The notes under the pieces are model-generated. The model ran no database searches. It saw only the letters and a program-made list of their open reading frames with translations, and was not told the DNA's origin. A stretch of DNA of 58,521 nucleotides from Halapricum sp. (GTDB taxonomy: Archaea > Halobacteriota > Halobacteria > Halobacteriales > Haloarculaceae): positions 1-58,521 of the forward strand of contig JAZKRQ010000001.1 of the NCBI GenBank assembly GCA_036628575.1, read 5' to 3'. The position numbers and the translations under genes are program-made. Shown here piece by piece: positions 1 to 58,521 of the stretch (positions are counted from its first letter, which is position 1; the number at the start of each line of letters is the position of its first letter).

Positions 1-125
1 GCAAGAAAATCCTATTCGGATTGGTGCCGCTATACAGCGACGGATCGCGTTCACCACCGAAGCGTTTATGTGCGCGCTGGTCGGATATTCGCCCAGAGAT
101 AACAAAAATAGTCGTGAATTTAATA

Positions 126-983
126 ATGGAAGCTAACTCAACGCTACGACATAGTAATCTATCCGATGGAGAGACGCTTCTGGGGCTCGGATCAGCCGGG
201 GCATTCCTGCTCGTCTCGGTGCTGGCAGTCGTGACCGATCAGTGGAAATTGCTGGCGATTAGCTGGGTCGCCTTCGGCGCGATGGCCGGCGGCGCTCTGC
301 TGGGCGCACGTACCCACGACCACCACCCGACCAGACTCGTCTGGGGATACGGACTGGCAAGCGGCGCGATGATCACCAGCGCCGCCGTGTTCCTGGTTCC
401 GCAGGCGATCAACCAACACGCCAAGATGGGGGGGTTCGGCATCGCTGCAGGCGTGCTCATCGGCTATAATGCCCACACGATCGGCCACCGGCTGACCCAC
501 CTGGATCTGCCGATGGACACGACTGCGACGGAACTGGCCGCCCACGCCCTCTCGGCGGGGCTGATCATCGGCGTCATCTACGGCGCGATGCCCGAACTCG
601 GACTATTGCTGGGACTCGCAATCGTCTCGCACAAGGGCCCCGCCGGCTACGCCGCCGCGCGACGCTCGACGCTGGCCGGCGTGTCGGCGCTGCCGATCCT
701 CTTGCCAGCCGCAGGGGTCGGCCTGACCGCGATCCCCATCGCGACAATCGCATTCCCCGAATCGGCGACGTTCAACGCCGCCGTCTTCGGGTTCGCTTCC
801 GGCGTGTTCCTACACGTCGCCATGGACTTCCTACCTTCGTGTGAGGTCGGCGGCGAGATCGACCAACTGGCCGACCACGACGACCACTCCCACGCACTGC
901 TAGATCGGATGCGAACCCATGCGCTCGCGAGTACGACCCTCGGCGGTCTGGCCGTGTTCGCCGCCTGGTTCGTGATTACGTGA
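126..983 (+). CDS. ZIP-family divalent metal (zinc) transporter
   Basis: Multi-TM protein with HALSAG, SHKGPAG and GVFLHVA motifs and a His-rich loop; ATG at 126 preferred over the TTG at 21. Confidence 0.85.
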   Translation: MEANSTLRHSNLSDGETLLGLGSAGAFLLVSVLAVVTDQWKLLAISWVAFGAMAGGALLGARTHDHHPTRLVWGYGLASGAMITSAAVFLVPQAINQHAKMGGFGIAAGVLIGYNAHTIGHRLTHLDLPMDTTATELAAHALSAGLIIGVIYGAMPELGLLLGLAIVSHKGPAGYAAARRSTLAGVSALPILLPAAGVGLTAIPIATIAFPESATFNAAVFGFASGVFLHVAMDFLPSCEVGGEIDQLADHDDHSHALLDRMRTHALASTTLGGLAVFAAWFVIT

Positions 984-1363
984 GTACCGACCAGTTCCAC
1001 CAAATATATAGAAATTTACTATATTAGTTAAATACTATTTACCAAATATGTTCTGAACATCTCCCGAACCGTCTCAGTCGTATGACCAGTAGTTGCTATC
1101 CGGGATAGAGTAGACCACTGGAGATAGTCGAAAGTACTGAAATTATCCGCCTATTCTGTTCGATATCCCATTATATATTAAAAATATGGGCACTATTCTA
1201 TTGATTTACCGTATTCACTTCACAAGAGAGCACGACGAATATCGGTAAGAAATATCCTATCTCAATGTGGTTCCCAGATGTTTTAGATGTCTATTTATAA
1301 TATATTCTTTATACCTATAAAACTGATATAGATGGTGGTTCGGCCGGAGGGCGCACCGTTAGT

Positions 1364-3301
1364 CTAGATCGATTCGATTCGGGTGTGGTCGATCTCGATG
1401 GCGGTGGCGTCCTCTTCGAGTAGCGCGACCACGAGATAGTCGGCGAATTCGCCGAAGTAATCCACGAGTTCGGCGATGCGTTCGGAGTCGATCGCTTCCA
1501 GCGAGTCGAGTAGCATGAATGGGACCGTCTCGTAGACCTCGTGGACGAGATATCCGGCCAGCGCAAACACCAACCCGGTCACCTCCCGCTCGGACTCGCT
1601 GAGGTGGTCGATCGTGTCCTCGTAGGTCGTGCCCGAGGGCGTCGATCGGACCACGTGTAACTCGAAGAACGTCTTGATAGCCTTGCGGCGACCCTCCCGG
1701 ACTTCCCGCTGGACACGCTCGATCCAGATCCGCTCCAAGTTATCGTAATCGAGCGCGCCGAGGACTTCCTCCATGTGGTCGTTGAACGCCTCGACCGCAT
1801 CTTCTTCCAGTGTTTCGACGCGAGTCCGGAGGTCAGTCAGTTCGTCGGTGATCCGCTCACGCTCGACCTCCAGTTCCGATTGTTCTTCCAGACGCGACTC
1901 GATCGCATCGATCTCACTCTCGACGTCCTCGAGATCGGTCTCCAAACGCCCGAGTTCGTATTCGAGTTCATTTGCCTCCCGGTGGAGGTCGAGGACTTCC
2001 TCGAACTGATCGGACTCGATGGCTTCAACGTCCGACTCCAGGTCTTTGACTCTCGATTCCAGCTCCGAGCGCCGCTCCTTGAGTTGCTCGACGCGGTCCT
2101 CGCGCCGTTTTAATTCGTCTTCGATCCGTGTGAGTTGCTGCTGGTACTCGTTCCGACGCGCCCGCTGTTCTTCCAGACCCTCCTTGTCAGCTTTCAAGTC
2201 GTCGAGTTCGTCGGCTATTTCGCGTTTCGCTTCGAGTTTCTCTTGGCGGAGGTCCCGAAGGTCGTCCAGCGTTCCCTCGATCTGCTCGCGGGGGACTTCG
2301 GAGCCACAGGTCCAGCAGACGACGTCGTCCTGCAGGAGTTCGTCAGTCGCGTGACCGCCATCGCCAGTCATCGCCTCGTAGACGTCAGTCCGCTCGCCCT
2401 CAAGCATCTCTTCGTTGAATCGGACCGTGCTCTGCAGGGAGTTGATCTCGCTGTCCAGCCGCCGGCGTCGTTCGCGCAGCCGGTCGATCTCGGATTCGAG
2501 GTGGTCGATGTCCTCTTCGGGCGTCTCCGGGAGCGCGTCGAGTTCCTCGCGAAGGGTTGCGCGGTCCTGCTTGAGCGATTCGATGCTCTCCCGTTCGGTC
2601 TCCAGGTCGTAGCGGACGTCTTCGAGATCGGTTCGGGCCTCGCGAAGTTCTTCGAGTTTCTCCTCGAGCTGTTGCTGTTCCCGACGCTGGGCTTGCACGT
2701 CGGCGTCCGCGGCGTCGATCTCCGCTTCCTTGTCGGCCAGCGCCGCCCGCGTCTCCTCGATCTCGTCTTGGAGATGGGCCCGTTCGGATTCGAGTTCCGG
2801 GAGCGCCTGCTTGCGCTGTTCGATCGTCTCGATCTCCTCATCGATCTCGGTCTTCTCCGATTCGAGGCGAGTGATTTCGGATTTGATCTCCTCGAGATCG
2901 ACCGGCCGCATGATGAGATCGCGCAGGTTCTGGCCGGTCGTGACCGCTCGCCTGGCCTCGTTTGACTCGAGGAGAAACGCGAACAGATCCGCCAGTTCGG
3001 GATCGTCGAGATACGGCTCGCCTTCGAACGAGACGGTATCGTCCCGGCGAACCAGTCGTCGTTTGTAGGTCGAGTCGCCGATCGCCAGCGTCACTTCTGC
3101 CTCGTCAGCGTCGCCCTTCATCGCGACGTCGTCGCTACCCATCGCGGCCATGATCGCCTGTAGGAACGACGTCCGATTGGTCGCATTCCGACCAGCGAGT
3201 ACGTTTACCCCGGGATTCAACTCGACAGTCGCGTCGTCGATCCCCCCGATATTACGGACCGAAACAGTCGCTTCTTTTTCTATTTGCTCCGTTTTAGCCA
3301 T
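1364..3301 (-). CDS. sph3: Archaea-specific SMC-like coiled-coil protein (Sph family)
   Basis: N-terminal GRNATNRTS P-loop variant, long acidic coiled coil, C-terminal LSESERE and LLDSLEAID; TATA-like AATATATA about 25 nt upstream of ATG 3301; adjacent to rdfA. Confidence 0.85.
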   Translation of the reverse strand: MAKTEQIEKEATVSVRNIGGIDDATVELNPGVNVLAGRNATNRTSFLQAIMAAMGSDDVAMKGDADEAEVTLAIGDSTYKRRLVRRDDTVSFEGEPYLDDPELADLFAFLLESNEARRAVTTGQNLRDLIMRPVDLEEIKSEITRLESEKTEIDEEIETIEQRKQALPELESERAHLQDEIEETRAALADKEAEIDAADADVQAQRREQQQLEEKLEELREARTDLEDVRYDLETERESIESLKQDRATLREELDALPETPEEDIDHLESEIDRLRERRRRLDSEINSLQSTVRFNEEMLEGERTDVYEAMTGDGGHATDELLQDDVVCWTCGSEVPREQIEGTLDDLRDLRQEKLEAKREIADELDDLKADKEGLEEQRARRNEYQQQLTRIEDELKRREDRVEQLKERRSELESRVKDLESDVEAIESDQFEEVLDLHREANELEYELGRLETDLEDVESEIDAIESRLEEQSELEVERERITDELTDLRTRVETLEEDAVEAFNDHMEEVLGALDYDNLERIWIERVQREVREGRRKAIKTFFELHVVRSTPSGTTYEDTIDHLSESEREVTGLVFALAGYLVHEVYETVPFMLLDSLEAIDSERIAELVDYFGEFADYLVVALLEEDATAIEIDHTRIESI

Positions 3302-3354
3302 GATTGGTGTACGGATCCGGGAATGTATATATTTTTTGCCTTCTGACACGCAGA

Positions 3355-3978
3355 TTATTCAGAGTCGTTCTCGATCAGTTCGAACACGTCGAACTGCTCG
3401 CCGGAATCGGTGTAGATCACCTGAACGTCCACGACGACGTCCACGTCGCCCTCGGGGACCAGCTCTGCTCGCTGGAGGGCCTCTATTGCGTCTTGTGTGA
3501 CCGCCGCCGATCTGTCCTGGAGTTTCTGGATGCGCTCGATCGCCGACTCGCGGCGCTGCTCGGGCGTCGGATCCGGTTGCTCGACGTCACGGTACTCACG
3601 AAGATAAGTGTGGATCGTCTGGTGAGTGACGAAGTCGCCTGTCATCGACTCGACGTCGATCCCGTTCCGTTCGAGTCGGCGCTCGACGCGCGTCCGAATG
3701 CCACCGCTCACGTCGTCGTCAGTCAACTGTGCGTAGAGACGATCGACGTCGACGTCGAGCACGCTCAATTCGCTCCGTTCGATCGCCGTCTCGAGAACGG
3801 CCCGGTTGAAGTAGTCGGCCAGTTCCCGGAGGCTCATCCCGTTATCGTCGGTAGCAAGCCATCGCCGCTCTAGCTCGTCCCCGATCTCGTCGAGACCGTA
3901 CGCCTCGATTACTCGCGCGACCTTGCTCCGGGGTTTCCCCCCGTCCGTCCGACAGGGGACGCTTTCGTTTTCGGGCAT
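3355..3978 (-). CDS. rdfA: Rod-determining factor RdfA-like protein
   Basis: KVARVIEAYGL, SLRELADYFN and DFVTHQTIHTYL motifs; directly upstream of the Sph gene as in Haloferax volcanii rdfA-sph3. Confidence 0.8.
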   Translation of the reverse strand: MPENESVPCRTDGGKPRSKVARVIEAYGLDEIGDELERRWLATDDNGMSLRELADYFNRAVLETAIERSELSVLDVDVDRLYAQLTDDDVSGGIRTRVERRLERNGIDVESMTGDFVTHQTIHTYLREYRDVEQPDPTPEQRRESAIERIQKLQDRSAAVTQDAIEALQRAELVPEGDVDVVVDVQVIYTDSGEQFDVFELIENDSE

Positions 3979-4126
3979 ATCAGAACTTCAAACAGCCGAG
4001 AGATAAATCAATTGCCGTCGAACGGCCGATGTTCTGGATTACGATAGTACGTTTGTAATCCGGCTTGATCACGACGGCCGTCGACAGACTGGCCCCACAC
4101 GGACCGTGCGCGAACGTCGGCAGATC

Positions 4127-4143
4127 GTTCATATATAACGAAC
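4127..4143. promoter_or_regulatory. Candidate operator, GTTCA-N7-TGAAC type
   Basis: gttca-tatataa-cgaac; similar 17-mers at 5216, 17223 and 17339. Confidence 0.45.
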
Positions 4144-4166
4144 GAAACGCACATTCACGACCAGTA

Positions 4167-5114
4167 TCAGCTCAGATGCGGCTCGTTTTCAGGGCTCTCC
4201 AGCAGGTCTCGAACACCCTGTCGAATCGATTCCTCGCTCGACAGCTCGGGTTCCCAGCCCAGCGCGGCGAGTTTCTCGATCGAGAGACGCATCTTGGGGA
4301 CGTCGCCACTCCAGCCGCGATCCCCACCCGTGTATTCGTAGTCGGGATCGACCCCCATCTCTTCGCTGACGATGTCCGCGATACGTGTGACCGATGTCGT
4401 CGAGCGCGTCCCGAGGTTGTAGGTGTTCATCGGCTGGCCGGTATTCTCGACGACATGGGCCATTGCGTCAATACAGTCGTCGATGTACATGTAGGATTTC
4501 TCTTGCCGGCCGTCGCCGAGGATCGTCAGCGAGTCGGGGTCTTGCTGGAGTTTGTAGACGAAGTCGGGAACGACACCTGCGCCGAACCGGGGGCCGACGA
4601 TGTTCGCGAACCGGAAGTTCCACACAGTGAACCCACGCGTGTGGGCGTATACCGACAACAGGGCCTCTTCGGAGAGCTTCGCCGCGCCGTACTCGCTGAT
4701 CGGTTCCAGGGGTGCGTAATCCTCGGGCGTTGGACGTGGGGCCTCACCGTACACTGTCGACGAAGACGTGAAGAGGATATTCTCGACGCCGACATCCGCC
4801 ATTCGTTCGAGGAGGTTGTACGTCATCCCCTCATTCGACTCGAACTGCTCGCGGGGGCGGTCAGCGTTAACATACTTGTCCGCCGCCAGGTGAAACACCG
4901 CGTCGAGGTCTGGGGTGACGATATCCTCGACGATAGCAGGGTCTTCCAGATCGCCCTCGATAAACTCGGCTGCCTCGGGGACCGACTCCCGGATCCCATT
5001 CGAGAGGTCGTCTACCACCACTACATCGTTACCCGGAACGAGCCGTCGTGTCAGTGCGGATCCGATCAACCCGGCACCGCCCGTGACGAGTACACGGCTA
5101 TCAGTGAGTTCCAT
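4167..5114 (-). CDS. galE: NAD-dependent epimerase, probable UDP-glucose 4-epimerase (copy 1)
   Basis: GGAGLIG Rossmann motif, TSSSTVYG, YGAAK; clustered with galT and galK; start set by match to copy 2 (MELTD). Confidence 0.85.
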   Translation of the reverse strand: MELTDSRVLVTGGAGLIGSALTRRLVPGNDVVVVDDLSNGIRESVPEAAEFIEGDLEDPAIVEDIVTPDLDAVFHLAADKYVNADRPREQFESNEGMTYNLLERMADVGVENILFTSSSTVYGEAPRPTPEDYAPLEPISEYGAAKLSEEALLSVYAHTRGFTVWNFRFANIVGPRFGAGVVPDFVYKLQQDPDSLTILGDGRQEKSYMYIDDCIDAMAHVVENTGQPMNTYNLGTRSTTSVTRIADIVSEEMGVDPDYEYTGGDRGWSGDVPKMRLSIEKLAALGWEPELSSEESIRQGVRDLLESPENEPHLS

Positions 5115-5215
5115 ACACCCGCCGAATCGGAGTAATAGTATATAAATGCATTGGTGTCTTGGGACAGTGTGTCCAACAGGCTGCCAACGGAACACCGGCA
5201 TGGCCGATACAGTAT

Positions 5216-5232
5216 ATTCATAATATATGAAC
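5216..5232. promoter_or_regulatory. Candidate operator in the galE / uORF-galT divergent region
   Basis: attca-taatata-tgaac. Confidence 0.5.
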
Positions 5233-5345
5233 AAGGGCGGAAGATGAGTCCGAAAACATGAGTCCGGCGCATCGGGGGATTTCCGGGCGAGTTGATGGGC
5301 GAAACCCAAAAATATACCACTAAGGAATGATACTCATCTAGGTGT

Positions 5346-5483
5346 ATGCACAAGCGCGAGTTGGCGAATCACAACGACAAGTACGTGATTTTCTTCGAGT
5401 TCGACGACGAATCGGATAGCCTGGCGACTGTCGACGATCCAGTGGCCGAGAAGAGAAACGAGCAGCCGATAGTAGAGGAATAG
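5346..5483 (+). CDS. Conserved 45-aa small protein upstream of galT (not in ORF track)
   Basis: MHKRELANHNDKYVIFFEFDDESDSLATVDDPVAEKRNEQPIVEE*; stop ends 1 nt before the galT ATG; paralogue at 33974-34087. Confidence 0.75.
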   Translation: MHKRELANHNDKYVIFFEFDDESDSLATVDDPVAEKRNEQPIVEE

Positions 5484-5484
5484 T

Positions 5485-6477
5485 ATGACTGAGCGACGCT
5501 GGGACCCGACGCGACAGGAGTGGATCGTTACGGCGACGCACCGCCAGGAGCGGACGTTCAAACCGCCGAAGGACTACTGTCCGTTTTGCCCCACCGAAGA
5601 GGGTGCGGAGTATCCGACGGCGATTCCCGACACGGAATACGACATGGTCGTCGTCGAGAACGGATTCCCCTCGCTCCAGCCCGACCCGCCGGAACCCGCC
5701 GTCGAGGGGAGCGATCTCTACCCGGTCGACGAAGCCGACGGCCAGTGTGAAGTCGTCCTCTTCACCGAGGACCACGACGGGACGATGTCGACCGAGCCGG
5801 TCAGTCGTTTCGTCAAGCTGGTCAAACTCTGGCGGGATCGCTACGAGTCGCTGGGCACGATCGACGATCACGAGTACGTCTACATCTTCGAGAACAAGGG
5901 CGAGGAAGTCGGCGTCACGCTGCATCACCCCCACGGCCAGATTTACGCCTATCCGTTCGTCCCGCCGACGGTGAAAAAGGAGCTCGAATCCAGCCAACAG
6001 CACCTGCGAGAACACGGCCAGTGTCTGTTCTGCGACATCGTCGACGAGGAAATATCAGATGGGGAACGCGTCGTCGCGCAGAACGACTCGTTCACTGCGG
6101 TCGTCCCCTACTTCGCGCGGTGGGCCTACGAGGTCCACGTCTATGCGAACGACCATCTCCCGTCGCTCGCTGCCTTCGACGAGACACACGAGCGGGCACT
6201 CGGTTCGATCCTCAAGGAAGTCCTCGTCGCCTACGACGGGCTGTTCGACGACGAGATGCCGTACGTGATGGGTATGCATCAGCAACCGACCGACGGCACC
6301 GGCGAAGAGTACGCGCACTTCCACATAGAGTTCTATCCGCCCAGGCGGACCGCGGACAAGCTCAAGCACTTGGCGGGAAGCGAACTCGGTGCCGGCACCT
6401 ACATCAACAACAAACTGGCCGAGGAATCGGCAGCGGAACTCCGCGAAAGCCTCGACGCAGCGAAAGAACGACTGTAG
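5485..6477 (+). CDS. galT: Galactose-1-phosphate uridylyltransferase (copy 1)
   Basis: RRWDP N-terminus, CPFCP, FENKG, catalytic HPHGQ, CLFC, GSELGAG. Confidence 0.95.
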   Translation: MTERRWDPTRQEWIVTATHRQERTFKPPKDYCPFCPTEEGAEYPTAIPDTEYDMVVVENGFPSLQPDPPEPAVEGSDLYPVDEADGQCEVVLFTEDHDGTMSTEPVSRFVKLVKLWRDRYESLGTIDDHEYVYIFENKGEEVGVTLHHPHGQIYAYPFVPPTVKKELESSQQHLREHGQCLFCDIVDEEISDGERVVAQNDSFTAVVPYFARWAYEVHVYANDHLPSLAAFDETHERALGSILKEVLVAYDGLFDDEMPYVMGMHQQPTDGTGEEYAHFHIEFYPPRRTADKLKHLAGSELGAGTYINNKLAEESAAELRESLDAAKERL

Positions 6478-6778
6478 AGTGCGGTCGAAAGGGAGAGAGG
6501 GTGAGTCATGTGGTACGGAATCGTACCAAGTGGGTGGCGTGACCGGTAGCAGCGGACCTGATCCGGTCTCGGGGCATCGGTTCGGGAGCGCCGACGTCAA
6601 CAGGAATGCCCCAGTCCGAATAGGTGGCCCGTAGATATTTATAATTTGTTGTATTTGAGATAGATATCTCACTGTTACAGTGACAGCTACCAGAAATATC
6701 ACGATGGTTCCTTCGACGCATAGAAAAGTCACCGACGATACCGATCTATTTAAAACATTGGGTGTCGTCTGTCATCGT

Positions 6779-7858
6779 ATGCGCACCGAACACGACTACC
6801 GTGTGGTTTCTCCGGGCCGCGTGAACCTCATCGGCGAACACACAGACTACACCGGCGGTCACGTGCTACCGATGGCGACGGATCTACACACACGACTGGA
6901 CGCGACCCCTGCCGAAGACGTGACCGTTCGATCGGCGGCGTTCGAAGAGGAGCTATCGTTCAGCATGAGCGAACGAAAGCGCAACGACGACTGGACCGAC
7001 TACGTCAAGGGCTGTTATGCGGTGCTCGACGAGGAGGGGTACCGGCCCGGAGGCTTCGATGGAGTCCTCTCCGGAGATCTCCCACTCGGGTCGGGCCTGA
7101 GTTCCTCTGCAAGTCTCGAACTGGCGATCATGGCCTTTCTGAATGACGCCTACGATCTCGGGCTTTCGAGAGAGCGCATGGCGGAGCTGAGCCAGCGCGT
7201 CGAGAACGACTTCGTCGGCGTGTCCTGTGGGATCATGGATCAGTTCGCCGTCGCGCTGGGTCAGGACGGACACGCGCTCCGGATCGACACCGGGACCCTG
7301 GAATACGAGTCGGTGGCGTTCCCCGAGGACGTCCAGGTGGTCGTCTACCACACCGGCGTCGAGCGGGAACTGGTCGATTCGGAGTACAATCAGCGACGGG
7401 AGACCGTCGAATCGGCACTCTCGACGCTAGAAGTCGGTTCCTCGAAGGAGATCACAGAAGACGATCTCGCAGCATTGCCGGACCTCCAGCGTCAGCGCCT
7501 CGGATACGTGGCTCGCGAGAACGAGCGCGTGCGTCGCGCGACGGCGGCACTCGAAGACGGCGACATCGAAACGTTCGGCGAGTTACTCCACAAGGCTCAT
7601 CGCGACATCGCCGAGAACTACGAGGCCAGTTGTGAGGAGTTAGACTTCGTCGTCGAGACCGCTGTCGAACACGGCGCCTACGGCGCACGGCTCACCGGGG
7701 CTGGCTGGGGCGGTGCGTCGATCGCGTTGGTCGACGCAGCCGAAGCGTCGTCGTTCGCGCGATCGCTACACAAGACCTATCAAGATCACTTCCCAGAGCA
7801 CGACCCGCACTTCCATTTGATCACGCCTTCGGCAGGCGTAAACGTCTCCAGGATCTGA
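6779..7858 (+). CDS. galK: Galactokinase (copy 1)
   Basis: PGRVNLIGEHTDY, PLGSGLSSSA, CGIMDQ, GARLTGAGWGG; TATTTAAAA about 25 nt upstream of ATG 6779. Confidence 0.95.
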   Translation: MRTEHDYRVVSPGRVNLIGEHTDYTGGHVLPMATDLHTRLDATPAEDVTVRSAAFEEELSFSMSERKRNDDWTDYVKGCYAVLDEEGYRPGGFDGVLSGDLPLGSGLSSSASLELAIMAFLNDAYDLGLSRERMAELSQRVENDFVGVSCGIMDQFAVALGQDGHALRIDTGTLEYESVAFPEDVQVVVYHTGVERELVDSEYNQRRETVESALSTLEVGSSKEITEDDLAALPDLQRQRLGYVARENERVRRATAALEDGDIETFGELLHKAHRDIAENYEASCEELDFVVETAVEHGAYGARLTGAGWGGASIALVDAAEASSFARSLHKTYQDHFPEHDPHFHLITPSAGVNVSRI

Positions 7859-7861
7859 GGG

Positions 7862-9856
7862 TCAGCGCTGGCCGACAGTGACATCCGCGAGTCCGCACTC
7901 GACGACACCCACGTCGTAAGCATCAACAGTGCTATCGCCGACGACCCAGGTCGCGTCGGTCGGCGCGTCGACCGCGAGCGCGGCCCCGGTAAAGTTCGTT
8001 ACCCAGGCGTACCCGTCACGGGCTGCGATGCGGACGCCGTCCGGAAGCGGTTCGTGATAGGTGACGCCGGCCCGATCGAGGAGACCTGCAGTGACCGCGT
8101 TCGCGAGTTCCCGTCCGGGCCAGACGCCACAGTACGTGACAGCTCCGTCACCGTGTTCGGCGTCGACAATCGCCGGCCGTCCGGACCCCGGGCCGCGCTC
8201 GTAGCGGCCGCCGACAGCGGCGTCGTCGGCCTTGAGCCACTCGGCCCACGTCCGGTAGTCGTAGATCTCGCCGTCGTAGGTGACGCGCGTCTCGACCTGC
8301 TGAGGAGTGGTCTCATGCTGGTCGACGGTTGCACCGACGAGCGGGGCCAGCGGCCCGGGCTGGAGGGTATCCGGCAACTGGTTGTATGGATTCTTCTCGC
8401 CGGTACGAGCGCCCAACAGCAGCTGTCCACCGCGTTCGACATAGTCTTCTATATGTGTGGCCAGATCGTCGTCGACCAGATACAGCGACGGAGCGACGAC
8501 GGCCGCGTACCCGTCGAGATCACGTTCCGGTGGGACGACATCGACCTGTACCCCCCGACGGCGGAGCGCGCGGTAATACGTGCCAACGTGGGCCCAATAG
8601 TCGAAGTCCGGGGCGTGGGGCTGAATCTCGGTCGCCCAGAGGTTCTCATAGCTGTGAAGCAGAGCGACCGGAGCGTCGACGGGGGCGAGCTCGAACAGCT
8701 CCTCTGCGGCGTCCGCTGCCTCTGCATAGCCGCGATCCGGCGAGCCATCCTGTTTCCGCAGGCCAGCGTGGTACTGTTCCTGTCCCTGCCGACAGCGCCG
8801 CCAGCGAAAGTACAGCACCGCGTCGCCACCGTGGGCCACTGCGTGGTGGGCCCACAGTCGCATCGCCCCGTCTGCGGGCTGTGGCGCGTACGGTGGCCAG
8901 TTGACGTCGCCCGGCTGTTGCTCCATCACCCAGAACGGCTGTTCGAGCGCGCCACGGTAGATATCGTGGTTGAGTCCGACCTGATCGGGATCGCCCGCCC
9001 GGAGTTCCGCAACCGTCGGCTCCTCCTCGCGGCGGTCCTGGACGAACCCAGTCGGGTAAGAGTCCCAGGCAACGAGATCAAGGTCCGCAGCCACGTCGTA
9101 AGCATCGAGCGACGAGAAGTGGCCCATGAAGTTGTGGGTCACGAACCACTCCGGGTTCGCGTCCCGGAGTATCTCAGTCTGTGAACGATTGTATGCAACG
9201 ACGCTATGGCTAGCGAATCGGTAGTACTCCAGTAGCCGAGACGGGTGGTGTTCGGCAGTGGTGTGTCGCGGCGGATCGACGGCCTCGAAGTCCGGGTACT
9301 GCTGACTCCAGAAGGTTGTCCCCCATTTCTCGTTGAGATCGTCGATGTCCTCGTATCGCCCACGGAGCCACTCGCGGAAAGAGTTCGCACAGTCGTCACA
9401 GTAACACCGGACTGTGTCGTGACAGCCGTACTCGTTGTCGGTCTGCCAGCCCGCGACGTGCGGGTTGTCGGCATAGTGTTCGGCCATCCGGGAAACGACC
9501 CGTCGGCTCTCCTCGCGATAGGCCGGGGAGTTGAAACAGTAGTGCCGGCGACTACCGAAGTGACGGGTGGTTCCGTCGGGTTCCTCTTGTAAGATCGCGG
9601 GACGGTCATCGACGAGCCACTTCGGCGGCGTCGCCGTTGGGGTACAGAGGATGACCTCCATGCCCTGATCGCCGATCAACTCGATCGCTTCGTCGAGCCA
9701 CTCGAACTCGAAGCGGCCGCGCTCGGGTTCGAGTCGGGCCCAGGAGAACTCCGCCATGCGGACGTACTCCAGACCGGCCGCAGCCATCTGTTCGACGTCG
9801 CGCTCCCAGCGGTCGTGCGGCCAGTGTTCGGGGAAATAACAGACTCCGACTGACAT
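7862..9856 (-). CDS. bgaH: Beta-galactosidase, GH42 (BgaH-like)
   Basis: GVCYFPEHW, AEFSWARLEP, TPTATPPKW, WQTDNEYGC, WVMEQQPG; no signal peptide. Confidence 0.93.
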   Translation of the reverse strand: MSVGVCYFPEHWPHDRWERDVEQMAAAGLEYVRMAEFSWARLEPERGRFEFEWLDEAIELIGDQGMEVILCTPTATPPKWLVDDRPAILQEEPDGTTRHFGSRRHYCFNSPAYREESRRVVSRMAEHYADNPHVAGWQTDNEYGCHDTVRCYCDDCANSFREWLRGRYEDIDDLNEKWGTTFWSQQYPDFEAVDPPRHTTAEHHPSRLLEYYRFASHSVVAYNRSQTEILRDANPEWFVTHNFMGHFSSLDAYDVAADLDLVAWDSYPTGFVQDRREEEPTVAELRAGDPDQVGLNHDIYRGALEQPFWVMEQQPGDVNWPPYAPQPADGAMRLWAHHAVAHGGDAVLYFRWRRCRQGQEQYHAGLRKQDGSPDRGYAEAADAAEELFELAPVDAPVALLHSYENLWATEIQPHAPDFDYWAHVGTYYRALRRRGVQVDVVPPERDLDGYAAVVAPSLYLVDDDLATHIEDYVERGGQLLLGARTGEKNPYNQLPDTLQPGPLAPLVGATVDQHETTPQQVETRVTYDGEIYDYRTWAEWLKADDAAVGGRYERGPGSGRPAIVDAEHGDGAVTYCGVWPGRELANAVTAGLLDRAGVTYHEPLPDGVRIAARDGYAWVTNFTGAALAVDAPTDATWVVGDSTVDAYDVGVVECGLADVTVGQR

Positions 9857-9917
9857 ACCGGGAGCGACTCGGGCCAGCGGCTAAAGAGTTTCTGTCAGGC
9901 CGAAAAGAGTGAGAGCG

Positions 9918-10814
9918 CTAGTTCCCCTTCATGCCGCCGCTAGCTAAGCCTTCGACGACCCACTTCTGGGCGACGGCGAACAACAGAATGACGGGAGCCA
10001 TCGTGATGACCGCCGCGGCGATCAGCAGGTTCCACGCGACGGTGTTCTGCGCCTGGAACAGTTGCAACCCGAACGGTAACGTCCGGGTCGCGGCGGTCTG
10101 AGAGAGCATTGATACCAGCAGGTAATCGTTCCACGACAAAATAAACGTGTAGAAGCCAGCAACGGCGATCCCCGGCATCGCCAGCGGGACGATGACCCGT
10201 CGCAAGATACTCAGGTGCGAACAGCCGTCCATCTTCGCGGCCTCGTCGAGCGAATCGGGGATGTCGTCGATGTAGCCCTTCAGCAGCCACGTGCCGAGAG
10301 GGATACCGATCACAGCGTGTGCAACGACGATCCCGAGCAGTGAATCGACGAGGTCCAGCGAGTTCATCAGGAGGTAAAACGGAATCAAGATGAGGACGAG
10401 CGGGAGCATCTGCGTTGAGAGGAACGCGTACAGCAGCCCACCGCGTCCTGGATAGTCGAAGCGACTCATCGAGTACCCAGCCAGGACCCCGACAGTCAAT
10501 ACCAGCAGCGTCGTCGCGGTGGCTACGATCATCGAGTTCTTGAAGTACGTCCGGAAGTCCCCGCGTGAGAGGACCGTCTCGTAGTTGTACAGCGTCAGAT
10601 CACCGAGCGAGGGGAGCAGATCCGACGAGAAGAGGAATTCCTGGCTGGTGAACGAGACGAGAACCATATAGACGACCGGAAGCAGCAGGAACGCGAAGTA
10701 CAGGCCTAACAAGAGATACACGGCCAGGGCACGGCGCGGCGACATGTCCTCGTCTAACCACGCGTCGATTCGCTGGGAGAGATTGCGGTCTTCGGAATCT
10801 GTGCTGGTTGCCAT
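9918..10814 (-). CDS. Carbohydrate ABC transporter permease (MalG-like)
   Basis: EAAKMDG loop, FILSWNDY, multiple TM segments. Confidence 0.92.
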   Translation of the reverse strand: MATSTDSEDRNLSQRIDAWLDEDMSPRRALAVYLLLGLYFAFLLLPVVYMVLVSFTSQEFLFSSDLLPSLGDLTLYNYETVLSRGDFRTYFKNSMIVATATTLLVLTVGVLAGYSMSRFDYPGRGGLLYAFLSTQMLPLVLILIPFYLLMNSLDLVDSLLGIVVAHAVIGIPLGTWLLKGYIDDIPDSLDEAAKMDGCSHLSILRRVIVPLAMPGIAVAGFYTFILSWNDYLLVSMLSQTAATRTLPFGLQLFQAQNTVAWNLLIAAAVITMAPVILLFAVAQKWVVEGLASGGMKGN

Positions 10815-10815
10815 G

Positions 10816-11730
10816 TTAATCGACCTCCTCAAGTTTGACGTAGACGACCGTGAACGTGAGCATGAGGATCAACATCACGGCACCGATGCTGGCACCGTAC
10901 CCGAGCGCGTATTGCTCGAAGGCCTGCTTGTAGACGTAGGTGGCCAGCACCTCGGTGTTCCCCAGCGGTCCGCCGCCGGTCGAGAGGTAGACGATGTCGA
11001 AGTTCTTGAACGTGAACGTGACGTGCAGCACGATCATGATCATCGACACGTAGGAGATCTGGGGCAGCGTGATGTACCGAAACCGTTCGAGCGGGCCGGC
11101 ACCATCCAGTCGTGCGGCCTCGTACTGTTCTTTCGGGATGGATTGCATCGCCGCGAGCAATGAGATCGCGTAGAACGGGACGTTCCGCCAGACGTGCATC
11201 ACGACGATCAGCGGAAACGCAACGCCCGGTTCGCCGAACCAGTACGTCGTGCGCATCCCGAGGTTTTTGAGGATGATATTGACCGGGCCGAACCCGTTCT
11301 GGACCATAAAGCGGAAAATGATGACCATCACGATGATCGGCATCACCCAGGTAACCATAGAGAGGCTCCGGAAAATCCCGGCCCCGGGGACCTTCTCTTT
11401 CAGCGCCAGCGCGAGGCCGAGTCCCAGAAGGTACTGGAACGAGACGGCCAGCGCGGTCAGCAGGACCGTATGCCATAGCGCAGTTTTGAATATCGGATCA
11501 CCGGCGAGAGCGGCGAAGTTCTCCAGACCGACGAACTCCATCTGCTCCGGATTCAGCAACGATGCTTCGAAAAAAGCCAGGTAGAGCCCACGGAGCGTGG
11601 GATAGCCGATGATGACAGCGAGGATGATAGTCGCCGGAATGACGAAGGCGTAACCGAGCCACGTGTCTGAGAAAAACGACGAGAACTCCTCCCTGTATCG
11701 GCTGAAACTCGATTCTGTCTGCGTTGCCAT
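10816..11730 (-). CDS. Carbohydrate ABC transporter permease (MalF-like)
   Basis: FVGLENF, EAARLDGA, TGGGP. Confidence 0.92.
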   Translation of the reverse strand: MATQTESSFSRYREEFSSFFSDTWLGYAFVIPATIILAVIIGYPTLRGLYLAFFEASLLNPEQMEFVGLENFAALAGDPIFKTALWHTVLLTALAVSFQYLLGLGLALALKEKVPGAGIFRSLSMVTWVMPIIVMVIIFRFMVQNGFGPVNIILKNLGMRTTYWFGEPGVAFPLIVVMHVWRNVPFYAISLLAAMQSIPKEQYEAARLDGAGPLERFRYITLPQISYVSMIMIVLHVTFTFKNFDIVYLSTGGGPLGNTEVLATYVYKQAFEQYALGYGASIGAVMLILMLTFTVVYVKLEEVD

Positions 11731-11740
11731 ATGAGAGAGA

Positions 11741-13135
11741 TTAGATTTCGCTTTCGAGGTCCTTCAGGGCCGAATGGAACTGTTCGCCGGCGTTGTACGG
11801 GTCGGTCTGTCCGTAGGCGACTTCCTGCATGTGCGTGTAGAACTCCTCGCGAACCGGTCCCCAGGTCGCCTTCGCGAGTGCCCGGCCGGTAGTGAAGATC
11901 TCGGTGAGCGGTTGCCAGTTTTCGTTTTCGATCGTCGATTCCACGTCCTCGTGGACCGGCGTCATCGCCTTCCCCGCCGCTTCAGGATCCTGGGCCATCC
12001 CTTCGCTGAGCGTCTCCGGGTCGGAATAGGCCGCGACGGCCATCTTCGCTTTCTCGATCTGATCGGAATGGGTGTTGACCATGACCGGCTTGACCTCGAG
12101 GAACGTCCCCTTCGACGCACCCTCAGCGCGCGGGGGGTGAGCGATCTGGGTCTTGTTGTCCAAGATATCCGTGGCAGCATCAGTGTTCTGGATGTTCTCG
12201 CCGCTCGTCCAGTTTCGCATCCAGGTGCCGCTCTCGATGAACGCGTAGTTCCCGTTGATGTAGCCCGGATCGTTCGTCTGCCAGCCAGTTCCCAGATCGT
12301 CCGGATCGCCGACAGGGTTGTCTGCCGCGTAGATCTGGTAGTACCAGTTGTCGAAGACCTGCCCCAGCGCGTCGGCGTCGATATTGAGTTGCCAGCTGTC
12401 GCCGTCCGGGACGTACAGTTGGTCGGTGTGCTGGTAGACGTGCGTCATCCATTCCTGGAACGCCCGGACGCTGCCGTCTTTCGTGCAGTTATGGAATCCG
12501 GTGATATCGTCGTACTCGTCGTTGATCATCCGGCCGATCTCGTGGAACGCCTCGGCCGACTCCGGGACGTCCTGACCGAGTTCGTCGAGGATGTCCTGCC
12601 GGACGAAAAACGCCCTGGCGTTGCCTTCGTAGGGCAGCCCGTACAGTGTCTCCTGGTAGGTCATCGCTTCGATGGTACTGTCGATGTACCCGTCGAAGTG
12701 TTCAAGCGACTCGGCGTAATCGTCGAGTGGTTCGAGATGGCCCGCAGCGATATACTCAGACAGGTGGCTGAGCGTGCCCTCAATCGCGTCGGGCTCGCCG
12801 GTGGTTGCTCCCGTGAGGAACTTCTGCCGGAGGTCCTCGTAAGAGTAGCGGCTGATCTGGATATCCTGACCTGCGCGGTCGCGGTAGTTCGTCTCGAATT
12901 CGTTCCGCCAGACCGGCTCCGCACTCTCTGTGTTCGGGAAGCCGTACTCCCACATCAACGCCTGTTCACCGCCGCCGTTGCCATTACCGTTGCCATTACC
13001 GTTGCCGTTGCCGTTGCCATTACCGTTGCCGTTGCCGCCGTCGCCGCCACAGCCTGCAAGGCCTGCAGCGGCGCCGACGCCCATGATTTTGAGGAGCGAT
13101 CGCCTGCTGTGTATGCTGGTATTTGAGTCTGGCAT
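11741..13135 (-). CDS. Sugar-binding lipoprotein of ABC transporter (Tat-exported)
   Basis: SRRSLLK twin-arginine motif, LAGC lipobox, (NG)10 linker, LYGLP. Confidence 0.9.
   Translation of the reverse strand: MPDSNTSIHSRRSLLKIMGVGAAAGLAGCGGDGGNGNGNGNGNGNGNGNGNGNGGGEQALMWEYGFPNTESAEPVWRNEFETNYRDRAGQDIQISRYSYEDLRQKFLTGATTGEPDAIEGTLSHLSEYIAAGHLEPLDDYAESLEHFDGYIDSTIEAMTYQETLYGLPYEGNARAFFVRQDILDELGQDVPESAEAFHEIGRMINDEYDDITGFHNCTKDGSVRAFQEWMTHVYQHTDQLYVPDGDSWQLNIDADALGQVFDNWYYQIYAADNPVGDPDDLGTGWQTNDPGYINGNYAFIESGTWMRNWTSGENIQNTDAATDILDNKTQIAHPPRAEGASKGTFLEVKPVMVNTHSDQIEKAKMAVAAYSDPETLSEGMAQDPEAAGKAMTPVHEDVESTIENENWQPLTEIFTTGRALAKATWGPVREEFYTHMQEVAYGQTDPYNAGEQFHSALKDLESEI
12975..13034 (-). repeat. 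Coding hexamer repeat encoding the (Asn-Gly)10 linker
   Basis: Ten ccgttg/ccatta units. Confidence 0.9.
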
Positions 13136-13220
13136 AGTCAATACCTACTGGGGCCATGAATCCCCTACTATTTATAATTTTCCTAAATCTCTATCAGGAT
13201 ATTCCACAGAGCGGGCGCGC

Positions 13221-14402
13221 TCACTCGGCACCGATGGCGTTACTGCTGGGGCCATCGAGGCCGATCAGCGATTCGATTTCGGCTTCCTCGGGCGGGGCGC
13301 GGTTCCGGAGCGCTTCACCTGTTGTCCCGTCGAAGATGTGGATCCGATCCTTCGGGAATCGGACTGTCAACGTGCGACCGGGATCGACGACAAAGTCCCC
13401 CTCCAGGGTCGCCGTGTACTGCTGGCCGCCGATGTCCAAGTACACGTAGGTGACTTCCCCGAGAGGCTCGGTGACCTCGACCGTCGTGGTGACAGCATTG
13501 CGTTCCTCCGCTGCGACAAGCTCGATGTCTTCGGGTCGGATCCCGAGGGTGAACCGGTCACCGTGTGCCTCGATGTCGGCATAGGTTTCCTCGTCGAGTT
13601 CGTAAGTGAATCCCTCGTGGGTGAATCTGACGACGTCACCGGTTGCATCCAGTTCGACGTCGAAGAAGTTCATCGAAGGCGAGCCGATGAACCCGGCGAC
13701 GAACTCGTTCGCCGGTTCATGATAACACTCCAGCGGCGTGCCGATCTGCTGGAGCTGTCCGTCGTTGAGGACAGCGATCCGGTCACTCATCGTCATCGCC
13801 TCGGTCTGGTCGTGGGTGACGTACAGCGTCGTCACGCCGAGATCCTGCTGGAGCGCCTGCAGCTCGGTCCGCATCTGCGTGCGCAGCTTCGCGTCGAGGT
13901 TCGAGAGCGGCTCGTCCATAAGGAACACTTCGGGTTCGCGGACGATCGCCCGTCCCAGCGCGACTCGCTGTTGTTGCCCGCCGGAGAGTTCGTCAGGCTT
14001 CTTGTCCAGTAACTCCGAGATACCCAGCATCTCGGCGGTTTCTGTGACCCGAGATTTGATCTCCTCCTTCGGGAGATCCGTCGCCATCTTCAACCCGAAG
14101 GCCATGTTCTCCCGGGAGGTCATATGAGGATACAGCGCGTAGCTCTGGAACACCATCGCCATATTGCGGTTCTTCGGTTTCTTATCGGTCACAACGTCGC
14201 CGTCAAGGACGATATCGCCACTTGTCGGGTTCTCCAGGCCCGCCACACACCGAAGCGTCGTCGACTTCCCACAGCCGGATGGGCCGACCAGAACGATCAA
14301 TTCGCCGTCCTCGATCTCGACATCAAAGTCGTCGACAGCGACGATATCACCGCTATCGTCATGGAATACTTTAGTGAGGTTCCGTATTTCGAGGTCTCCC
14401 AT
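13221..14402 (-). CDS. Sugar ABC transporter ATPase (MalK-like)
   Basis: GPSGCGKST, LSGGQQQRVALGR, DEPLSNLD, C-terminal TOBE region. Confidence 0.95.
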   Translation of the reverse strand: MGDLEIRNLTKVFHDDSGDIVAVDDFDVEIEDGELIVLVGPSGCGKSTTLRCVAGLENPTSGDIVLDGDVVTDKKPKNRNMAMVFQSYALYPHMTSRENMAFGLKMATDLPKEEIKSRVTETAEMLGISELLDKKPDELSGGQQQRVALGRAIVREPEVFLMDEPLSNLDAKLRTQMRTELQALQQDLGVTTLYVTHDQTEAMTMSDRIAVLNDGQLQQIGTPLECYHEPANEFVAGFIGSPSMNFFDVELDATGDVVRFTHEGFTYELDEETYADIEAHGDRFTLGIRPEDIELVAAEERNAVTTTVEVTEPLGEVTYVYLDIGGQQYTATLEGDFVVDPGRTLTVRFPKDRIHIFDGTTGEALRNRAPPEEAEIESLIGLDGPSSNAIGAE

Positions 14403-14510
14403 GAGTGGATACTCTAAATACTACTACTTAAAATCTCACTATTTATTAGCGATGGATAGGTTCGAGTTTTATGGGACAGGTATATATGTGGTGGTTTTGC
14501 ATTTAGGTGT

Positions 14511-15692
14511 ATGTTCGCAACAGGCGACGGTGAGCTAGCAGCGACGCCGCCGATGGGCTGGAACTCCTGGAACGCGTTTAGCTGTGACGTGACCGAGGAA
14601 GACATACGCGACGCGGCCGACATGCTCGTCGAGACCGGGATGCGAGATGCCGGCTACGAGTTTCTCGTGGTAGACGACTGCTGGATGGCCGAGGTGCTAG
14701 ACGACGAGGGGCGCCTCCAGCCACATCCCGGGGACTTCCCGAGCGGGATCGAGGCGCTGGCCGAGTACGTCCACGACCAGGGCCTCAAGTTCGGGATCTA
14801 CTCCTCGGCCGGAAGCAAGACCTGCCAGGGACTCCCGGCGAGTCTCGGGCGTGAGCACACACACGCCCAGCAGTTCGCGGACTGGGGCGTCGATTATCTG
14901 AAGTACGACAACTGCGGCGACCACGAGGGCAACGACGCGATTACACGCTACAGCGCGATGGGGAAAGCGCTCGCAGAAGCCGATCGTGACATCGTCTACA
15001 GTATCTGCGAGTGGGGGCAGAACGAACCGTGGCTCTGGGGTCGCAACGCCGGTGGCCACCTCTGGCGGTCCACGTTCGACATCGTCGCGAAGTGGTCGGC
15101 CGACCGGTTCGAGTTCGGTCTCGGAATCGTCGACATCATCGACCGCATGGACGAACGAGACATCGCGCCCTACCACGGGCCGGGCGGCTGGAACGACCCG
15201 GACATGCTACAGATCGGGAACGGACCCGACTCTGGACAGTCCGAACTGGAGGACGTCGAGATCGAGCGCGGGTTGACTGAAGCCGAGGAACGGACGCACT
15301 TCAGCTTCTGGTGTCTGTTCGGCGCGCCGCTGATGGCCGGCAACGACCTCTCGGAGATGGACGACCGAACGCGGGCGCTGCTGACCAACGACGAGGCGAT
15401 CGCGATCGACCAGGACCCGCTGGGCGTCCAGGGGACGCGAGACGGCGTTCTCGGGGACGGAGAGGTGTGGAGCAAGCGTCTCGCGGGCGACGAGGGTGCG
15501 GTGATCCTGTTCAACCGCGGTGAGGCGCCGACCACGATCGAGACGACCGTCTCGACGGTCGACGTGCCGGTCGATGCCGAAACGTACACCGTCCGCGACG
15601 TGTGGAACGACGAGGAATGGCAGACCGACGGCTCGCTGCACGCAACCGTCGATCCCCACGATATCGCGATGTTCCGTGTGATTCCAGAGTAA
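14511..15692 (+). CDS. Alpha-galactosidase, GH27
   Basis: TPPMGWNSW, VVDDCW, DYLKYDNC, GGWNDPDML; no signal peptide. Confidence 0.93.
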   Translation: MFATGDGELAATPPMGWNSWNAFSCDVTEEDIRDAADMLVETGMRDAGYEFLVVDDCWMAEVLDDEGRLQPHPGDFPSGIEALAEYVHDQGLKFGIYSSAGSKTCQGLPASLGREHTHAQQFADWGVDYLKYDNCGDHEGNDAITRYSAMGKALAEADRDIVYSICEWGQNEPWLWGRNAGGHLWRSTFDIVAKWSADRFEFGLGIVDIIDRMDERDIAPYHGPGGWNDPDMLQIGNGPDSGQSELEDVEIERGLTEAEERTHFSFWCLFGAPLMAGNDLSEMDDRTRALLTNDEAIAIDQDPLGVQGTRDGVLGDGEVWSKRLAGDEGAVILFNRGEAPTTIETTVSTVDVPVDAETYTVRDVWNDEEWQTDGSLHATVDPHDIAMFRVIPE

Positions 15693-15785
15693 CGACCCAG
15701 TCGTGTCACCAGCCCCTGGACCAGTGTTAGCGATATACACATCTATTGGAAAATATTTATTATGGTTGGTTCATCAATCATACGT

Positions 15786-17138
15786 ATGCCGACCGTTACG
15801 TTCATCGGAGCCGGAAGTATGGTGTTCGCGACGAACCTCGTCGGGGACATTCTCTCTTACGATGCCCTATCCGACAGCGATATCAAACTGATGGATATCG
15901 ACGAACATCGACTAGAACAGACGCGGAAAGTCGCCGATGCGATGGTCGAAAACGAGGGGCTTGACGCGACGGTCGAAGCGACGACCGATCGACGAAAGGC
16001 CCTCGATGGCGCGGACTACGTGCTCAACATGATCAACGTCGGCGGGACCGAACCGTTCGAAAACGAGATCGAGATTCCGGAGAAGTACGGAGTCAAGCAG
16101 GCGATCGGCGACACAACGGGTCCGGGCGGCGTGTTCCGAGGGTTACGGACGATACCCACAATGCTCGATATCGCCGAGGACATGGAAGAACTGTGTCCCG
16201 ACGCGCTGTTGCTCAACTATACTAATCCGATGTCGATAGTCTGTAAGGCCGTCGCCGACGCGACAGACGTCGACGTCGTGGGTCTCTGTCACTCGGTTCC
16301 CCACACGGCCGAAGCGATCGCCGAATACGTCGACGTCCCCACGGACGAACTGGATTACTGGGTCGCGGGGATCAACCACATGGCGTTCTTCCTGGAAGTC
16401 GAACACGACGGCGAGTCGGTGTATCCGGCGCTCCGCGAGGCCTACCACGACGAGGAGACTTACCGGAAGGACACGGTCCGGTTCGAAATGATGCGCCACT
16501 TCGGACTGTTCCCGACGGAGTCCAGCCATCACATGAGCGAGTACGTCCCGTACTACCGGACAGACGAGGACGTGATCGAGGAAATGACGGGCACGAACTA
16601 CGCCGAACGGATGCCGACGGCGACGTACCTGAACGGCTGGAAAGAGCGCTCCGAGGAGCGCGACAGCCCCGAACTCGACGTCGACCTCTCGACGGTCGGG
16701 ATCGAGCGCTCCGAGGAGTACGCCGCGCGGCTCATCCACTCCCTGGAGACCGACACGCCGCGCCGGTTCAATCTCAATGTGCCCAACCGCGAGAACGCTA
16801 TCGAGAACCTACCGCACGACGCCTGCGTCGAGGTGCCGGTGTTCGCCGACGGAGCGGGAATCCATCCGTGCTCGGTCGGTGACCTCCCACCACAGATCGC
16901 CGCGCTCGACCAGCAGCACACGGCCGTGTACGAACTCGCTGTACAAGGGGCCCTGGAGGGAAACCGCGAGAAGGTCCACCAGGCGGTCAAGCTCGACCCG
17001 CTGACCTCGGCGGCCTGTACGCTCGAGGAGATCCACGAGATGACCGAAGAGCTGATCGAGGCCAACGAGGAGTACCTGCCCACGCTGGAGTTCCCTGACG
17101 AGACGCGAGCGACTGTGCCGACAGCTGCCGACGACTGA
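15786..17138 (+). CDS. melA: NAD-dependent alpha-galactosidase, GH4
   Basis: FIGAGS, GDTTGPGG, NYTNPM, GLCHS, AGINHM, TESSHH. Confidence 0.9.
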   Translation: MPTVTFIGAGSMVFATNLVGDILSYDALSDSDIKLMDIDEHRLEQTRKVADAMVENEGLDATVEATTDRRKALDGADYVLNMINVGGTEPFENEIEIPEKYGVKQAIGDTTGPGGVFRGLRTIPTMLDIAEDMEELCPDALLLNYTNPMSIVCKAVADATDVDVVGLCHSVPHTAEAIAEYVDVPTDELDYWVAGINHMAFFLEVEHDGESVYPALREAYHDEETYRKDTVRFEMMRHFGLFPTESSHHMSEYVPYYRTDEDVIEEMTGTNYAERMPTATYLNGWKERSEERDSPELDVDLSTVGIERSEEYAARLIHSLETDTPRRFNLNVPNRENAIENLPHDACVEVPVFADGAGIHPCSVGDLPPQIAALDQQHTAVYELAVQGALEGNREKVHQAVKLDPLTSAACTLEEIHEMTEELIEANEEYLPTLEFPDETRATVPTAADD

Positions 17139-17222
17139 TAATGGCGGGCGGAATAGCTGTCACCTGGACTGTCAATCCGGAAGCGTGTATGACTGTCGCC
17201 ACGGGAAACGGCCCGCACACTT

Positions 17223-17239
17223 ATTCATGTATTATGAAC
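17223..17239. promoter_or_regulatory. Candidate operator upstream of IclR-1
   Basis: attca-tgtatta-tgaac. Confidence 0.5.
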
Positions 17240-17338
17240 AAATGCAATGGCACCGCTGACGGCCGGAACCGGAACCACCCGAGGGGCATCCATGACAAAC
17301 GAAAGCGGTGGGGAGGTGAGGTAACTAGCGACAATATC

Positions 17339-17355
17339 GTTCATACAACGTGAAC
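17339..17355. promoter_or_regulatory. Candidate operator upstream of IclR-1
   Basis: Perfect arms gttca-tacaacg-tgaac, about 30 nt before the ATG. Confidence 0.55.
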
Positions 17356-17386
17356 AACTATGACACTGGAGCCGTATAGACGGGAT

Positions 17387-18166
17387 ATGAACGCATCAAG
17401 CATCCCGGCGGCGGACGAGTTTGAGCGTCAGACCGCCAAGACCACGATCACGACGTTTCGAATCATCGAGGCGCTGAAACAGGAATCGCCGGCACGGGTG
17501 AGTGACCTAGCAGCGGAGCTGGATCTGGCCAAAGGGACCGTCCACAAGCATCTCACGACGTTGAAGAAGGTAAACTACGTCGTCCAGGAAGGCGATCGGT
17601 ACCGGTTGAGTCTGCGATTCATGGGGCTCGGGACGGGTGTGCGAGCCAGTCTGGACATCTACCAGATCGCGTACGAGCCCCTGGAAAAACTCGCGGCGGC
17701 AACCGGTGAGGTCGCGAGCATCATGATCCCGGAACACGGCTACGGCGTCTACGCCGTCAGGGTGAGCGACGAAGGGAGACCCGACGCCGATATCCGGGAG
17801 GGCGAGAGCGTTCCGCTGACGGCGACCGCGGGCGGAAAGGCGATTCTCTCGTATATGGAGACAGACGTTCGCGATCGAATTATCGAACACCACGGACTCC
17901 CCGAATTGACGGACAACACCATCACCGATCCGGACGAATTCAGAGCGGAACTACAGCGTGTCCGGGGCAAACGGCTTGCGTTCGACAGAGCTGAGTACCG
18001 ACCGGATCAACACTGCGTCGCAGCTCCTTTGACCGACTTCGGAGGGGACGTCGTCGGCGCGGTGACCGTATCGGGCCCGGCCGAGAGAATGGCTGAGAAG
18101 TCGACGGACGCCGACTTCGCGAGCCTCGTCGGAAGTACAGCAGATTCCATCCAGAGCCGACTGTAA
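17387..18166 (+). CDS. IclR-family transcriptional regulator (IclR-1)
   Basis: HTH LAKGTVHKHLTTL, TAGGKAIL, TDNTIT, AVTVSGP; alternative start 17360. Confidence 0.92.
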   Translation: MNASSIPAADEFERQTAKTTITTFRIIEALKQESPARVSDLAAELDLAKGTVHKHLTTLKKVNYVVQEGDRYRLSLRFMGLGTGVRASLDIYQIAYEPLEKLAAATGEVASIMIPEHGYGVYAVRVSDEGRPDADIREGESVPLTATAGGKAILSYMETDVRDRIIEHHGLPELTDNTITDPDEFRAELQRVRGKRLAFDRAEYRPDQHCVAAPLTDFGGDVVGAVTVSGPAERMAEKSTDADFASLVGSTADSIQSRL

Positions 18167-18216
18167 GTCGAAGTTTCGAGGACTACATACAAGTTCCTCC
18201 ACGTCAACCACAGGAT

Positions 18217-19554
18217 ATGAACGCCGAGGAAACCCCACCGAACGTCGTCGTGGTCCTGACGGATCAACAGCGGTGGGACACGCTGGGGGCCTACGAGAAC
18301 CCGATGGGGTTGACCCCGACACTTGACGAACTGGCTCAGCACGGTACGACGGTCGAGCGAGCGATTTCGCCCCAGCCACTGTGTGGTCCCTTCCGGGCCG
18401 CGTTCCAGACCGGCAAATACGCCACGGAAACCGGTGTCTGGAAGAGCGCGATCCCACTCGATGATGACGAACGAACGCTCGCACACCAGTTCAAGTCTGC
18501 GGGGTACGATGTCGGGTACGTCGGGAACTGGCACCTCGCGAGTACCTTCGACGATCCAGTCCCGCCGGAACAGCGCGGCGGGTACGACGACTTCTGGATC
18601 GCCGCAGACGTGCCGGAGTTCACGACACGTCCCCAGGAAGGAGAGTTGTTCGACGCCGCAGAGGAACCGGTGACCTTCGATCAGTACCGCGCCGACGCGT
18701 TTACCGAGTTCGCTATCGACGGAATCGACGCACTCTCCGAGCCGTTCTTCCTCGTCGTCGGCTACCTGGAACCCCACGATCAGAACGACATGTGGACGTT
18801 CGTCGCCCCCGAGGGATACGCCGAACGCCACGAAAAGGACCCCTATGTCCCCGGGGACCTCAAGGACCGGCCTGGCGAGTGGCACCGTGAATTACCAGCT
18901 TACTACGGGATCGTGCAGCGTCTCGACGAATGCGTCGCTGATATCCTGGACGCGCTGTCGGCCCGAGGGGCCCGCGAGCGGACGCTACTGGCGTACACCG
19001 CCGACCACGGCTGTCACTTCCGGACGCGACCGGGCGAGCACAAACGAAGCCCGCACGAGTCGGCGATCCGAGTACCCGCGATCCTCTCGGGGCCGGGCTT
19101 CGAGAACGGACGGGATATCCAGAGCGTGCGGAGCGTGCTCGACCTGCCGCCGACGCTGCTCGACGCTGCCGGAATCGACGTACCGGAGGCCATGCATGGG
19201 GAGAGCCTGCTCCCAATCGTTCACGGCGACGTATCCGACGAGAACGGAGAGGCGTTCGTCCAGATCAGCGAGTCCCAGGTCGGCCGCGCACTCCGGACCG
19301 ATCGGTGGAAATACGCCGTCGCCGCGCCGTCGATGACCGGGTGGCGCGGCGGGAGCGGGGAACCGTCGAGTGACCTTTACGTCGAGCGGTATCTCTACGA
19401 CCTGTGGCGCGATCCCGACGAGACCGTCAACCTCGTCGGGCACCCCGACTACCGGGATGTCGCGTCCGAACTGCGAGAGCGGCTGCATTCGTACATCGCT
19501 GACGTCGAGGACGAGCAACCGGATATCAGACCGTTCGATATGGGATATCCGTGA
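18217..19554 (+). CDS. Cys-type (formylglycine-dependent) sulfatase
   Basis: PNVVVVLTDQQR, CGPFR (CxPxR), YTADHG, LYDL..DP.E; no signal peptide. Confidence 0.88.
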   Translation: MNAEETPPNVVVVLTDQQRWDTLGAYENPMGLTPTLDELAQHGTTVERAISPQPLCGPFRAAFQTGKYATETGVWKSAIPLDDDERTLAHQFKSAGYDVGYVGNWHLASTFDDPVPPEQRGGYDDFWIAADVPEFTTRPQEGELFDAAEEPVTFDQYRADAFTEFAIDGIDALSEPFFLVVGYLEPHDQNDMWTFVAPEGYAERHEKDPYVPGDLKDRPGEWHRELPAYYGIVQRLDECVADILDALSARGARERTLLAYTADHGCHFRTRPGEHKRSPHESAIRVPAILSGPGFENGRDIQSVRSVLDLPPTLLDAAGIDVPEAMHGESLLPIVHGDVSDENGEAFVQISESQVGRALRTDRWKYAVAAPSMTGWRGGSGEPSSDLYVERYLYDLWRDPDETVNLVGHPDYRDVASELRERLHSYIADVEDEQPDIRPFDMGYP

Positions 19555-19746
19555 CGTCGACGCGTCCGCCTCGTATCCGCTTCGGTAATCGCCCGACCGG
19601 GGGCGAGACTGGATTACACCCATACAGTTGTAATGGATCCTGAAGTCCCCGTCTAATAATACGGGAGTTCAAACAGCTGGAGTCTCGAGTGCCAAATGCG
19701 ACTCGTCAATGGTCCGCTCGTCGTTGAGCCCGTGTTTCTTCAGTAA

Positions 19747-22419
19747 TCACGTTTCGGCGAGATATTCCAGGAGCCGGTAACAAAGGAGCGTCGCGACTGG
19801 CTGGTCGCCGTACTCCCCCGGTACGTCGAAGGCTAGTGCCGTTACCGTCCCGTCACCAACCGGACGGGTAACCAGCGGACTAGACCAGTTAGCGAGCCAT
19901 CCCTCGACATATCCGGCGTGGATATCGTCGTCCGCAGCGAGTCCCGTCGCGACTGCTGAGGGGTACATGTCCTCCAGTTCCCAGCCGAGTTGCCGGTCAG
20001 ATATTCCCGCGAACAGGGGCGAGTCCTGGTAGAAAAACGACGCAGCTCCGACCCAACTCTCCCGTTCGGGCACCTGATAGAAGTCGAACGGACCGCCGGC
20101 AGACATGGTCCCGTCACTCTCGGGGATTTGTACGACGTCTCCACTGCCGGCCGCAAACGAATCGATCGCCTCTGTGATTCGAGGCGTGATGACCACGTCT
20201 GCACGATCGATCTGGTGTGTTACGTCGACCCCGTCCCGCGCAAGTGCCGAGGCAAGGCGACCCTCAGCCAGGACCGTCCCGGTCGGCGGCTCCCGATCGG
20301 CCAGATTGACGCACGTGATAGGCTCTCTCGTCGCACTCGTCCACTCCTCGGACTCGAATCGGACGTCGAGTTCGAGTGAACGTACCGTTCCATCGGTCCC
20401 GACGGCGGCGTTGACTGACCCCTCGACGATGGCTACGCTGTTCGGCTCGACCGTCAGATCGAATGTCCCGGTCTGCCAGTCGAGTGTCCAACTGACGGTT
20501 CCCTCGAGCTCCCGGTTCAGGTCGTTGACGACGGCGACGTCACCGACGAGCGAATCACCCGCCCTGAGGACGTGTGAATCGAGATCTGCCACGACCGCGA
20601 CAGCATCGTTCACAGCCGCGAACTCGTCGTAGAAGTTCTTGGGCTCGCGTCGGTAGTCGAGAACGCCGTTGAACTCCCATTCGATGTCCGAAAGCTCCGT
20701 CAGGACGTAGCCGGCGATAGACTCGCGGGTGCGAACCGCTTCTAGAAGGTGTTTCACGGATATGTACTGCCGGCGCTGCCACGCGTCCGCGAGCGCGTCG
20801 TAGTCGTCGAACACCGTCGACATATCGGTCTCGGTGAACCGTTGATCGACGCCGTCTGGTCGCTTGTGAGCCTCGGTGAGAAAGGCGTGATCGAACCAGG
20901 GCGGGTCGCCGGCATAGTCCGCTCTGAGCCCCGACAAATCGTCAAGCCCCCACGTCCCCAGTTCGGAGATAACGATCGGTGCGTCCGTGTCCTCGAAATC
21001 CGAGGTCGCGTAGTTGTCCCGAGGGTGATGACGGATGTAGTCTAGATCCTGCTCCCAGGCGTCGGCCCGGTCGGGGCTGACGAAATAGCGGTGGAAATCG
21101 TTGATATCAGTGGTGATGTGTGCCCATCCGGAGTTATCACACACCAGTCGCGTCGGATCACGCTCACGGATAGCTCGGTACTGATCGGCGAGAAACCGTT
21201 GTTTCTCCTCGTCGACCCACAGCGTTTCCTCGTTGTCGGCGTGACCGATGCCCCACTCTTCGTTGTACAGCGACCAGATGACGACACTCGGCCGGTTGTA
21301 ATCGCGATTGATGGTTCCTCGCATCTGATCGACGACCTCGCTTCTGGATCGGTCGGTGTAAACTGTCGGATTGGCTGGCTCTTCCCAGACCAGGAGCCCC
21401 TGGCGGTCGGCGCACTCCAGAAATTCGGGATGAGCGGGCTTGACGTGCTTCCGAATGAGATTAAATCCGAGTTCCTTCGCGACCGAGACTTCGTCGGCGA
21501 ACGTATCCGGTTCCGACGGCCGATACAGCGTCTTCGGGTAGTATCCCTGTTCGAGCACGCCCCGAAGGGTTATCGGCTCGCCGTTGAGGAAGAACTGCTC
21601 GCCGTCCGTGTCGAAACTCCGCATTCCGAAGTAGTCCGTCGTCTGGTCCAGTAACGTTGTGCCGTCCCGGAGGACGACTTCGAGATCGTAGAGGGCGGGC
21701 GCATCGGGGGACCAGTACTCCGGGTCGTCGAAATCGAGCGTCACCTCTGTGTGTTCCCCACCCTCTGTCGTCGCTTCGGCGACGACTTCCCCCTCACGAG
21801 TCGCTTTGACCACACACTCAAGCGCCGACAGTTCACGCGGCCCTGCTTTCAACGTCAGCGCGACAGTCGCTGTGTCGGTCATCAGTTCCGGCGTCACTTC
21901 GAGATTCGTCACGCGTGTCCGGGGTCGAAAATCCAGGCTTACGGACTGCCAGATCCCGCTGACGCGGGTATACCACGGGTCGCCTTGTTTGCCATGTGGA
22001 ATCTCTCGCAGGTCCGCCGGATCCGTGACGGCGACGGTAATCGTGTTGATCCCTGTTCGGAGTTCGTCGGTCACGTCGAACTCGAAGGGAACATAACCGC
22101 CACGGTTCTCGCCGACGCGCTGGCCGTTGACCCAGACGGTCGTCTCGTAGTCGACTGCGCCGAACCGGATGACGACGTTACGGTCACCGACCCTATCGAC
22201 GACAACCTCACGCCGGTACCAAGCTGTCCCAGTGTACGTCCGAAGGTCGTCGAGTTCTTCCCAGGCTTTCGGTACTGTGATCGCGCGCGCGCGGTCGGGC
22301 CAGGTGGCGTCGGTATGCATCCACCCATCCTCGATTCCGGTCTCGTTCGGATCGGTCACGAACGTCCAGTCGCCGTCGAGGGTGATCGAGCGACGCACGT
22401 CTGCCGAACCGTTACTCAC
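19747..22419 (-). CDS. Glycoside hydrolase family 2 (paralogue 1)
   Basis: FGAVDYETTVWVNG, PHGKQ, GFNLIRKH, WSLYNEEWG, ISELG; GTG start. Confidence 0.88.
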   Translation of the reverse strand: MSNGSADVRRSITLDGDWTFVTDPNETGIEDGWMHTDATWPDRARAITVPKAWEELDDLRTYTGTAWYRREVVVDRVGDRNVVIRFGAVDYETTVWVNGQRVGENRGGYVPFEFDVTDELRTGINTITVAVTDPADLREIPHGKQGDPWYTRVSGIWQSVSLDFRPRTRVTNLEVTPELMTDTATVALTLKAGPRELSALECVVKATREGEVVAEATTEGGEHTEVTLDFDDPEYWSPDAPALYDLEVVLRDGTTLLDQTTDYFGMRSFDTDGEQFFLNGEPITLRGVLEQGYYPKTLYRPSEPDTFADEVSVAKELGFNLIRKHVKPAHPEFLECADRQGLLVWEEPANPTVYTDRSRSEVVDQMRGTINRDYNRPSVVIWSLYNEEWGIGHADNEETLWVDEEKQRFLADQYRAIRERDPTRLVCDNSGWAHITTDINDFHRYFVSPDRADAWEQDLDYIRHHPRDNYATSDFEDTDAPIVISELGTWGLDDLSGLRADYAGDPPWFDHAFLTEAHKRPDGVDQRFTETDMSTVFDDYDALADAWQRRQYISVKHLLEAVRTRESIAGYVLTELSDIEWEFNGVLDYRREPKNFYDEFAAVNDAVAVVADLDSHVLRAGDSLVGDVAVVNDLNRELEGTVSWTLDWQTGTFDLTVEPNSVAIVEGSVNAAVGTDGTVRSLELDVRFESEEWTSATREPITCVNLADREPPTGTVLAEGRLASALARDGVDVTHQIDRADVVITPRITEAIDSFAAGSGDVVQIPESDGTMSAGGPFDFYQVPERESWVGAASFFYQDSPLFAGISDRQLGWELEDMYPSAVATGLAADDDIHAGYVEGWLANWSSPLVTRPVGDGTVTALAFDVPGEYGDQPVATLLCYRLLEYLAET

Positions 22420-22528
22420 GGAGTCCCCCTCCCGCTCCGTGTCTCCGGCCCGACACCGGAATCTGCCGTGTTATCATACGAGTACGGTGGTTCTCCCTGG
22501 ACAAAATCCCTTTCGGTTGACTGAGATA

Positions 22529-22584
22529 GTTTCCTACAAAGAAACGACTACGAGTATCGTGGAGGTCGTATCTTGATAGGAAAC
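22529..22584. promoter_or_regulatory. Paired candidate operators GTTTC-N7-GAAAC between divergent GH2 and IclR-2
   Basis: gtttc-ctacaaa-gaaac (22529-22545) and gtatc-ttgatag-gaaac (22568-22584), together a 17/20 inverted repeat. Confidence 0.55.
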
Positions 22585-22614
22585 GATATGCGACACGAAC
22601 TCGTTCTCTTGTGC

Positions 22615-23418
22615 ATGACACGCGCCGACCATCACGTCAATGCCGTCATGACCGGCTTTCGCGTCGTCGAAGAGCTGGCGCGTGGCGATGCCCTCGGGGT
22701 GACCGAACTCACGCAACGAACCGGTATCGCCAAAAGTTCGGTCTACAAGCATCTGGACACGCTCAGAGAACTCGGATACGTCACCAAAGGCGACGACGAC
22801 CGGTATTCGCTCTCGTTGCGGTGGTTCGAAGCCGGTCTCTACGTTCGCGACCAGCACGACGTGTTCGCACTGGCCCGGGAAGAACTGGACAAGCTGGCGG
22901 CCCGCACCGGCGAAACAGTCTCACTCGTCGTTGAGGAGGACGGCGACGCCGTCTACCTCTATCAGGCCAGTGAGAACGGGGCCGGTGCGCCTATGTCGGA
23001 GGGTGAACGAATGCCGGCACCGCTCTCTGTCGGGGCGAAAGCTATCTTCGCCTACCGCCCCGACGAGGAGGTCGAAGCGATGCTCGATCGGAACGATGTC
23101 GACAGCGATCCCGAGGAGTTCCTCGAAGAACTCCAGTCACTCCGCGATCAGCGGATCGTCATCCGTCGTGAGCCGCCACTACAGGAGACGTTCAGCGCGG
23201 GCGCGTTCGAGGGTCATCGCCACGTCGTCGGTCACGACGAACCTTACCGGAATCTCCACAGCGCTGCCGTTCCCCTCCGTGATCCAGACGATTACGCGTG
23301 CGCCGCCATCGAGATCAGCGGCGACGAATCGAGTCTGTACGGCCGACGTCTCGAAGAGGAGATTGCCGGCTTGCTCGTCTCTGCTGAACGAACCGTCGAG
23401 GCGGCAATGGCTCAGTAG
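22615..23418 (+). CDS. IclR-family transcriptional regulator (IclR-2)
   Basis: HTH IAKSSVYKHLDTL, TGETVSLVVEE, GAKAIFAY. Confidence 0.9.
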   Translation: MTRADHHVNAVMTGFRVVEELARGDALGVTELTQRTGIAKSSVYKHLDTLRELGYVTKGDDDRYSLSLRWFEAGLYVRDQHDVFALAREELDKLAARTGETVSLVVEEDGDAVYLYQASENGAGAPMSEGERMPAPLSVGAKAIFAYRPDEEVEAMLDRNDVDSDPEEFLEELQSLRDQRIVIRREPPLQETFSAGAFEGHRHVVGHDEPYRNLHSAAVPLRDPDDYACAAIEISGDESSLYGRRLEEEIAGLLVSAERTVEAAMAQ

Positions 23419-23802
23419 TGCTAGCGGTTACGAACATACGTGTGTAAAGAAAGTGGCGACATCCTGTCTTGTTCTCCTCACGATACCGTAGGAACAATAA
23501 TGAGGGTCTGTTTCGCAATAAGAAACGGCTACGTCGATCGCGGCTATCGGGTCCTGGCAGCTATCGTCTCGCCCCTCCATTTGATTGCTCGCATGGTCCC
23601 CTGAATCTCCACTCGGATACCGCGGATCCATCCGTAATCGGTCGTACTGGGCCGCTGTATGGCGAACGCTACGAATCGTTATTCATCGAATCACGGGCGT
23701 GTACGACGATTCGCGATCGGATTCGCACTCAACGTGCATTCAGGCATCCGACGTGGTTCGATGATGCAGTAAAATATAAATACTTCTATTGTAGGATTGT
23801 GA

Positions 23803-23926
23803 ATGGGGCATTATCTCTGACATGCTACCCAGAATCGATGCCCCGTAATCGGGTCAGACACCCTGGTGCCGGTCACTCTGCCCGTTCGGGTACGGTTCCG
23901 TACCCCCTGAGTCTCCACCCTTTTTT
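23803..23926 (+). ncRNA. Candidate structured intergenic sRNA
   Basis: TATAAATA at 23775-23782, stems ggggcat/atgcccc and gggtacgg/ccgtaccc, T6 tract at 23921-23926. Confidence 0.3.
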
Positions 23927-24063
23927 CCAAACCAACTAATTGGCCGCCAACGGTCGAAAAACGTCACTCGCCGATTTCTGATTTCGAGAGTTGTTTGATC
24001 GATTTCGGCCGTCAGAAGCGTCGTAGTCGATCTCGGCGCGTCGTACGTCGTCGCGATCTCCGA

Positions 24064-25209
<1,146 letters not shown>

Positions 25210-25324
25210 GGGGAAACAGATGTGATTGGACCATACACAAATATAAATGTAATGGTTCTATTTGTACCCCATATAATAGGATATATGGGAAAAGATTAAG
25301 TTCTTCTATATCACACGACTATCT

Positions 25325-26629
25325 ATGGCTCGCAAGCCCAAGCAGCAGACAGACACTAGTAGAAGAGGGTATCTGAAACTGGCAGGAACCGCTGGTATCG
25401 CTGGTCTCGCCGGATGTGGGGGGGTCGGCGGTGGAGGCGGTAACGGAAATTCGTCGGGAACGACCGAGGTCGAGTTCTGGACTCTGTTCGCCGGTGGCGA
25501 TGGGAAGACAATGAAATCACTCGTCGACAAGTTCAACGAGGAGCACGACGATATCCAGGTCAAACGAGAACGGCAACCGTTCGCCGAGTACTACGACAAG
25601 CTGTTCACCTCGATGACCGGCGGGAGCTCACCGGACCTGGCGGTGTTTCACACCTCCGAACTCGAGCGGTTCGTTGACGCGATACAACCACTCGACGACA
25701 AGATCAGCTCGGGGACGTCCGACGCGTACGTCTCGTCGATCTGGGACGAGGTGAAGTACGGCGGGAACCACGTTGCGCTCCCGCTCGACACCCACCCGAA
25801 CGGTCTCTACTACAACAAAGACATTTTCGAAGAGGCCGGGCTCGATCCAGAGAGTCCGCCATCGAATTTCGAGGAACTGAAGACCGCTGCGAACACCATC
25901 GCAGCGGAGACGGACAAGATCGCGTTCAACCCTGAGCCGTACCAGGGCTTCTACGTCCGTCAGTTCATCGCCTGGCTTGAGGGCAGGGGTGGACAGTTCC
26001 TCAACGACGACAAGACCAAAGCCCAGTTCGCGGGGCCCGAGGGACAGGCCATCGCGGAGTTCTACTCGAACATCACCGGCGGCTGGGGATGGGACAAAGC
26101 CGACTCCACGGAGAACCGCGGGACGAAGGCGTTCCGTTCGGGCGACATGGCCATGACGGTCAACGGCACGTGGTACTACGGTGTGCTGGCTGAGAAGGAC
26201 TTCGAGTGGGGGATGACCAAGCCGTTCGTCGCCCCGGGACAGTCTGCGAATATGACCTGGGCCAACTCCCACACGATCGGCCTCCCGCGGAAGAAAAACC
26301 AGAGCGATTCCAAGCGTCAGGCCGCGATCACGGTCGCCGAGTGGCTCACCCAGAACGCCACCGAATGGGGGACCAGCGCAGGACACCTCCCGGCCGCAGA
26401 AAGCGTCCTGCAGGCGGACGAACTCCGCTCGGCGAACGTCTGGAAGAAGACCCTCTCGACGTACAAGGAGATGGCCGACGCCGGACAACTCGCGTACATG
26501 CCGAGTACGTCCAACAACGGGAACTACAAGCGTCCCGTCAACGAGGCGCTCGGACAGATCTACAGCCAGAAAAAAGAGCCAGTCTCGGCCATCGAAACGG
26601 CCGCAAACGACGTGAACTCGAACCTCTAA
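25325..26629 (+). CDS. Sugar-binding lipoprotein of ABC transporter (Tat-exported)
   Basis: SRRGYLK twin-arginine motif, LAGC lipobox, LYYNKDIF. Confidence 0.92.
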   Translation: MARKPKQQTDTSRRGYLKLAGTAGIAGLAGCGGVGGGGGNGNSSGTTEVEFWTLFAGGDGKTMKSLVDKFNEEHDDIQVKRERQPFAEYYDKLFTSMTGGSSPDLAVFHTSELERFVDAIQPLDDKISSGTSDAYVSSIWDEVKYGGNHVALPLDTHPNGLYYNKDIFEEAGLDPESPPSNFEELKTAANTIAAETDKIAFNPEPYQGFYVRQFIAWLEGRGGQFLNDDKTKAQFAGPEGQAIAEFYSNITGGWGWDKADSTENRGTKAFRSGDMAMTVNGTWYYGVLAEKDFEWGMTKPFVAPGQSANMTWANSHTIGLPRKKNQSDSKRQAAITVAEWLTQNATEWGTSAGHLPAAESVLQADELRSANVWKKTLSTYKEMADAGQLAYMPSTSNNGNYKRPVNEALGQIYSQKKEPVSAIETAANDVNSNL

Positions 26630-26630
26630 G

Positions 26631-27566
26631 ATGAGTATCAGATCCAGCCTCGTCTCATACAGAAACCGGGTTGGTGAGGTCAACCTCTCGGATCTGCGAT
26701 CAGGCGAGACGCGGGATGGGATCCTGTTCGCACTCCCGTACATGCTGGTGTTCTCGGTTTTCCTGCTGTATCCGTTACTCAAAGGCTTCTGGATGAGCCT
26801 CCACGACTGGAACGCCTTAGCTCCCTCTCAGTCGGAGTTCATCCTGCTGGAAAACTACGTCCGAATGTTCAACGACCCGATCTTCTGGAAGGCAGTCATG
26901 TCGACTGTCTACTTCGTCGTTCTCACCGTCCCGACGCTCGTGTTGCTGGGTCTGGGACTGGCCCTCGGTGCTAACCGAGAGGTGAAGGGCAAGCGGATCC
27001 TGCGGACAATATATTTCAGCCCATACGTGTTGACGGTGTCGGTCGTCTCGCTCATCTGGATGGAGCTGTACGCACCGTCGTACGGCCCGATTAATTATTA
27101 CGTGGGCTGGCTCGTGGAGAGCCCGCCCTCGTGGCTCGACTCGTTCACGTTAGCGATGCCCGCGGTCGCGCTGGCGACCATCTGGTGGACGGTCGGTTTC
27201 AACTTCGTCATCCTGCTTGCAGCTCGACAGAACGTCCCGGAGCGCCTCTACGAGGCCGCGCGCCTCGACGGGGCTGGCACCTGGCGAATGTTCAAAGACG
27301 TTACGCTGCCGCAGATGAAAAACGCCATCTCGTTCGTCGTCACCGTCCAGTTCATCATGTCGTTCCAGGTGTTCGGACAGGTGTACATCATGACTAACGG
27401 TGGACCCGGCAACGCGACCCAGTCCATCGTGATGTACCTCTACCGGATGGCGTTCCGCAACCAGGAGTTCGGGTACGCCGCTGCGATCGGCTACTTCCTG
27501 TTCTTCACCCTGGTGGCGACCTCCTTCGCGAACTACTACTTCATCGGAGGCGACAGCAATGAGTAA
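26631..27566 (+). CDS. Carbohydrate ABC transporter permease (MalF-like)
   Basis: EAARLDGA, TNGGP, multiple TM segments. Confidence 0.92.
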   Translation: MSIRSSLVSYRNRVGEVNLSDLRSGETRDGILFALPYMLVFSVFLLYPLLKGFWMSLHDWNALAPSQSEFILLENYVRMFNDPIFWKAVMSTVYFVVLTVPTLVLLGLGLALGANREVKGKRILRTIYFSPYVLTVSVVSLIWMELYAPSYGPINYYVGWLVESPPSWLDSFTLAMPAVALATIWWTVGFNFVILLAARQNVPERLYEAARLDGAGTWRMFKDVTLPQMKNAISFVVTVQFIMSFQVFGQVYIMTNGGPGNATQSIVMYLYRMAFRNQEFGYAAAIGYFLFFTLVATSFANYYFIGGDSNE

Positions 27567-28422
27567 CGCATACACGACACGACTGAGACACAACCAAGAA
27601 CTGAAGCGCCGACTGCAAACCGTCGGCGTGTACGTGCTCCTGTACGGGACAGCGCTTCTGTTCCTAGTGCCGTACCTGTACATGCTATCGACGTCCGTGA
27701 CGCCGGAGTCACTGGCGTTCACGCAGAAACCGTACTGGATTCCGCCGGAAATGACATTCCGGTGGTACGACGCGGTGCTCTCGGGCGCGCCGATGCTGGA
27801 CTGGTTCGTGAACACCGCGATCATCGCGTCGGTGACGACCGTTCTCGTGGTCATCCTCGACTCGATGATCGCGTTCTCGCTCACGAAACTCGATTGGCCC
27901 GGGCAGCGATTCGTGTTCGTCGTCATTATCGCGTCGTTCATGGTGCCGGTGTTCGCCAACATGGTGCCGCTGTTCACGATCATCTCCGACCTCGGGCTCA
28001 TCAACAGTCCGCTGGCGGTGATCCTCCCGTTCAGCGCGATGCCGATCGGCGTATTCCTGTTCGTGCAGTTCTTCAAGGATCTCCCCGATTCGGTCATCGA
28101 GGCGGCCCGTCTCGACGGGTTCTCGACGTTCCAGATCTACAGGCGCATCGTGTTACCACTGATGAAGCCGGCGATTGCGGCGCTCTCGCTGTACACGTTC
28201 GTCTACACCTGGAACCAGTTCCTCTGGCCGCTCATCGTGCTCCAGGGCCAAGAGTCGTTTACGCTGCCGGTCGGTATCGTCACAATGCAACCGACGCAGG
28301 TGTTCCAGCCCGGAGCGCAAATGGCAGGGACGTTCCTGGCGGCGTTGCCGCTGTTCATCGTCTTCCTGATCCTCCAGGAACACCTCGTGAACGCCATCCA
28401 GATGCAGGGGACGACCGGATGA
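27559..28422 (+). CDS. Carbohydrate ABC transporter permease (MalG-like)
   Basis: EAARLDG, WNQFLWPL; overlaps upstream stop. Confidence 0.92.
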   Translation: MSNAYTTRLRHNQELKRRLQTVGVYVLLYGTALLFLVPYLYMLSTSVTPESLAFTQKPYWIPPEMTFRWYDAVLSGAPMLDWFVNTAIIASVTTVLVVILDSMIAFSLTKLDWPGQRFVFVVIIASFMVPVFANMVPLFTIISDLGLINSPLAVILPFSAMPIGVFLFVQFFKDLPDSVIEAARLDGFSTFQIYRRIVLPLMKPAIAALSLYTFVYTWNQFLWPLIVLQGQESFTLPVGIVTMQPTQVFQPGAQMAGTFLAALPLFIVFLILQEHLVNAIQMQGTTG

Positions 28423-29096
28423 CTGGGAACAACGAGTCCATCTCGGCAGCCGAGACGCCCTCCAGGACGAGCGAAGAGGAATCCGGTCGGACCGGTGCTC
28501 TCAAGCGAACGCTACGCTTCACGTACCACCACTCAACAGTGCTCGTTCCACTCTCCGTGCTGTGGTTCTTCACGTCGCTCCCACTGGTGACGGCCGGCCC
28601 TGCGACGCTCGGCGCATATGCGACTGTCCTGTCGCTTCGCGAGACGGGCGAAGTCGACCGTGGACGCGTTCTCGGGACAATCCGACGGAACCTCGTCCAC
28701 TCGATACTGCTCGGATTGCTTCCACCGGTGTTCCTGGGTATCGCGACGGTCAACGCCATCGGTGGCGGATCAAGTCTAGTCGCGGTCCTCGCCCTCTACG
28801 TGGGCACCTACCTCGCGGTCGTGCTGGTTCCAACGTTCGTTGGACTTGCCCAGGGACGCGCCATCGTCCCAGCGCTTCGGGAAGGGTACATCTGGACGGC
28901 GAACAATCCAGCGGTGGCCGTGCATCTAGTGGTCGTGACCATCGTCGTCACTGTGGCTGCAGCCTTCCTGACTATCGGGTTCGTGCTGCTGTTCGCCGGC
29001 CTGCTCGCGACCTACCACATGGAGATCATCTATGACGACGCTCCCGCAGTCGATCCCGGAACAGGGGCGGCAGAGGTTCACGGAGTCCTCTCCTGA
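28419..29096 (+). CDS. Integral membrane accessory protein (YesL/DUF624-like)
   Basis: ATGA overlap with the permease; SLPLVTAGPATLG motif; several TM helices. Confidence 0.7.
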   Translation: MTGNNESISAAETPSRTSEEESGRTGALKRTLRFTYHHSTVLVPLSVLWFFTSLPLVTAGPATLGAYATVLSLRETGEVDRGRVLGTIRRNLVHSILLGLLPPVFLGIATVNAIGGGSSLVAVLALYVGTYLAVVLVPTFVGLAQGRAIVPALREGYIWTANNPAVAVHLVVVTIVVTVAAAFLTIGFVLLFAGLLATYHMEIIYDDAPAVDPGTGAAEVHGVLS

Positions 29097-29237
29097 TTGC
29101 CAATGTCCAATTACGAGTACAGATATTCAAAGTTGGTACCCGGCCGAAACAATAGAAGTCCGTAGCATCGACCGACGGAACGACGTATCGACGATGCACC
29201 GACTTGACGATCGAACACAAATACAACATAAGGAAAT

Positions 29238-30293
29238 ATGATAGATACGAACGACAGATGGACCGCTGAGGAAGCATGGGACTGGTATGACGACCAGGAT
29301 TGGCTGGTCGGGTGTAACTACGTCCCGAGCACCGCTGTCAATCCGACAGGGATGTGGCAGGCCGAGACGTTCGATCGCGAAACGATCGACCGAGAACTCG
29401 GCTGGGCCGCGGACCTCTCGATGAACACGCTCCGGGTTTTTCTCCAGTACGTCGTCTGGGAGGCCGACCCGGAGGGTCTCAAAGAGCGAATGGACCGTTT
29501 TCTCGACATCGCGGACAGGCACGGAATGACGACGATGTTCGTCTTCTTCGACGATGTCGCGTTCTCGGGGAAGGAACCGTACACCGGCCCACAAGACGAC
29601 CCAATACCGGAGACACACAACAGCCAGTGGACGCCCAGTCCGGGCCACGATATCGCCACCGAACCGGACCGATGGGACGGCCCCCGTGAGTACGTCCGCG
29701 ACATCGTCTCGACGTTCCGTGACGACGGCCGGGTACTCATGTGGGACGTCTACAACGAACCCGGAAACAGCGATATGGACCAGCAGACGCTCCCTTTACT
29801 CCGCGAATCGTTCGACTGGGTGCGTGCCGAAGACCCCGAACAGCCAGTCACGGCAGGTGTCAACTGGGATCCGGATCGCGAGAAACAGAACCGGATCGGC
29901 TCCGAGAACGCCGACGTAATCTCGTTTCACGACTATTCAGAGCTGTCGTTCACGAAAGAGCGCGTCGAGCGCATGCAAGAGCGGTACGGAAGGCCGCTTC
30001 TCTGTACCGAGTGGATGGCCCGCCCGCGTGACAACACGGTTGAGACACATCTCCCGTACTTCCGAAACGAAGAGATCGGTTGTTACACGTGGGGGCTAGT
30101 GAACGGCAAGACGCAGACGCATCTCCCCTGGTCGACTGCTCAGACGTCTATCGCTGAAGCCATCGACGAAGAGGAAACCGACGTTTGGTTCCACGACCTC
30201 CTGCACGGAGACGGGACGCCTTACAGACAATCAGAGGTCGAATCGTTGGAGCAGATAATCGACGACCAACAGGAGCAGAGACAGGAATTGTAA
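29238..30293 (+). CDS. GH5-like glycoside hydrolase (resembles subfamily 13)
   Basis: RWTAEEAWDWY, GCNYVPSTAVN, WDVYNEP (acid/base), CTEWMAR (nucleophile), WGLVNGKTQT. Confidence 0.8.
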   Translation: MIDTNDRWTAEEAWDWYDDQDWLVGCNYVPSTAVNPTGMWQAETFDRETIDRELGWAADLSMNTLRVFLQYVVWEADPEGLKERMDRFLDIADRHGMTTMFVFFDDVAFSGKEPYTGPQDDPIPETHNSQWTPSPGHDIATEPDRWDGPREYVRDIVSTFRDDGRVLMWDVYNEPGNSDMDQQTLPLLRESFDWVRAEDPEQPVTAGVNWDPDREKQNRIGSENADVISFHDYSELSFTKERVERMQERYGRPLLCTEWMARPRDNTVETHLPYFRNEEIGCYTWGLVNGKTQTHLPWSTAQTSIAEAIDEEETDVWFHDLLHGDGTPYRQSEVESLEQIIDDQQEQRQEL

Positions 30294-30360
30294 TTCAGAA
30301 AACAGACAGAGCTGGACAAGCATTGCGAATTAGCTACCCAAGTGCGGTTCGATCACAGGT

Positions 30361-32994
30361 ATGAAGCACACAGAACAAGCGATACCACAGAACACGAGAG
30401 AATCGAAGAGTTTGAACGACCAGTGGACGTTCCGGATCGATCCGGAAAGCAACGGTAACAAGGACGAGTGGTACGACCCGGCGACGGACTGGGACGATAC
30501 GCGCACGGTTTCCGTTCCCCACTCCTGGCAAGAACACGAAGACCTCCGTACGTACACTGGGACGGCCTGGTATCGTACGACGTTTACCTTCGACAGTCTC
30601 GAAGACGGACAGCAAGCGTTGCTGTCCTTCGGTGCGGTCGACTACGAGACGACGGTCTGGGTCAACGGCCAGCGCGTCGGCGAGCACCGCGGTGGCTATC
30701 TCCCGTTTACTGTCGACGCGACCACAGCTATCGAACCCGGGGAGAATACCGTCGCCATTCGCGTTCACGATCCCGAAGATATCTCCGAGATCCCACACGG
30801 CAAACAGGGTGCAGAATGGTACACCCGGGTCAGTGGCCCCTGGCAGGGCATCGACCTCGTAGTCGTTCCGGAAGTCCGGGTAAACGACCTTCGGGTGACC
30901 CCCGATCTCGACTCCGGTACCGCAGACGTAGCCATCTCCGTGTCCCGGGATACGCGATCGTTCACAGCAACGGTGCGTATCTCGCGCGACGGATCCGTCG
31001 TCTCGGAGACTTCCGCGACAGTCCAGGACGGGACGGTCGAAGAATCGGTATCGATTCCCGATCCCGACTACTGGACACCTGAAACCCCCGATCTCTACGA
31101 TATCGAGGTGACGCTCTCGGACGGAGAAGACGCCCTCGATTCCTACGAGACGTACTTCGGAATGCGGAGCGTCGCGTACGACGACGGCCAGCTCTATCTC
31201 AACGGCGAGCCGTTCGAGATGCGTGGAGCGCTCGATCAGGCGTTCTATCCGGATACGTACTACCGGCCGGCCGACATCGAGACGTTCGAGGAGGAGATCC
31301 GCGCGGCCAAAGAGCTGGGATTCAACCTCCTGCGCAAGCATATCAAGCCGGCCCATCCCGAGTTCGTCGAACTCGCGGACCGCCTTGGCATCCTCGTGTG
31401 GGAAGAGCCAGCTAATCCCGATCGATACACCGATCGCTCGAAGGGAGAACTCCGCGAACAGCTGTTCGGCATGATCGACCGCGACTACAACAACCCGAGC
31501 GTGATCGCGTGGTCGATCTACAACGAGGAATGGGGTATCGGATACCACGAGGAAGAAGCATCGCTCTGGGAGGATCCCGAAAAGCAAGACTACCTCGAAT
31601 CGCTCTATCACGACGTCCGCGAATACGATCCCACGCGGCTGGTCTGTGACAATTCCGGCTGGGCGCACGTCGCGACCGATCTCAACGACTATCACGAGTA
31701 TTTCGTCGTTCCCGACCGCCGCGACGCCTGGCGCGACCGGCTTGAGGAGATCACATCGAATCCGAGCGATAACTACGGCGATGTCCGGACGGATCCGGAC
31801 GAAGCGCCGCTGCTCGTTTCGGAATTCGGAACCTGGGGGTTGGGTGACATCGAGGCGCTGTACGATCACTACGACGGCACGCCCCACTGGTTCGAGCACG
31901 ACTTCCTCAGCGGGCTGAAACGGCCCGGCGATCCCAAGGCGAAGTTCGAAGCGAGTCCCGCTTCGTCGGTGTTCGATTCGCTATCGGAACTGGCGACGGC
32001 CTGGCAGCGCCGCGAGTTTCAGAGCGTCGAGTCGATTATCGCCGACATGCGGGTTGAGGACGACGTGGCGGGATACGTTATCACAGAATTATCCGATATC
32101 GAGTGGGAATTCAACGGCCTCCTCGATTATCTCCGTTCGGAGAAGGCGTTCTACGAGTCGTTTGCCCGCGTGAACGCCCCAATGATGGTACATCTCGAAC
32201 CGTCGACCCACACTGCCTGGAGTGGCGACGAGATCGACGTCGACCTCGTACTTGCGAACGACCGCAGCAGTAAACAGTCACTCTCAGTAACTCTCTCAGC
32301 GGCCGGAGCGGAAACGACGGTGGACGTGACCGTGCCGTCACACGACACTGTCCGGGTGAAAGAGGCGATGACTTTCGTCGCTCCCGACGTCGCAGAGCTT
32401 TCGCCAGTCGATATTACCGCAGTGTCGTCCAACGTAGAACGATCGGTCACACGTGCGGTCTATGTCGCCCCCGACGATCGACGGAGCGAACGGATTGCTG
32501 TCTACACAGACAACGACGCACTCGCCACGGCGCTTGTTAGCCGGGGGTACGAAGTTCTCGACGATCCTGACACAGCCGCGGTCTCGGTCGTGACCGACCC
32601 GACCGGCGTCAGTGGACCCGCACTCGTGCTCCCCGAAGCAGACGGATACCTCACAGATACCGACCGTTTCGAGTATCGAGAGCTCCCGGAACGGGAAAGC
32701 TGGAACCTGTGTGCTTCGTTCGTCTATCAGGACCTCTTCGAGACGGTCGACGTGACGCCCGGCTGGGCGTTCGAGGACCTCTATCCATACGGCTACGTCA
32801 CGAACGTCTCGACCCGCGACGACGTTCTCGTCGGATACACAGAGGGATGGCTGGAGAACGGCGGTGCAATCACGGCCGTCCAGTCGACGCCCGATGGGGA
32901 CATCGGGGTCTGTACCCTCCGGGTAACTGACGTGTACGGAGAACATCCCGTTGGAACGGCCGTCGTCGACGAGCTCCTGTCCCGGCTCAAATAA
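30361..32994 (+). CDS. Glycoside hydrolase family 2 (paralogue 2)
   Basis: Same motifs as 19747-22419 (FGAVDYETTVWVNG, PHGKQ, YNEEWG, VSEFG). Confidence 0.88.
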   Translation: MKHTEQAIPQNTRESKSLNDQWTFRIDPESNGNKDEWYDPATDWDDTRTVSVPHSWQEHEDLRTYTGTAWYRTTFTFDSLEDGQQALLSFGAVDYETTVWVNGQRVGEHRGGYLPFTVDATTAIEPGENTVAIRVHDPEDISEIPHGKQGAEWYTRVSGPWQGIDLVVVPEVRVNDLRVTPDLDSGTADVAISVSRDTRSFTATVRISRDGSVVSETSATVQDGTVEESVSIPDPDYWTPETPDLYDIEVTLSDGEDALDSYETYFGMRSVAYDDGQLYLNGEPFEMRGALDQAFYPDTYYRPADIETFEEEIRAAKELGFNLLRKHIKPAHPEFVELADRLGILVWEEPANPDRYTDRSKGELREQLFGMIDRDYNNPSVIAWSIYNEEWGIGYHEEEASLWEDPEKQDYLESLYHDVREYDPTRLVCDNSGWAHVATDLNDYHEYFVVPDRRDAWRDRLEEITSNPSDNYGDVRTDPDEAPLLVSEFGTWGLGDIEALYDHYDGTPHWFEHDFLSGLKRPGDPKAKFEASPASSVFDSLSELATAWQRREFQSVESIIADMRVEDDVAGYVITELSDIEWEFNGLLDYLRSEKAFYESFARVNAPMMVHLEPSTHTAWSGDEIDVDLVLANDRSSKQSLSVTLSAAGAETTVDVTVPSHDTVRVKEAMTFVAPDVAELSPVDITAVSSNVERSVTRAVYVAPDDRRSERIAVYTDNDALATALVSRGYEVLDDPDTAAVSVVTDPTGVSGPALVLPEADGYLTDTDRFEYRELPERESWNLCASFVYQDLFETVDVTPGWAFEDLYPYGYVTNVSTRDDVLVGYTEGWLENGGAITAVQSTPDGDIGVCTLRVTDVYGEHPVGTAVVDELLSRLK

Positions 32995-33006
32995 CGAGAA
33001 CGCGTT

Positions 33007-33981
33007 TCAAATAGCGTCCCGGAGTTCCGCGGCCGACTCCTCGGCGAGCTTGTTGTTGATGTAGGTGCCGGCCCCGAGTTCGCTCCCGGCGAGGTGCTTG
33101 AGCTTGTCTTCGGTCCTGTATGGCGGATAGAACTCCATGTGGAAGTGGCTGTATTCGCTTTCGTCCGCCTCGCCCGTCGGCTCCTGGTGCATGGCCATAA
33201 CGTATGGCATCTCGAAGTCGAATAGCGCGTCGTAGCGCTGCTGTACCTCTTTGAGCAGCTGACCGAGCTGTTGTTCGTGAGTGTTATCGAACGCCGCGAG
33301 CGACGGGAGATGATCGTTCGCGTAGACGTGGACCTCGTACGCCCATCGCGCGAAATACGGCACGACTGCAGTAAAAGCGTCGTTTTCGGCGACCACACGC
33401 TCACTCGTGTCCCGCTCTTCGGTCACAAGGTCACAGAACAGACAGCGTCCGTGTTCGTCGAGGTGGTCCCGGCTCGATTGGAGCTCTGTCCGGACCTTCG
33501 GCGGGACGAACGGGTAGGCGTAGATCTGGCCGTGGGGATGGTGCAGCGTGACGCCGACGTCTTCGCCGCGGTTCTCGAAGATGTAGACGTACTCGTGGTC
33601 GGCCTTCTCGCCGAGGGTCTCGTAGCGGTCCCGCCAGAGCTTCACGAGCTTGACGAACCGCGAGACCGGCTCCTGGGACATCGTGCCGTCGTGCTCGGGG
33701 GTGAACAGGACGACCTCGCACTGGCCGTTGGCCGGTTCGGCGGGGAGGAGGTCAGACCCCTCGATGGCGGGTTCGGGCGGATCGGGCTGCAGCGACGGGA
33801 ACCCGTTCTCGACGACGGCCATGTCGTAGTCCGGTTCGGGGATCGCCGTCGGGTACTCCGCGCCCTCCTCGGTCGGGCAGAACGGACAGTAGTCCTCCGG
33901 CGGTTTGAACGTCCGTTCCTGGCGATGGGTCGCCGTGATAACCCACTCCTGGAGCGTCGGATCCCAGCGCCGTTCAGTCAT
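33007..33981 (-). CDS. galT: Galactose-1-phosphate uridylyltransferase (copy 2)
   Basis: MTERRWDP start matching copy 1; HPHGQ; GSELGAG. Confidence 0.95.
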   Translation of the reverse strand: MTERRWDPTLQEWVITATHRQERTFKPPEDYCPFCPTEEGAEYPTAIPEPDYDMAVVENGFPSLQPDPPEPAIEGSDLLPAEPANGQCEVVLFTPEHDGTMSQEPVSRFVKLVKLWRDRYETLGEKADHEYVYIFENRGEDVGVTLHHPHGQIYAYPFVPPKVRTELQSSRDHLDEHGRCLFCDLVTEERDTSERVVAENDAFTAVVPYFARWAYEVHVYANDHLPSLAAFDNTHEQQLGQLLKEVQQRYDALFDFEMPYVMAMHQEPTGEADESEYSHFHMEFYPPYRTEDKLKHLAGSELGAGTYINNKLAEESAAELRDAI

Positions 33982-34087
33982 CGTCCCCCTCCGACTGTCC
34001 GTCGACTGCCGCCAACTCGTCCGATTCGTCGAACTTGAAGAGTACGACGTACTTGTCGTTGTGATTGCGAACGCGTCGCTTTTGCAT
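33974..34087 (-). CDS. Conserved 37-aa small protein upstream of galT (not in ORF track)
   Basis: MQKRRVRNHNDKYVVLFKFDESDELAAVDGQSEGDDD*; overlaps the galT start by 8 nt. Confidence 0.75.
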   Translation of the reverse strand: MQKRRVRNHNDKYVVLFKFDESDELAAVDGQSEGDDD

Positions 34088-34180
34088 GGCTCTGGTGTGA
34101 TCCGTGATGTTCTAAATACATATTTGTACCGGTTATCGGAAACCATAACGTTAATAAAATAGTCATCGAGAGTCATAGAC

Positions 34181-35131
34181 ATGGAACTCACTGACAAACT
34201 GATTCTGGTGACAGGCGGCGCTGGGTTGATCGGTGCGCCGCTGGCCGAGCGACTGGTCGCGGACAACGACGTCGTCGTCGTCGACGACCTCTCGAACGGG
34301 ATTCGCGAGTCCGTTCCCGAGCAAGCGGCGTTCGTCGAGGGCGACCTGACCGATCCCGAGGTCGTCGCTGACGTGGTAACGAGCGACCTGGATGCAGTGT
34401 TTCATCTGGCGGCGGACAAGTACGTCAACGCCGAACGGCCGCGCGAGCAGTTCGAATCCAACGAGGCGATGACCTACAACTTGCTTGAGCGCATGGAGGA
34501 GGTCGGCGTCGAGAACGTGCTGTTCACCTCTTCCTCGACGGTCTACGGCGAGGCACCGCGGCCGACGCCCGAGGATTACGCGCCCCTGGAGCCGATCAGC
34601 GAATACGGTGCGGCGAAACTCGCCGAAGAAGGCCTGGTTTCAGTGTACGCGCACACGCGGGGGTTCACGGTGTGGAACTTCCGGTTCGCCAACATCGTCG
34701 GGCCGCGCTATGGCGCTGGGGTCGTGCCGGACTTCGTCTACAAACTCCAGGAGGATCCCGACTCGCTGACGATCCTGGGCGACGGCCGCCAGGAGAAATC
34801 CTACATGTACATTGACGACTGCATCGATGCGATGTGCCACGTCGTCGAACACGCCGACGAGCCGATGAACACCTACAACCTGGGAACGCGGACGACGACG
34901 TCGGTCACACGGATCGCGGACATCGTCAGCGACGAACTGGGCGTCGATCCCGAGTACGAATACACGGGCGGCGACCGCGGCTGGGAGGGCGACGTGCCAA
35001 AGATGCGCCTCTCGATCGAGAAACTGGCTGCCCTGGGCTGGGAACCGACACTCTCCAGCGACGACACCATCCGCCAGGGCGTGCGTGACCTGCTCGAACG
35101 CCCCGAGAACGAGCCTCACCTGAGTGGCTGA
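34181..35131 (+). CDS. galE: NAD-dependent epimerase, probable UDP-glucose 4-epimerase (copy 2)
   Basis: GGAGLIG, YGAAK; very similar to 4167-5114. Confidence 0.85.
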   Translation: MELTDKLILVTGGAGLIGAPLAERLVADNDVVVVDDLSNGIRESVPEQAAFVEGDLTDPEVVADVVTSDLDAVFHLAADKYVNAERPREQFESNEAMTYNLLERMEEVGVENVLFTSSSTVYGEAPRPTPEDYAPLEPISEYGAAKLAEEGLVSVYAHTRGFTVWNFRFANIVGPRYGAGVVPDFVYKLQEDPDSLTILGDGRQEKSYMYIDDCIDAMCHVVEHADEPMNTYNLGTRTTTSVTRIADIVSDELGVDPEYEYTGGDRGWEGDVPKMRLSIEKLAALGWEPTLSSDDTIRQGVRDLLERPENEPHLSG

Positions 35132-36220
35132 TCACGCCGTGCGGTCGACAGCGACCCCGCCCGAGGGGGAGACCAGGAAAAACCGCGAGTCGTGCTCGGG
35201 ATACTGCTGTTCGTATCGTTCGTGAACGGCATTGGCGATGCGTTCTGCCCGTGATCGATCGACGAGTGCGACAGCGGCACCTCCCCAGCCGGCACCGGTT
35301 AGTCGTGCTCCGTAAGCCCCTTCGTCTACGGCCACGTCGACGAAAAAGTCCAGTTCCTCACAGCTCGCTTCGTAATTGGTTGCGATGTCTTCGTGCGCGG
35401 TTACGAGGAGTTCCCCGACACGCTCAACGTCACCTTCGGACAGTGCTGCCGTCGCCTCCTGTACGCGTTCGTTCTCGCGATGGACGAATCCGAGTCGTCG
35501 ACGCTGACGATCGGAGAGCGTTTCCAGATCCCCTGGATCCACGTCTTTCGAAGTGTCGGCGTTCAGGGCGTCCAGTCCGGCCTCCACGGTCCCACGACGA
35601 TGATTGTACTCCGAGTCGACCAACGCACGTTCGACGCCGGTATGGTAAACGAGTATCTGCACCTCGTCGGGAACCGGCACGTGATCGTACTGGAGTGTCT
35701 CGGTGTCGAGATGGAGCGCGTGGTTCGCTCTCGTGAGCGCGACGGCGAATTGATCCATGATGCCACAGGAGACACCGACGAAGTCGTTTTCCACTCGCTG
35801 TCCCAGCAGTGCTAACCGCTCGCGCGAAAGACCGAGGTCATACGCGTCGTTCAAGAACCCGAGAACTGCCAGTTCGAGGCTCGCCGAGGAACTCAGGCCA
35901 GACCCAAGTGGTAACGTACCAGAGATCTTTCCGCGGAAACCGCCTGGAGCGTATCCCTCTTTACGAAGAACGGCGTAGCAGCCTTTTAGATAATCAGCCC
36001 AGTCGCTCGTTCGCGTCGTATCGTCTACAGTGAAGGTCCGCTGTTCGTCGAACGCGGCTGAGGTGACTGTCACCGTCTCGTCATCAGTCGGTGCGGCACG
36101 TAATTCTGTGTGGAGATCGGTCGCGACGGGCAAGACATATCCGCCCGAGTAATCCGTGTGTTCGCCGATCAGATTTACCCTGCCCGGTGAAATTACATGA
36201 TATGCATACTCCTCGTTCAT
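35132..36220 (-). CDS. galK: Galactokinase (copy 2)
   Basis: PGRVNLIGEHTDY, GSGLSSSA, CGIMDQ, GARLTGAGWGG. Confidence 0.95.
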   Translation of the reverse strand: MNEEYAYHVISPGRVNLIGEHTDYSGGYVLPVATDLHTELRAAPTDDETVTVTSAAFDEQRTFTVDDTTRTSDWADYLKGCYAVLRKEGYAPGGFRGKISGTLPLGSGLSSSASLELAVLGFLNDAYDLGLSRERLALLGQRVENDFVGVSCGIMDQFAVALTRANHALHLDTETLQYDHVPVPDEVQILVYHTGVERALVDSEYNHRRGTVEAGLDALNADTSKDVDPGDLETLSDRQRRRLGFVHRENERVQEATAALSEGDVERVGELLVTAHEDIATNYEASCEELDFFVDVAVDEGAYGARLTGAGWGGAAVALVDRSRAERIANAVHERYEQQYPEHDSRFFLVSPSGGVAVDRTA

Positions 36221-36374
36221 GATCAGTATCGGGTTGCTGTTCACAACGATAGAATAAAAATATTTTGTCGTTTCTAACCAGGCTGAGTTTATTTTGGTAG
36301 TCATCAAAAGGTGCTATCATTGCCGCGCCGTCCACCACAATCGGTTTGTATCCAGAGAGAGATGCATACTGACA

Positions 36375-37244
36375 ATGTGTGCTGTATCCATTACCGAGAT
36401 TGACGACCCGGAGTGGGGAAATTGCGTACAGCTGGCAAACGGAACTGTCCGGGCCCGGGTAGCGACCGAGGTCGGCCCACGAGTGCTCCATTTCGGGTTC
36501 GAAGACGGGGCAAACGAGTTTCGCACGTATCCCGAGGAGCGCGACGGGTTCCCGCTATATGGTGGTCACCGACTCTGGCACGCACCGGAGAAGCAGTCCC
36601 GCACGCACGTGCCCGATGACTCGCCCATCGAGTACGAAATCCAGAACGGATCCGTTTCCGTTACCCGGGATACTGATCCCGGATCGTCTTTGCGCCGCGA
36701 ACTCGAACTCCAGCTGTCGCCGTCCCGACCGTCGATGACGGTCACACATCGCATTTACAACGAAGGTGCCTGGCCCGTCGAGTTCGCTCCATGGGGACTC
36801 ACGGTACTGAAGGCCGGCGGAACCGCCGTATTGCCCTTCGACCGACAGGAGCCGGCGGACTCCGTGCAACCCGATCGGTCCGTCCAGTTCTGGCCATACA
36901 CCAATCCCGGGGACGACCGCCTTCGCTTCGACCGACGGGCGATCACGGTGCAACAGGACGACGACGCCGACGAACCGCTAAAGATCGGTACCACGACGAG
37001 CGAAGAGTGGACAGCATACATTCGAGACGGCCGCGCGTTCCGCAAGGAAATGTCGATCGATCTTGACGGGACGTATCCCGACGGTGGGAGTGCTGTCGAA
37101 GTCTACACGCGACCCGGATTCCTCGAACTCGAGACGCTCGGACCGCTCGAGACTGTCGAGCCGGGCGGGTGTGCTACGCACACCGAAGAGTGGACGCTCC
37201 TGGACGACGTTTCCGACGTCGACGACCTTGTCGGCGGGACCTGA
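36375..37244 (+). CDS. Uncharacterised protein, probable galactose-mutarotase-like fold (DUF4380-like)
   Basis: VGPRVL, YGGHRLWHAPE, YPDGG, ELETLGPL, HTEEW; divergent from galK. Confidence 0.65.
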   Translation: MCAVSITEIDDPEWGNCVQLANGTVRARVATEVGPRVLHFGFEDGANEFRTYPEERDGFPLYGGHRLWHAPEKQSRTHVPDDSPIEYEIQNGSVSVTRDTDPGSSLRRELELQLSPSRPSMTVTHRIYNEGAWPVEFAPWGLTVLKAGGTAVLPFDRQEPADSVQPDRSVQFWPYTNPGDDRLRFDRRAITVQQDDDADEPLKIGTTTSEEWTAYIRDGRAFRKEMSIDLDGTYPDGGSAVEVYTRPGFLELETLGPLETVEPGGCATHTEEWTLLDDVSDVDDLVGGT

Positions 37245-37789
37245 GTCGGCCCGGACATACCGTACGGACTCCGCCAGATACCCCCATTATCGCCGAGGAC
37301 TGCTATCGAGACGCTAGTGACATAGGTATTTTATATTAACTCAATATAAATATATCATATATCTACCTCCTGAAATATTTTGTTCACATCGAGTTGTCAG
37401 TCCCACAGTCGACGCACCGATAACGTCGTAATATGGGGTTATATGGGCTATACGCGCCATATCGTAGTGTTGATGAGCAGAGGTTCGATCCCGCCTCCGG
37501 GGCAGGCTACCTCGTCGATCCCGACACGGTTCGAGAGTTATATCGGGTTTTCAACCCCTCAAGTGTCGAAGTATGGGTAGGGACATCTCACACGGCTGGA
37601 GGGGGCGATCGATATAATCACCATATTCCAATGTATTATATATTTCTTATATTTCTTGCCGATCTCGGCCCCAGATCCAGATGACCAAAATATCATAAAA
37701 ACACAACATATATTCTAGATATATAATATTTGGAATGGCATATAGAGCCAGCTCTGAACGCCGTGTACGAGGGTCGTTTCGTCAGGAGC

Positions 37790-38122
37790 CTACGGCGTCG
37801 TGTAGGTAGTGATTCTATCGATCCGATCGTCTTCGAAGGTCAACACGTCGACGAACGCGGTGATACGGTTGCCCTCCGAGGAGAGGAGTCGCCCCTCGAC
37901 CGCCAGCCCGGACGGGGCTTCGTAGATGGCGTCCACGGGGTGTGTCGTGTCGGTCTGGGGGCGCTCCTCTCGCATGAATTCGACGAAGCGACCGGGACCC
38001 TCGATAGTCATGTCAGGGCGTTCGTGGACGAACGAGTCCGTCAACACCGAGTGGAGCGTCTCGTAGTCGTGCTCGTCTAGAGAGCGATAATACGTCCGGG
38101 CCGTCGCGACGCGGTCGTCCAT
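37790..38122 (-). CDS. NTF2/SnoaL-like protein
   Basis: ARTYYRSLDEHDY, FVHERPD, FVDVLTF; 110 aa. Confidence 0.75.
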   Translation of the reverse strand: MDDRVATARTYYRSLDEHDYETLHSVLTDSFVHERPDMTIEGPGRFVEFMREERPQTDTTHPVDAIYEAPSGLAVEGRLLSSEGNRITAFVDVLTFEDDRIDRITTYTTP

Positions 38123-38165
38123 ACCGGATACTGGAGGGCGGATGAGTAGAAAGCGGCGGTTCCCA

Positions 38166-39467
38166 CTACTCGTCGTCTTCGAGCTCGGCGGCGATCTCGG
38201 CGACCTCGTCGTCGGTGACGTCCGACTCGTCGTCCGCCGAGTCAGATTCGTCGGTGCCGTCGCCCTCTTCCCCGTTGTCTAACGCTATTTTTCCGGCACG
38301 TGCATCCCCGACCTGTTCGGCGTCCTCCGGCGCGACCTCGCCGACGGCCTCGGCTATCTGGTCCTCCTCGGCACCACTGGCTTCGCCCATCTCGACGCCC
38401 TTGCCGCCGTACTCCCGGGCACGGCGCTCGGCCTCGGTCTCGATTCCCCGTGTCTCCGCCTCATCGTCGTCCTCGACCTCGACGTTCGCGACTTCGAGAT
38501 CAACACCTCCGGCGGCCGTGTCTTCCGCCTCCGTCTGTTCGTCCCGTATCTCGTCCATGATCGACGCTTCCTCGTCGGGTTCGAGGAGTATCTCGCCGTC
38601 ATCGGTTACGATGTCGTCGGGATCGAGCGGTTCCTCGATGTCTCGGGCGGCCTCCAGCGGCGCTTCGGCGTCCTGACGATATTCCTCCCCGACGCTCCCA
38701 TTTCCGCTCGAGAACGCGTCGGCGGCGTCGGCCAGCCAGTCGGCGGCCTGCCACAGCGCGTTGGCCTTGCTGCGGGCGCGATCGAACGGCTCGTCAAGCA
38801 CCGGGGTGTCACTGAAGCGGAACGCGGTATCGAACTCGTCGGCGGCCTCCTGGAATTCCTCGCAGGCGCGCCCGAAGTCGCCCCGGGCAGTCATCCAGTC
38901 GCGGTCGCCGAAGGCGTTCATCGCGCTCGTGAAGGTCCGCCGGCCCTCGAGGTAGTGAGCGTGGCCGACCCGATATCGAGAGAGAGCCGTCGAGTCCCCG
39001 CCGATAGCCTCGATCGTCACGCGGATCGGTTCGATCTCCGGCAGTTCGTAGGGGTCGCGGGTCGTCCAGCGATACTGGATCATCCCGTTGAGATCGATCA
39101 CGAAGACAGCGCGCTGACACAGATACCCTTCCTCGCGGTCGTCGGTGACGTCGTAGGCCTCGGCGACCTCGCGGCGGGTGTCGCTCAAAAGCGGAATCTT
39201 CAGGTCGTACTCCGCGGCGAACACCCGGTGGCTGTGGACGCTATCGGGCGAGATCGCCATGATCGTCACGTCCTTCTGCATCGTGAAGAGGTCGAGTTCA
39301 CCGACGTCCGACCCGTCCTCGTCGCAAGCGGGATTGAAATCGGCCGGATAGAACATGAGGACGATCACCTCATCGCCGAGAGAGTCGGCAAGCGAGCGGC
39401 GGTCGAACTCCCCGTCGACGACGGCGGGCAACTCGAACGTCGGCGCGTCGTCCCCCGATCCAGGCAT
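38166..39467 (-). CDS. Redoxin (AhpC/TSA) domain protein with helical domain and acidic tail
   Basis: [28 protein letters not shown]. Confidence 0.8.
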
Positions 39468-39572
39468 TGTAGGGGCAAATACGTGTACGTAGTTAATACT
39501 GCTGGCTTTGCTACACAGTCTGCGTGCTTCGATCCGGTCGGTTTTTGCCCCGAGGTCCCCTACGCGTTCGCA

Positions 39573-40067
39573 GTGGAGCTACACGTCCGCTACGAGGCCG
39601 ACGACGACCCCGAGAAGTGCAGCGCCCGCAAACTCGCCCGCTTCGAGCTGGCGACGCTGCACCGTTCGACCCGTGCGACCCCGCCGGGGATCGTCCTCAA
39701 CCCCTTCGCCGAGCGGGCGTTGTCGCCGGCTGACGCCGATCACGACCGCCTGATAGCGCTCGATTGTTCCTGGGAGACCGCCGAAGCGGAGGCGTTCGAC
39801 CTGGACGGGACACATCGAGCGCTCCCCTTCCTCGTCGCGGCCAACCCTGTCAACTACGGGACGGCCTTCCAGCTGAACACCGTCGAAGCCTTCGCGGGCG
39901 CACTGGCGATCCTGGGACATCGCCAACAGGCGGAGGAGATCCTCTCGAAGTTCTCCTGGGGTCACACCTTTCTGGAACTCAACGAGGAACCGCTACGCCG
40001 GTATAGCGAGTGCGAAGACTCGGCAGAGGTGCTCGACGTTCAGGACGATTACCTGGCCGAGGAGTAG
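39573..40067 (+). CDS. tsr3: 16S rRNA aminocarboxypropyltransferase Tsr3 (DUF367)
   Basis: [42 protein letters not shown]; GTG start. Confidence 0.9.
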
Positions 40068-40181
40068 CGACTCGAACGGTCACCCGCGGGCCTGCTCCCG
40101 GACGAGGTGAACGACTCCCGGCAGGAGATCCAGTTCGGCCAGCGCAGCATCGAGGTCGACAGCATCGAGCGCGCCCGGTCG

Positions 40182-40529
40182 CTACGTTCGATCGCGGGCG
40201 ACGGTCGCGAGGTACGCCACTCTGATAGTGAGTACTGTAAGTCTGTCCCGGATCGACCCCACAGCGTCGTGCGCGGCCGTGTCCTCACCCAGACCGAGAC
40301 GCGTCCAGCCACCCCCGGTCTCCCTGTCGGCCAGGCCGTGCCGAACGGCAGTCCGGGGGAGCTTTTCCGGGAAGCGAGCCTCGACAGCATCCGCCCGGAT
40401 GCGGCCGAACGTCCGCCCGTCGACCCGGAGCGTCGGCGGTCCACCCCGACCCTCGCTACGGACGACACCCTCCCAAGTCGACACGGTGTCAAGGACAGAG
40501 ACGGTTCGTTCAGTCAGTTTATCATCCAT
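40182..40529 (-). CDS. Small protein, possibly DUF5519/luciferase-like
   Basis: VSTWEGV..LRVDGRTFGRI pattern; looks divergent. Confidence 0.45.
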   Translation of the reverse strand: MDDKLTERTVSVLDTVSTWEGVVRSEGRGGPPTLRVDGRTFGRIRADAVEARFPEKLPRTAVRHGLADRETGGGWTRLGLGEDTAAHDAVGSIRDRLTVLTIRVAYLATVARDRT

Positions 40530-40565
40530 TCACAAAGACGTATAATACCAAAACACATAACATCG

Positions 40566-41612
40566 TTAGTCGGGATCCCGGGATAGTCCGACCGGGTCCG
40601 TCGCCGATCCGAGCGGGCTGGTCGGTAAGCTCTCGGGGAGCTCGGAGTTATTGTATCCACGGGGCGCGATATCGTTCGGGGAGTCGGGGTAGCAAAGCGA
40701 CGCCAGCGTCTGGACGTGATCGCGTCCGACCGAGAGCTCGAACTGCCCGCCTCCGTACATCGTGATGTCCCGGTCCAAGCAGTACTCGATCGCCTCGAAT
40801 ACCGACTCGACGGTGCCGAACCGTGAGGGCTTGATATTGCACCACGACGGCTCGAACGGCAGCGACTCGATATCGGCCCGGGACTCGACCGGAACATCCC
40901 AGGAGATCCGGTCCTCGTGTCCGTCGAATATCGGGCGCGTCACGTCGGTGAGTTTCGGGTCCTCGATGACGGCGTCGGGGAACCCCTCGACGACGCGCTT
41001 ATAGAGAGTGGGATCAGCGTCCTGGTCGACCTCCGTACCCTCGTACATCCCCTTGAGATCTAGTATCCGCACCCGGTCTCTGGCGGCGAGGTCGTCGACG
41101 AGGTCGTCGTCCCACTCGGGTGTGGGATCGAGTTTGAGTTCGACATCGGGGTAGTGGATCGCCAGTGTGTCAATCCGGTCGGTCGTCGGTGGATCGCCCA
41201 GGCGCGTGCTCACGACGAACCGAACGGGGTCGTACTCGCGTCCGAGCACAGTCCCGAGGTCAGTCTCGGCCTGCCGGAGCGCGAGATCCAGCGCCGCGCT
41301 CTCGATGGCCCACCGGCGGTAGTGGTGGAACACCTCACTGTCGGGGGGTTCCGGGAACAACTCGACCGTGTCCAGCGCCGCCGAGTACTCCTCGAAGGTG
41401 AACTCGCCCGTCGGCAACGTCACCCCCTCCTGCTGGAAACGCTCGTGGTCGCGAGCCTCGTAGGTGACGTCCTCGCCGCGACCTGTCGTCCCCGCGCCAT
41501 GTAGTGCGACGACGGTGGTCGCACGGGAGAATCCGCTGGAGGTGTCGCGCTCGAACCCGTTCAGATCCCAGTCCGAGACGGTCAGTGACAGATCAGCGAC
41601 GTGGTCGTACAT
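40566..41612 (-). CDS. Enolase-superfamily (mandelate racemase-like) protein
   Basis: ESAALDLAL, LKLD, IEDP, NIKPSRFG. Confidence 0.75.
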   Translation of the reverse strand: MYDHVADLSLTVSDWDLNGFERDTSSGFSRATTVVALHGAGTTGRGEDVTYEARDHERFQQEGVTLPTGEFTFEEYSAALDTVELFPEPPDSEVFHHYRRWAIESAALDLALRQAETDLGTVLGREYDPVRFVVSTRLGDPPTTDRIDTLAIHYPDVELKLDPTPEWDDDLVDDLAARDRVRILDLKGMYEGTEVDQDADPTLYKRVVEGFPDAVIEDPKLTDVTRPIFDGHEDRISWDVPVESRADIESLPFEPSWCNIKPSRFGTVESVFEAIEYCLDRDITMYGGGQFELSVGRDHVQTLASLCYPDSPNDIAPRGYNNSELPESLPTSPLGSATDPVGLSRDPD

Positions 41613-41640
41613 GTACGCTCTGAAGGCGAGCAAACACTTG

Positions 41641-41722
41641 ATAGTGAGTGCTGTGAGTTAATTCCGCACCGACCGTCCGACTGCAGGCGGTCGTACCGGT
41701 ACATAGTTACAGCAGTCACTAT
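41641..41722. mobile_element. 82-bp TIR miniature element, type A (degenerate)
   Basis: atagtgagtgctgtga...ttacagcagtcactat (14/16 inverted match); shares gcggtcgtaccggta with the copies at 44361 and 45181. Confidence 0.7.
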
Positions 41723-41882
41723 GAGTCGAAATACAGGGTACCAGCATATCGGACAAAACCACATATTTTACCGGTTCCACAAAGAGACTTTAATGAAGGG
41801 ATAAAATTCTTTCGCTTATTCTCAGGTGATGAGATGCCAAAACTGATTTATGACTACTACGTTCTGAGGCGTACGAAAACGG

Positions 41883-43352
41883 ATGAATTTAGCCACTCAA
41901 ACGCTCGCCGACGTGGTTTTTGTCGTCGCACAGTTCGACGGGGTGGAACTGTTCCTCGGGGCCGAGTTCGCCAGCCGGTTACAGTTCGGGTGGACGATCA
42001 GTGTCCACATCCTCTTTGCTGCCCTGTCGATCGGGCTCTCACCGTTCATCGTCTACTTCACGTGGAAGGAAGTCACGACGGACGAGGAGCGGTTCACCAG
42101 GTTGCGCTCGTTCTGGATAAAGGTCTTCGCGGCGGGGTTCGTCATGGGGACGGTCACGGGGATCCCGATGAGCTTCCAGTTCGGGACGAACTTCCCGCAG
42201 TTCTCGTCGGTGGCGGGCGAGATGATCGGCGGCCCACTCGCGTTCGAGGCGAAAATGGCCTTCTTCCTGGAGGCCGTGTTCCTCGGCGTCCTGCTGTTCG
42301 GCCGTGATCGGGTCAGCGACCGGACCTTCGTCCTCTCGTCGGTGCTGGTCGGGTTCGGGGCCTGGCTTTCGGGCTTCTGGATCCTGGTCGTCAACTCCTG
42401 GATGCAGACACCACAGGGCTACGAGATGATCACCCGCAACGGGATGGAGGTCGCGCAACTGACCGACCCCATCGCCGCGTTCTTCAACCCCCGGATGACC
42501 TGGATGTACGTCCACATGATCAACGCGGCGGTGATCTCGGTCGCGCTGCTGGTCGCGGGCGTCTCCGCCTACATCGTCTGGAAGAAACGCGACTCCGAGG
42601 CCTGGAGCACGGCGCTGCGTATCGCGGTGTTGATCCTGCTCGTCACGGCACCGCTACAGGCGATCCACGGCGACGCCTACGCTCGCCACGTGGAGGACAG
42701 CCAGCCACAGAAGTTTGCCGCGATGGAGGGTCACTACGAGACGGGAACGGCTGACCTCCATCTCTTTGCGATCCCGACAGACCCCGCTGCCTTGACCGAT
42801 CCGCGGGCGGAAAACCTCTTTACGATTAGCCTTCCGAGAGTCGGATCGTTCCTCGCGAGCGGGGGTGATTTCGACGCGGTAGTGACCGGCCTCGACGAGT
42901 ACGAGGAGAACCCGCCAGTTGCGCTCGTGTTCTGGTCGTTCCGGTTCATGGTCGGACTCGGGTTCCTGTTCATCGCGCTGGCGCTGTGGGGCGGCTACCT
43001 CCTCTACCGGGGTCGTCTGTCCGACAGCGACCGCTACCTGAAGGCGATGATTATGGCGTCGCCGTTCGGATACATGGCACTGCTGACTGGCTGGTACGTC
43101 ACCGAGATCGGCCGCCAGCCCTGGATCATTCAGGATGAACTCACGACCAGCGAAGCCGTCTCGTCGACGCTGACCGGGACGGAAGCGACGCTCACGCTGA
43201 TCGGGTTCCTCGTCATCTACGGAGCCCTGGTTGTGGTCGCCCTGTACATCCTCCGGTGGCTGATCCAGGACGAACTGCGAGAGCTGGGCGTCACAGAGTC
43301 GTCCAGGGATCGCTGGTACGGTCCGATCCCGGGGGTGAGCGACGATGACTGA
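41883..43352 (+). CDS. cydA: Cytochrome bd ubiquinol oxidase subunit I
   Basis: SRLQF..H, GTVTGI, FEAKMAFFLE, NSWMQTP, QPQKFAAMEG, GWYVTEIGRQPW. Confidence 0.95.
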   Translation: MNLATQTLADVVFVVAQFDGVELFLGAEFASRLQFGWTISVHILFAALSIGLSPFIVYFTWKEVTTDEERFTRLRSFWIKVFAAGFVMGTVTGIPMSFQFGTNFPQFSSVAGEMIGGPLAFEAKMAFFLEAVFLGVLLFGRDRVSDRTFVLSSVLVGFGAWLSGFWILVVNSWMQTPQGYEMITRNGMEVAQLTDPIAAFFNPRMTWMYVHMINAAVISVALLVAGVSAYIVWKKRDSEAWSTALRIAVLILLVTAPLQAIHGDAYARHVEDSQPQKFAAMEGHYETGTADLHLFAIPTDPAALTDPRAENLFTISLPRVGSFLASGGDFDAVVTGLDEYEENPPVALVFWSFRFMVGLGFLFIALALWGGYLLYRGRLSDSDRYLKAMIMASPFGYMALLTGWYVTEIGRQPWIIQDELTTSEAVSSTLTGTEATLTLIGFLVIYGALVVVALYILRWLIQDELRELGVTESSRDRWYGPIPGVSDDD

Positions 43353-44346
43353 ACTACTGTTGCCCGTCGACTCCTATCTCGTCGAGCCACTTCCGGAGAT
43401 CTGGTTCGGGCTCGTCATGTTCGCGCTGACGATGTACATCGTCCTCGACGGGTTCGACTTCGGGATCGGGATGTTGTATGCGACTCGGGATAACGATCAC
43501 GAGCGCGAGACGCTCCTTTCGGCGTTCGGTCCGGTCTGGGACGCCAACGAGGTGTGGGTGATCGCCTTCGGGACGATGACGCTGGCGGCGTTCCCCGACG
43601 TGTACTCCCGGCTGCTGGCCGATCACTACCTGCTCGCGCTCGGGTTCGTGCTGGCGCTTCTGTTCCGGGGACTCGGTCCGGAACTGCGCGAACAGCGCGA
43701 CGATGAGCGCTGGAAACGCTACTGTGATTACTCGTTCATCGGCGGCAGCCTCCTCTCGCCCCTCCTGTTCGGGATGATCGCTGGCCGCTGGGTGTTCGAC
43801 GCGGCGACGCTGTCGGCCCCGACGCTGCTGACCGGGATCGGACTGGTCGCGGTCTCGGTGGTCACCGGCGCGGCGTTCCTGGCGGCCAAGACCGGCCCCG
43901 CACTGGCCGGAGAGATGCGTGACTACGGCATCGTCGCGACGCTGGCGTATCTGGGCGGCGTCGTCGTCCTGCTGGCAACGGTCGTCTTTACAGACGCTGG
44001 CAATGCTGCCGACACAATCCTCTCGATACCTGCGGCCGTGATCGTCGTCCTCTCGGTCGCCGCTGGACTCGGTGGGATCATCCTGGCAGGCCGTGACGAG
44101 TATCGCGCCTGGCTGGGCAGCGCGCTGGCACTGCCGGCCCTGTTGAGCGCGCTGGTCGCTCTGCTGCTGTATCCGACGATCTATCCGCCGACGGGACTGA
44201 CCGTACAGAACGCGGTCGTCTCGCCGCTGGCGCTGAACCTCGTGACCGTCCTCGGGCTGCCGGTCCTGCTGGTGGTCCTGTGGTACTTCAAGTTCCTCTA
44301 CGGCGTGTTCAGCGGCCCGGTCGAGGGCGAAGGCTACGGGACCTGA
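43345..44346 (+). CDS. cydB: Cytochrome bd ubiquinol oxidase subunit II
   Basis: LDGFDFGIG, GPVWDANEVW, LFRG. Confidence 0.93.
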   Translation: MTELLLPVDSYLVEPLPEIWFGLVMFALTMYIVLDGFDFGIGMLYATRDNDHERETLLSAFGPVWDANEVWVIAFGTMTLAAFPDVYSRLLADHYLLALGFVLALLFRGLGPELREQRDDERWKRYCDYSFIGGSLLSPLLFGMIAGRWVFDAATLSAPTLLTGIGLVAVSVVTGAAFLAAKTGPALAGEMRDYGIVATLAYLGGVVVLLATVVFTDAGNAADTILSIPAAVIVVLSVAAGLGGIILAGRDEYRAWLGSALALPALLSALVALLLYPTIYPPTGLTVQNAVVSPLALNLVTVLGLPVLLVVLWYFKFLYGVFSGPVEGEGYGT

Positions 44347-44360
44347 TACGCGGGAGGGTC

Positions 44361-44442
44361 ATAGTGATTACTGTAGGTCTGTTCCGGGTCGACCGCACGA
44401 CTGAGTGCGGTCGTACCGGTAAATCGCTACAGTAATCACCAT
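44361..44442. mobile_element. 82-bp TIR miniature element, type A
   Basis: atagtgattactgtag...ctacagtaatcaccat (15/16); central hairpin gaccgcac-N6-gtgcggtc. Confidence 0.75.
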
Positions 44443-45023
44443 CAGTTCCCCTGGATCGCGTCGATGACCATCGCGGCGGCGATGATCGGCTCTTTGGGGA
44501 CGTCGCTCGCGTCGTCGATGACGATGTCGTATGTATCCTTCAGCGAGAACTGCCCAGAGATGTTGCCGACGTGGTTGCCATCGACATCCGAGATTTCGTA
44601 CTTGTGCGGGATCCACCCCCCGAACGGAACGACGTTCCGCGCGAGCGTAACCATAGCACCGCGAGAGTTGATCTCGGCTAGTTTCCGCTCGTCGCGGGCG
44701 TCCCGGATCTTCCAGGTGTCCTGAAGGATCGAGTAGTCGTTATCCAGGATCACCAGGTCTTCGCCGGTCTGGGCGTCGGTGAGCACGTAGTTGCCGGCCA
44801 CGTCGACGATTCCGCCGGCCTTGACCGTGAAGACCTCGTTACCCTCGGCGTCGACGAACGGGAACTCCTCTTTCATCTTGAGCATCTTCTGTTTGCCTCG
44901 CAGGACGACGTTACCCTCGGCGTCCTCGGCGCGGTACTTGTTGCGAATGAGCGACTGGATCACCGTGTACCGATCCCCCGAAAGGTCGACCCCCTGGATA
45001 TCGTAGTCTCGTCGTTGACTCAT
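44442..45023 (-). CDS. LURP-one/scramblase (tubby C-terminal-like) protein
   Basis: KQKMLKMKEEFPF, ISGQFSLKDTYDI, AAAMVIDAI. Confidence 0.8.
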   Translation of the reverse strand: MSQRRDYDIQGVDLSGDRYTVIQSLIRNKYRAEDAEGNVVLRGKQKMLKMKEEFPFVDAEGNEVFTVKAGGIVDVAGNYVLTDAQTGEDLVILDNDYSILQDTWKIRDARDERKLAEINSRGAMVTLARNVVPFGGWIPHKYEISDVDGNHVGNISGQFSLKDTYDIVIDDASDVPKEPIIAAAMVIDAIQGN

Positions 45024-45063
45024 GCGAAATTATGCTCGCACTGACTACTTCAACTTGGCGAAC

Positions 45064-45149
45064 AACGGCGTCCGAACGGGATTCATACGGGTTCGCGTGA
45101 ACCGCCTCGGGGTCAAGCCCCGAGGCACTCGCCTTGCTCATCTGTAGAA
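45064..45149. mobile_element. Probable isolated IS200/IS605-family end (PATE-like remnant)
   Basis: Perfect hairpin gcctcgggg-tcaag-ccccgaggc (45104-45126) followed by actcgccttgctcatctgtagaa, recalled as a haloarchaeal IS200/IS605 end; no tnpA or tnpB present. Confidence 0.5.
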
Positions 45150-45272
45150 ACCCATAGATTTCGCCCGGGAATGTCGATTCATACTGATTACTGTAGGTCT
45201 GTTCCGGGTTGATCGCACGGCGTCGTGCGGTCGTACCGGTAGACCGTTACAGTAATCACTATCAATCCCTAT
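45144..45272. mobile_element. Disrupted type B TIR element containing a type A element
   Basis: 45144-45167 matches the reverse complement of 57672-57695 at 23/24; 45264-45272 (aatccctat) equals the type B terminus. Confidence 0.6.
45181..45262. mobile_element. 82-bp TIR miniature element, type A
   Basis: atactgattactgtag...ttacagtaatcactat; close copy of 44361-44442. Confidence 0.75.
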
Positions 45273-45454
45273 CAAAACGTAAACGCGACGTAGAACTCGT
45301 GGTCGTTCGGACACGCGATGGTTCTAACCTTGCGGTCGTCCGCCTCGGGTTCGGGCGGTTCGGTCGCAGTGATTCCGTGGACGGTGGACTCCCGGGGGAG
45401 ACCCATGCTCACGTCGGTCCCGCACTCGGGACAGCGTAGTTGCCGGATGCCCAT
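45272..45454 (-). CDS. brz: Bacteriorhodopsin-regulating zinc finger protein Brz
   Basis: 60 aa, CPECG..MGLP...KVRTIACPNDHEFYV pattern of Halobacterium Brz; divergent from brp. Confidence 0.85.
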   Translation of the reverse strand: MGIRQLRCPECGTDVSMGLPRESTVHGITATEPPEPEADDRKVRTIACPNDHEFYVAFTF

Positions 45455-45507
45455 ATCCGCGGGCTTCGAGACCCGGGGGCAAAACGGCTGTGGGATCAGC
45501 CAGCCGC

Positions 45508-45555
45508 GCCCAACGTATTGGGTCCGGCATTGATATCGTAACCGAAACTAGTTGT
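45508..45555. promoter_or_regulatory. Candidate Bat upstream activator sites between brz and brp
   Basis: cccaacgtattgggt and accgaaactagttg resemble the bop-regulon UAS; a similar accaaaccacttggg lies at 50732-50746. Confidence 0.45.
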
Positions 45556-45560
45556 GTACG

Positions 45561-46640
45561 ATGTCAGAACACGCCTCTCGACCGACGGTACGGCTCGTCC
45601 CCGACGTCGCAGGCGGGACGACGCTAGGGGTGTCACGTGCGGCATTGCTCGCGTTGATCGGCGTCTTCGCCGGGGCGACGCTGGTCGGCATCGAGCTGTC
45701 GTTGCGGACGCAGGCGATCGTCTACCTGTTCGGGATGGTCGCGATGAACCTCCCGCACGGCGGGTTCGAACACTTCAACAATCTCCGGCGGCGGACGGCC
45801 TCCTTCCAGCTCCGGTACGTGGCGCTGTACCTGATGAGCATCGCCGTGTTCGTGGCGTTGCTCTTTTTCGCGCCTGTGGCCGGGCTGGCTCTGGCGATCA
45901 GCGTCGCCGTAGCGAAGGGTGGCCACGGCGGGTTGCACGTCATGGACGTCACCTACGGAACGGACCACCTGCGAAGCGGGGGCCAACGGGCACTGGCGGC
46001 ACTCGTCCGTGGCGGGGCCGTAATGGCCGTCCCAATCGTGTTCTTCCCCGAGACGTTCCACACGTTCAGCGACATCATGGTCAACATATTCAATCCCGGG
46101 GGGCTCGCGACGGTGAGCCAATACTTCGATCTCACCCGATGGCTTATCGGGGCCGGATACGGGACACTCGTCGTTGCCCACCTCTCGCTGGGATACGTCC
46201 GTTCGGCAGGCACAGGTTCCTACGTCGCCGACGCCGCCGAAACGCTACTTCTGGTCGCCTACTTCGCCGTCGTTCCCGTGGTCGTCGCCGTCGGGCTGTA
46301 CTTCCCGCTGTGGTACTCCGCCCGGCAGGTCGCCCGGACGACGGCCGTCGAGGACGGCACCGACGACGAAGCGACCGCCGACGGCCTGCTTGCCGTGCTT
46401 GACAGCGACGACACGCGACTGGTCGCACTGGGTGCCTGGGGCGTACTGATCGCCGGGTCCATCGCGACCTTCGGACTGGCGGCACTGATCTGGACGCTCT
46501 CGCCCCAGCCACTGGGCGGCGCGAGCCTCCCGCTCGGGCTCGTGGCGTTCTGGAGTATTTTCATCAGTATTATTGCACTCCCGCACGTCGTCATCGGATC
46601 GTGGTACGATCGTGACCGCGGGATCTGGTACGTACCCTGA
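45561..46640 (+). CDS. brp: Brp/Blh beta-carotene 15,15'-dioxygenase
   Basis: NLPHGGFEH, YFPLWYSARQ, IALPHVV; multi-TM; context between brz and bat. Confidence 0.88.
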   Translation: MSEHASRPTVRLVPDVAGGTTLGVSRAALLALIGVFAGATLVGIELSLRTQAIVYLFGMVAMNLPHGGFEHFNNLRRRTASFQLRYVALYLMSIAVFVALLFFAPVAGLALAISVAVAKGGHGGLHVMDVTYGTDHLRSGGQRALAALVRGGAVMAVPIVFFPETFHTFSDIMVNIFNPGGLATVSQYFDLTRWLIGAGYGTLVVAHLSLGYVRSAGTGSYVADAAETLLLVAYFAVVPVVVAVGLYFPLWYSARQVARTTAVEDGTDDEATADGLLAVLDSDDTRLVALGAWGVLIAGSIATFGLAALIWTLSPQPLGGASLPLGLVAFWSIFISIIALPHVVIGSWYDRDRGIWYVP

Positions 46641-46642
46641 CT

Positions 46643-48235
46643 ATGTTCGATGGTAACCCACTTGACGGCGAGGACGTGACAGTAATCGGCGGCGGGTTCG
46701 GCGGACTCTCGTCGGCCGCGTATCTGGCCGACGCCGGGGCCGACGTGACCGTGCTCGAACGGAACGAGCGCCTCGGCGGTGCGGCAAACCTCATCGAGAG
46801 TGACGGGTTCCGGTTCGACACCGGACCGTCGTGGTATCTCATGCCCGACGTCTTCGAGCGTTTCTTCGGGCACTTCGATCGAACTCCGGAGGACTACTAC
46901 GAACTGGAGCGGCTAGACCCTCACTACCGGGTGTTCTACGCCGACAGTGATCCTCAGCCGGAGAAGGGATCACCCTACAGCGACGAGATCGAGGTGGGGT
47001 GTGACTGGGTGAGTACGACGCCCGACCTCGACCAGTGCCGGGAGATCTTCGCGGCCTACGAAGAGGGAGGCGGCGAGACCTTCGACGAGTATCTCGCCAA
47101 GGCCGAGTACTCTTACGAAGTCGGGATGGAACACTTCGTCTACGAGGACCGCTCGCGGTTCCGGGACATGATAGACCGCGACGTCGCCCGCGCCGGCCGG
47201 GGGCTTTCACTCCTTGGCTCGATGCAGGACCACGTCGAGGATTACTTCGAGGAGCCGAAACTCCAGCAGTTGCTCCAGTACACCCTCGTGTTTCTCGGCG
47301 GGTCACCGCACAACACGCCGGGGCTGTACAACCTGATGGCCCACGTCGACTACAACCTGGGCGTCTACTATCCCGAGGGTGGGATGTACAGCGTCGTCGA
47401 AGCGCTGGCCGAACTCGGCGAGGAACTGGGCGTCGAGTACCGGACCGGCGTCGAGGTGACAGACGTCCAGGACACTACCAGCGGGCTGGCCCTCCAAACG
47501 AGCGCGGGCCGCCACCGTACAGGCGTGACGGTCGCCAACGCCAACCCGGCCTACGTCGAACGGGAACTGCTCTCGCCGGCCAAACGCGACCACGATCCGA
47601 GCCACTGGGAGGAGAAGACCTACGCGCCCTCGGCGATCATGTACTACCTCGGAATCGAGGGCGACGTGGGTCCGCTGGCGCATCACTCGCTGGTGTTCCC
47701 GGAAGACTGGGATTCCCACTTCGAGACGATCTTCGACGAGCCAGCCTGGCCGGACGAACCGGCCTACTACCTCTCCGTGCCCTCGAAGACGGACGACACC
47801 GTCGCGCCTGAGGGCCACCACGCGGTCGTGATCCTCGTACCGATCGCGCCAGGGCTGGACGACGACGAGGAGACTCGCGATCGCTACCGCGAGAAGATAC
47901 TCGAAGAACTGGCCGAGGATATCGGCGTCGACCTCCGCGAACGGATCGTATTCGAGCGGTCGGCCTGCGTCTCCGACTACATCGAGCAGTACAACTACCC
48001 ACAGGGGACGGCACTGGGGCTGGCTCACACGTTGCGTCAGACCGGACCGCTCCGGCCGTCTCATCGGTCCACGAACGTGGATGACCTCTACTACGTCGGC
48101 AGCTACACCAACCCCGGGATCGGCGTCCCGATGACGCTGATCAGTGGCCAGCACGTCGCCGAGGCGGTCGTCGAGGACCGCACGCGAACCGGCGTCACCT
48201 CGGGATTGCCGCGGGTGATCAAGGAGCGGCTTTAA
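46643..48235 (+). CDS. Phytoene desaturase family protein (CrtI/CrtD)
   Basis: IGGGFGGL, FDTGPSWYLMPD, GTALGLAHTL, PGIGVP. Confidence 0.88.
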   Translation: MFDGNPLDGEDVTVIGGGFGGLSSAAYLADAGADVTVLERNERLGGAANLIESDGFRFDTGPSWYLMPDVFERFFGHFDRTPEDYYELERLDPHYRVFYADSDPQPEKGSPYSDEIEVGCDWVSTTPDLDQCREIFAAYEEGGGETFDEYLAKAEYSYEVGMEHFVYEDRSRFRDMIDRDVARAGRGLSLLGSMQDHVEDYFEEPKLQQLLQYTLVFLGGSPHNTPGLYNLMAHVDYNLGVYYPEGGMYSVVEALAELGEELGVEYRTGVEVTDVQDTTSGLALQTSAGRHRTGVTVANANPAYVERELLSPAKRDHDPSHWEEKTYAPSAIMYYLGIEGDVGPLAHHSLVFPEDWDSHFETIFDEPAWPDEPAYYLSVPSKTDDTVAPEGHHAVVILVPIAPGLDDDEETRDRYREKILEELAEDIGVDLRERIVFERSACVSDYIEQYNYPQGTALGLAHTLRQTGPLRPSHRSTNVDDLYYVGSYTNPGIGVPMTLISGQHVAEAVVEDRTRTGVTSGLPRVIKERL

Positions 48236-48260
48236 TGACCATCCGCCACTACGCGAGGGT

Positions 48261-50246
48261 ATGAACGCGGCGTCGGACGCACGGCGGCTCTTGCGCGTGG
48301 GTGATGCCCCGCGATCCGGACCGGTAGACGCGGACACACTCGAAGCGGCGATTCGGGGGACCGTCGTCGTCGAAACCGACTTCGCAACGGCACTGGATCG
48401 GGTCGCGGAGGGAGAGGTCGACGGGGCCGTCGTCGATCACGACGTGGAAGGATTCGACGGCGTCTCGTTCCTGCAGACGTTGCGACAGGACCGACCGGCT
48501 TTCCCGGTCGTGCTCGTGCCGAGTACCGACGACGGCGACGTAGCGCGTCGGGCCGTCGATGCCGACGTGACGGCCTACGTCCCTGCGAGCGACGAAGATG
48601 CGCTCGATCACGTCGCCGAACAGGTCGAGCGACACGTGCTGGCCCGCTCGGGCGAGGATGGCCGCGTCCGGATGCCGATCAGCGACCGGACTGCCGAAGA
48701 GGAACAGCGGCTCAAAGAGCGAGCAATGGACGAAGCACCGGTCGGGATCGCGATCGCGGACGCGACCCAACCGGACGAGCCGCTCATCTACGTCAACGAC
48801 GCCTTCGAAGAAGTGACAGGCTACGAGAAAGAAGAAACCATCGGTGTCAACTGCCGGTTCCTCCAGGGACCGGACACGGAGATCGAGAAGACCGATGAAA
48901 TACGAGAGGCGCTTGACGAACCGGAGCCGGTGTCGGTGGAATTGCGGAACTACCGGAAGGACGGGGCGCTGTTCTGGAACGAGCTGGAGATCACTCCCAT
49001 CAGGGACGAGACGGGCGAGTTGACCAACTACGTCGCCTTCCAGCAGGACGTCACCGAGCGCAAAGAGGCGGAGTTCCAGATCGAACGCGAACACGAACGC
49101 CTCCAGCGACTGCTCGATCGGATCAACGGGCTGGTCAGTGACGTGACGGAGATCGTCGTCACGGCCGGTTCGACGGAAGAGGTCTACGATCTTGCGGCCG
49201 AGCGGATCGGGAGCCACGAAGCGTTCACCCGCGCCTGGATCGGCGAATACGATCCCGGATCGGGCGTTGTGACGGGGCAGGCAGACAGCGAGGACGGGGT
49301 CGAAGCGACTGAGATCGACCTGTCGACCGAGGGCGTAGCCCCGATCAAGACGGCAGTCGAGGAGCAGTCTCTCGAGCGGCTCGACTGTGAAGAGCTCGAC
49401 GACGCGACGGTGGGATGTGAAGACGACGAGATCGGGATCGTGATCCCGTTGACATACCGCCAGACTACCTACGGCGTGCTCGTCGTCTACAGCCGGATGG
49501 ACGCGTTCGGACAGGAAGAGACAACCGTCCTGCAGGCGCTGGGCCGGTCGATCGGCGCGGCGGTCAACGATCTGTTGAGCAAACAGACCGTGACGACGGA
49601 TACGGTGATCGACATCGGCGTCGAGATACACGACGAGACGGTGCTGTCGGGACTCGCCGCCGAGCTCGGCGAGACAGCCAAACACGAGAACACGCTGATC
49701 CGCCACGACGGGAGTTTGCTGCTGTTGTTCGACATCGAGGGAGAGCCAGACGACGTCATCGAGATAGCGGAGGCCGATCCTGCGGTGACGGGCGTAACTG
49801 TCCTCGCGAGCAACGGCGAGTCGACGATCGAAGTGGCGGTGGACAGCCCCGACTTCGTGGAAACCCTCTCGGAGTACGGTGGCCAGATCAACACGATCGG
49901 CGTCGACGTCAACGCGGTCGAGTTGCGCTTCCGGGTCGCGACCGAACAGAACGGCCGTGCGATCATCGACGAACTGGAGGACAACTACGGGAACGTCGAG
50001 CTGGTCGCGTATCACGAGTCCGAGCAGCCGGGACAGACCCGCCAGGGGTTCCGCGCGGCCGTCGAGGAAGAACTGACCGGCCGACAGCTGACGGCCCTGC
50101 AGAAGGCCTACCTGAGCGGGTTCTTCGAATGGCCGCGCCGTAGCGACGGCGACCAACTGGCGGCCTCGATGGACGTCGTCCCCTCGACGTTCTACCAACA
50201 CCTCCGGGCTGCCGAGAAGAAGCTGTTGACCGAATTCTTCGAGTGA
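48261..50246 (+). CDS. bat: Bacterio-opsin activator Bat (REC-like, LOV, GAF, HTH)
   Basis: GVNCRFLQG LOV motif, NYRKDG, GAF region, LTGRQ..GFFEWPR..HLRAAE HTH. Confidence 0.88.
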   Translation: MNAASDARRLLRVGDAPRSGPVDADTLEAAIRGTVVVETDFATALDRVAEGEVDGAVVDHDVEGFDGVSFLQTLRQDRPAFPVVLVPSTDDGDVARRAVDADVTAYVPASDEDALDHVAEQVERHVLARSGEDGRVRMPISDRTAEEEQRLKERAMDEAPVGIAIADATQPDEPLIYVNDAFEEVTGYEKEETIGVNCRFLQGPDTEIEKTDEIREALDEPEPVSVELRNYRKDGALFWNELEITPIRDETGELTNYVAFQQDVTERKEAEFQIEREHERLQRLLDRINGLVSDVTEIVVTAGSTEEVYDLAAERIGSHEAFTRAWIGEYDPGSGVVTGQADSEDGVEATEIDLSTEGVAPIKTAVEEQSLERLDCEELDDATVGCEDDEIGIVIPLTYRQTTYGVLVVYSRMDAFGQEETTVLQALGRSIGAAVNDLLSKQTVTTDTVIDIGVEIHDETVLSGLAAELGETAKHENTLIRHDGSLLLLFDIEGEPDDVIEIAEADPAVTGVTVLASNGESTIEVAVDSPDFVETLSEYGGQINTIGVDVNAVELRFRVATEQNGRAIIDELEDNYGNVELVAYHESEQPGQTRQGFRAAVEEELTGRQLTALQKAYLSGFFEWPRRSDGDQLAASMDVVPSTFYQHLRAAEKKLLTEFFE

Positions 50247-50684
50247 TCACTCACGGGCGTTCAAAAACGCCCGCATGGTTTCAGTCGCTGTCGAGACCTC
50301 GCCGTCGACGTACGCCTGGACGACGCGTTCCGCCAGTCGGTCGCGAACGGCTGCGGGAAATTGCATCTCTACAGAGTGGGAGACGGCCGTTCCGTCAGGC
50401 GTCTCTTCGAACCGATATCGCCAGGTGCCGTCGATCGCGCCGGTGAGTGACCGGACGAGAAGCGACGGGTGATCCCGCTGGCTGTCGCGGAACCGACCCG
50501 TGAGCGAGACGCCGGCGAGTTGATACTGGAACTGTCCCCGGGCAGTGCTATCGTGGCTCGTGCTGACGTTCTTCACGTCGGTCAGTCCCGGTATCAACTT
50601 CACGAGGTTGTACGGGTCCGCGACGAACGCGAACGCAATTCGGGGCGAAACTGACACGGTAGTATCTGCTTCCGACCGGATCAT
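50247..50684 (-). CDS. SRPBCC-like protein, probably bacterio-opsin-linked Blp
   Basis: FAFVADPYNL, WRYRFEETPDGT; convergent with bat, UAS-like site upstream; Blp identity rests on synteny only. Confidence 0.65.
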   Translation of the reverse strand: MIRSEADTTVSVSPRIAFAFVADPYNLVKLIPGLTDVKNVSTSHDSTARGQFQYQLAGVSLTGRFRDSQRDHPSLLVRSLTGAIDGTWRYRFEETPDGTAVSHSVEMQFPAAVRDRLAERVVQAYVDGEVSTATETMRAFLNARE

Positions 50685-50820
50685 GCGGGCGGCACGGATG
50701 AACGTTGGGTGGCTTCCCGATTGAAAACGTTACCAAACCACTTGGGCCACGTCTCTGTTTGCGTGACGGGCCGAGAGGAACCGACAGGGTTTCACTGTTC
50801 GCAACCTTGAGCGTGGATAG

Positions 50821-53800
50821 ATGAGCAAGGACGTCATCGAGGTCCGTGGGGCAGAGGAGCACAACCTCAAGGACGTCGACGTCGAGATCCCGCGCGAGGA
50901 GTTGACAGTCGTCACCGGCCTGTCCGGCTCAGGGAAATCGTCTCTCGCCTTCGAGACGGTCTACGCCGAGGGCCAGCGCCGTTACATCGAGTCGCTGTCG
51001 GCCTACGCCCGGAACTTCCTGGGCCAGATGGACAAGCCGCAGGTAGAGAACGTCGAGGGGCTCTCGCCGGCGATCAGCATCGACCAGAAGAACGCCGCCA
51101 ACAACCCCCGTTCGACCGTCGGGACCGTCACCGAACTGCACGACTATTTACGACTGCTGTACGCTCGGATCGGCGTCCCACACTGCCCCGAGTGCGGCCG
51201 CGAGGTCGGCGAACAGTCCGCCCAGAACATGGTGAGTCGGATCCTCGAACTGCCCGAGGGGACGCGGGCAAAGCTGGCCGCGCCGATCGTCCGCGACCAG
51301 AAGGGGGCCTTCGAAGACCGCTTTGACGACCTCGTGAGCGAGGGCTACGCCCGCGTCGAGGTCGACGGCAAGGAGTACGACCTCACGATGGACCAGCGTC
51401 AGACTGCGTCTGACGAGCAAACGGGTCCCGGCGGGACCCGTGGACGACCGGACCTGGACGAGAACTACGACCACACTATCGACGTGATCGTCGACCGCGT
51501 GAAAGTCACTCCCGAGGCGCGCTCGCGGATCACCGACTCCGTCGAGACAGCCCTCGACGAAAGTGGGGGCATCCTCAAGGTGATCCTGCCCGATCCGCCC
51601 GATGACGTGGAACTGGGCGGGGCAAACGCCCGATCGACCGGCGACCTCGCGGGCGCGGGTGACAGCCCCGATCACAGCGGCCGCGACCGCCTCGTGGTCG
51701 AGTTCTCGGAGGATCTCGCGTGTACGCACTGCGGGATCGACATCTCAGAGATCGAGACCCGCAGCTTCTCCTTCAACTCCCCGCACGGGGCCTGCCCCGA
51801 ATGTGAGGGGATCGGCGAGACCAAAGAGGTCGACCCCGAACTCGTGGTAACCGACGCCAGCAAGCCCCTGAAGGACGTTTTCGAGCCCTGGAGTTACAAC
51901 CGGACCTACTACTCCCGGCAGATCGACAACGTCGCCGAGCACTTCGGCGTCTCCGTCGAGACCCCCTTCGAGGATCTGGACGAAGATGTCCGCCGACAAT
52001 TCCTCTGGGGCACCGACGAACAGGTCCACTTCCAGTGGACGACAAAGAACGGTACCCGCGAGAAGACCGAGCGTTTCGAGGGAGTCATCAACAACCTCGA
52101 ACGGCGTCACGTCGAGACCGACTCCGATCGGGCCCGCGAACACATCGAGGAGTACATGGCCACGACGACCTGTCCCGCCTGCGAGGGCACCCGCTTGAAG
52201 GCCGAATCCCGCGCGGTGCTCGTGGACGGTGTTTCGATCACCAAGGTCAACCGGATGGCCATCGGCGACGCCCTGGAGCACTTCCAGGACCTGGAGGCGA
52301 ATCTCGACGCGCGCGATACGAAAATCGCCGAGGAGATCCTCAAGGAGATCCGCGCCCGCCTCGGATTCATGGAAGAGGTCGGCCTCGATTATCTCACCCT
52401 CGACCGGGAGGCTTCGACCCTCTCGGGTGGGGAGAGTCAACGGATCCGCCTCGCTACCCAGATCGGATCGGGACTGGTGGGCGTGCTGTACGTGCTGGAC
52501 GAACCCTCCATCGGCCTGCACCAGCGGGACAACGACCGCCTGCTCGACACGCTCGAAGAGCTGCGCGACCTCGGGAATACGCTGCTGGTGGTCGAACACG
52601 ACGAGGCGACCTGGCATCGGGCGGACAACATCATCGACATGGGTCCCGGCCCGGGCAAACGCGGCGGCGAAGTCGTCGTCAACGGCCCCATCGAGGACGT
52701 CGTCGCAGCAGGGGAGAGCGTCACCGGCGAGTACATCGCCGGCGAGCGGGCCATCCCGGTCCCCGACGGCCGCCGTGACGGCGACGGAACCGTCACGATC
52801 CGCGGCGCTCGCCAGCACAACCTCAAGGATCTGGAAGTGGATATACCCCTGGGCACGTTCACTGCGATCACGGGCGTCTCCGGATCGGGCAAGTCCACGC
52901 TGATGCACGAGATCCTCTACAAGGGGCTCGTCCGGCGGATGAACGATACAGATGTGAATCCCGGCGACCACGACGACATCGAAGGGATCAACCAGATCGA
53001 GACCGTCCGGCTGATCGACCAGTCGCCGATCGGTCGTACGCCGCGCTCGAACCCCGCGACGTATACGAACGTCTTCGATCACATCCGCGAACTCTTCGCC
53101 GAGACCAAGCTCTCCAAACAGCGTGGCTACGAGAAGGGGCGATTCTCGTTCAACGTCAAGGGCGGTCGATGTGAGGCCTGTGGCGGGCAGGGCAACGTCA
53201 AGATCGACATGAACTTCCTCAGCGACGTCTACGTGCCCTGCGAGGAGTGTGGCGGGGACCGATACAACGACGAGACCCTGGACGTCACCTACAAGGGCAA
53301 GACGATCGCTGACGTCCTTCAGATGAGCGTCGACGAGGCCCACGAGTTCTTCGAGAGTCACTCCGGCATCAGGCGTCGTCTGAAGCTCCTGAAGGACGTC
53401 GGCCTGGGCTATATGCGCCTCGGTCAGCCTTCGACAACGCTGTCCGGTGGGGAGGCCCAGCGGATCAAACTCGCCGAGGAACTGGGGAAAAAAGACTCAG
53501 GCGAGACGCTGTATCTGCTGGACGAACCCACTACCGGCCTCCACCCCGAAGACGAGCGCAAGCTGATCGACGTACTGCACCGGCTGTCCGACGACGGCAA
53601 CACCGTCGTCGTCATCGAGCACGAACTCGACCTCGTGAAGAACGCCGACCACATTATCGATCTGGGGCCGGAGGGCGGCGAGAACGGTGGCGAGGTCGTG
53701 ACGACCGGGACGCCCGAAGAAGTGGCTCGTGACGAAGACTCCTATACTGGCCAGTACCTCCGGGACCTACTGCCCGACGTGGAGATGCAGGGGCCGCGGG

Positions 53801-53841
53801 CCGACCGCGAGGTAGCACAGCCGGCCGCGGACGACGACTGA
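50821..53841 (+). CDS. uvrA: Excinuclease ABC subunit A
   Basis: GLSGSGKSS and GVSGSGKST, two LSGGE signatures, CxxC zinc modules. Confidence 0.97.
51394..51444. repeat. In-frame double-hairpin segment inside uvrA
   Basis: cgtcagac-tgc-gtctgacg (51397-51415) and acgggtccc-ggc-gggacccgt (51421-51441). Confidence 0.7.
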
Positions 53842-53920
53842 TAGTGACTGCTGTAAGTTCGTGAACGTGTTCGACCCGCCGAGTGGTCGAATTCGTTCGA
53901 AATGTTACAGCCGATAGTAT
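53841..53920. mobile_element. 80-bp TIR miniature element, type A-like ends with a different core
   Basis: atagtgactgctgtaa...ttacagccgatagtat (12/16); central hairpin ttcgacc-N8-ggtcgaa. Confidence 0.65.
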
Positions 53921-54096
53921 CACTCGCGTGCGTTCTGTTTCTGGTGGTTGATCCGTTCGGCGACCACCGATGGGACGGTCGTCTGGCAGACTCGGCACTG
54001 CCAGCGCGGTCGCGTCGTCCCGTCGAGTTTGTGCAGGTCTTTCTCGTTTTCCAGTACCGCCCCGCACCCGTCGCAGGTGTAGGTCGTGCGGGCCAT
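53920..54096 (-). CDS. 58-aa zinc-finger microprotein (not in ORF track)
   Basis: MARTTYTCDGCGAVLENEKDLHKLDGTTRPRWQCRVCQTTVPSVVAERINHQKQNARE*. Confidence 0.7.
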   Translation of the reverse strand: MARTTYTCDGCGAVLENEKDLHKLDGTTRPRWQCRVCQTTVPSVVAERINHQKQNARE

Positions 54097-54207
54097 ACCT
54101 GTCCGTAAGACGGCGAATGCCCTCGGTTTTTCGGCGCGGGCGCTCGATTACCAGAAATCTTTACTCGGATCCGAAAAAATATATATGCACAGTACATACG
54201 CTCGAGT

Positions 54208-54351
54208 ATGTCCCTCAGTACCGAGGCGATGACGGCCTGTCCGGTGTGTGGTAGTAGCGACCGAGAAACGACCGAGCGCGAGCGTGTGCCCGGCGGGACC
54301 GATTGGCGGTACTTCGAGTGCAAGCGGTGTGGTCACGAGTGGCGAGCGTGA
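54208..54351 (+). CDS. 47-aa CPxCG zinc-ribbon microprotein (not in ORF track)
   Basis: MSLSTEAMTACPVCGSSDRETTERERVPGGTDWRYFECKRCGHEWRA*; TATA-like AATATATA about 25 nt upstream. Confidence 0.75.
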   Translation: MSLSTEAMTACPVCGSSDRETTERERVPGGTDWRYFECKRCGHEWRA

Positions 54352-54431
54352 ATCGCTGGTAGGGCGGCGAGCGCGACGGTGGCGATACGACCGCAGTTTT
54401 ATACCCCAGAGACCGGAATCTATCGATAAGA

Positions 54432-55388
54432 ATGTCAACCGGACGCATCAAGGGGAAAGTCGCGATCGTCGGAACCGGAGACGTCGGTTCCACAACGGCG
54501 TTCGCACTAATGAACAGCGGTACCGTCTCCGAAATCGCGCTGATCGATATCGACCGTGAGAAGGCCGAGGGAGAGGCGATGGACCTCTCTCACGGCGGAG
54601 CCTTCGTCGAACCCGTTGACATCTACGTCGGCGACTACGAGGACTGTTGGGACGCTGACGTCGTCGTAATCACGGCGGGAACGAGCCAGAAGCCGGGCGA
54701 AACCCGGATGGAACTGCTCGAACGCAACGTCGACATCTTCGAGGACATGGTCCCGCAGATCACCGAGCGGATCGATCCCGAAACCGTCCTGCTGGTCGTG
54801 ACCAACCCGGTCGACATCCTCTCCTATGTCACCTGGAAGGTCTCAAACCTGCCCTACGAGCGGATCATCGGCTCGGGAACGGTGCTCGACACCGCACGGT
54901 TCAAACAGGTACTCAGCCAGCACTGTGACGTCGCCGCCCAGAACGTCCACGCCTACGTCATCGGCGAACACGGCGACAGCGAGGTCCCAGTCTGGAGCTC
55001 CGCCCACCTCGCGGGGATGCCCTTCGACGATTACTGTGCGGCCTGTCTGCGGGACTGTGGTCCGGACATCAAAGAACACATCTCCGAGAAGGTCGCCGGA
55101 GCGGCCTACGAGATCATCGAGAAGAAGGGCGCGACCTACTACGCCGTCGCGCTTGCGACCACCGAGGTCATCGACGCCATCGTCCGCAACGAGGACACCA
55201 TCCTCACCGTCTCGACGCTCCTGCAGGGTCAGCACGGCATCGATGACGTCTATCTCAGCCTCCCCACCATCGTCAATCGTCGCGGTGTCCGGCAGGTCCT
55301 GGAGTACGATCTGACCGAGGACGAACACGAGCAACTCGTCGCGTCCGCGGAGACCCTCAAGGACAAGATCGACGAACTCGGCATCTGA
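54432..55388 (+). CDS. ldh: L-lactate dehydrogenase
   Basis: GTGDVG, AGTSQKPGETR (Gln at the LDH specificity position), VTNPVD, LDTARF, GEHGDS, KGATYY. Confidence 0.9.
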   Translation: MSTGRIKGKVAIVGTGDVGSTTAFALMNSGTVSEIALIDIDREKAEGEAMDLSHGGAFVEPVDIYVGDYEDCWDADVVVITAGTSQKPGETRMELLERNVDIFEDMVPQITERIDPETVLLVVTNPVDILSYVTWKVSNLPYERIIGSGTVLDTARFKQVLSQHCDVAAQNVHAYVIGEHGDSEVPVWSSAHLAGMPFDDYCAACLRDCGPDIKEHISEKVAGAAYEIIEKKGATYYAVALATTEVIDAIVRNEDTILTVSTLLQGQHGIDDVYLSLPTIVNRRGVRQVLEYDLTEDEHEQLVASAETLKDKIDELGI

Positions 55389-55476
55389 TCCGGTTCCGAG
55401 AGCGCGATTCGCGTTCGATCTTGGAGCTCCGCCGCTGGAACGAGCATTTCTTGTCACCGGCCACGGTAGCTCAATT

Positions 55477-56352
55477 GTGAATCTCGGGCTCGGGTACGCC
55501 ATCGCGTCGGCATTTCTGTTCGGTGGGTATCTCTACGTTATCAAGCGGTATTTCTCGCAGTACCCCTCGCCGGTGTACGTCGTGCTCGTCGAGGGACTGG
55601 CGTTCGTCTGGTACCTGCCGTTCGCGCTGTTGACGGTCGACGGAGGGTATCTCCCGGCCGGGGCGAGCCCGCGACTGTACGGCGTCATCCTGGGCGTATC
55701 GGCGATGACCGGGCTCGCACTGCTGTCGTTCCTGGAAGCGCTCCAGCGCGGTGCGGTCTCCTACGTCGCTCCGATCAGCAAGATAGTCCCCGTGTTCGTC
55801 CTACCCCTGGAGATTCTCTTACTGGGGCAACACCTGACAACTCTGCAAATCGGGGGCGTACTCGTCGCGACGGCCGCTATCTACGTCGCTAACTACCAGC
55901 CCGGGGAACTGTTCGAACCGTTCCGGCGAGCCGCGACGACACCAGCCGCCCAGCTGGCATTGGCCAGCGCCGCCGCGTTCGGCGTCGTCGACGTCGGAAA
56001 ACGATACATGATGCAGGAGCTATCGCTGCCACCCCAGACGTACGTCCCGGTGATGTTCTTCGTCGTGACCCTGCTCGTCTCGCCGCTCGCAGCCCGTGTG
56101 TCCTGGCCGGCGGAGACGCGGCAGGATCTGCCGAAGTTCGCCGCCGCTGGACTGATCGTCGCCGTCGGTAACCACCTGGTCATGCTGGCTTTTCAACTGC
56201 TACCCGCGAGCATCGGCTCGCCGATCGTCAACACCCAGGCCGTCGTTGCCGTCTTGCTCGGCGGCGTTCTCCTGAACGAAGAGGCGTTCCGCATAAGGCT
56301 GGTAGCCGCGGGGCTAGCCGTCACCGGGATCACGCTGATCACGCTGGGCTAG
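55477..56352 (+). CDS. EamA/DMT family transporter
   Basis: About ten TM segments in two repeats; VSYVAPISK. Confidence 0.85.
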   Translation: MNLGLGYAIASAFLFGGYLYVIKRYFSQYPSPVYVVLVEGLAFVWYLPFALLTVDGGYLPAGASPRLYGVILGVSAMTGLALLSFLEALQRGAVSYVAPISKIVPVFVLPLEILLLGQHLTTLQIGGVLVATAAIYVANYQPGELFEPFRRAATTPAAQLALASAAAFGVVDVGKRYMMQELSLPPQTYVPVMFFVVTLLVSPLAARVSWPAETRQDLPKFAAAGLIVAVGNHLVMLAFQLLPASIGSPIVNTQAVVAVLLGGVLLNEEAFRIRLVAAGLAVTGITLITLG

Positions 56353-56495
56353 TCGTCCCGGACGCCGTCGACGCGATACGACGTGTTGACCTCGTGGGTA
56401 TTCATGTCGTCGGCGACCGCCTTCGCCTTGGCCCGGCTGTCGAACGGTCCCTCTACGTGATCGCCCCGCATGGTCACGTAGTACACCTTGTCCAT
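56349..56495 (-). CDS. Small hypothetical protein (48 aa)
   Basis: MDKVYYVTMRGDHVEGPFDSRAKAKAVADD...; fills the gap, stop overlaps the EamA stop. Confidence 0.55.
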   Translation of the reverse strand: MDKVYYVTMRGDHVEGPFDSRAKAKAVADDMNTHEVNTSYRVDGVRDD

Positions 56496-56577
56496 AGTCC
56501 CCGTGAACCACTCGTTGTATATGGGTCTTTCTCCGAAAGCAGCAAGCCTTACCACCACGGAGAGATACCATCCAGTA

Positions 56578-57618
56578 ATGAGTACTCCCGAACTCGGTAA
56601 GGCTGACCGCGAGTTCTTTGAACAGCAGATCTATCCGCATCTGGGTGCCGACCGCGATGACGTGGTCCTCGAACCGCAGCACGGCGTGGATTTCGGGGTT
56701 GTCGACATCGGCGGCCAGGCGCTTGCGATGGCGACTGATCCCGTCTTCATCATGCCGGCTGTCGGCTTCGAGCGGGCGGCGTGGTTCGCGTTCCACATCC
56801 TGTTCAGCGACGTCGCCGTCTCGGGGCTCGACCCGGCCTACCTCAGCGTCGACTTCAACCTCCCGCCGGAGATCACCGACGAGGAGTTCGAGACAGTCTG
56901 GGAGACTTTCGACGAGGAGGCTCGGAAGCTGGGCGTCTCGGTCGTCACCGGCCACACCGCCCGCTACGCGGGCTGTAACTATCCGATGGTCGGCGGCGGG
57001 ACGACCATGGCCGTCGGAGACCACGACGACCTGGTCCGTCCCGACGGCGCGAACGTTGGCGATCGCGTGATCGTCACCAAAGGCCCCGCAATCGAGGCGA
57101 CTGGTCTGCTCTCGATCCAGTTCGAGCCGCTGATGGAGGAGGAAGTCGAGCCCGAGATCATCGGGGACGCGAAAGACCGCTTCTACGACATGAGCCCGAT
57201 CCGGGACGCGCTGACGACCGCCGCAGCCGGGCCGGTAACGGCGATGCACGACGCGACCGAGGGCGGGGTCTACGGCGGCCTCTTCGAGATGGGACGAGCC
57301 GCCGGAGTCGGAATCGAGATCGAACGCGACCGGATTCCGGTCCAGCCCGGCGTGATCGAAGCCTGTGAGTTCTTCGGTATCGATCCGTGGATCTCTATCA
57401 GCGAGGGGACGCTACTGGCGACGGCCGATCCCGACGGAGCCGACGACGTACTGGACGCCCTCGATAGTGAAGGGATTCCGGCGGCAGACGTCGGTGAGGT
57501 CGTCGACGGATCGGGCCTGATCGTCGACGGCGAACCCGTCGACCACCCCGGCAAAGACCCCTTCTGGGCGGCTTTCGAGGAGCACGCTTCGAAACTCCAG
57601 TCGGCTGATAGGGATTAG
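56578..57618 (+). CDS. AIR synthase-related (HypE/PurM-fold) protein
   Basis: GVDFG, ATDP, SDVA, VTGHT, MHDATEGG, ISEGTLL. Confidence 0.85.
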   Translation: MSTPELGKADREFFEQQIYPHLGADRDDVVLEPQHGVDFGVVDIGGQALAMATDPVFIMPAVGFERAAWFAFHILFSDVAVSGLDPAYLSVDFNLPPEITDEEFETVWETFDEEARKLGVSVVTGHTARYAGCNYPMVGGGTTMAVGDHDDLVRPDGANVGDRVIVTKGPAIEATGLLSIQFEPLMEEEVEPEIIGDAKDRFYDMSPIRDALTTAAAGPVTAMHDATEGGVYGGLFEMGRAAGVGIEIERDRIPVQPGVIEACEFFGIDPWISISEGTLLATADPDGADDVLDALDSEGIPAADVGEVVDGSGLIVDGEPVDHPGKDPFWAAFEEHASKLQSADRD

Positions 57619-57707
57619 CGTAGCCGATCGGAGATCTTTGGACTCCGATCAGGCGACCGGATTCGATTTCACGGGCGAAATCTATGGATTTCTACGCCAA
57701 TCCCTAT
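57608..57707. mobile_element. 100-bp TIR miniature element, type B
   Basis: atagggattagcgtag...ctacgccaatccctat (15/16); internal hairpin gatcggag...ctccgatc. Confidence 0.7.
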
Positions 57708-57785
57708 GAGTGATCGTGATTCCGGCCGTTCGACCACTGCCTGTTTTCAAAGAAAATTTATAAACAGTTCATCGTATTCCGAACG

Positions 57786-58521
57786 ATGGATCGGAAACGG
57801 GTTCTCGTGTTCGGGGTAGCGGCCGTCGGGGCGCTGGCGCTCGCGGTCGCCGCGGCGTCAGTCGCGGAGGCTGCCAGTGGTTCCGGGAGCGGCCGGCTGG
57901 TCGTCGATTTCGAGGGCGGACTGCTCGTCGATCTCCTCGGAACGCTACAGTTCGGAGGCGGCGGGAACGCGATGGGTGTCCCCGACGCCTTCGCGTACGT
58001 CCCCGGACTGATCGCGCTGGGGATGATCGGATACGCGTTCGTCAGCTACTTCGGGCTCGTGGAAATGGCTAGCACGGCCTCGCTGCTGTTCGTCGGTTTT
58101 CTCATGCTCACGATGTTTCCGCCGCAACCGCTCGGGGAACCGTGGCGGAGTGCCGGCGGTGGCAGAGGACCCATGACAGAGCAGGTCGAGCAGATGACCG
58201 AAGTCGGACAGGTTGTGACCGTCCATCTCACACCGATCGTGGGGACGGTCGCGCTACTGACGACTCTCTCTCGGTCGCTACGGTCGTGCTCACCCGCAGT
58301 GACCAACGGGACGACCCCGACATCGAACCGTTCGAGACGACCGGTCCGACGGAGGTCGAGTCACTGGGCACTGTGGCCGGCCGCGCGGCCGATCAACTCG
58401 ACGGGAAGAGATCGTTCGAGAACGCGATCTACGAGGCGTGGCGGGAGATGACGGCGTCGCTATCGGTCGAGAACCCCGAATCGACGACTGCGAGGGAGTT
58501 CGCAGACCGCGCGATCGGGAT
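57786..58521 (+). pseudogene. DUF4129-domain membrane protein, frameshifted; runs off the window
   Basis: TM-rich N-terminal part; after ctctctctc (58264-58272) another frame reads ENAIYEAWREMT..PESTTAREFADRA. Confidence 0.65.

What the first reader, a model, noticed from the sequence alone, without database searches (positions are those of the whole stretch)
4167..37244. Haloarchaeal galactoside-utilisation island feeding a duplicated Leloir pathway
Seen: two galK/galT/galE sets, two ABC importers, two IclRs, GH42, GH27, GH4, two GH2, a GH5-like enzyme and a sulfatase. No galactose dehydrogenase or galactonate dehydratase is in the window. Established: Haloferax volcanii degrades galactose by the oxidative DeLey-Doudoroff route, while Leloir is the bacterial/eukaryotic route. 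Inference: a little-studied archaeal locus using Leloir, built from two self-contained modules. No phosphoglucomutase is in the window.
Basis: partly seen in the sequence, partly recalled or inferred. Interest (0 to 1): 0.75.

Follow-up and report, generated by a model that had tools for sequence, protein, structure and literature searches.

The report
Leloir galactose route in a haloarchaeon
A salt-loving archaeon carries two sugar-import and glycosidase gene sets, each joined to the three Leloir genes, where other salt-loving archaea join the same sets to an oxidative route; it likely breaks down galactose the bacterial way, a route predicted for its relatives in 2011.

Summary
The genes are real and as described; a mutarotase-like gene ends the region. 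GalK and GalT pass family cut-offs; GalE does not and falls among archaeal, Pyrococcus-type 4-epimerases. The host is an 86.5%-complete genome whose nearest named relative is Halapricum desulfuricans. Module 1 (GH42, GH27, GH4, ABC, galE/T/K) is syntenic in 4 of 5 complete congeners. Module 2 (two GH2, GH5-like, ABC) is rare. Main result: both front ends occur in other haloarchaea with DeLey-Doudoroff genes instead (module 2: 6 of 6 loci carry dgoD; module 1: Haloferax alexandrinus), so Leloir has likely replaced that back end. This genome and three complete congeners show no glucose dehydrogenase or KDPG aldolase, which fits. This GalT occurs in 9 of 400 Halobacteria genomes. The two gal sets are as diverged as orthologues between species, so not a recent duplication. 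Leloir in haloarchaea was already predicted (Halorhabdus, 2011, 2014); I found no experimental test. Open leads: module 2 may release galactofuranose; the step after fructose-6-phosphate is unassigned. New member of a known kind; interest 0.4.

The parts
4167..5114 (-). galE1, NDP-sugar 4-epimerase of the archaeal (A. fulgidus / P. horikoshii) subgroup
   Evidence: PF01370; below TIGR01179 cut-off; S/YxxxK motifs; 86% to galE2
5217..5231 (.). palindrome TTCAY-N5-RTGAA, candidate IclR1 operator in the galE1/galT1 gap
   Evidence: pattern chosen after seeing the window; recurs at matching places in relatives
5346..5483 (+). 45-aa ORF resembling the N-terminal segment of Thermus-type GalT
5485..6477 (+). 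galT1, type I galactose-1-phosphate nucleotidyltransferase
   Evidence: TIGR00209 205 bits, cut-off 102; HPHGQ aligned to E. coli and P. aerophilum GalT
6779..7858 (+). galK1, galactokinase
   Evidence: TIGR00131 283/227 and NF003006 484/443; best structures Pyrococcus GalK
7862..9856 (-). GH42 beta-galactosidase
   Evidence: PF02449; 61.5% to the H. volcanii pHV4 enzyme
9918..14402 (-). ABC importer 1: two permeases, binding lipoprotein (11741-13141), ATPase
14511..15692 (+). GH27 alpha-galactosidase
   Evidence: PF16499
15762..17138 (+). GH4 alpha-galactosidase (MelA type)
   Evidence: NF011657 567/486
17224..17354 (.). two further TTCAY-N5-RTGAA sites (17224, 17340) upstream of IclR1
17360..18166 (+). 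IclR1 regulator
   Evidence: PF09339/PF01614; 34% to H. volcanii GacR-position IclR
18217..19554 (+). sulfatase (CxPxR motif)
   Evidence: PF00884; same position beside melA and IclR in H. alexandrinus
19747..22419 (-). GH2a glycosidase, 45% to GH2b
22573..23418 (+). IclR2 regulator (true start probably near 22618)
   Evidence: 58% to the IclR in DeLey-Doudoroff versions of module 2
24064..28422 (.). ABC importer 2: ATPase (24064-25209, -), binding lipoprotein and two permeases (25325-28422, +)
28419..29096 (+). membrane protein conserved in all six other module-2 loci
29238..30293 (+). GH5-like glycosidase (NEP and CTEW motifs); GH5_13 likeness is recalled, not tested
30361..32994 (+). GH2b glycosidase; best solved sequence relative is a beta-D-galactofuranosidase
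33007..33981 (-). galT2
   Evidence: TIGR00209 204/102
33971..34087 (-). 38-aa ORF, homologue of the ORF before galT1
34181..35131 (+). galE2
35132..36220 (-). galK2
   Evidence: TIGR00131 272/227, NF003006 463/443
36294..37244 (+). mutarotase-like protein (TTE1925 family, below cut-off; start probably near 36375)
   Evidence: 73% to the gene after the sulfatase in H. desulfuricans plasmid

Best explanation
The region holds two ABC-importer and glycosidase modules, each with its own galK, galT and galE, and these likely degrade the released D-galactose by the Leloir route in place of the DeLey-Doudoroff route that accompanies the same modules in other haloarchaea. Inferred steps: ABC1 imports alpha- and beta-galactosides (some probably sulfated) for GH27, GH4, GH42 and the sulfatase; ABC2 imports other galactose-bearing oligosaccharides for two GH2 and a GH5-like enzyme (galactofuranosides are my single most likely class, about 0.45); the mutarotase-like protein supplies alpha-D-galactopyranose; GalK makes Gal-1-P; GalT swaps it with NDP-glucose (UDP assumed); GalE regenerates NDP-glucose; a PGM-family enzyme on another contig and PGI lead to fructose-6-P; entry to fructose-1,6-bisphosphate is unassigned (candidates: the stand-alone PfkB kinase on contig C45, or transketolase/transaldolase on C48). 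IclR1 probably controls galE1/galT1 through a shared palindrome. Shown: gene content, family membership, synteny, distribution. Not shown: any activity, induction or flux.
For: GalK and GalT pass curated cut-offs with intact motifs. Back-end swap: module 2 was read in 6 distinct other loci (5 from 400 genomes by GH5 search, plus one plasmid); all 6 carry dgoD at 72-77% to H. volcanii DgoD inside the cassette, with a dehydrogenase-type gene in all 6 and aldolase plus KDG kinase seen in 2, and none shows galT or galK. Module 1 (melA, IclR, sulfatase, ABC at 60-77%, GH42) sits with dgoD, SDR, kdgK1, eda in H. alexandrinus pBNX82-3. Own genome: no DgoD-family match at 1e-60, no glucose dehydrogenase or KDPG aldolase; the last two are also not found in complete congeners G001, G002, G008. 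PGI, class II FBA, three PGM-family genes and five NTP-transferases are present. Module 1 with galE/T/K is syntenic in G001, G002, G004, G008 and partly G205. Palindrome: 3 exact sites in the window, 0.15 expected, 7 in the genome; conserved by galE and IclR in 4 distinct Leloir loci and by IclR in the DeLey-Doudoroff version.
Against: The genome is 86.5% complete, so absences in it are weak. Five of the nine other galT-bearing genomes encode a DgoD-family protein strong enough to pass NF010624 (best E 1e-151 to 1e-168; the two compared are 54-57% to H. volcanii DgoD), and G004 has a KDG/KDGal kinase next to galE plus glucose dehydrogenase and aldolase, so the routes are not strictly exclusive. 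G000 keeps a KDG-kinase-like gene (C14, below cut-off). GalE fails the GalE cut-off and lacks P80, R83 and H182 of P. horikoshii Gal4E, where H182A cut activity to under 8%. No PGM candidate passes a PGM cut-off and one is GlmM. No 6-phosphofructokinase was identified; both PfkB candidates pass the haloarchaeal 1-phosphofructokinase model. The aldolase searches had no working positive control (G249 was also negative). The palindrome is absent from the G002 stretch (L088) and from galT2/galE2.
Confidence: 0.8

Rival explanations
1. Same gene logic, but the cycle runs on GDP- or ADP-sugars rather than UDP, because the epimerase belongs to the promiscuous GDP-preferring archaeal subgroup.
For: Best solved relatives of galE2 are A. 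fulgidus 3EHE (E 2e-89), P. horikoshii PhGal4E_1 8RDG (4e-82) and P. calidifontis enzymes, described as the GDP-Gal4E subgroup; the loop-G motif GGxRGWxGDV and N174 are kept; GalT has ENGFP where E. coli has TNDFA.
Against: P80, R83, H182 differ; PhGal4E_1 also works on UDP-Glc; closest GalT relatives are bacterial proteins annotated as uridylyltransferases.
Confidence: 0.15
2. The gal genes are a salvage route that feeds NDP-galactose into glycosylation, while galactose carbon is burned by another route.
For: The epimerase family is widespread in haloarchaea at 70-74% identity; galK without galT occurs in 38 of 47 galK-bearing genomes; some galT genomes keep DgoD-like proteins.
Against: The genes sit with importers and hydrolases, and occupy the place that catabolic DeLey-Doudoroff genes hold in homologous clusters; no glycosyltransferase among the 42 ORFs scanned.
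Confidence: 0.08
3. Module 2 releases a sugar other than galactose (glucuronate, galacturonate or L-arabinose), and galT2/galE2/galK2 are unrelated passengers.
For: B. thetaiotaomicron beta-glucuronidase 7XYR scores almost as well as the galactofuranosidase by profile (5.7e-75 against 7.7e-76) and better by fold (rank 9 against 20); GH5_13 includes an arabinofuranosidase.
Against: All 6 other module-2 loci hold a galactonate dehydratase orthologue; here the place is taken by galactose-specific GalK/GalT. Two unrelated galactose routes attached to one front end point to galactose.
Confidence: 0.1
4. The double arrangement is an assembly or binning chimera of two organisms.
For: Metagenome-type assembly in 244 contigs; no listed contig bridges GH2b to galT2 by 31 or more letters; module 2 was found in none of 5 complete congeners.
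Against: One 58.5-kb contig without N; copies are 69-80% identical in DNA; galE2/galT2 are closest to congener genes; runs of two further studies hold 91-94%-identical GH5, GH2b, galT2, galE2, galK2 and mutarotase pieces, one contig spanning GH5-GH2b and one galK2-mutarotase.
Confidence: 0.04

Closest known systems
Leloir pathway predicted for Halorhabdus utahensis (PMC3102087) and H. tiamatea (PMC4257568)
   Same: Same three enzymes inferred from genomes in the same family; same contrast with DeLey-Doudoroff in other haloarchaea.
   Different: Here GalK/T/E are clustered with importers and hydrolases, twice, with a mutarotase-like gene. Huta_2170 was not fetched, so whether it is this GalT family is untested; no H. 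utahensis or H. tiamatea GalT is among the named hits (most hits are unnamed), and 3 of 7 genomes of genus g4 have galK+galE but no PF01087/PF02744 match.
Module 1 on Halapricum desulfuricans plasmid pHSR-Est01 (NZ_CP064792.1)
   Same: Same order SMC-like, galE, galT, galK, GH42, ABC, GH27, melA, IclR, sulfatase at 70-93% identity, already annotated galactokinase/galT.
   Different: No module 2; mutarotase-like gene directly after the sulfatase; one gal set.
DeLey-Doudoroff galactose clusters of Haloferax volcanii pHV4, H. alexandrinus pBNX82-3 and Natronorubrum aibiense plasmid
   Same: Homologous hydrolase, ABC and IclR front ends (H. alexandrinus for module 1, N. aibiense for module 2).
   Different: Back end is galactose dehydrogenase, dgoD, KDGal kinase, aldolase instead of galK/galT/galE.
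Pyrococcus GalK (2CZ9, 1S4E), Pyrobaculum aerophilum GalT (6K5Z), P. horikoshii PhGal4E_1 (8RDG)
   Same: Best solved relatives of the three enzymes.
   Different: GalT is far closer to Halanaerobiales proteins (64-66%); GalE lacks three of four tested PhGal4E_1 residues.
GH2 beta-D-galactofuranosidase ORF1110 of Streptomyces sp. JHA19 (9J6M/9J6N; PMC11627007)
   Same: Best sequence match to GH2b and to a 38-member profile; seven of eight ligand residues have invariant counterparts.
   Different: Low overall identity (27% by structure); Y551 could not be aligned; a beta-glucuronidase shares the residues that could be compared; extra C-terminal domain, no AbfB domain or signal peptide seen.

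Membership tests
Leloir pathway | Galactokinase (GHMP family, galactose-binding signature) | tested here: met
   TIGR00131 283 and 272 bits (cut-off 227), NF003006 484 and 463 (443), PF10509; GRVNLIGEHTDY, PxGxGLSSSA, CGIMDQF
Leloir pathway | Type I GalT with HxHxQ nucleophile motif | tested here: met
   TIGR00209 205 and 204 bits (cut-off 102); HPHGQ aligned. Below the enterobacterial NF008724 cut-off (230/448)
Leloir pathway | UDP-glucose 4-epimerase | tested here: inconclusive
   TIGR01179 not met (127-132/262); catalytic S and YxxxK present; best structures are archaeal Gal4Es
Leloir pathway | Galactose mutarotase | tested here: inconclusive
   Only NF052227 TTE1925-family hit, 250 bits against 550; no Pfam hit
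Leloir pathway | Phosphoglucomutase link to glucose-6-P | tested here: inconclusive
   Three PF02878 genes; one passes archaeal GlmM, two pass no cut-off
Leloir pathway | Flux Gal -> Gal-1-P -> Glc-1-P in vivo | not testable with these tools
   Needs assays or tracing; no RNA holder listed
DeLey-Doudoroff pathway | Galactose dehydrogenase, galactonate dehydratase, KDPGal aldolase orthologues | tested here: not met
   None in window; in the 86.5% genome best hits are 25% (dgoD), 40% over 129 aa (galDH), none (aldolase)
Archaeal GDP-Gal4E subgroup (PhGal4E_1) | Closest sequence relatives; loop-G motif and N174 | tested here: met
Archaeal GDP-Gal4E subgroup (PhGal4E_1) | P80, R83, H182 conserved | tested here: not met
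   K, N and A at these columns; [DE]KYV[ND]x and PR[YF]GAGV in all of the top 52 of 120 homologues
Archaeal GDP-Gal4E subgroup (PhGal4E_1) | Preference for GDP-sugars | not testable with these tools
   Needs enzyme assay
GH2 beta-D-galactofuranosidase (ORF1110 type) | K212, Y228, H401, N463, E464, E530, Y551, E594 | tested here: inconclusive
   Seven map to invariant K148, Y154, H327, N388, E389, E488, E583 of alignment A1 (E488 by motif only); Y551 not alignable; 7XYR glucuronidase also shows the K, Y, H and E594 equivalents
GH2 beta-D-galactofuranosidase (ORF1110 type) | Closest fold | tested here: inconclusive
   Model pLDDT 87; 9J6M rank 20 but highest identity listed (27%); 7XYR rank 9 with TMt 0.83 against 0.75
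GH5 subfamily 13 | Clustering with characterised members (ZP_02065960.1, WP_018627464.1) | not tested
   Reference sequences could not be fetched; the likeness is recalled. Pfam and Atlas give GH5 only
Mobile genomic island | Integrase, tRNA or att site, deviant composition | tested here: not met
   No tRNA, no integrase among 42 ORFs, GC 1.5-3 points below genome

The most novel reading that the evidence does not exclude
Module 2 is an archaeal galactofuranoside-utilisation cassette (two GH2 and one GH5-like galactofuranosidases, an ABC importer and an IclR) that plugs into either galactose back end, and this lineage, having no Entner-Doudoroff enzymes, runs galactose through Leloir and an upper glycolysis that needs a haloarchaeal fructose-6-phosphate step not yet identified.
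Probability: 0.3. Interest if true: 0.65.

Novelty: new member of a known kind. Interest (0 to 1): 0.4.

Why it matters
It turns a 2011 genome prediction into a concrete, testable system: module 1 is intact on replicons of a cultured relative, and the same front ends exist with DeLey-Doudoroff genes in Haloferax, so the two back ends can be compared directly. [quoted passage not shown] If the GH2/GH5 enzymes are galactofuranosidases they would be salt-adapted archaeal examples; the reviewed list I saw has bacterial, fungal and protozoan enzymes only, and one search found no paper with both terms.

Tried and rejected
Recent tandem duplication: rejected. Mobile island hallmarks: not found; repeat scans gave chance-like families apart from candidate operators. 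Bacterial origin of GalT: haloarchaeal-type sequences form one clade (99/97) nested among Halanaerobiales and other bacteria, but the AU test did not reject grouping them with the one other archaeal sequence (p 0.062; long branch), so transfer is suggested, not shown; 26 of 126 rows were used. GalK origin: one search returned unnamed proteins only, the GalK tree was the quick version; no donor assigned. Strict mutual exclusion of galT and dgoD: not supported. Shared operator for module 2 (TTTC-N7-GAAA): 2 sites in the window, 29 in the genome, seen in 2 of 6 distinct homologous loci, dropped. One-mismatch palindrome search was near chance (7 against 3.2). Third galT on C49: the contig ends 63 bases past galE, none found. 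In one search the L131 query was read in the wrong frame and says nothing; searches cover that question. No RNA holder listed. Literature: searches found no paper on Halapricum sugar metabolism (one search was uninformative), so descriptions in subscription journals may already mention these genes; PMC7152746 is not held. No supplements were read; those of PMC12171764 (Figs S5, S19) bear on GDP specificity. Earlier-findings look-ups gave nothing relevant.

Full report
Observation. Both GalK pass TIGR00131 and NF003006, both GalT pass TIGR00209, and catalytic motifs are intact. Both 'GalE' reach under half the TIGR01179 cut-off; their best solved relatives are archaeal 4-epimerases, 3EHE and P. 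horikoshii PhGal4E_1, a GDP-preferring, promiscuous subgroup (PMC12171764; parts 1, 3 and 5 of 8 and passages read). They keep loop G and N174 but not P80, R83 or H182; the replacements are fixed in the top 52 of 120 homologues, so they mark a subfamily rather than decay. The last ORF is mutarotase-like, below cut-off. No DeLey-Doudoroff gene or phosphoglucomutase is in the window.

Host. The window is contig C1 of a 2.65-Mb, 244-contig assembly, 86.5% complete. Nearest named relatives are Halapricum desulfuricans (GalT 83%, GH42 79%, binding protein 89%) and Halorhabdus (GalT 78%). The genome has two more galK (C49, beside a third galE at a contig end; C81, below cut-off) but only the two galT.

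Distribution. In 400 Halobacteria genomes at least 90% complete, this GalT is found in 9: own genus 5 of 5, genus g4 4 of 7. Named hits add Halosimplex sp. TS25 and Halomontanus rarus, so it is not confined to two genera. GalK-family genes are in 47 of 400; the non-g1/g4 ones sampled fall in a separate clade (quick tree). DgoD-family proteins pass the cut-off in 240 of 401. So DeLey-Doudoroff-type genes are common and Leloir is rare.

Module 1 is a genus-level cluster. SMC-like, galE, galT, galK, GH42, ABC, GH27, GH4 are syntenic in G001, G002, G004 and G008 (4 of 5 complete congeners; G003 has galT-galK beside a different ABC set) and partly in G205; IclR and sulfatase follow where the fetched stretch reached them (G001, G008). 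NCBI already annotates it on H. desulfuricans pHSR-Est01. In Haloferax alexandrinus pBNX82-3, melA, IclR, sulfatase, the ABC set (60-77%) and GH42 lie with dgoD, an SDR, kdgK1 and eda instead.

Module 2 is rare. The GH5-like gene is in 5 of 400 genomes, none in the host's family. I read six distinct loci (those five, one also held as the N. aibiense plasmid, and a Natrinema gelatinilyticum plasmid). All six have the same ABC set, membrane protein, one or two GH2 and the GH5, and all six hold dgoD at 72-77% to H. volcanii DgoD plus a Gfo- or SDR-type dehydrogenase; none shows galK or galT. In the window galT2/galE2/galK2 take that place. Two unrelated galactose routes on the same front end is the best evidence that galactose is the product and that the gal genes are catabolic (inference).

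Why Leloir here. The genome has no glucose dehydrogenase, DgoD/gluconate-dehydratase-class enzyme or KDPG aldolase by family and by tblastn; glucose dehydrogenase and aldolase were also not found in complete G001, G002, G008, whereas G003 and G004 have both. It has PGI, class II FBA, two haloarchaeal 1-phosphofructokinase-family kinases (C16 in a PTS/FBA cluster, C45 alone), transketolase/transaldolase (absent from 4 of 4 congeners tested), three PGM-family genes and five NTP-transferases. A hexose-phosphate route fits that set. Against: incompleteness; five of nine galT genomes have a DgoD-family paralogue strong enough to pass cut-off; G004 has a KDG/KDGal kinase beside galE; one search lacked a working positive control. 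The step from fructose-6-P onward is unassigned, as PMC3102087 noted for H. utahensis (passages).

Relation of the two sets. Amino-acid identity is 86% (GalE), 81% (GalT), 66% (GalK); four-fold-site distances are 0.54, 0.35, 0.59, in the range seen between this genome and H. desulfuricans (0.27-0.63). GalT2 and GalE2 are closer to the H. desulfuricans genes (88%, 93%) than GalT1 and GalE1 are (82%, 84%), while GalK1 is the closer kinase (76% against 68%). The sets are old paralogues or separate acquisitions, mosaic in detail. In H. desulfuricans pHSR-Est01 the mutarotase-like gene follows the sulfatase, suggesting module 2 entered between them; in G001 an IclR follows the sulfatase, so this rests on one case. 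Runs from two further studies hold 91-94%-identical pieces of GH5, GH2b, galT2, galE2, galK2 and the mutarotase gene; no listed contig bridges GH2b to galT2.

Substrates. Module 1: alpha- and beta-galactosides by family (GH27, GH4, GH42); the conserved sulfatase suggests sulfated ones (inference). Module 2: the best sequence match in the PDB is Streptomyces beta-D-galactofuranosidase ORF1110; seven of its eight ligand residues (PMC11627007, parts 2-3 of 4 read) have invariant counterparts in 38 aligned family members (38 chosen from the window pair and 120 listed hits). But a beta-glucuronidase (7XYR) scores nearly the same, shares the residues I could compare, and ranks higher by fold. The GH5-like protein resembles GH5_13 from recall only; that subfamily has galactofuranosidases and an arabinofuranosidase (passages of PMC6442616, PMC12290620, PMC10115798). 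I put galactofuranosides at about 0.45. Both binding proteins have twin-arginine lipoprotein-like N-termini; the hydrolases checked by a simple motif (not the GH2s) do not, consistent with cytoplasmic hydrolysis.

Regulation. TTCAY-N5-RTGAA occurs three times in the window (0.15 expected; 7 in the genome): in the galE1/galT1 gap and twice before IclR1. The pattern was chosen from the window, but it recurs by galE and IclR in L085, L090, L091/L127 and L096, and before the IclR of the DeLey-Doudoroff version (L126); it is missing in L088. Haloarchaeal sugar IclRs such as GacR are activators (PMC10838023 passages).

Origin. GalT's nearest non-haloarchaeal named relatives are Halanaerobiales (64-66%) and the haloarchaeal-type clade nests among bacteria, but the AU test was not significant (p 0.062). 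GalE comes from a family widespread in haloarchaea; GalK's best structures are Pyrococcus enzymes. The pathway looks assembled from mixed sources (inference).

What is known. Leloir was predicted for H. utahensis (PMC3102087, passages) and H. tiamatea (PMC4257568, passages), and for Tardisphaera among other archaea (PMC12542729, passages). DeLey-Doudoroff in H. volcanii is cited from PMC10838023; the primary 2020 paper was not read. Searches showed no experimental test of haloarchaeal Leloir, and no paper joining galactofuranosidase and haloarchaea; subscription journals are not covered.

Verdict. Real, coherent and probably catabolic Leloir (0.8). A new member of a known kind, with an interchangeable back end and two testable leads (galactofuranosidases; the missing fructose-6-P step). 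Interest 0.4.

Noticed in passing
window 5346-5483 (+) and 33971-34087 (-): A 38-45 aa ORF with NHN[DE][KR]YV sits directly before both galT and before galT in 9 related loci; looser versions precede galT in L089 and L025. It resembles the N-terminal segment fused to Thermus GalT, so GalT may be split into two chains.
   Followed up: partly
window 1364-3978; L085, L088, L090, L091, L095-L099: An archaea-specific SMC-like gene, often with rdfA, flanks galE/galT/galK in most relatives, and also lies near module 2 in L130. Reason unknown.
   Followed up: no
G011, G124, G138 (L092-L094): Three genomes of genus g4 have adjacent galK and galE but no PF01087 or PF02744 match, so they lack this GalT or use another transferase.
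   Followed up: partly
L033 14239-16282 (G000 C49); L034 7146-8213 (G000 C81): The C49 galK-galE pair groups with G410 in both trees (transfer or bin contamination); the C81 galK is a solo copy below cut-off, related to a decayed-looking copy in G001.
   Followed up: partly
L090 794-7740; L085 16751-20000; L087 514-2879: Next to module 1 in congeners lies a second operon with a DgoD-like dehydratase (54-57% to H. volcanii), IclR, and genes resembling a sugar kinase, class II aldolase and dehydrogenases; G004 adds a KDG/KDGal kinase. Substrate unknown.
   Followed up: partly
G000 C48 11266-13839 (L180): Transketolase halves and a transaldolase-like gene are in this genome, while transketolase was not found in four complete congeners.
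   Followed up: no
window 41641-41726, 44359-44446, 45176-45267: Three related ~86-bp partly palindromic intergenic elements (74-87% identical), MITE-like.
   Followed up: no
window 41883-44346, 45552-50246, 54432-55388: Cytochrome bd oxidase, a brp/crtI/bat-like group and an LDH-family gene lie in the right flank, fitting a microaerobic or fermentative haloarchaeon.
   Followed up: no
window 22526-22587 and 23508-23528: Inverted repeat between GH2a and IclR2 and a similar site after IclR2, possible IclR2 operators; weak support in relatives.
   Followed up: partly
L109 7998-10547: A 41%-identical GH5 homologue with an MFS transporter and LacI regulator lies among IS elements on E. coli IncF plasmids (17 Escherichia records).
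   Followed up: no

What the first reader, a model, noticed from the sequence alone, without database searches (positions are those of the whole stretch)
5346..5483. Unlisted microprotein conserved in front of both galT genes
Seen: 5346-5483 (+, 45 aa) and 33974-34087 (-, 37 aa) align as MHKRELANHNDKYVIFFEFDDESDSLATVD vs MQKRRVRNHNDKYVVLFKFD-ESDELAAVD. That is 20 identities in 30 columns with a frame-preserving 3-nt gap. Each has a TATA-like run about 25-35 nt before its ATG and abuts or overlaps the galT start. Recalled: actinobacterial GalT has an N-terminal extension of similar pattern (K..RLADGRELVYYD) that these GalTs lack. Inference: a split-off GalT partner subunit or a leader peptide controlling galT. 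The NHNDKYV DNA is identical in both copies, so a nucleic-acid role is also possible.
Basis: partly seen in the sequence, partly recalled or inferred. Interest (0 to 1): 0.8.

Follow-up and report, generated by a model that had tools for sequence, protein, structure and literature searches.

The report
Microprotein subunit that completes GalT enzyme
A tiny unnamed gene in front of both galT copies belongs to a widespread family of bacterial and archaeal microproteins that is predicted to bind the galactose enzyme GalT and supply a piece of its fold that other species carry within the enzyme itself.

Summary
Confirmed, and larger than reported. Both small ORFs are conserved coding sequences: 20 of 30 identities, pN/pS 0.28 in frame. 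Translation is not shown.

They belong to a family without a Pfam or NCBIfam model: 1,287 clusters at 50% identity, and 145 of the top 150 are 100 aa or shorter. It tracks one GalT clade exactly in the genomes searched: 13 of 13 among 121 Haloarculaceae, and 29 of 29 among 301 Bacillota.

The same ~20-residue motif is fused to the N-terminus of GalT in Cyanobacteria, Deinococcus-Thermus and Actinobacteria, and occasionally to GalE, GalK or a GH2 glycosidase.

ESMFold2 docks it as an extra antiparallel strand on GalT residues 52-60 (score 0.93, best control 0.02; mark reached by 116 of 157 solved complexes and 2 of 215 mismatches). In a model of a fused homologue it overlays a strand that Arabidopsis At5g18200 supplies from its own chain.

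Frameshifting is excluded because all three frames occur. A leader-peptide or DNA role is unlikely because galE sometimes separates the two genes.

Best reading: a split-off beta-hairpin subunit, likely made alongside GalT through translational coupling. Binding and necessity are untested. I found no paper describing it.

The parts
5346..5483 (+). Microprotein gene, copy 1 (45 aa). Residues 1-20 form the conserved beta-hairpin core; the acidic tail is variable.
   Evidence: (AF2 strands 2-7 and 13-18, pLDDT 92-93 over residues 1-20)
5485..6477 (+). galT copy 1, class I GalT (330 aa) without the N-terminal hairpin. Predicted docking surface: residues 44-49, 52-60, 111-118.
   Evidence: (TIGR00209 above cut-off)
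5308..5316 (+). Weak TATA-like run 30-38 nt before the microprotein ATG; a leaderless or short-leader start is inferred
   Evidence: sequence; not tested
5475..5487 (+). SD-like GAGGA, stop TAG, 1-nt gap, galT ATG: a junction suited to translational coupling (inferred)
   Evidence: PMC6728339 passages
33974..34087 (-). Microprotein gene, copy 2 (37 aa)
33007..33981 (-). galT copy 2 (81% identical to copy 1); its ATG overlaps the microprotein stop by 8 nt
34112..34118 (-). TATA-like TATTTAG 25-31 nt before the copy 2 ATG (inferred promoter)
   Evidence: sequence; not tested
33974..33992 (-). SD-like GGAGG followed by the ATGACTGA start/stop overlap
4167..5117 (-). NAD-dependent epimerase (GalE-like), divergent from cassette 1 (context)
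   Evidence: below the galE cut-off
6680..7858 (+). Galactokinase of cassette 1 (context; start codon uncertain)
34181..35131 (+). NAD-dependent epimerase (GalE-like), divergent from cassette 2 (context)
35132..36307 (-). Galactokinase-family gene of cassette 2 (context)

Best explanation
The small ORF is conserved as coding sequence and likely encodes a soluble beta-hairpin microprotein that is predicted to bind GalT as a second subunit, adding an edge strand to its beta-sheet. Shown: the ORFs, their conservation, the family, co-occurrence with one GalT clade, and fused forms. Predicted: residues 12-19 pair antiparallel with GalT strand 52-60, F17 packs on helix 111-118, K12 sits by E58, and there are two peptides per GalT dimer. 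Inferred: this fills a slot that other GalT-fold proteins fill from their own chain. It would brace the strand that leads into N59, which aligns with the E. coli uracil-binding loop (role recalled), beside the zinc knuckle, so GalT of this clade would fold or work poorly without it. Inferred: in haloarchaea the microprotein is the first cistron and galT is translated by termination-reinitiation at its stop, giving matched amounts. The acidic tail is likely just the former linker plus the SD site.
For: (1) Coding selection: pN/pS 0.28 over codons 8-20 in frame, against 0.87 and 1.48 in shifted frames, 14 haloarchaeal sequences. (2) A profile from haloarchaeal peptides alone, run over 13,228 six-frame segments, gave 19 non-seed hits at E<10. 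Of these, 18 lie 47-180 nt upstream of galT on the same strand (best E 2e-4). (3) Co-occurrence. In 121 Haloarculaceae genomes, GalT occurs in 13 (15 copies) and the peptide at E<1e-5 in the same 13 (15 copies). In 301 Bacillota genomes, the 29 with the peptide are the 29 with the top-scoring GalT among 104 GalT-like positives, and all 29 hits lie 75-596 nt upstream of galT. (4) Fused at the GalT N-terminus in P0274, P0279-P0282, P0305, P0086. Also in Gloeothece, Thermus, Deinococcus, Methylomagnum, Kitasatospora and Nonomuraea; profile-profile probability 94%, E 1e-7. (5) Complex prediction 0.93 against best control 0.02; mark reached by 116 of 157 solved complexes and 2 of 215 mismatches; runs agree in at least 81% of contacts; partner pLDDT at least 73. 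(6) AF2 of a fused GalT folds the extension as a hairpin (strands 4-9 and 15-20, pLDDT 87-88). Its structural alignment to At5g18200 starts at model residue 7 or 14 against chain residue 70 or 74, whereas Pyrobaculum, E. coli and human GalT align only from residue 45 or 71-72. (7) All split and fused GalTs fall in one 86-row clade (SH 96) holding none of the 20 genome-negative rows. Predicted interface positions differ by group, e.g. [FV]57-[EDQ]58 in 109 of 110 against 0 of 25. (8) Junctions within 15 nt in 37 of 51 metagenome and 21 of 28 Bacillota cases. Short overlaps are enriched among subunits of heteromeric complexes (PMC10666635, abstract).
Against: No experimental evidence of translation, binding or necessity. 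The complex score is model confidence; it used my own alignments and a 2+2 layout unlike the calibration. It may draw on memory of fused GalT sequences or of the At5g18200 strand. Eight GalTs inside the clade show no motif in their metagenome flanks: L053, L058, L066, L082 and L095 with 2 kb upstream, L086 with 535 nt, L041 and L049 with under 150 nt; their genomes could not be searched. The sister clade (e.g. L016, L157-L169) and Pyrobaculum 6K5Z have neither the hairpin nor the long in-chain insertion, so the fold can do without a strand there. The haloarchaeal profile alone does not match the named fused N-termini (E 0.06); the link runs through the bacterial microproteins. Co-occurrence and signature counts come from related genomes and are confounded with clade. 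VIA-align gives only range ends, so the residue register with At5g18200 is inferred. The tree is FastTree with a long-branch warning in the outgroup.
Confidence: 0.74

Rival explanations
1. It binds GalT at the predicted site but as a regulator or tether rather than a structural need: a switch on GalT activity, or a docking tag that brings GalK, GalE or a glycosidase to GalT when fused to them.
For: Fusions to the GalE N-terminus (P0291), GalE C-terminus (L146), GalK N-terminus (P0301, P0302), GalK C-terminus (P0303) and a GH2 C-terminus (P0296, matching L098). The site lies next to the N59 loop. The sister clade lacks it.
Against: Those proteins are single-member clusters and may be chance stop-loss merges with operon neighbours. 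Permanent fusion to GalT in several phyla and tight coupling fit a fixed subunit better than a switch. The tail is unconserved, so the free form shows no second binding surface.
Confidence: 0.15
2. A cis-acting leader ORF: its translation controls galT by coupling or stalling, and the peptide product does not matter.
For: It is the first ORF after a TATA-like run with -8, -4 or +1 junctions. In Haloferax, downstream genes of overlapping pairs depend on upstream translation (PMC6728339 passages). L011 keeps the chain with a second ATGACTGA and a 10-codon bridge ORF.
Against: A galE gene lies between it and galT in L037, L045 and L100, and about 500 nt in L060 and L145. The amino-acid pattern is conserved across domains and inside fused proteins. 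No terminator was found, and RNA folding is no better than shuffles (z 1.32 and -0.80). Coupling probably exists but does not explain the conserved sequence.
Confidence: 0.06
3. Programmed frameshift or readthrough joins the small ORF to galT to make the fused enzyme.
For: 13 of the first 14 haloarchaeal loci, including both window copies, have galT in the +1 frame.
Against: Frames +1, +2 and 0-with-stop occur 21, 23 and 7 times among 51 metagenome loci and 15, 6 and 7 times among 28 Bacillota loci. Haloarchaeal L011 and L107 are +2. galT keeps its own start and SD-like site, and galE sometimes intervenes.
Confidence: 0.02
4. A decaying remnant of a former fusion, or a DNA/RNA element, with no current protein function.
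For: 20 identical bases in the two window copies; variable tails.
Against: Purifying selection in frame with synonymous variation at those codons; identity expected at about 0.1; retained in 15 of 15 and 29 of 29 cases, and not found without this GalT in the genomes searched.
Confidence: 0.03

Closest known systems
N-terminal extension of class I GalT in Actinomycetota, Cyanobacteriota, Deinococcota and some Gammaproteobacteria (DGR-x-L motif)
   Same: Homologous motif (hhalign 94%), same GalT clade, same predicted hairpin.
   Different: Here it is a separate gene. No solved structure holds the extension by sequence search, and Pfam and NCBIfam GalT models start after it.
Arabidopsis ADP-glucose phosphorylase At5g18200 (PDB 1Z84, 1ZWJ, 2H39) and B. 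cereus DUF4931 protein (4QVU)
   Same: GalT fold; an in-chain segment (At5g18200 from about residue 70) aligns structurally with the hairpin of the fused model.
   Different: The strand comes from an internal loop with no sequence likeness to the microprotein; different substrate and a distant clade.
E. coli, human and Pyrobaculum aerophilum class I GalT (1HXP/1GUP, 5IN3, 6K5Z)
   Same: Catalytic core and HPH motif.
   Different: Single-gene homodimers; structural alignment covers nothing of the hairpin.
Small-protein subunits and beta-sheet augmentation / strand complementation (e.g. CydX, KdpF, AcrZ; pilus donor strands; recalled, no call)
   Same: A small, often unannotated, operon-encoded chain completes or tunes a larger protein.
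   Different: The named small proteins are membrane helices. This one is a soluble hairpin with fused, free and re-fused states across bacteria and archaea.
Translational coupling by termination-reinitiation (PMC6728339, PMC10666635)
   Same: Short overlaps or gaps with an SD-like site inside the upstream gene.
   Different: Explains the junction, not the conserved peptide; -8 and +1 dominate in the haloarchaeal loci rather than -4 and -1.

Membership tests
Split enzyme (fission) with a trans-acting subunit | The small gene is homologous to part of a fused orthologue | tested here: met
   the direct haloarchaeal-to-named-fused comparison is not significant
Split enzyme (fission) with a trans-acting subunit | Separate ORF with its own start and stop under coding selection | tested here: met
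Split enzyme (fission) with a trans-acting subunit | Strict co-occurrence with the partner that lacks the segment | tested here: met
   13 of 13 genomes; 29 of 29; 8 metagenome loci unresolved
Split enzyme (fission) with a trans-acting subunit | Physical complex | tested here: inconclusive
   Predicted only: 0.93 against best control 0.02; mark reached by 116 of 157 solved and 2 of 215 mismatched pairs
Split enzyme (fission) with a trans-acting subunit | Translated and needed for activity or stability | not testable with these tools
   Needs Ribo-seq, MS and enzyme assay
Class I GalT (partner protein) | PF01087 + PF02744 and TIGR00209 above cut-off; HPH motif and CxxC intact | tested here: met
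Class I GalT (partner protein) | UDP-glucose:galactose-1-phosphate uridylyltransferase activity | not testable with these tools
   Inferred from galK and epimerase neighbours
Attenuator / leader peptide | Fixed position immediately before the controlled gene | tested here: not met
   galE intervenes in L037, L045, L100; fused to other enzymes
Attenuator / leader peptide | Terminator or unusually stable RNA structure | tested here: not met
   copy 1 only; bacterial-type scan; both copies
Programmed ribosomal frameshift | Constant frame relation between the two ORFs | tested here: not met
Any curated small-protein family (Pfam, NCBIfam) | Match to a family model | tested here: not met
   61 of 64 aligned members scanned; best E 0.024 in Pfam and 0.095 in NCBIfam, to unrelated families;

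The most novel reading that the evidence does not exclude
The hairpin is a portable docking tag of the Leloir pathway. As a free microprotein it is an obligate subunit that licenses GalT. Fused to GalK, GalE or a glycosidase, it makes that enzyme complete GalT's fold and so locks successive enzymes into a channelling complex that keeps galactose-1-phosphate from accumulating.
Probability: 0.2. Interest if true: 0.85.

Novelty: new variant of a known kind. Interest (0 to 1): 0.68.

Why it matters
GalT is treated as a single-gene homodimer. If this holds, a large clade of it is a two-chain enzyme whose second chain is a 20-60 aa protein that annotation misses or calls hypothetical. That clade includes haloarchaea and Bacillota here, with the microprotein also named from Acidobacteria and Armatimonadota. 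It would give a function to more than a thousand microprotein clusters. It predicts that galT from these organisms will underperform when cloned alone. It also offers a natural series (fused, free, re-fused to neighbours) for studying how enzymes split and how microprotein subunits arise, and possibly a ~20-residue natural docking pair.

Tried and rejected
Family and structure searches: Pfam and NCBIfam gave no family. The PDB sequence search with the peptide profile gave only chance hits (E 0.36 or worse). The ESM Atlas returned only unnamed hypothetical clusters, top score 0.90, a lead only.

Expression: the RNA-run search listed no RNA holder, which is no evidence either way.

Earlier scan findings: none, by sequence or by words.

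Literature: eight searches listed no paper whose title or abstract opening describes this protein; I saw listings only, apart from the papers named in the full report. The library lacks most subscription journals. Papers I recall on haloarchaeal galactose catabolism and on Pyrobaculum GalT were not seen and could bear on whether a Halorhabdus GalT was assayed alone. No supplements were read.

Frameshift reading: attractive, rejected.

Corrections and noise in my own runs: one search mislabelled L022-L026 and L048 as fused; they are +1-frame ORFs with long overlaps. Four weak family hits at E 0.04-0.09 have no galT nearby and were set aside. Three long proteins among the top 150 (700-1,409 aa) match by 7-10 short repeated stretches and look like chance hits, so the 1,287 count includes some noise.

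Unresolved: whether the eight motif-less in-clade metagenome loci carry the gene elsewhere in their genomes.

Full report
Setting. The window comes from a haloarchaeon; the nearest named GalT relatives are from Halapricum (83%) and Halorhabdus (77%). It carries two paralogous galactose cassettes, each with galT, a galactokinase-family gene and a divergent NAD-dependent epimerase, among glycosidases and sugar ABC transporters. The genome has two galT copies, both in the window. GalT is rare in Halobacteria: 10 of 401 genomes, all in one family. It is closest to bacterial enzymes such as those of Halanaerobiales at about 65%, and it groups with bacterial rows at SH 100. PMC3102087 (passages) notes the Leloir pathway only in H. 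utahensis among ten haloarchaea; PMC4257568 (passages) notes it for H. tiamatea.

Observation. Both ORFs exist as stated, with 20 of 30 identities; 0 of 10,000 shuffles reach the score. The identical DNA covers six codons plus two bases and is expected about one time in ten. Other haloarchaea vary synonymously at those codons.

A coding gene. A homologous ORF precedes galT in 14 of 14 haloarchaeal loci (two are the window's own and L013 repeats L008) and in three further loci (L108 repeats L014). Across 14 sequences pN/pS is 0.28 for codons 8-20 in frame, and 0.87 and 1.48 in the shifted frames; over codons 2-20 it is 0.50.

A wide family. A profile from haloarchaeal peptides alone, run over six frames of 101 loci, gave 19 non-seed hits at E<10, 18 of them 47-180 nt upstream of galT. 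After iteration, 73 of 101 loci had the motif within 400 nt and three more at 596-1108 nt. Six more had divergent copies, three of them weak at E 0.02-0.3. The 64-row profile (basic N-terminus, DGRY-[LI]-I-[YF]-Y-x-F) finds 1,287 representatives at E<=0.001. Of the top 150, 145 are 100 aa or shorter, median 52. A second search gave 693 short proteins; those with names among the 120 listed are 'hypothetical', from Bacillota, Armatimonadota and Acidobacteria. No Pfam, NCBIfam or PDB match was found.

Co-occurrence. In 121 Haloarculaceae genomes, GalT and the peptide occur in the same 13 genomes, 15 copies each. In 301 genomes of the phylum of a Clostridia MAG (Bacillota), 104 have a GalT-like gene. 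The 29 with the highest scores (411 bits or more; next 392) are the 29 with the peptide, all 75-596 nt upstream of galT. Many are MAGs of unstated completeness, and kin are not independent. In a 110-row FastTree (159 rows thinned at 80% identity within label), all split and fused GalTs lie in one 86-row clade (SH 96) with none of the 20 genome-negative rows. Fused rows are scattered, so fusion or fission happened more than once; the direction is not established. Eight in-clade metagenome loci show no motif in their flanks and remain open.

Fused states. The motif is at the GalT N-terminus in P0274, P0279-P0282, P0305, P0086 and loci L050, L070, L076, L080, L083. Some of these keep an in-frame start at the core, so both forms may be made. 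Six named records (Gloeothece, Thermus, Deinococcus, Methylomagnum, Kitasatospora, Nonomuraea) carry a DGR-x-L extension. It matches the family profile at 94%, E 1e-7 (that profile includes five fused rows) but not the haloarchaeal profile alone. The motif is also fused to either end of GalE and GalK and to a GH2 C-terminus; the proteins among these are single-member clusters. In L037, L045 and L100 the order is microprotein-galE-galT. Position is therefore free within the operon, as expected of a product acting in trans.

Structure. Alone, residues 2-7 and 13-18 are predicted as a hairpin. With two GalT chains and two peptides, ESMFold2 scores 0.92-0.93 against a best control of 0.02. The mark was reached by 116 of 157 solved complexes and 2 of 215 mismatches, counts that hold only roughly here. 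Runs agree in at least 81% of contacts and partner pLDDT is at least 73. Peptide 12-19 runs antiparallel to GalT 52-60 (15 with 56, 17 with 54, 13 with 58), residue 17 touches helix 111-118, and 44-49 also contacts. N59 aligns with the E. coli TNDF loop; its role in uracil binding and the nearby zinc ligands are recalled. In an AF2 model of fused P0279 the extension is a confident hairpin on a low-confidence linker. Structural alignment to At5g18200 begins at model 7 or 14 against chain 70 or 74 (Z 27.3-27.6, rmsd 2.1-2.6, 253-258 aligned), the loop just before its strand 87-94. Pyrobaculum, E. coli and human GalT align only from model 45 or 71-72. I infer that the peptide fills a slot that At5g18200-like proteins fill in cis. 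The structurally characterised class I GalTs named in bioRxiv 10.64898/2026.09.13.751320 (passages) are E. coli, human and Pyrobaculum, plus At5g18200, and none of these sequences carries the hairpin. The pass is thus not from a solved copy of this complex, although memory of the fused sequences or of that in-cis strand is possible. Predicted interface positions separate hairpin-bearing from genome-negative GalTs (T/S45-x-[VILM]-P48 100 of 110 against 0 of 25; D118 105 of 110 against 2 of 25), confounded with clade.

Expression logic. TATA-like runs lie 25-40 nt before the haloarchaeal starts, junctions are mostly -8, +1 or -4, and SD-like sites sit in the tail. PMC6728339 (passages) shows strict coupling at overlapping pairs in Haloferax. 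PMC10666635 (abstract) reports that about 20 nt of distance nearly abolishes coupling and that short overlaps are enriched among complex subunits. Coupling is thus likely and fits a subunit. All three frames occur, which excludes a conserved frameshift.

Verdict. A real, widespread, unnamed microprotein family, best explained as the separated beta-hairpin subunit of one GalT clade (0.74). A regulatory or tethering role at the same site is the main rival (0.15). Split enzymes and strand complementation are known kinds, so this is a new variant. I found no description in eight literature searches, within a library that lacks most subscription journals. Translation, binding and necessity are not shown.

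Noticed in passing
L011 (G198), between the microprotein stop and galT: The ATGACTGA junction is duplicated, creating a 10-codon ORF that overlaps both the microprotein stop and the galT start by 8 nt and would keep a coupling chain intact.
   Followed up: partly
L022-L026, L048, L124, L140, L148; L029 similar at 59 nt: The microprotein ORF runs about 60-86 nt into galT in the +1 frame instead of stopping at the -8 overlap, so coupling there may differ.
   Followed up: partly
window 44359-44449 and 45179-45269: Two 91-nt imperfect palindromes (86% identical, 820 nt apart) flank a LURP-one-related gene at 44442-45023 (-); they look like a small non-coding mobile or REP-like repeat.
   Followed up: partly
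window 1364-3978 (-): RdfA followed by an SMC-like coiled-coil protein next to cassette 1. An archaea-specific SMC-related gene also precedes the cassette on a Halapricum desulfuricans plasmid, so cassette 1 may be plasmid-type DNA.
   Followed up: no
window 4167-5117 and 34181-35131: The epimerases beside both galT genes score far below the galE cut-off where tested (copy 1: 133 against 262 bits) and may be a non-canonical Leloir epimerase.
   Followed up: no
window 36294-37244 (+): No Pfam hit, but matches the TTE1925 mutarotase family below cut-off: a likely GalM substitute beside cassette 2.
   Followed up: partly
window 45552-50246: Beta-carotene dioxygenase (Brp/Blh-like), a flavin amine-oxidase-family gene and a Bat-type PAS/GAF/HTH regulator: a retinal or carotenoid cluster.
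   Followed up: no
L170-L176 (Bacillota): A common GalT-like clade close to Arabidopsis ADP-glucose phosphorylase At5g18200 (L170: E 4e-84), with a 10-residue in-chain insertion at the slot the microprotein is predicted to fill; probably not true GalT.
   Followed up: partly
G753 contig C115 (L141): Two galT-like segments on one contig: one in frame with the hairpin and matching only positions 1-154, another matching 12-322.
   Followed up: no
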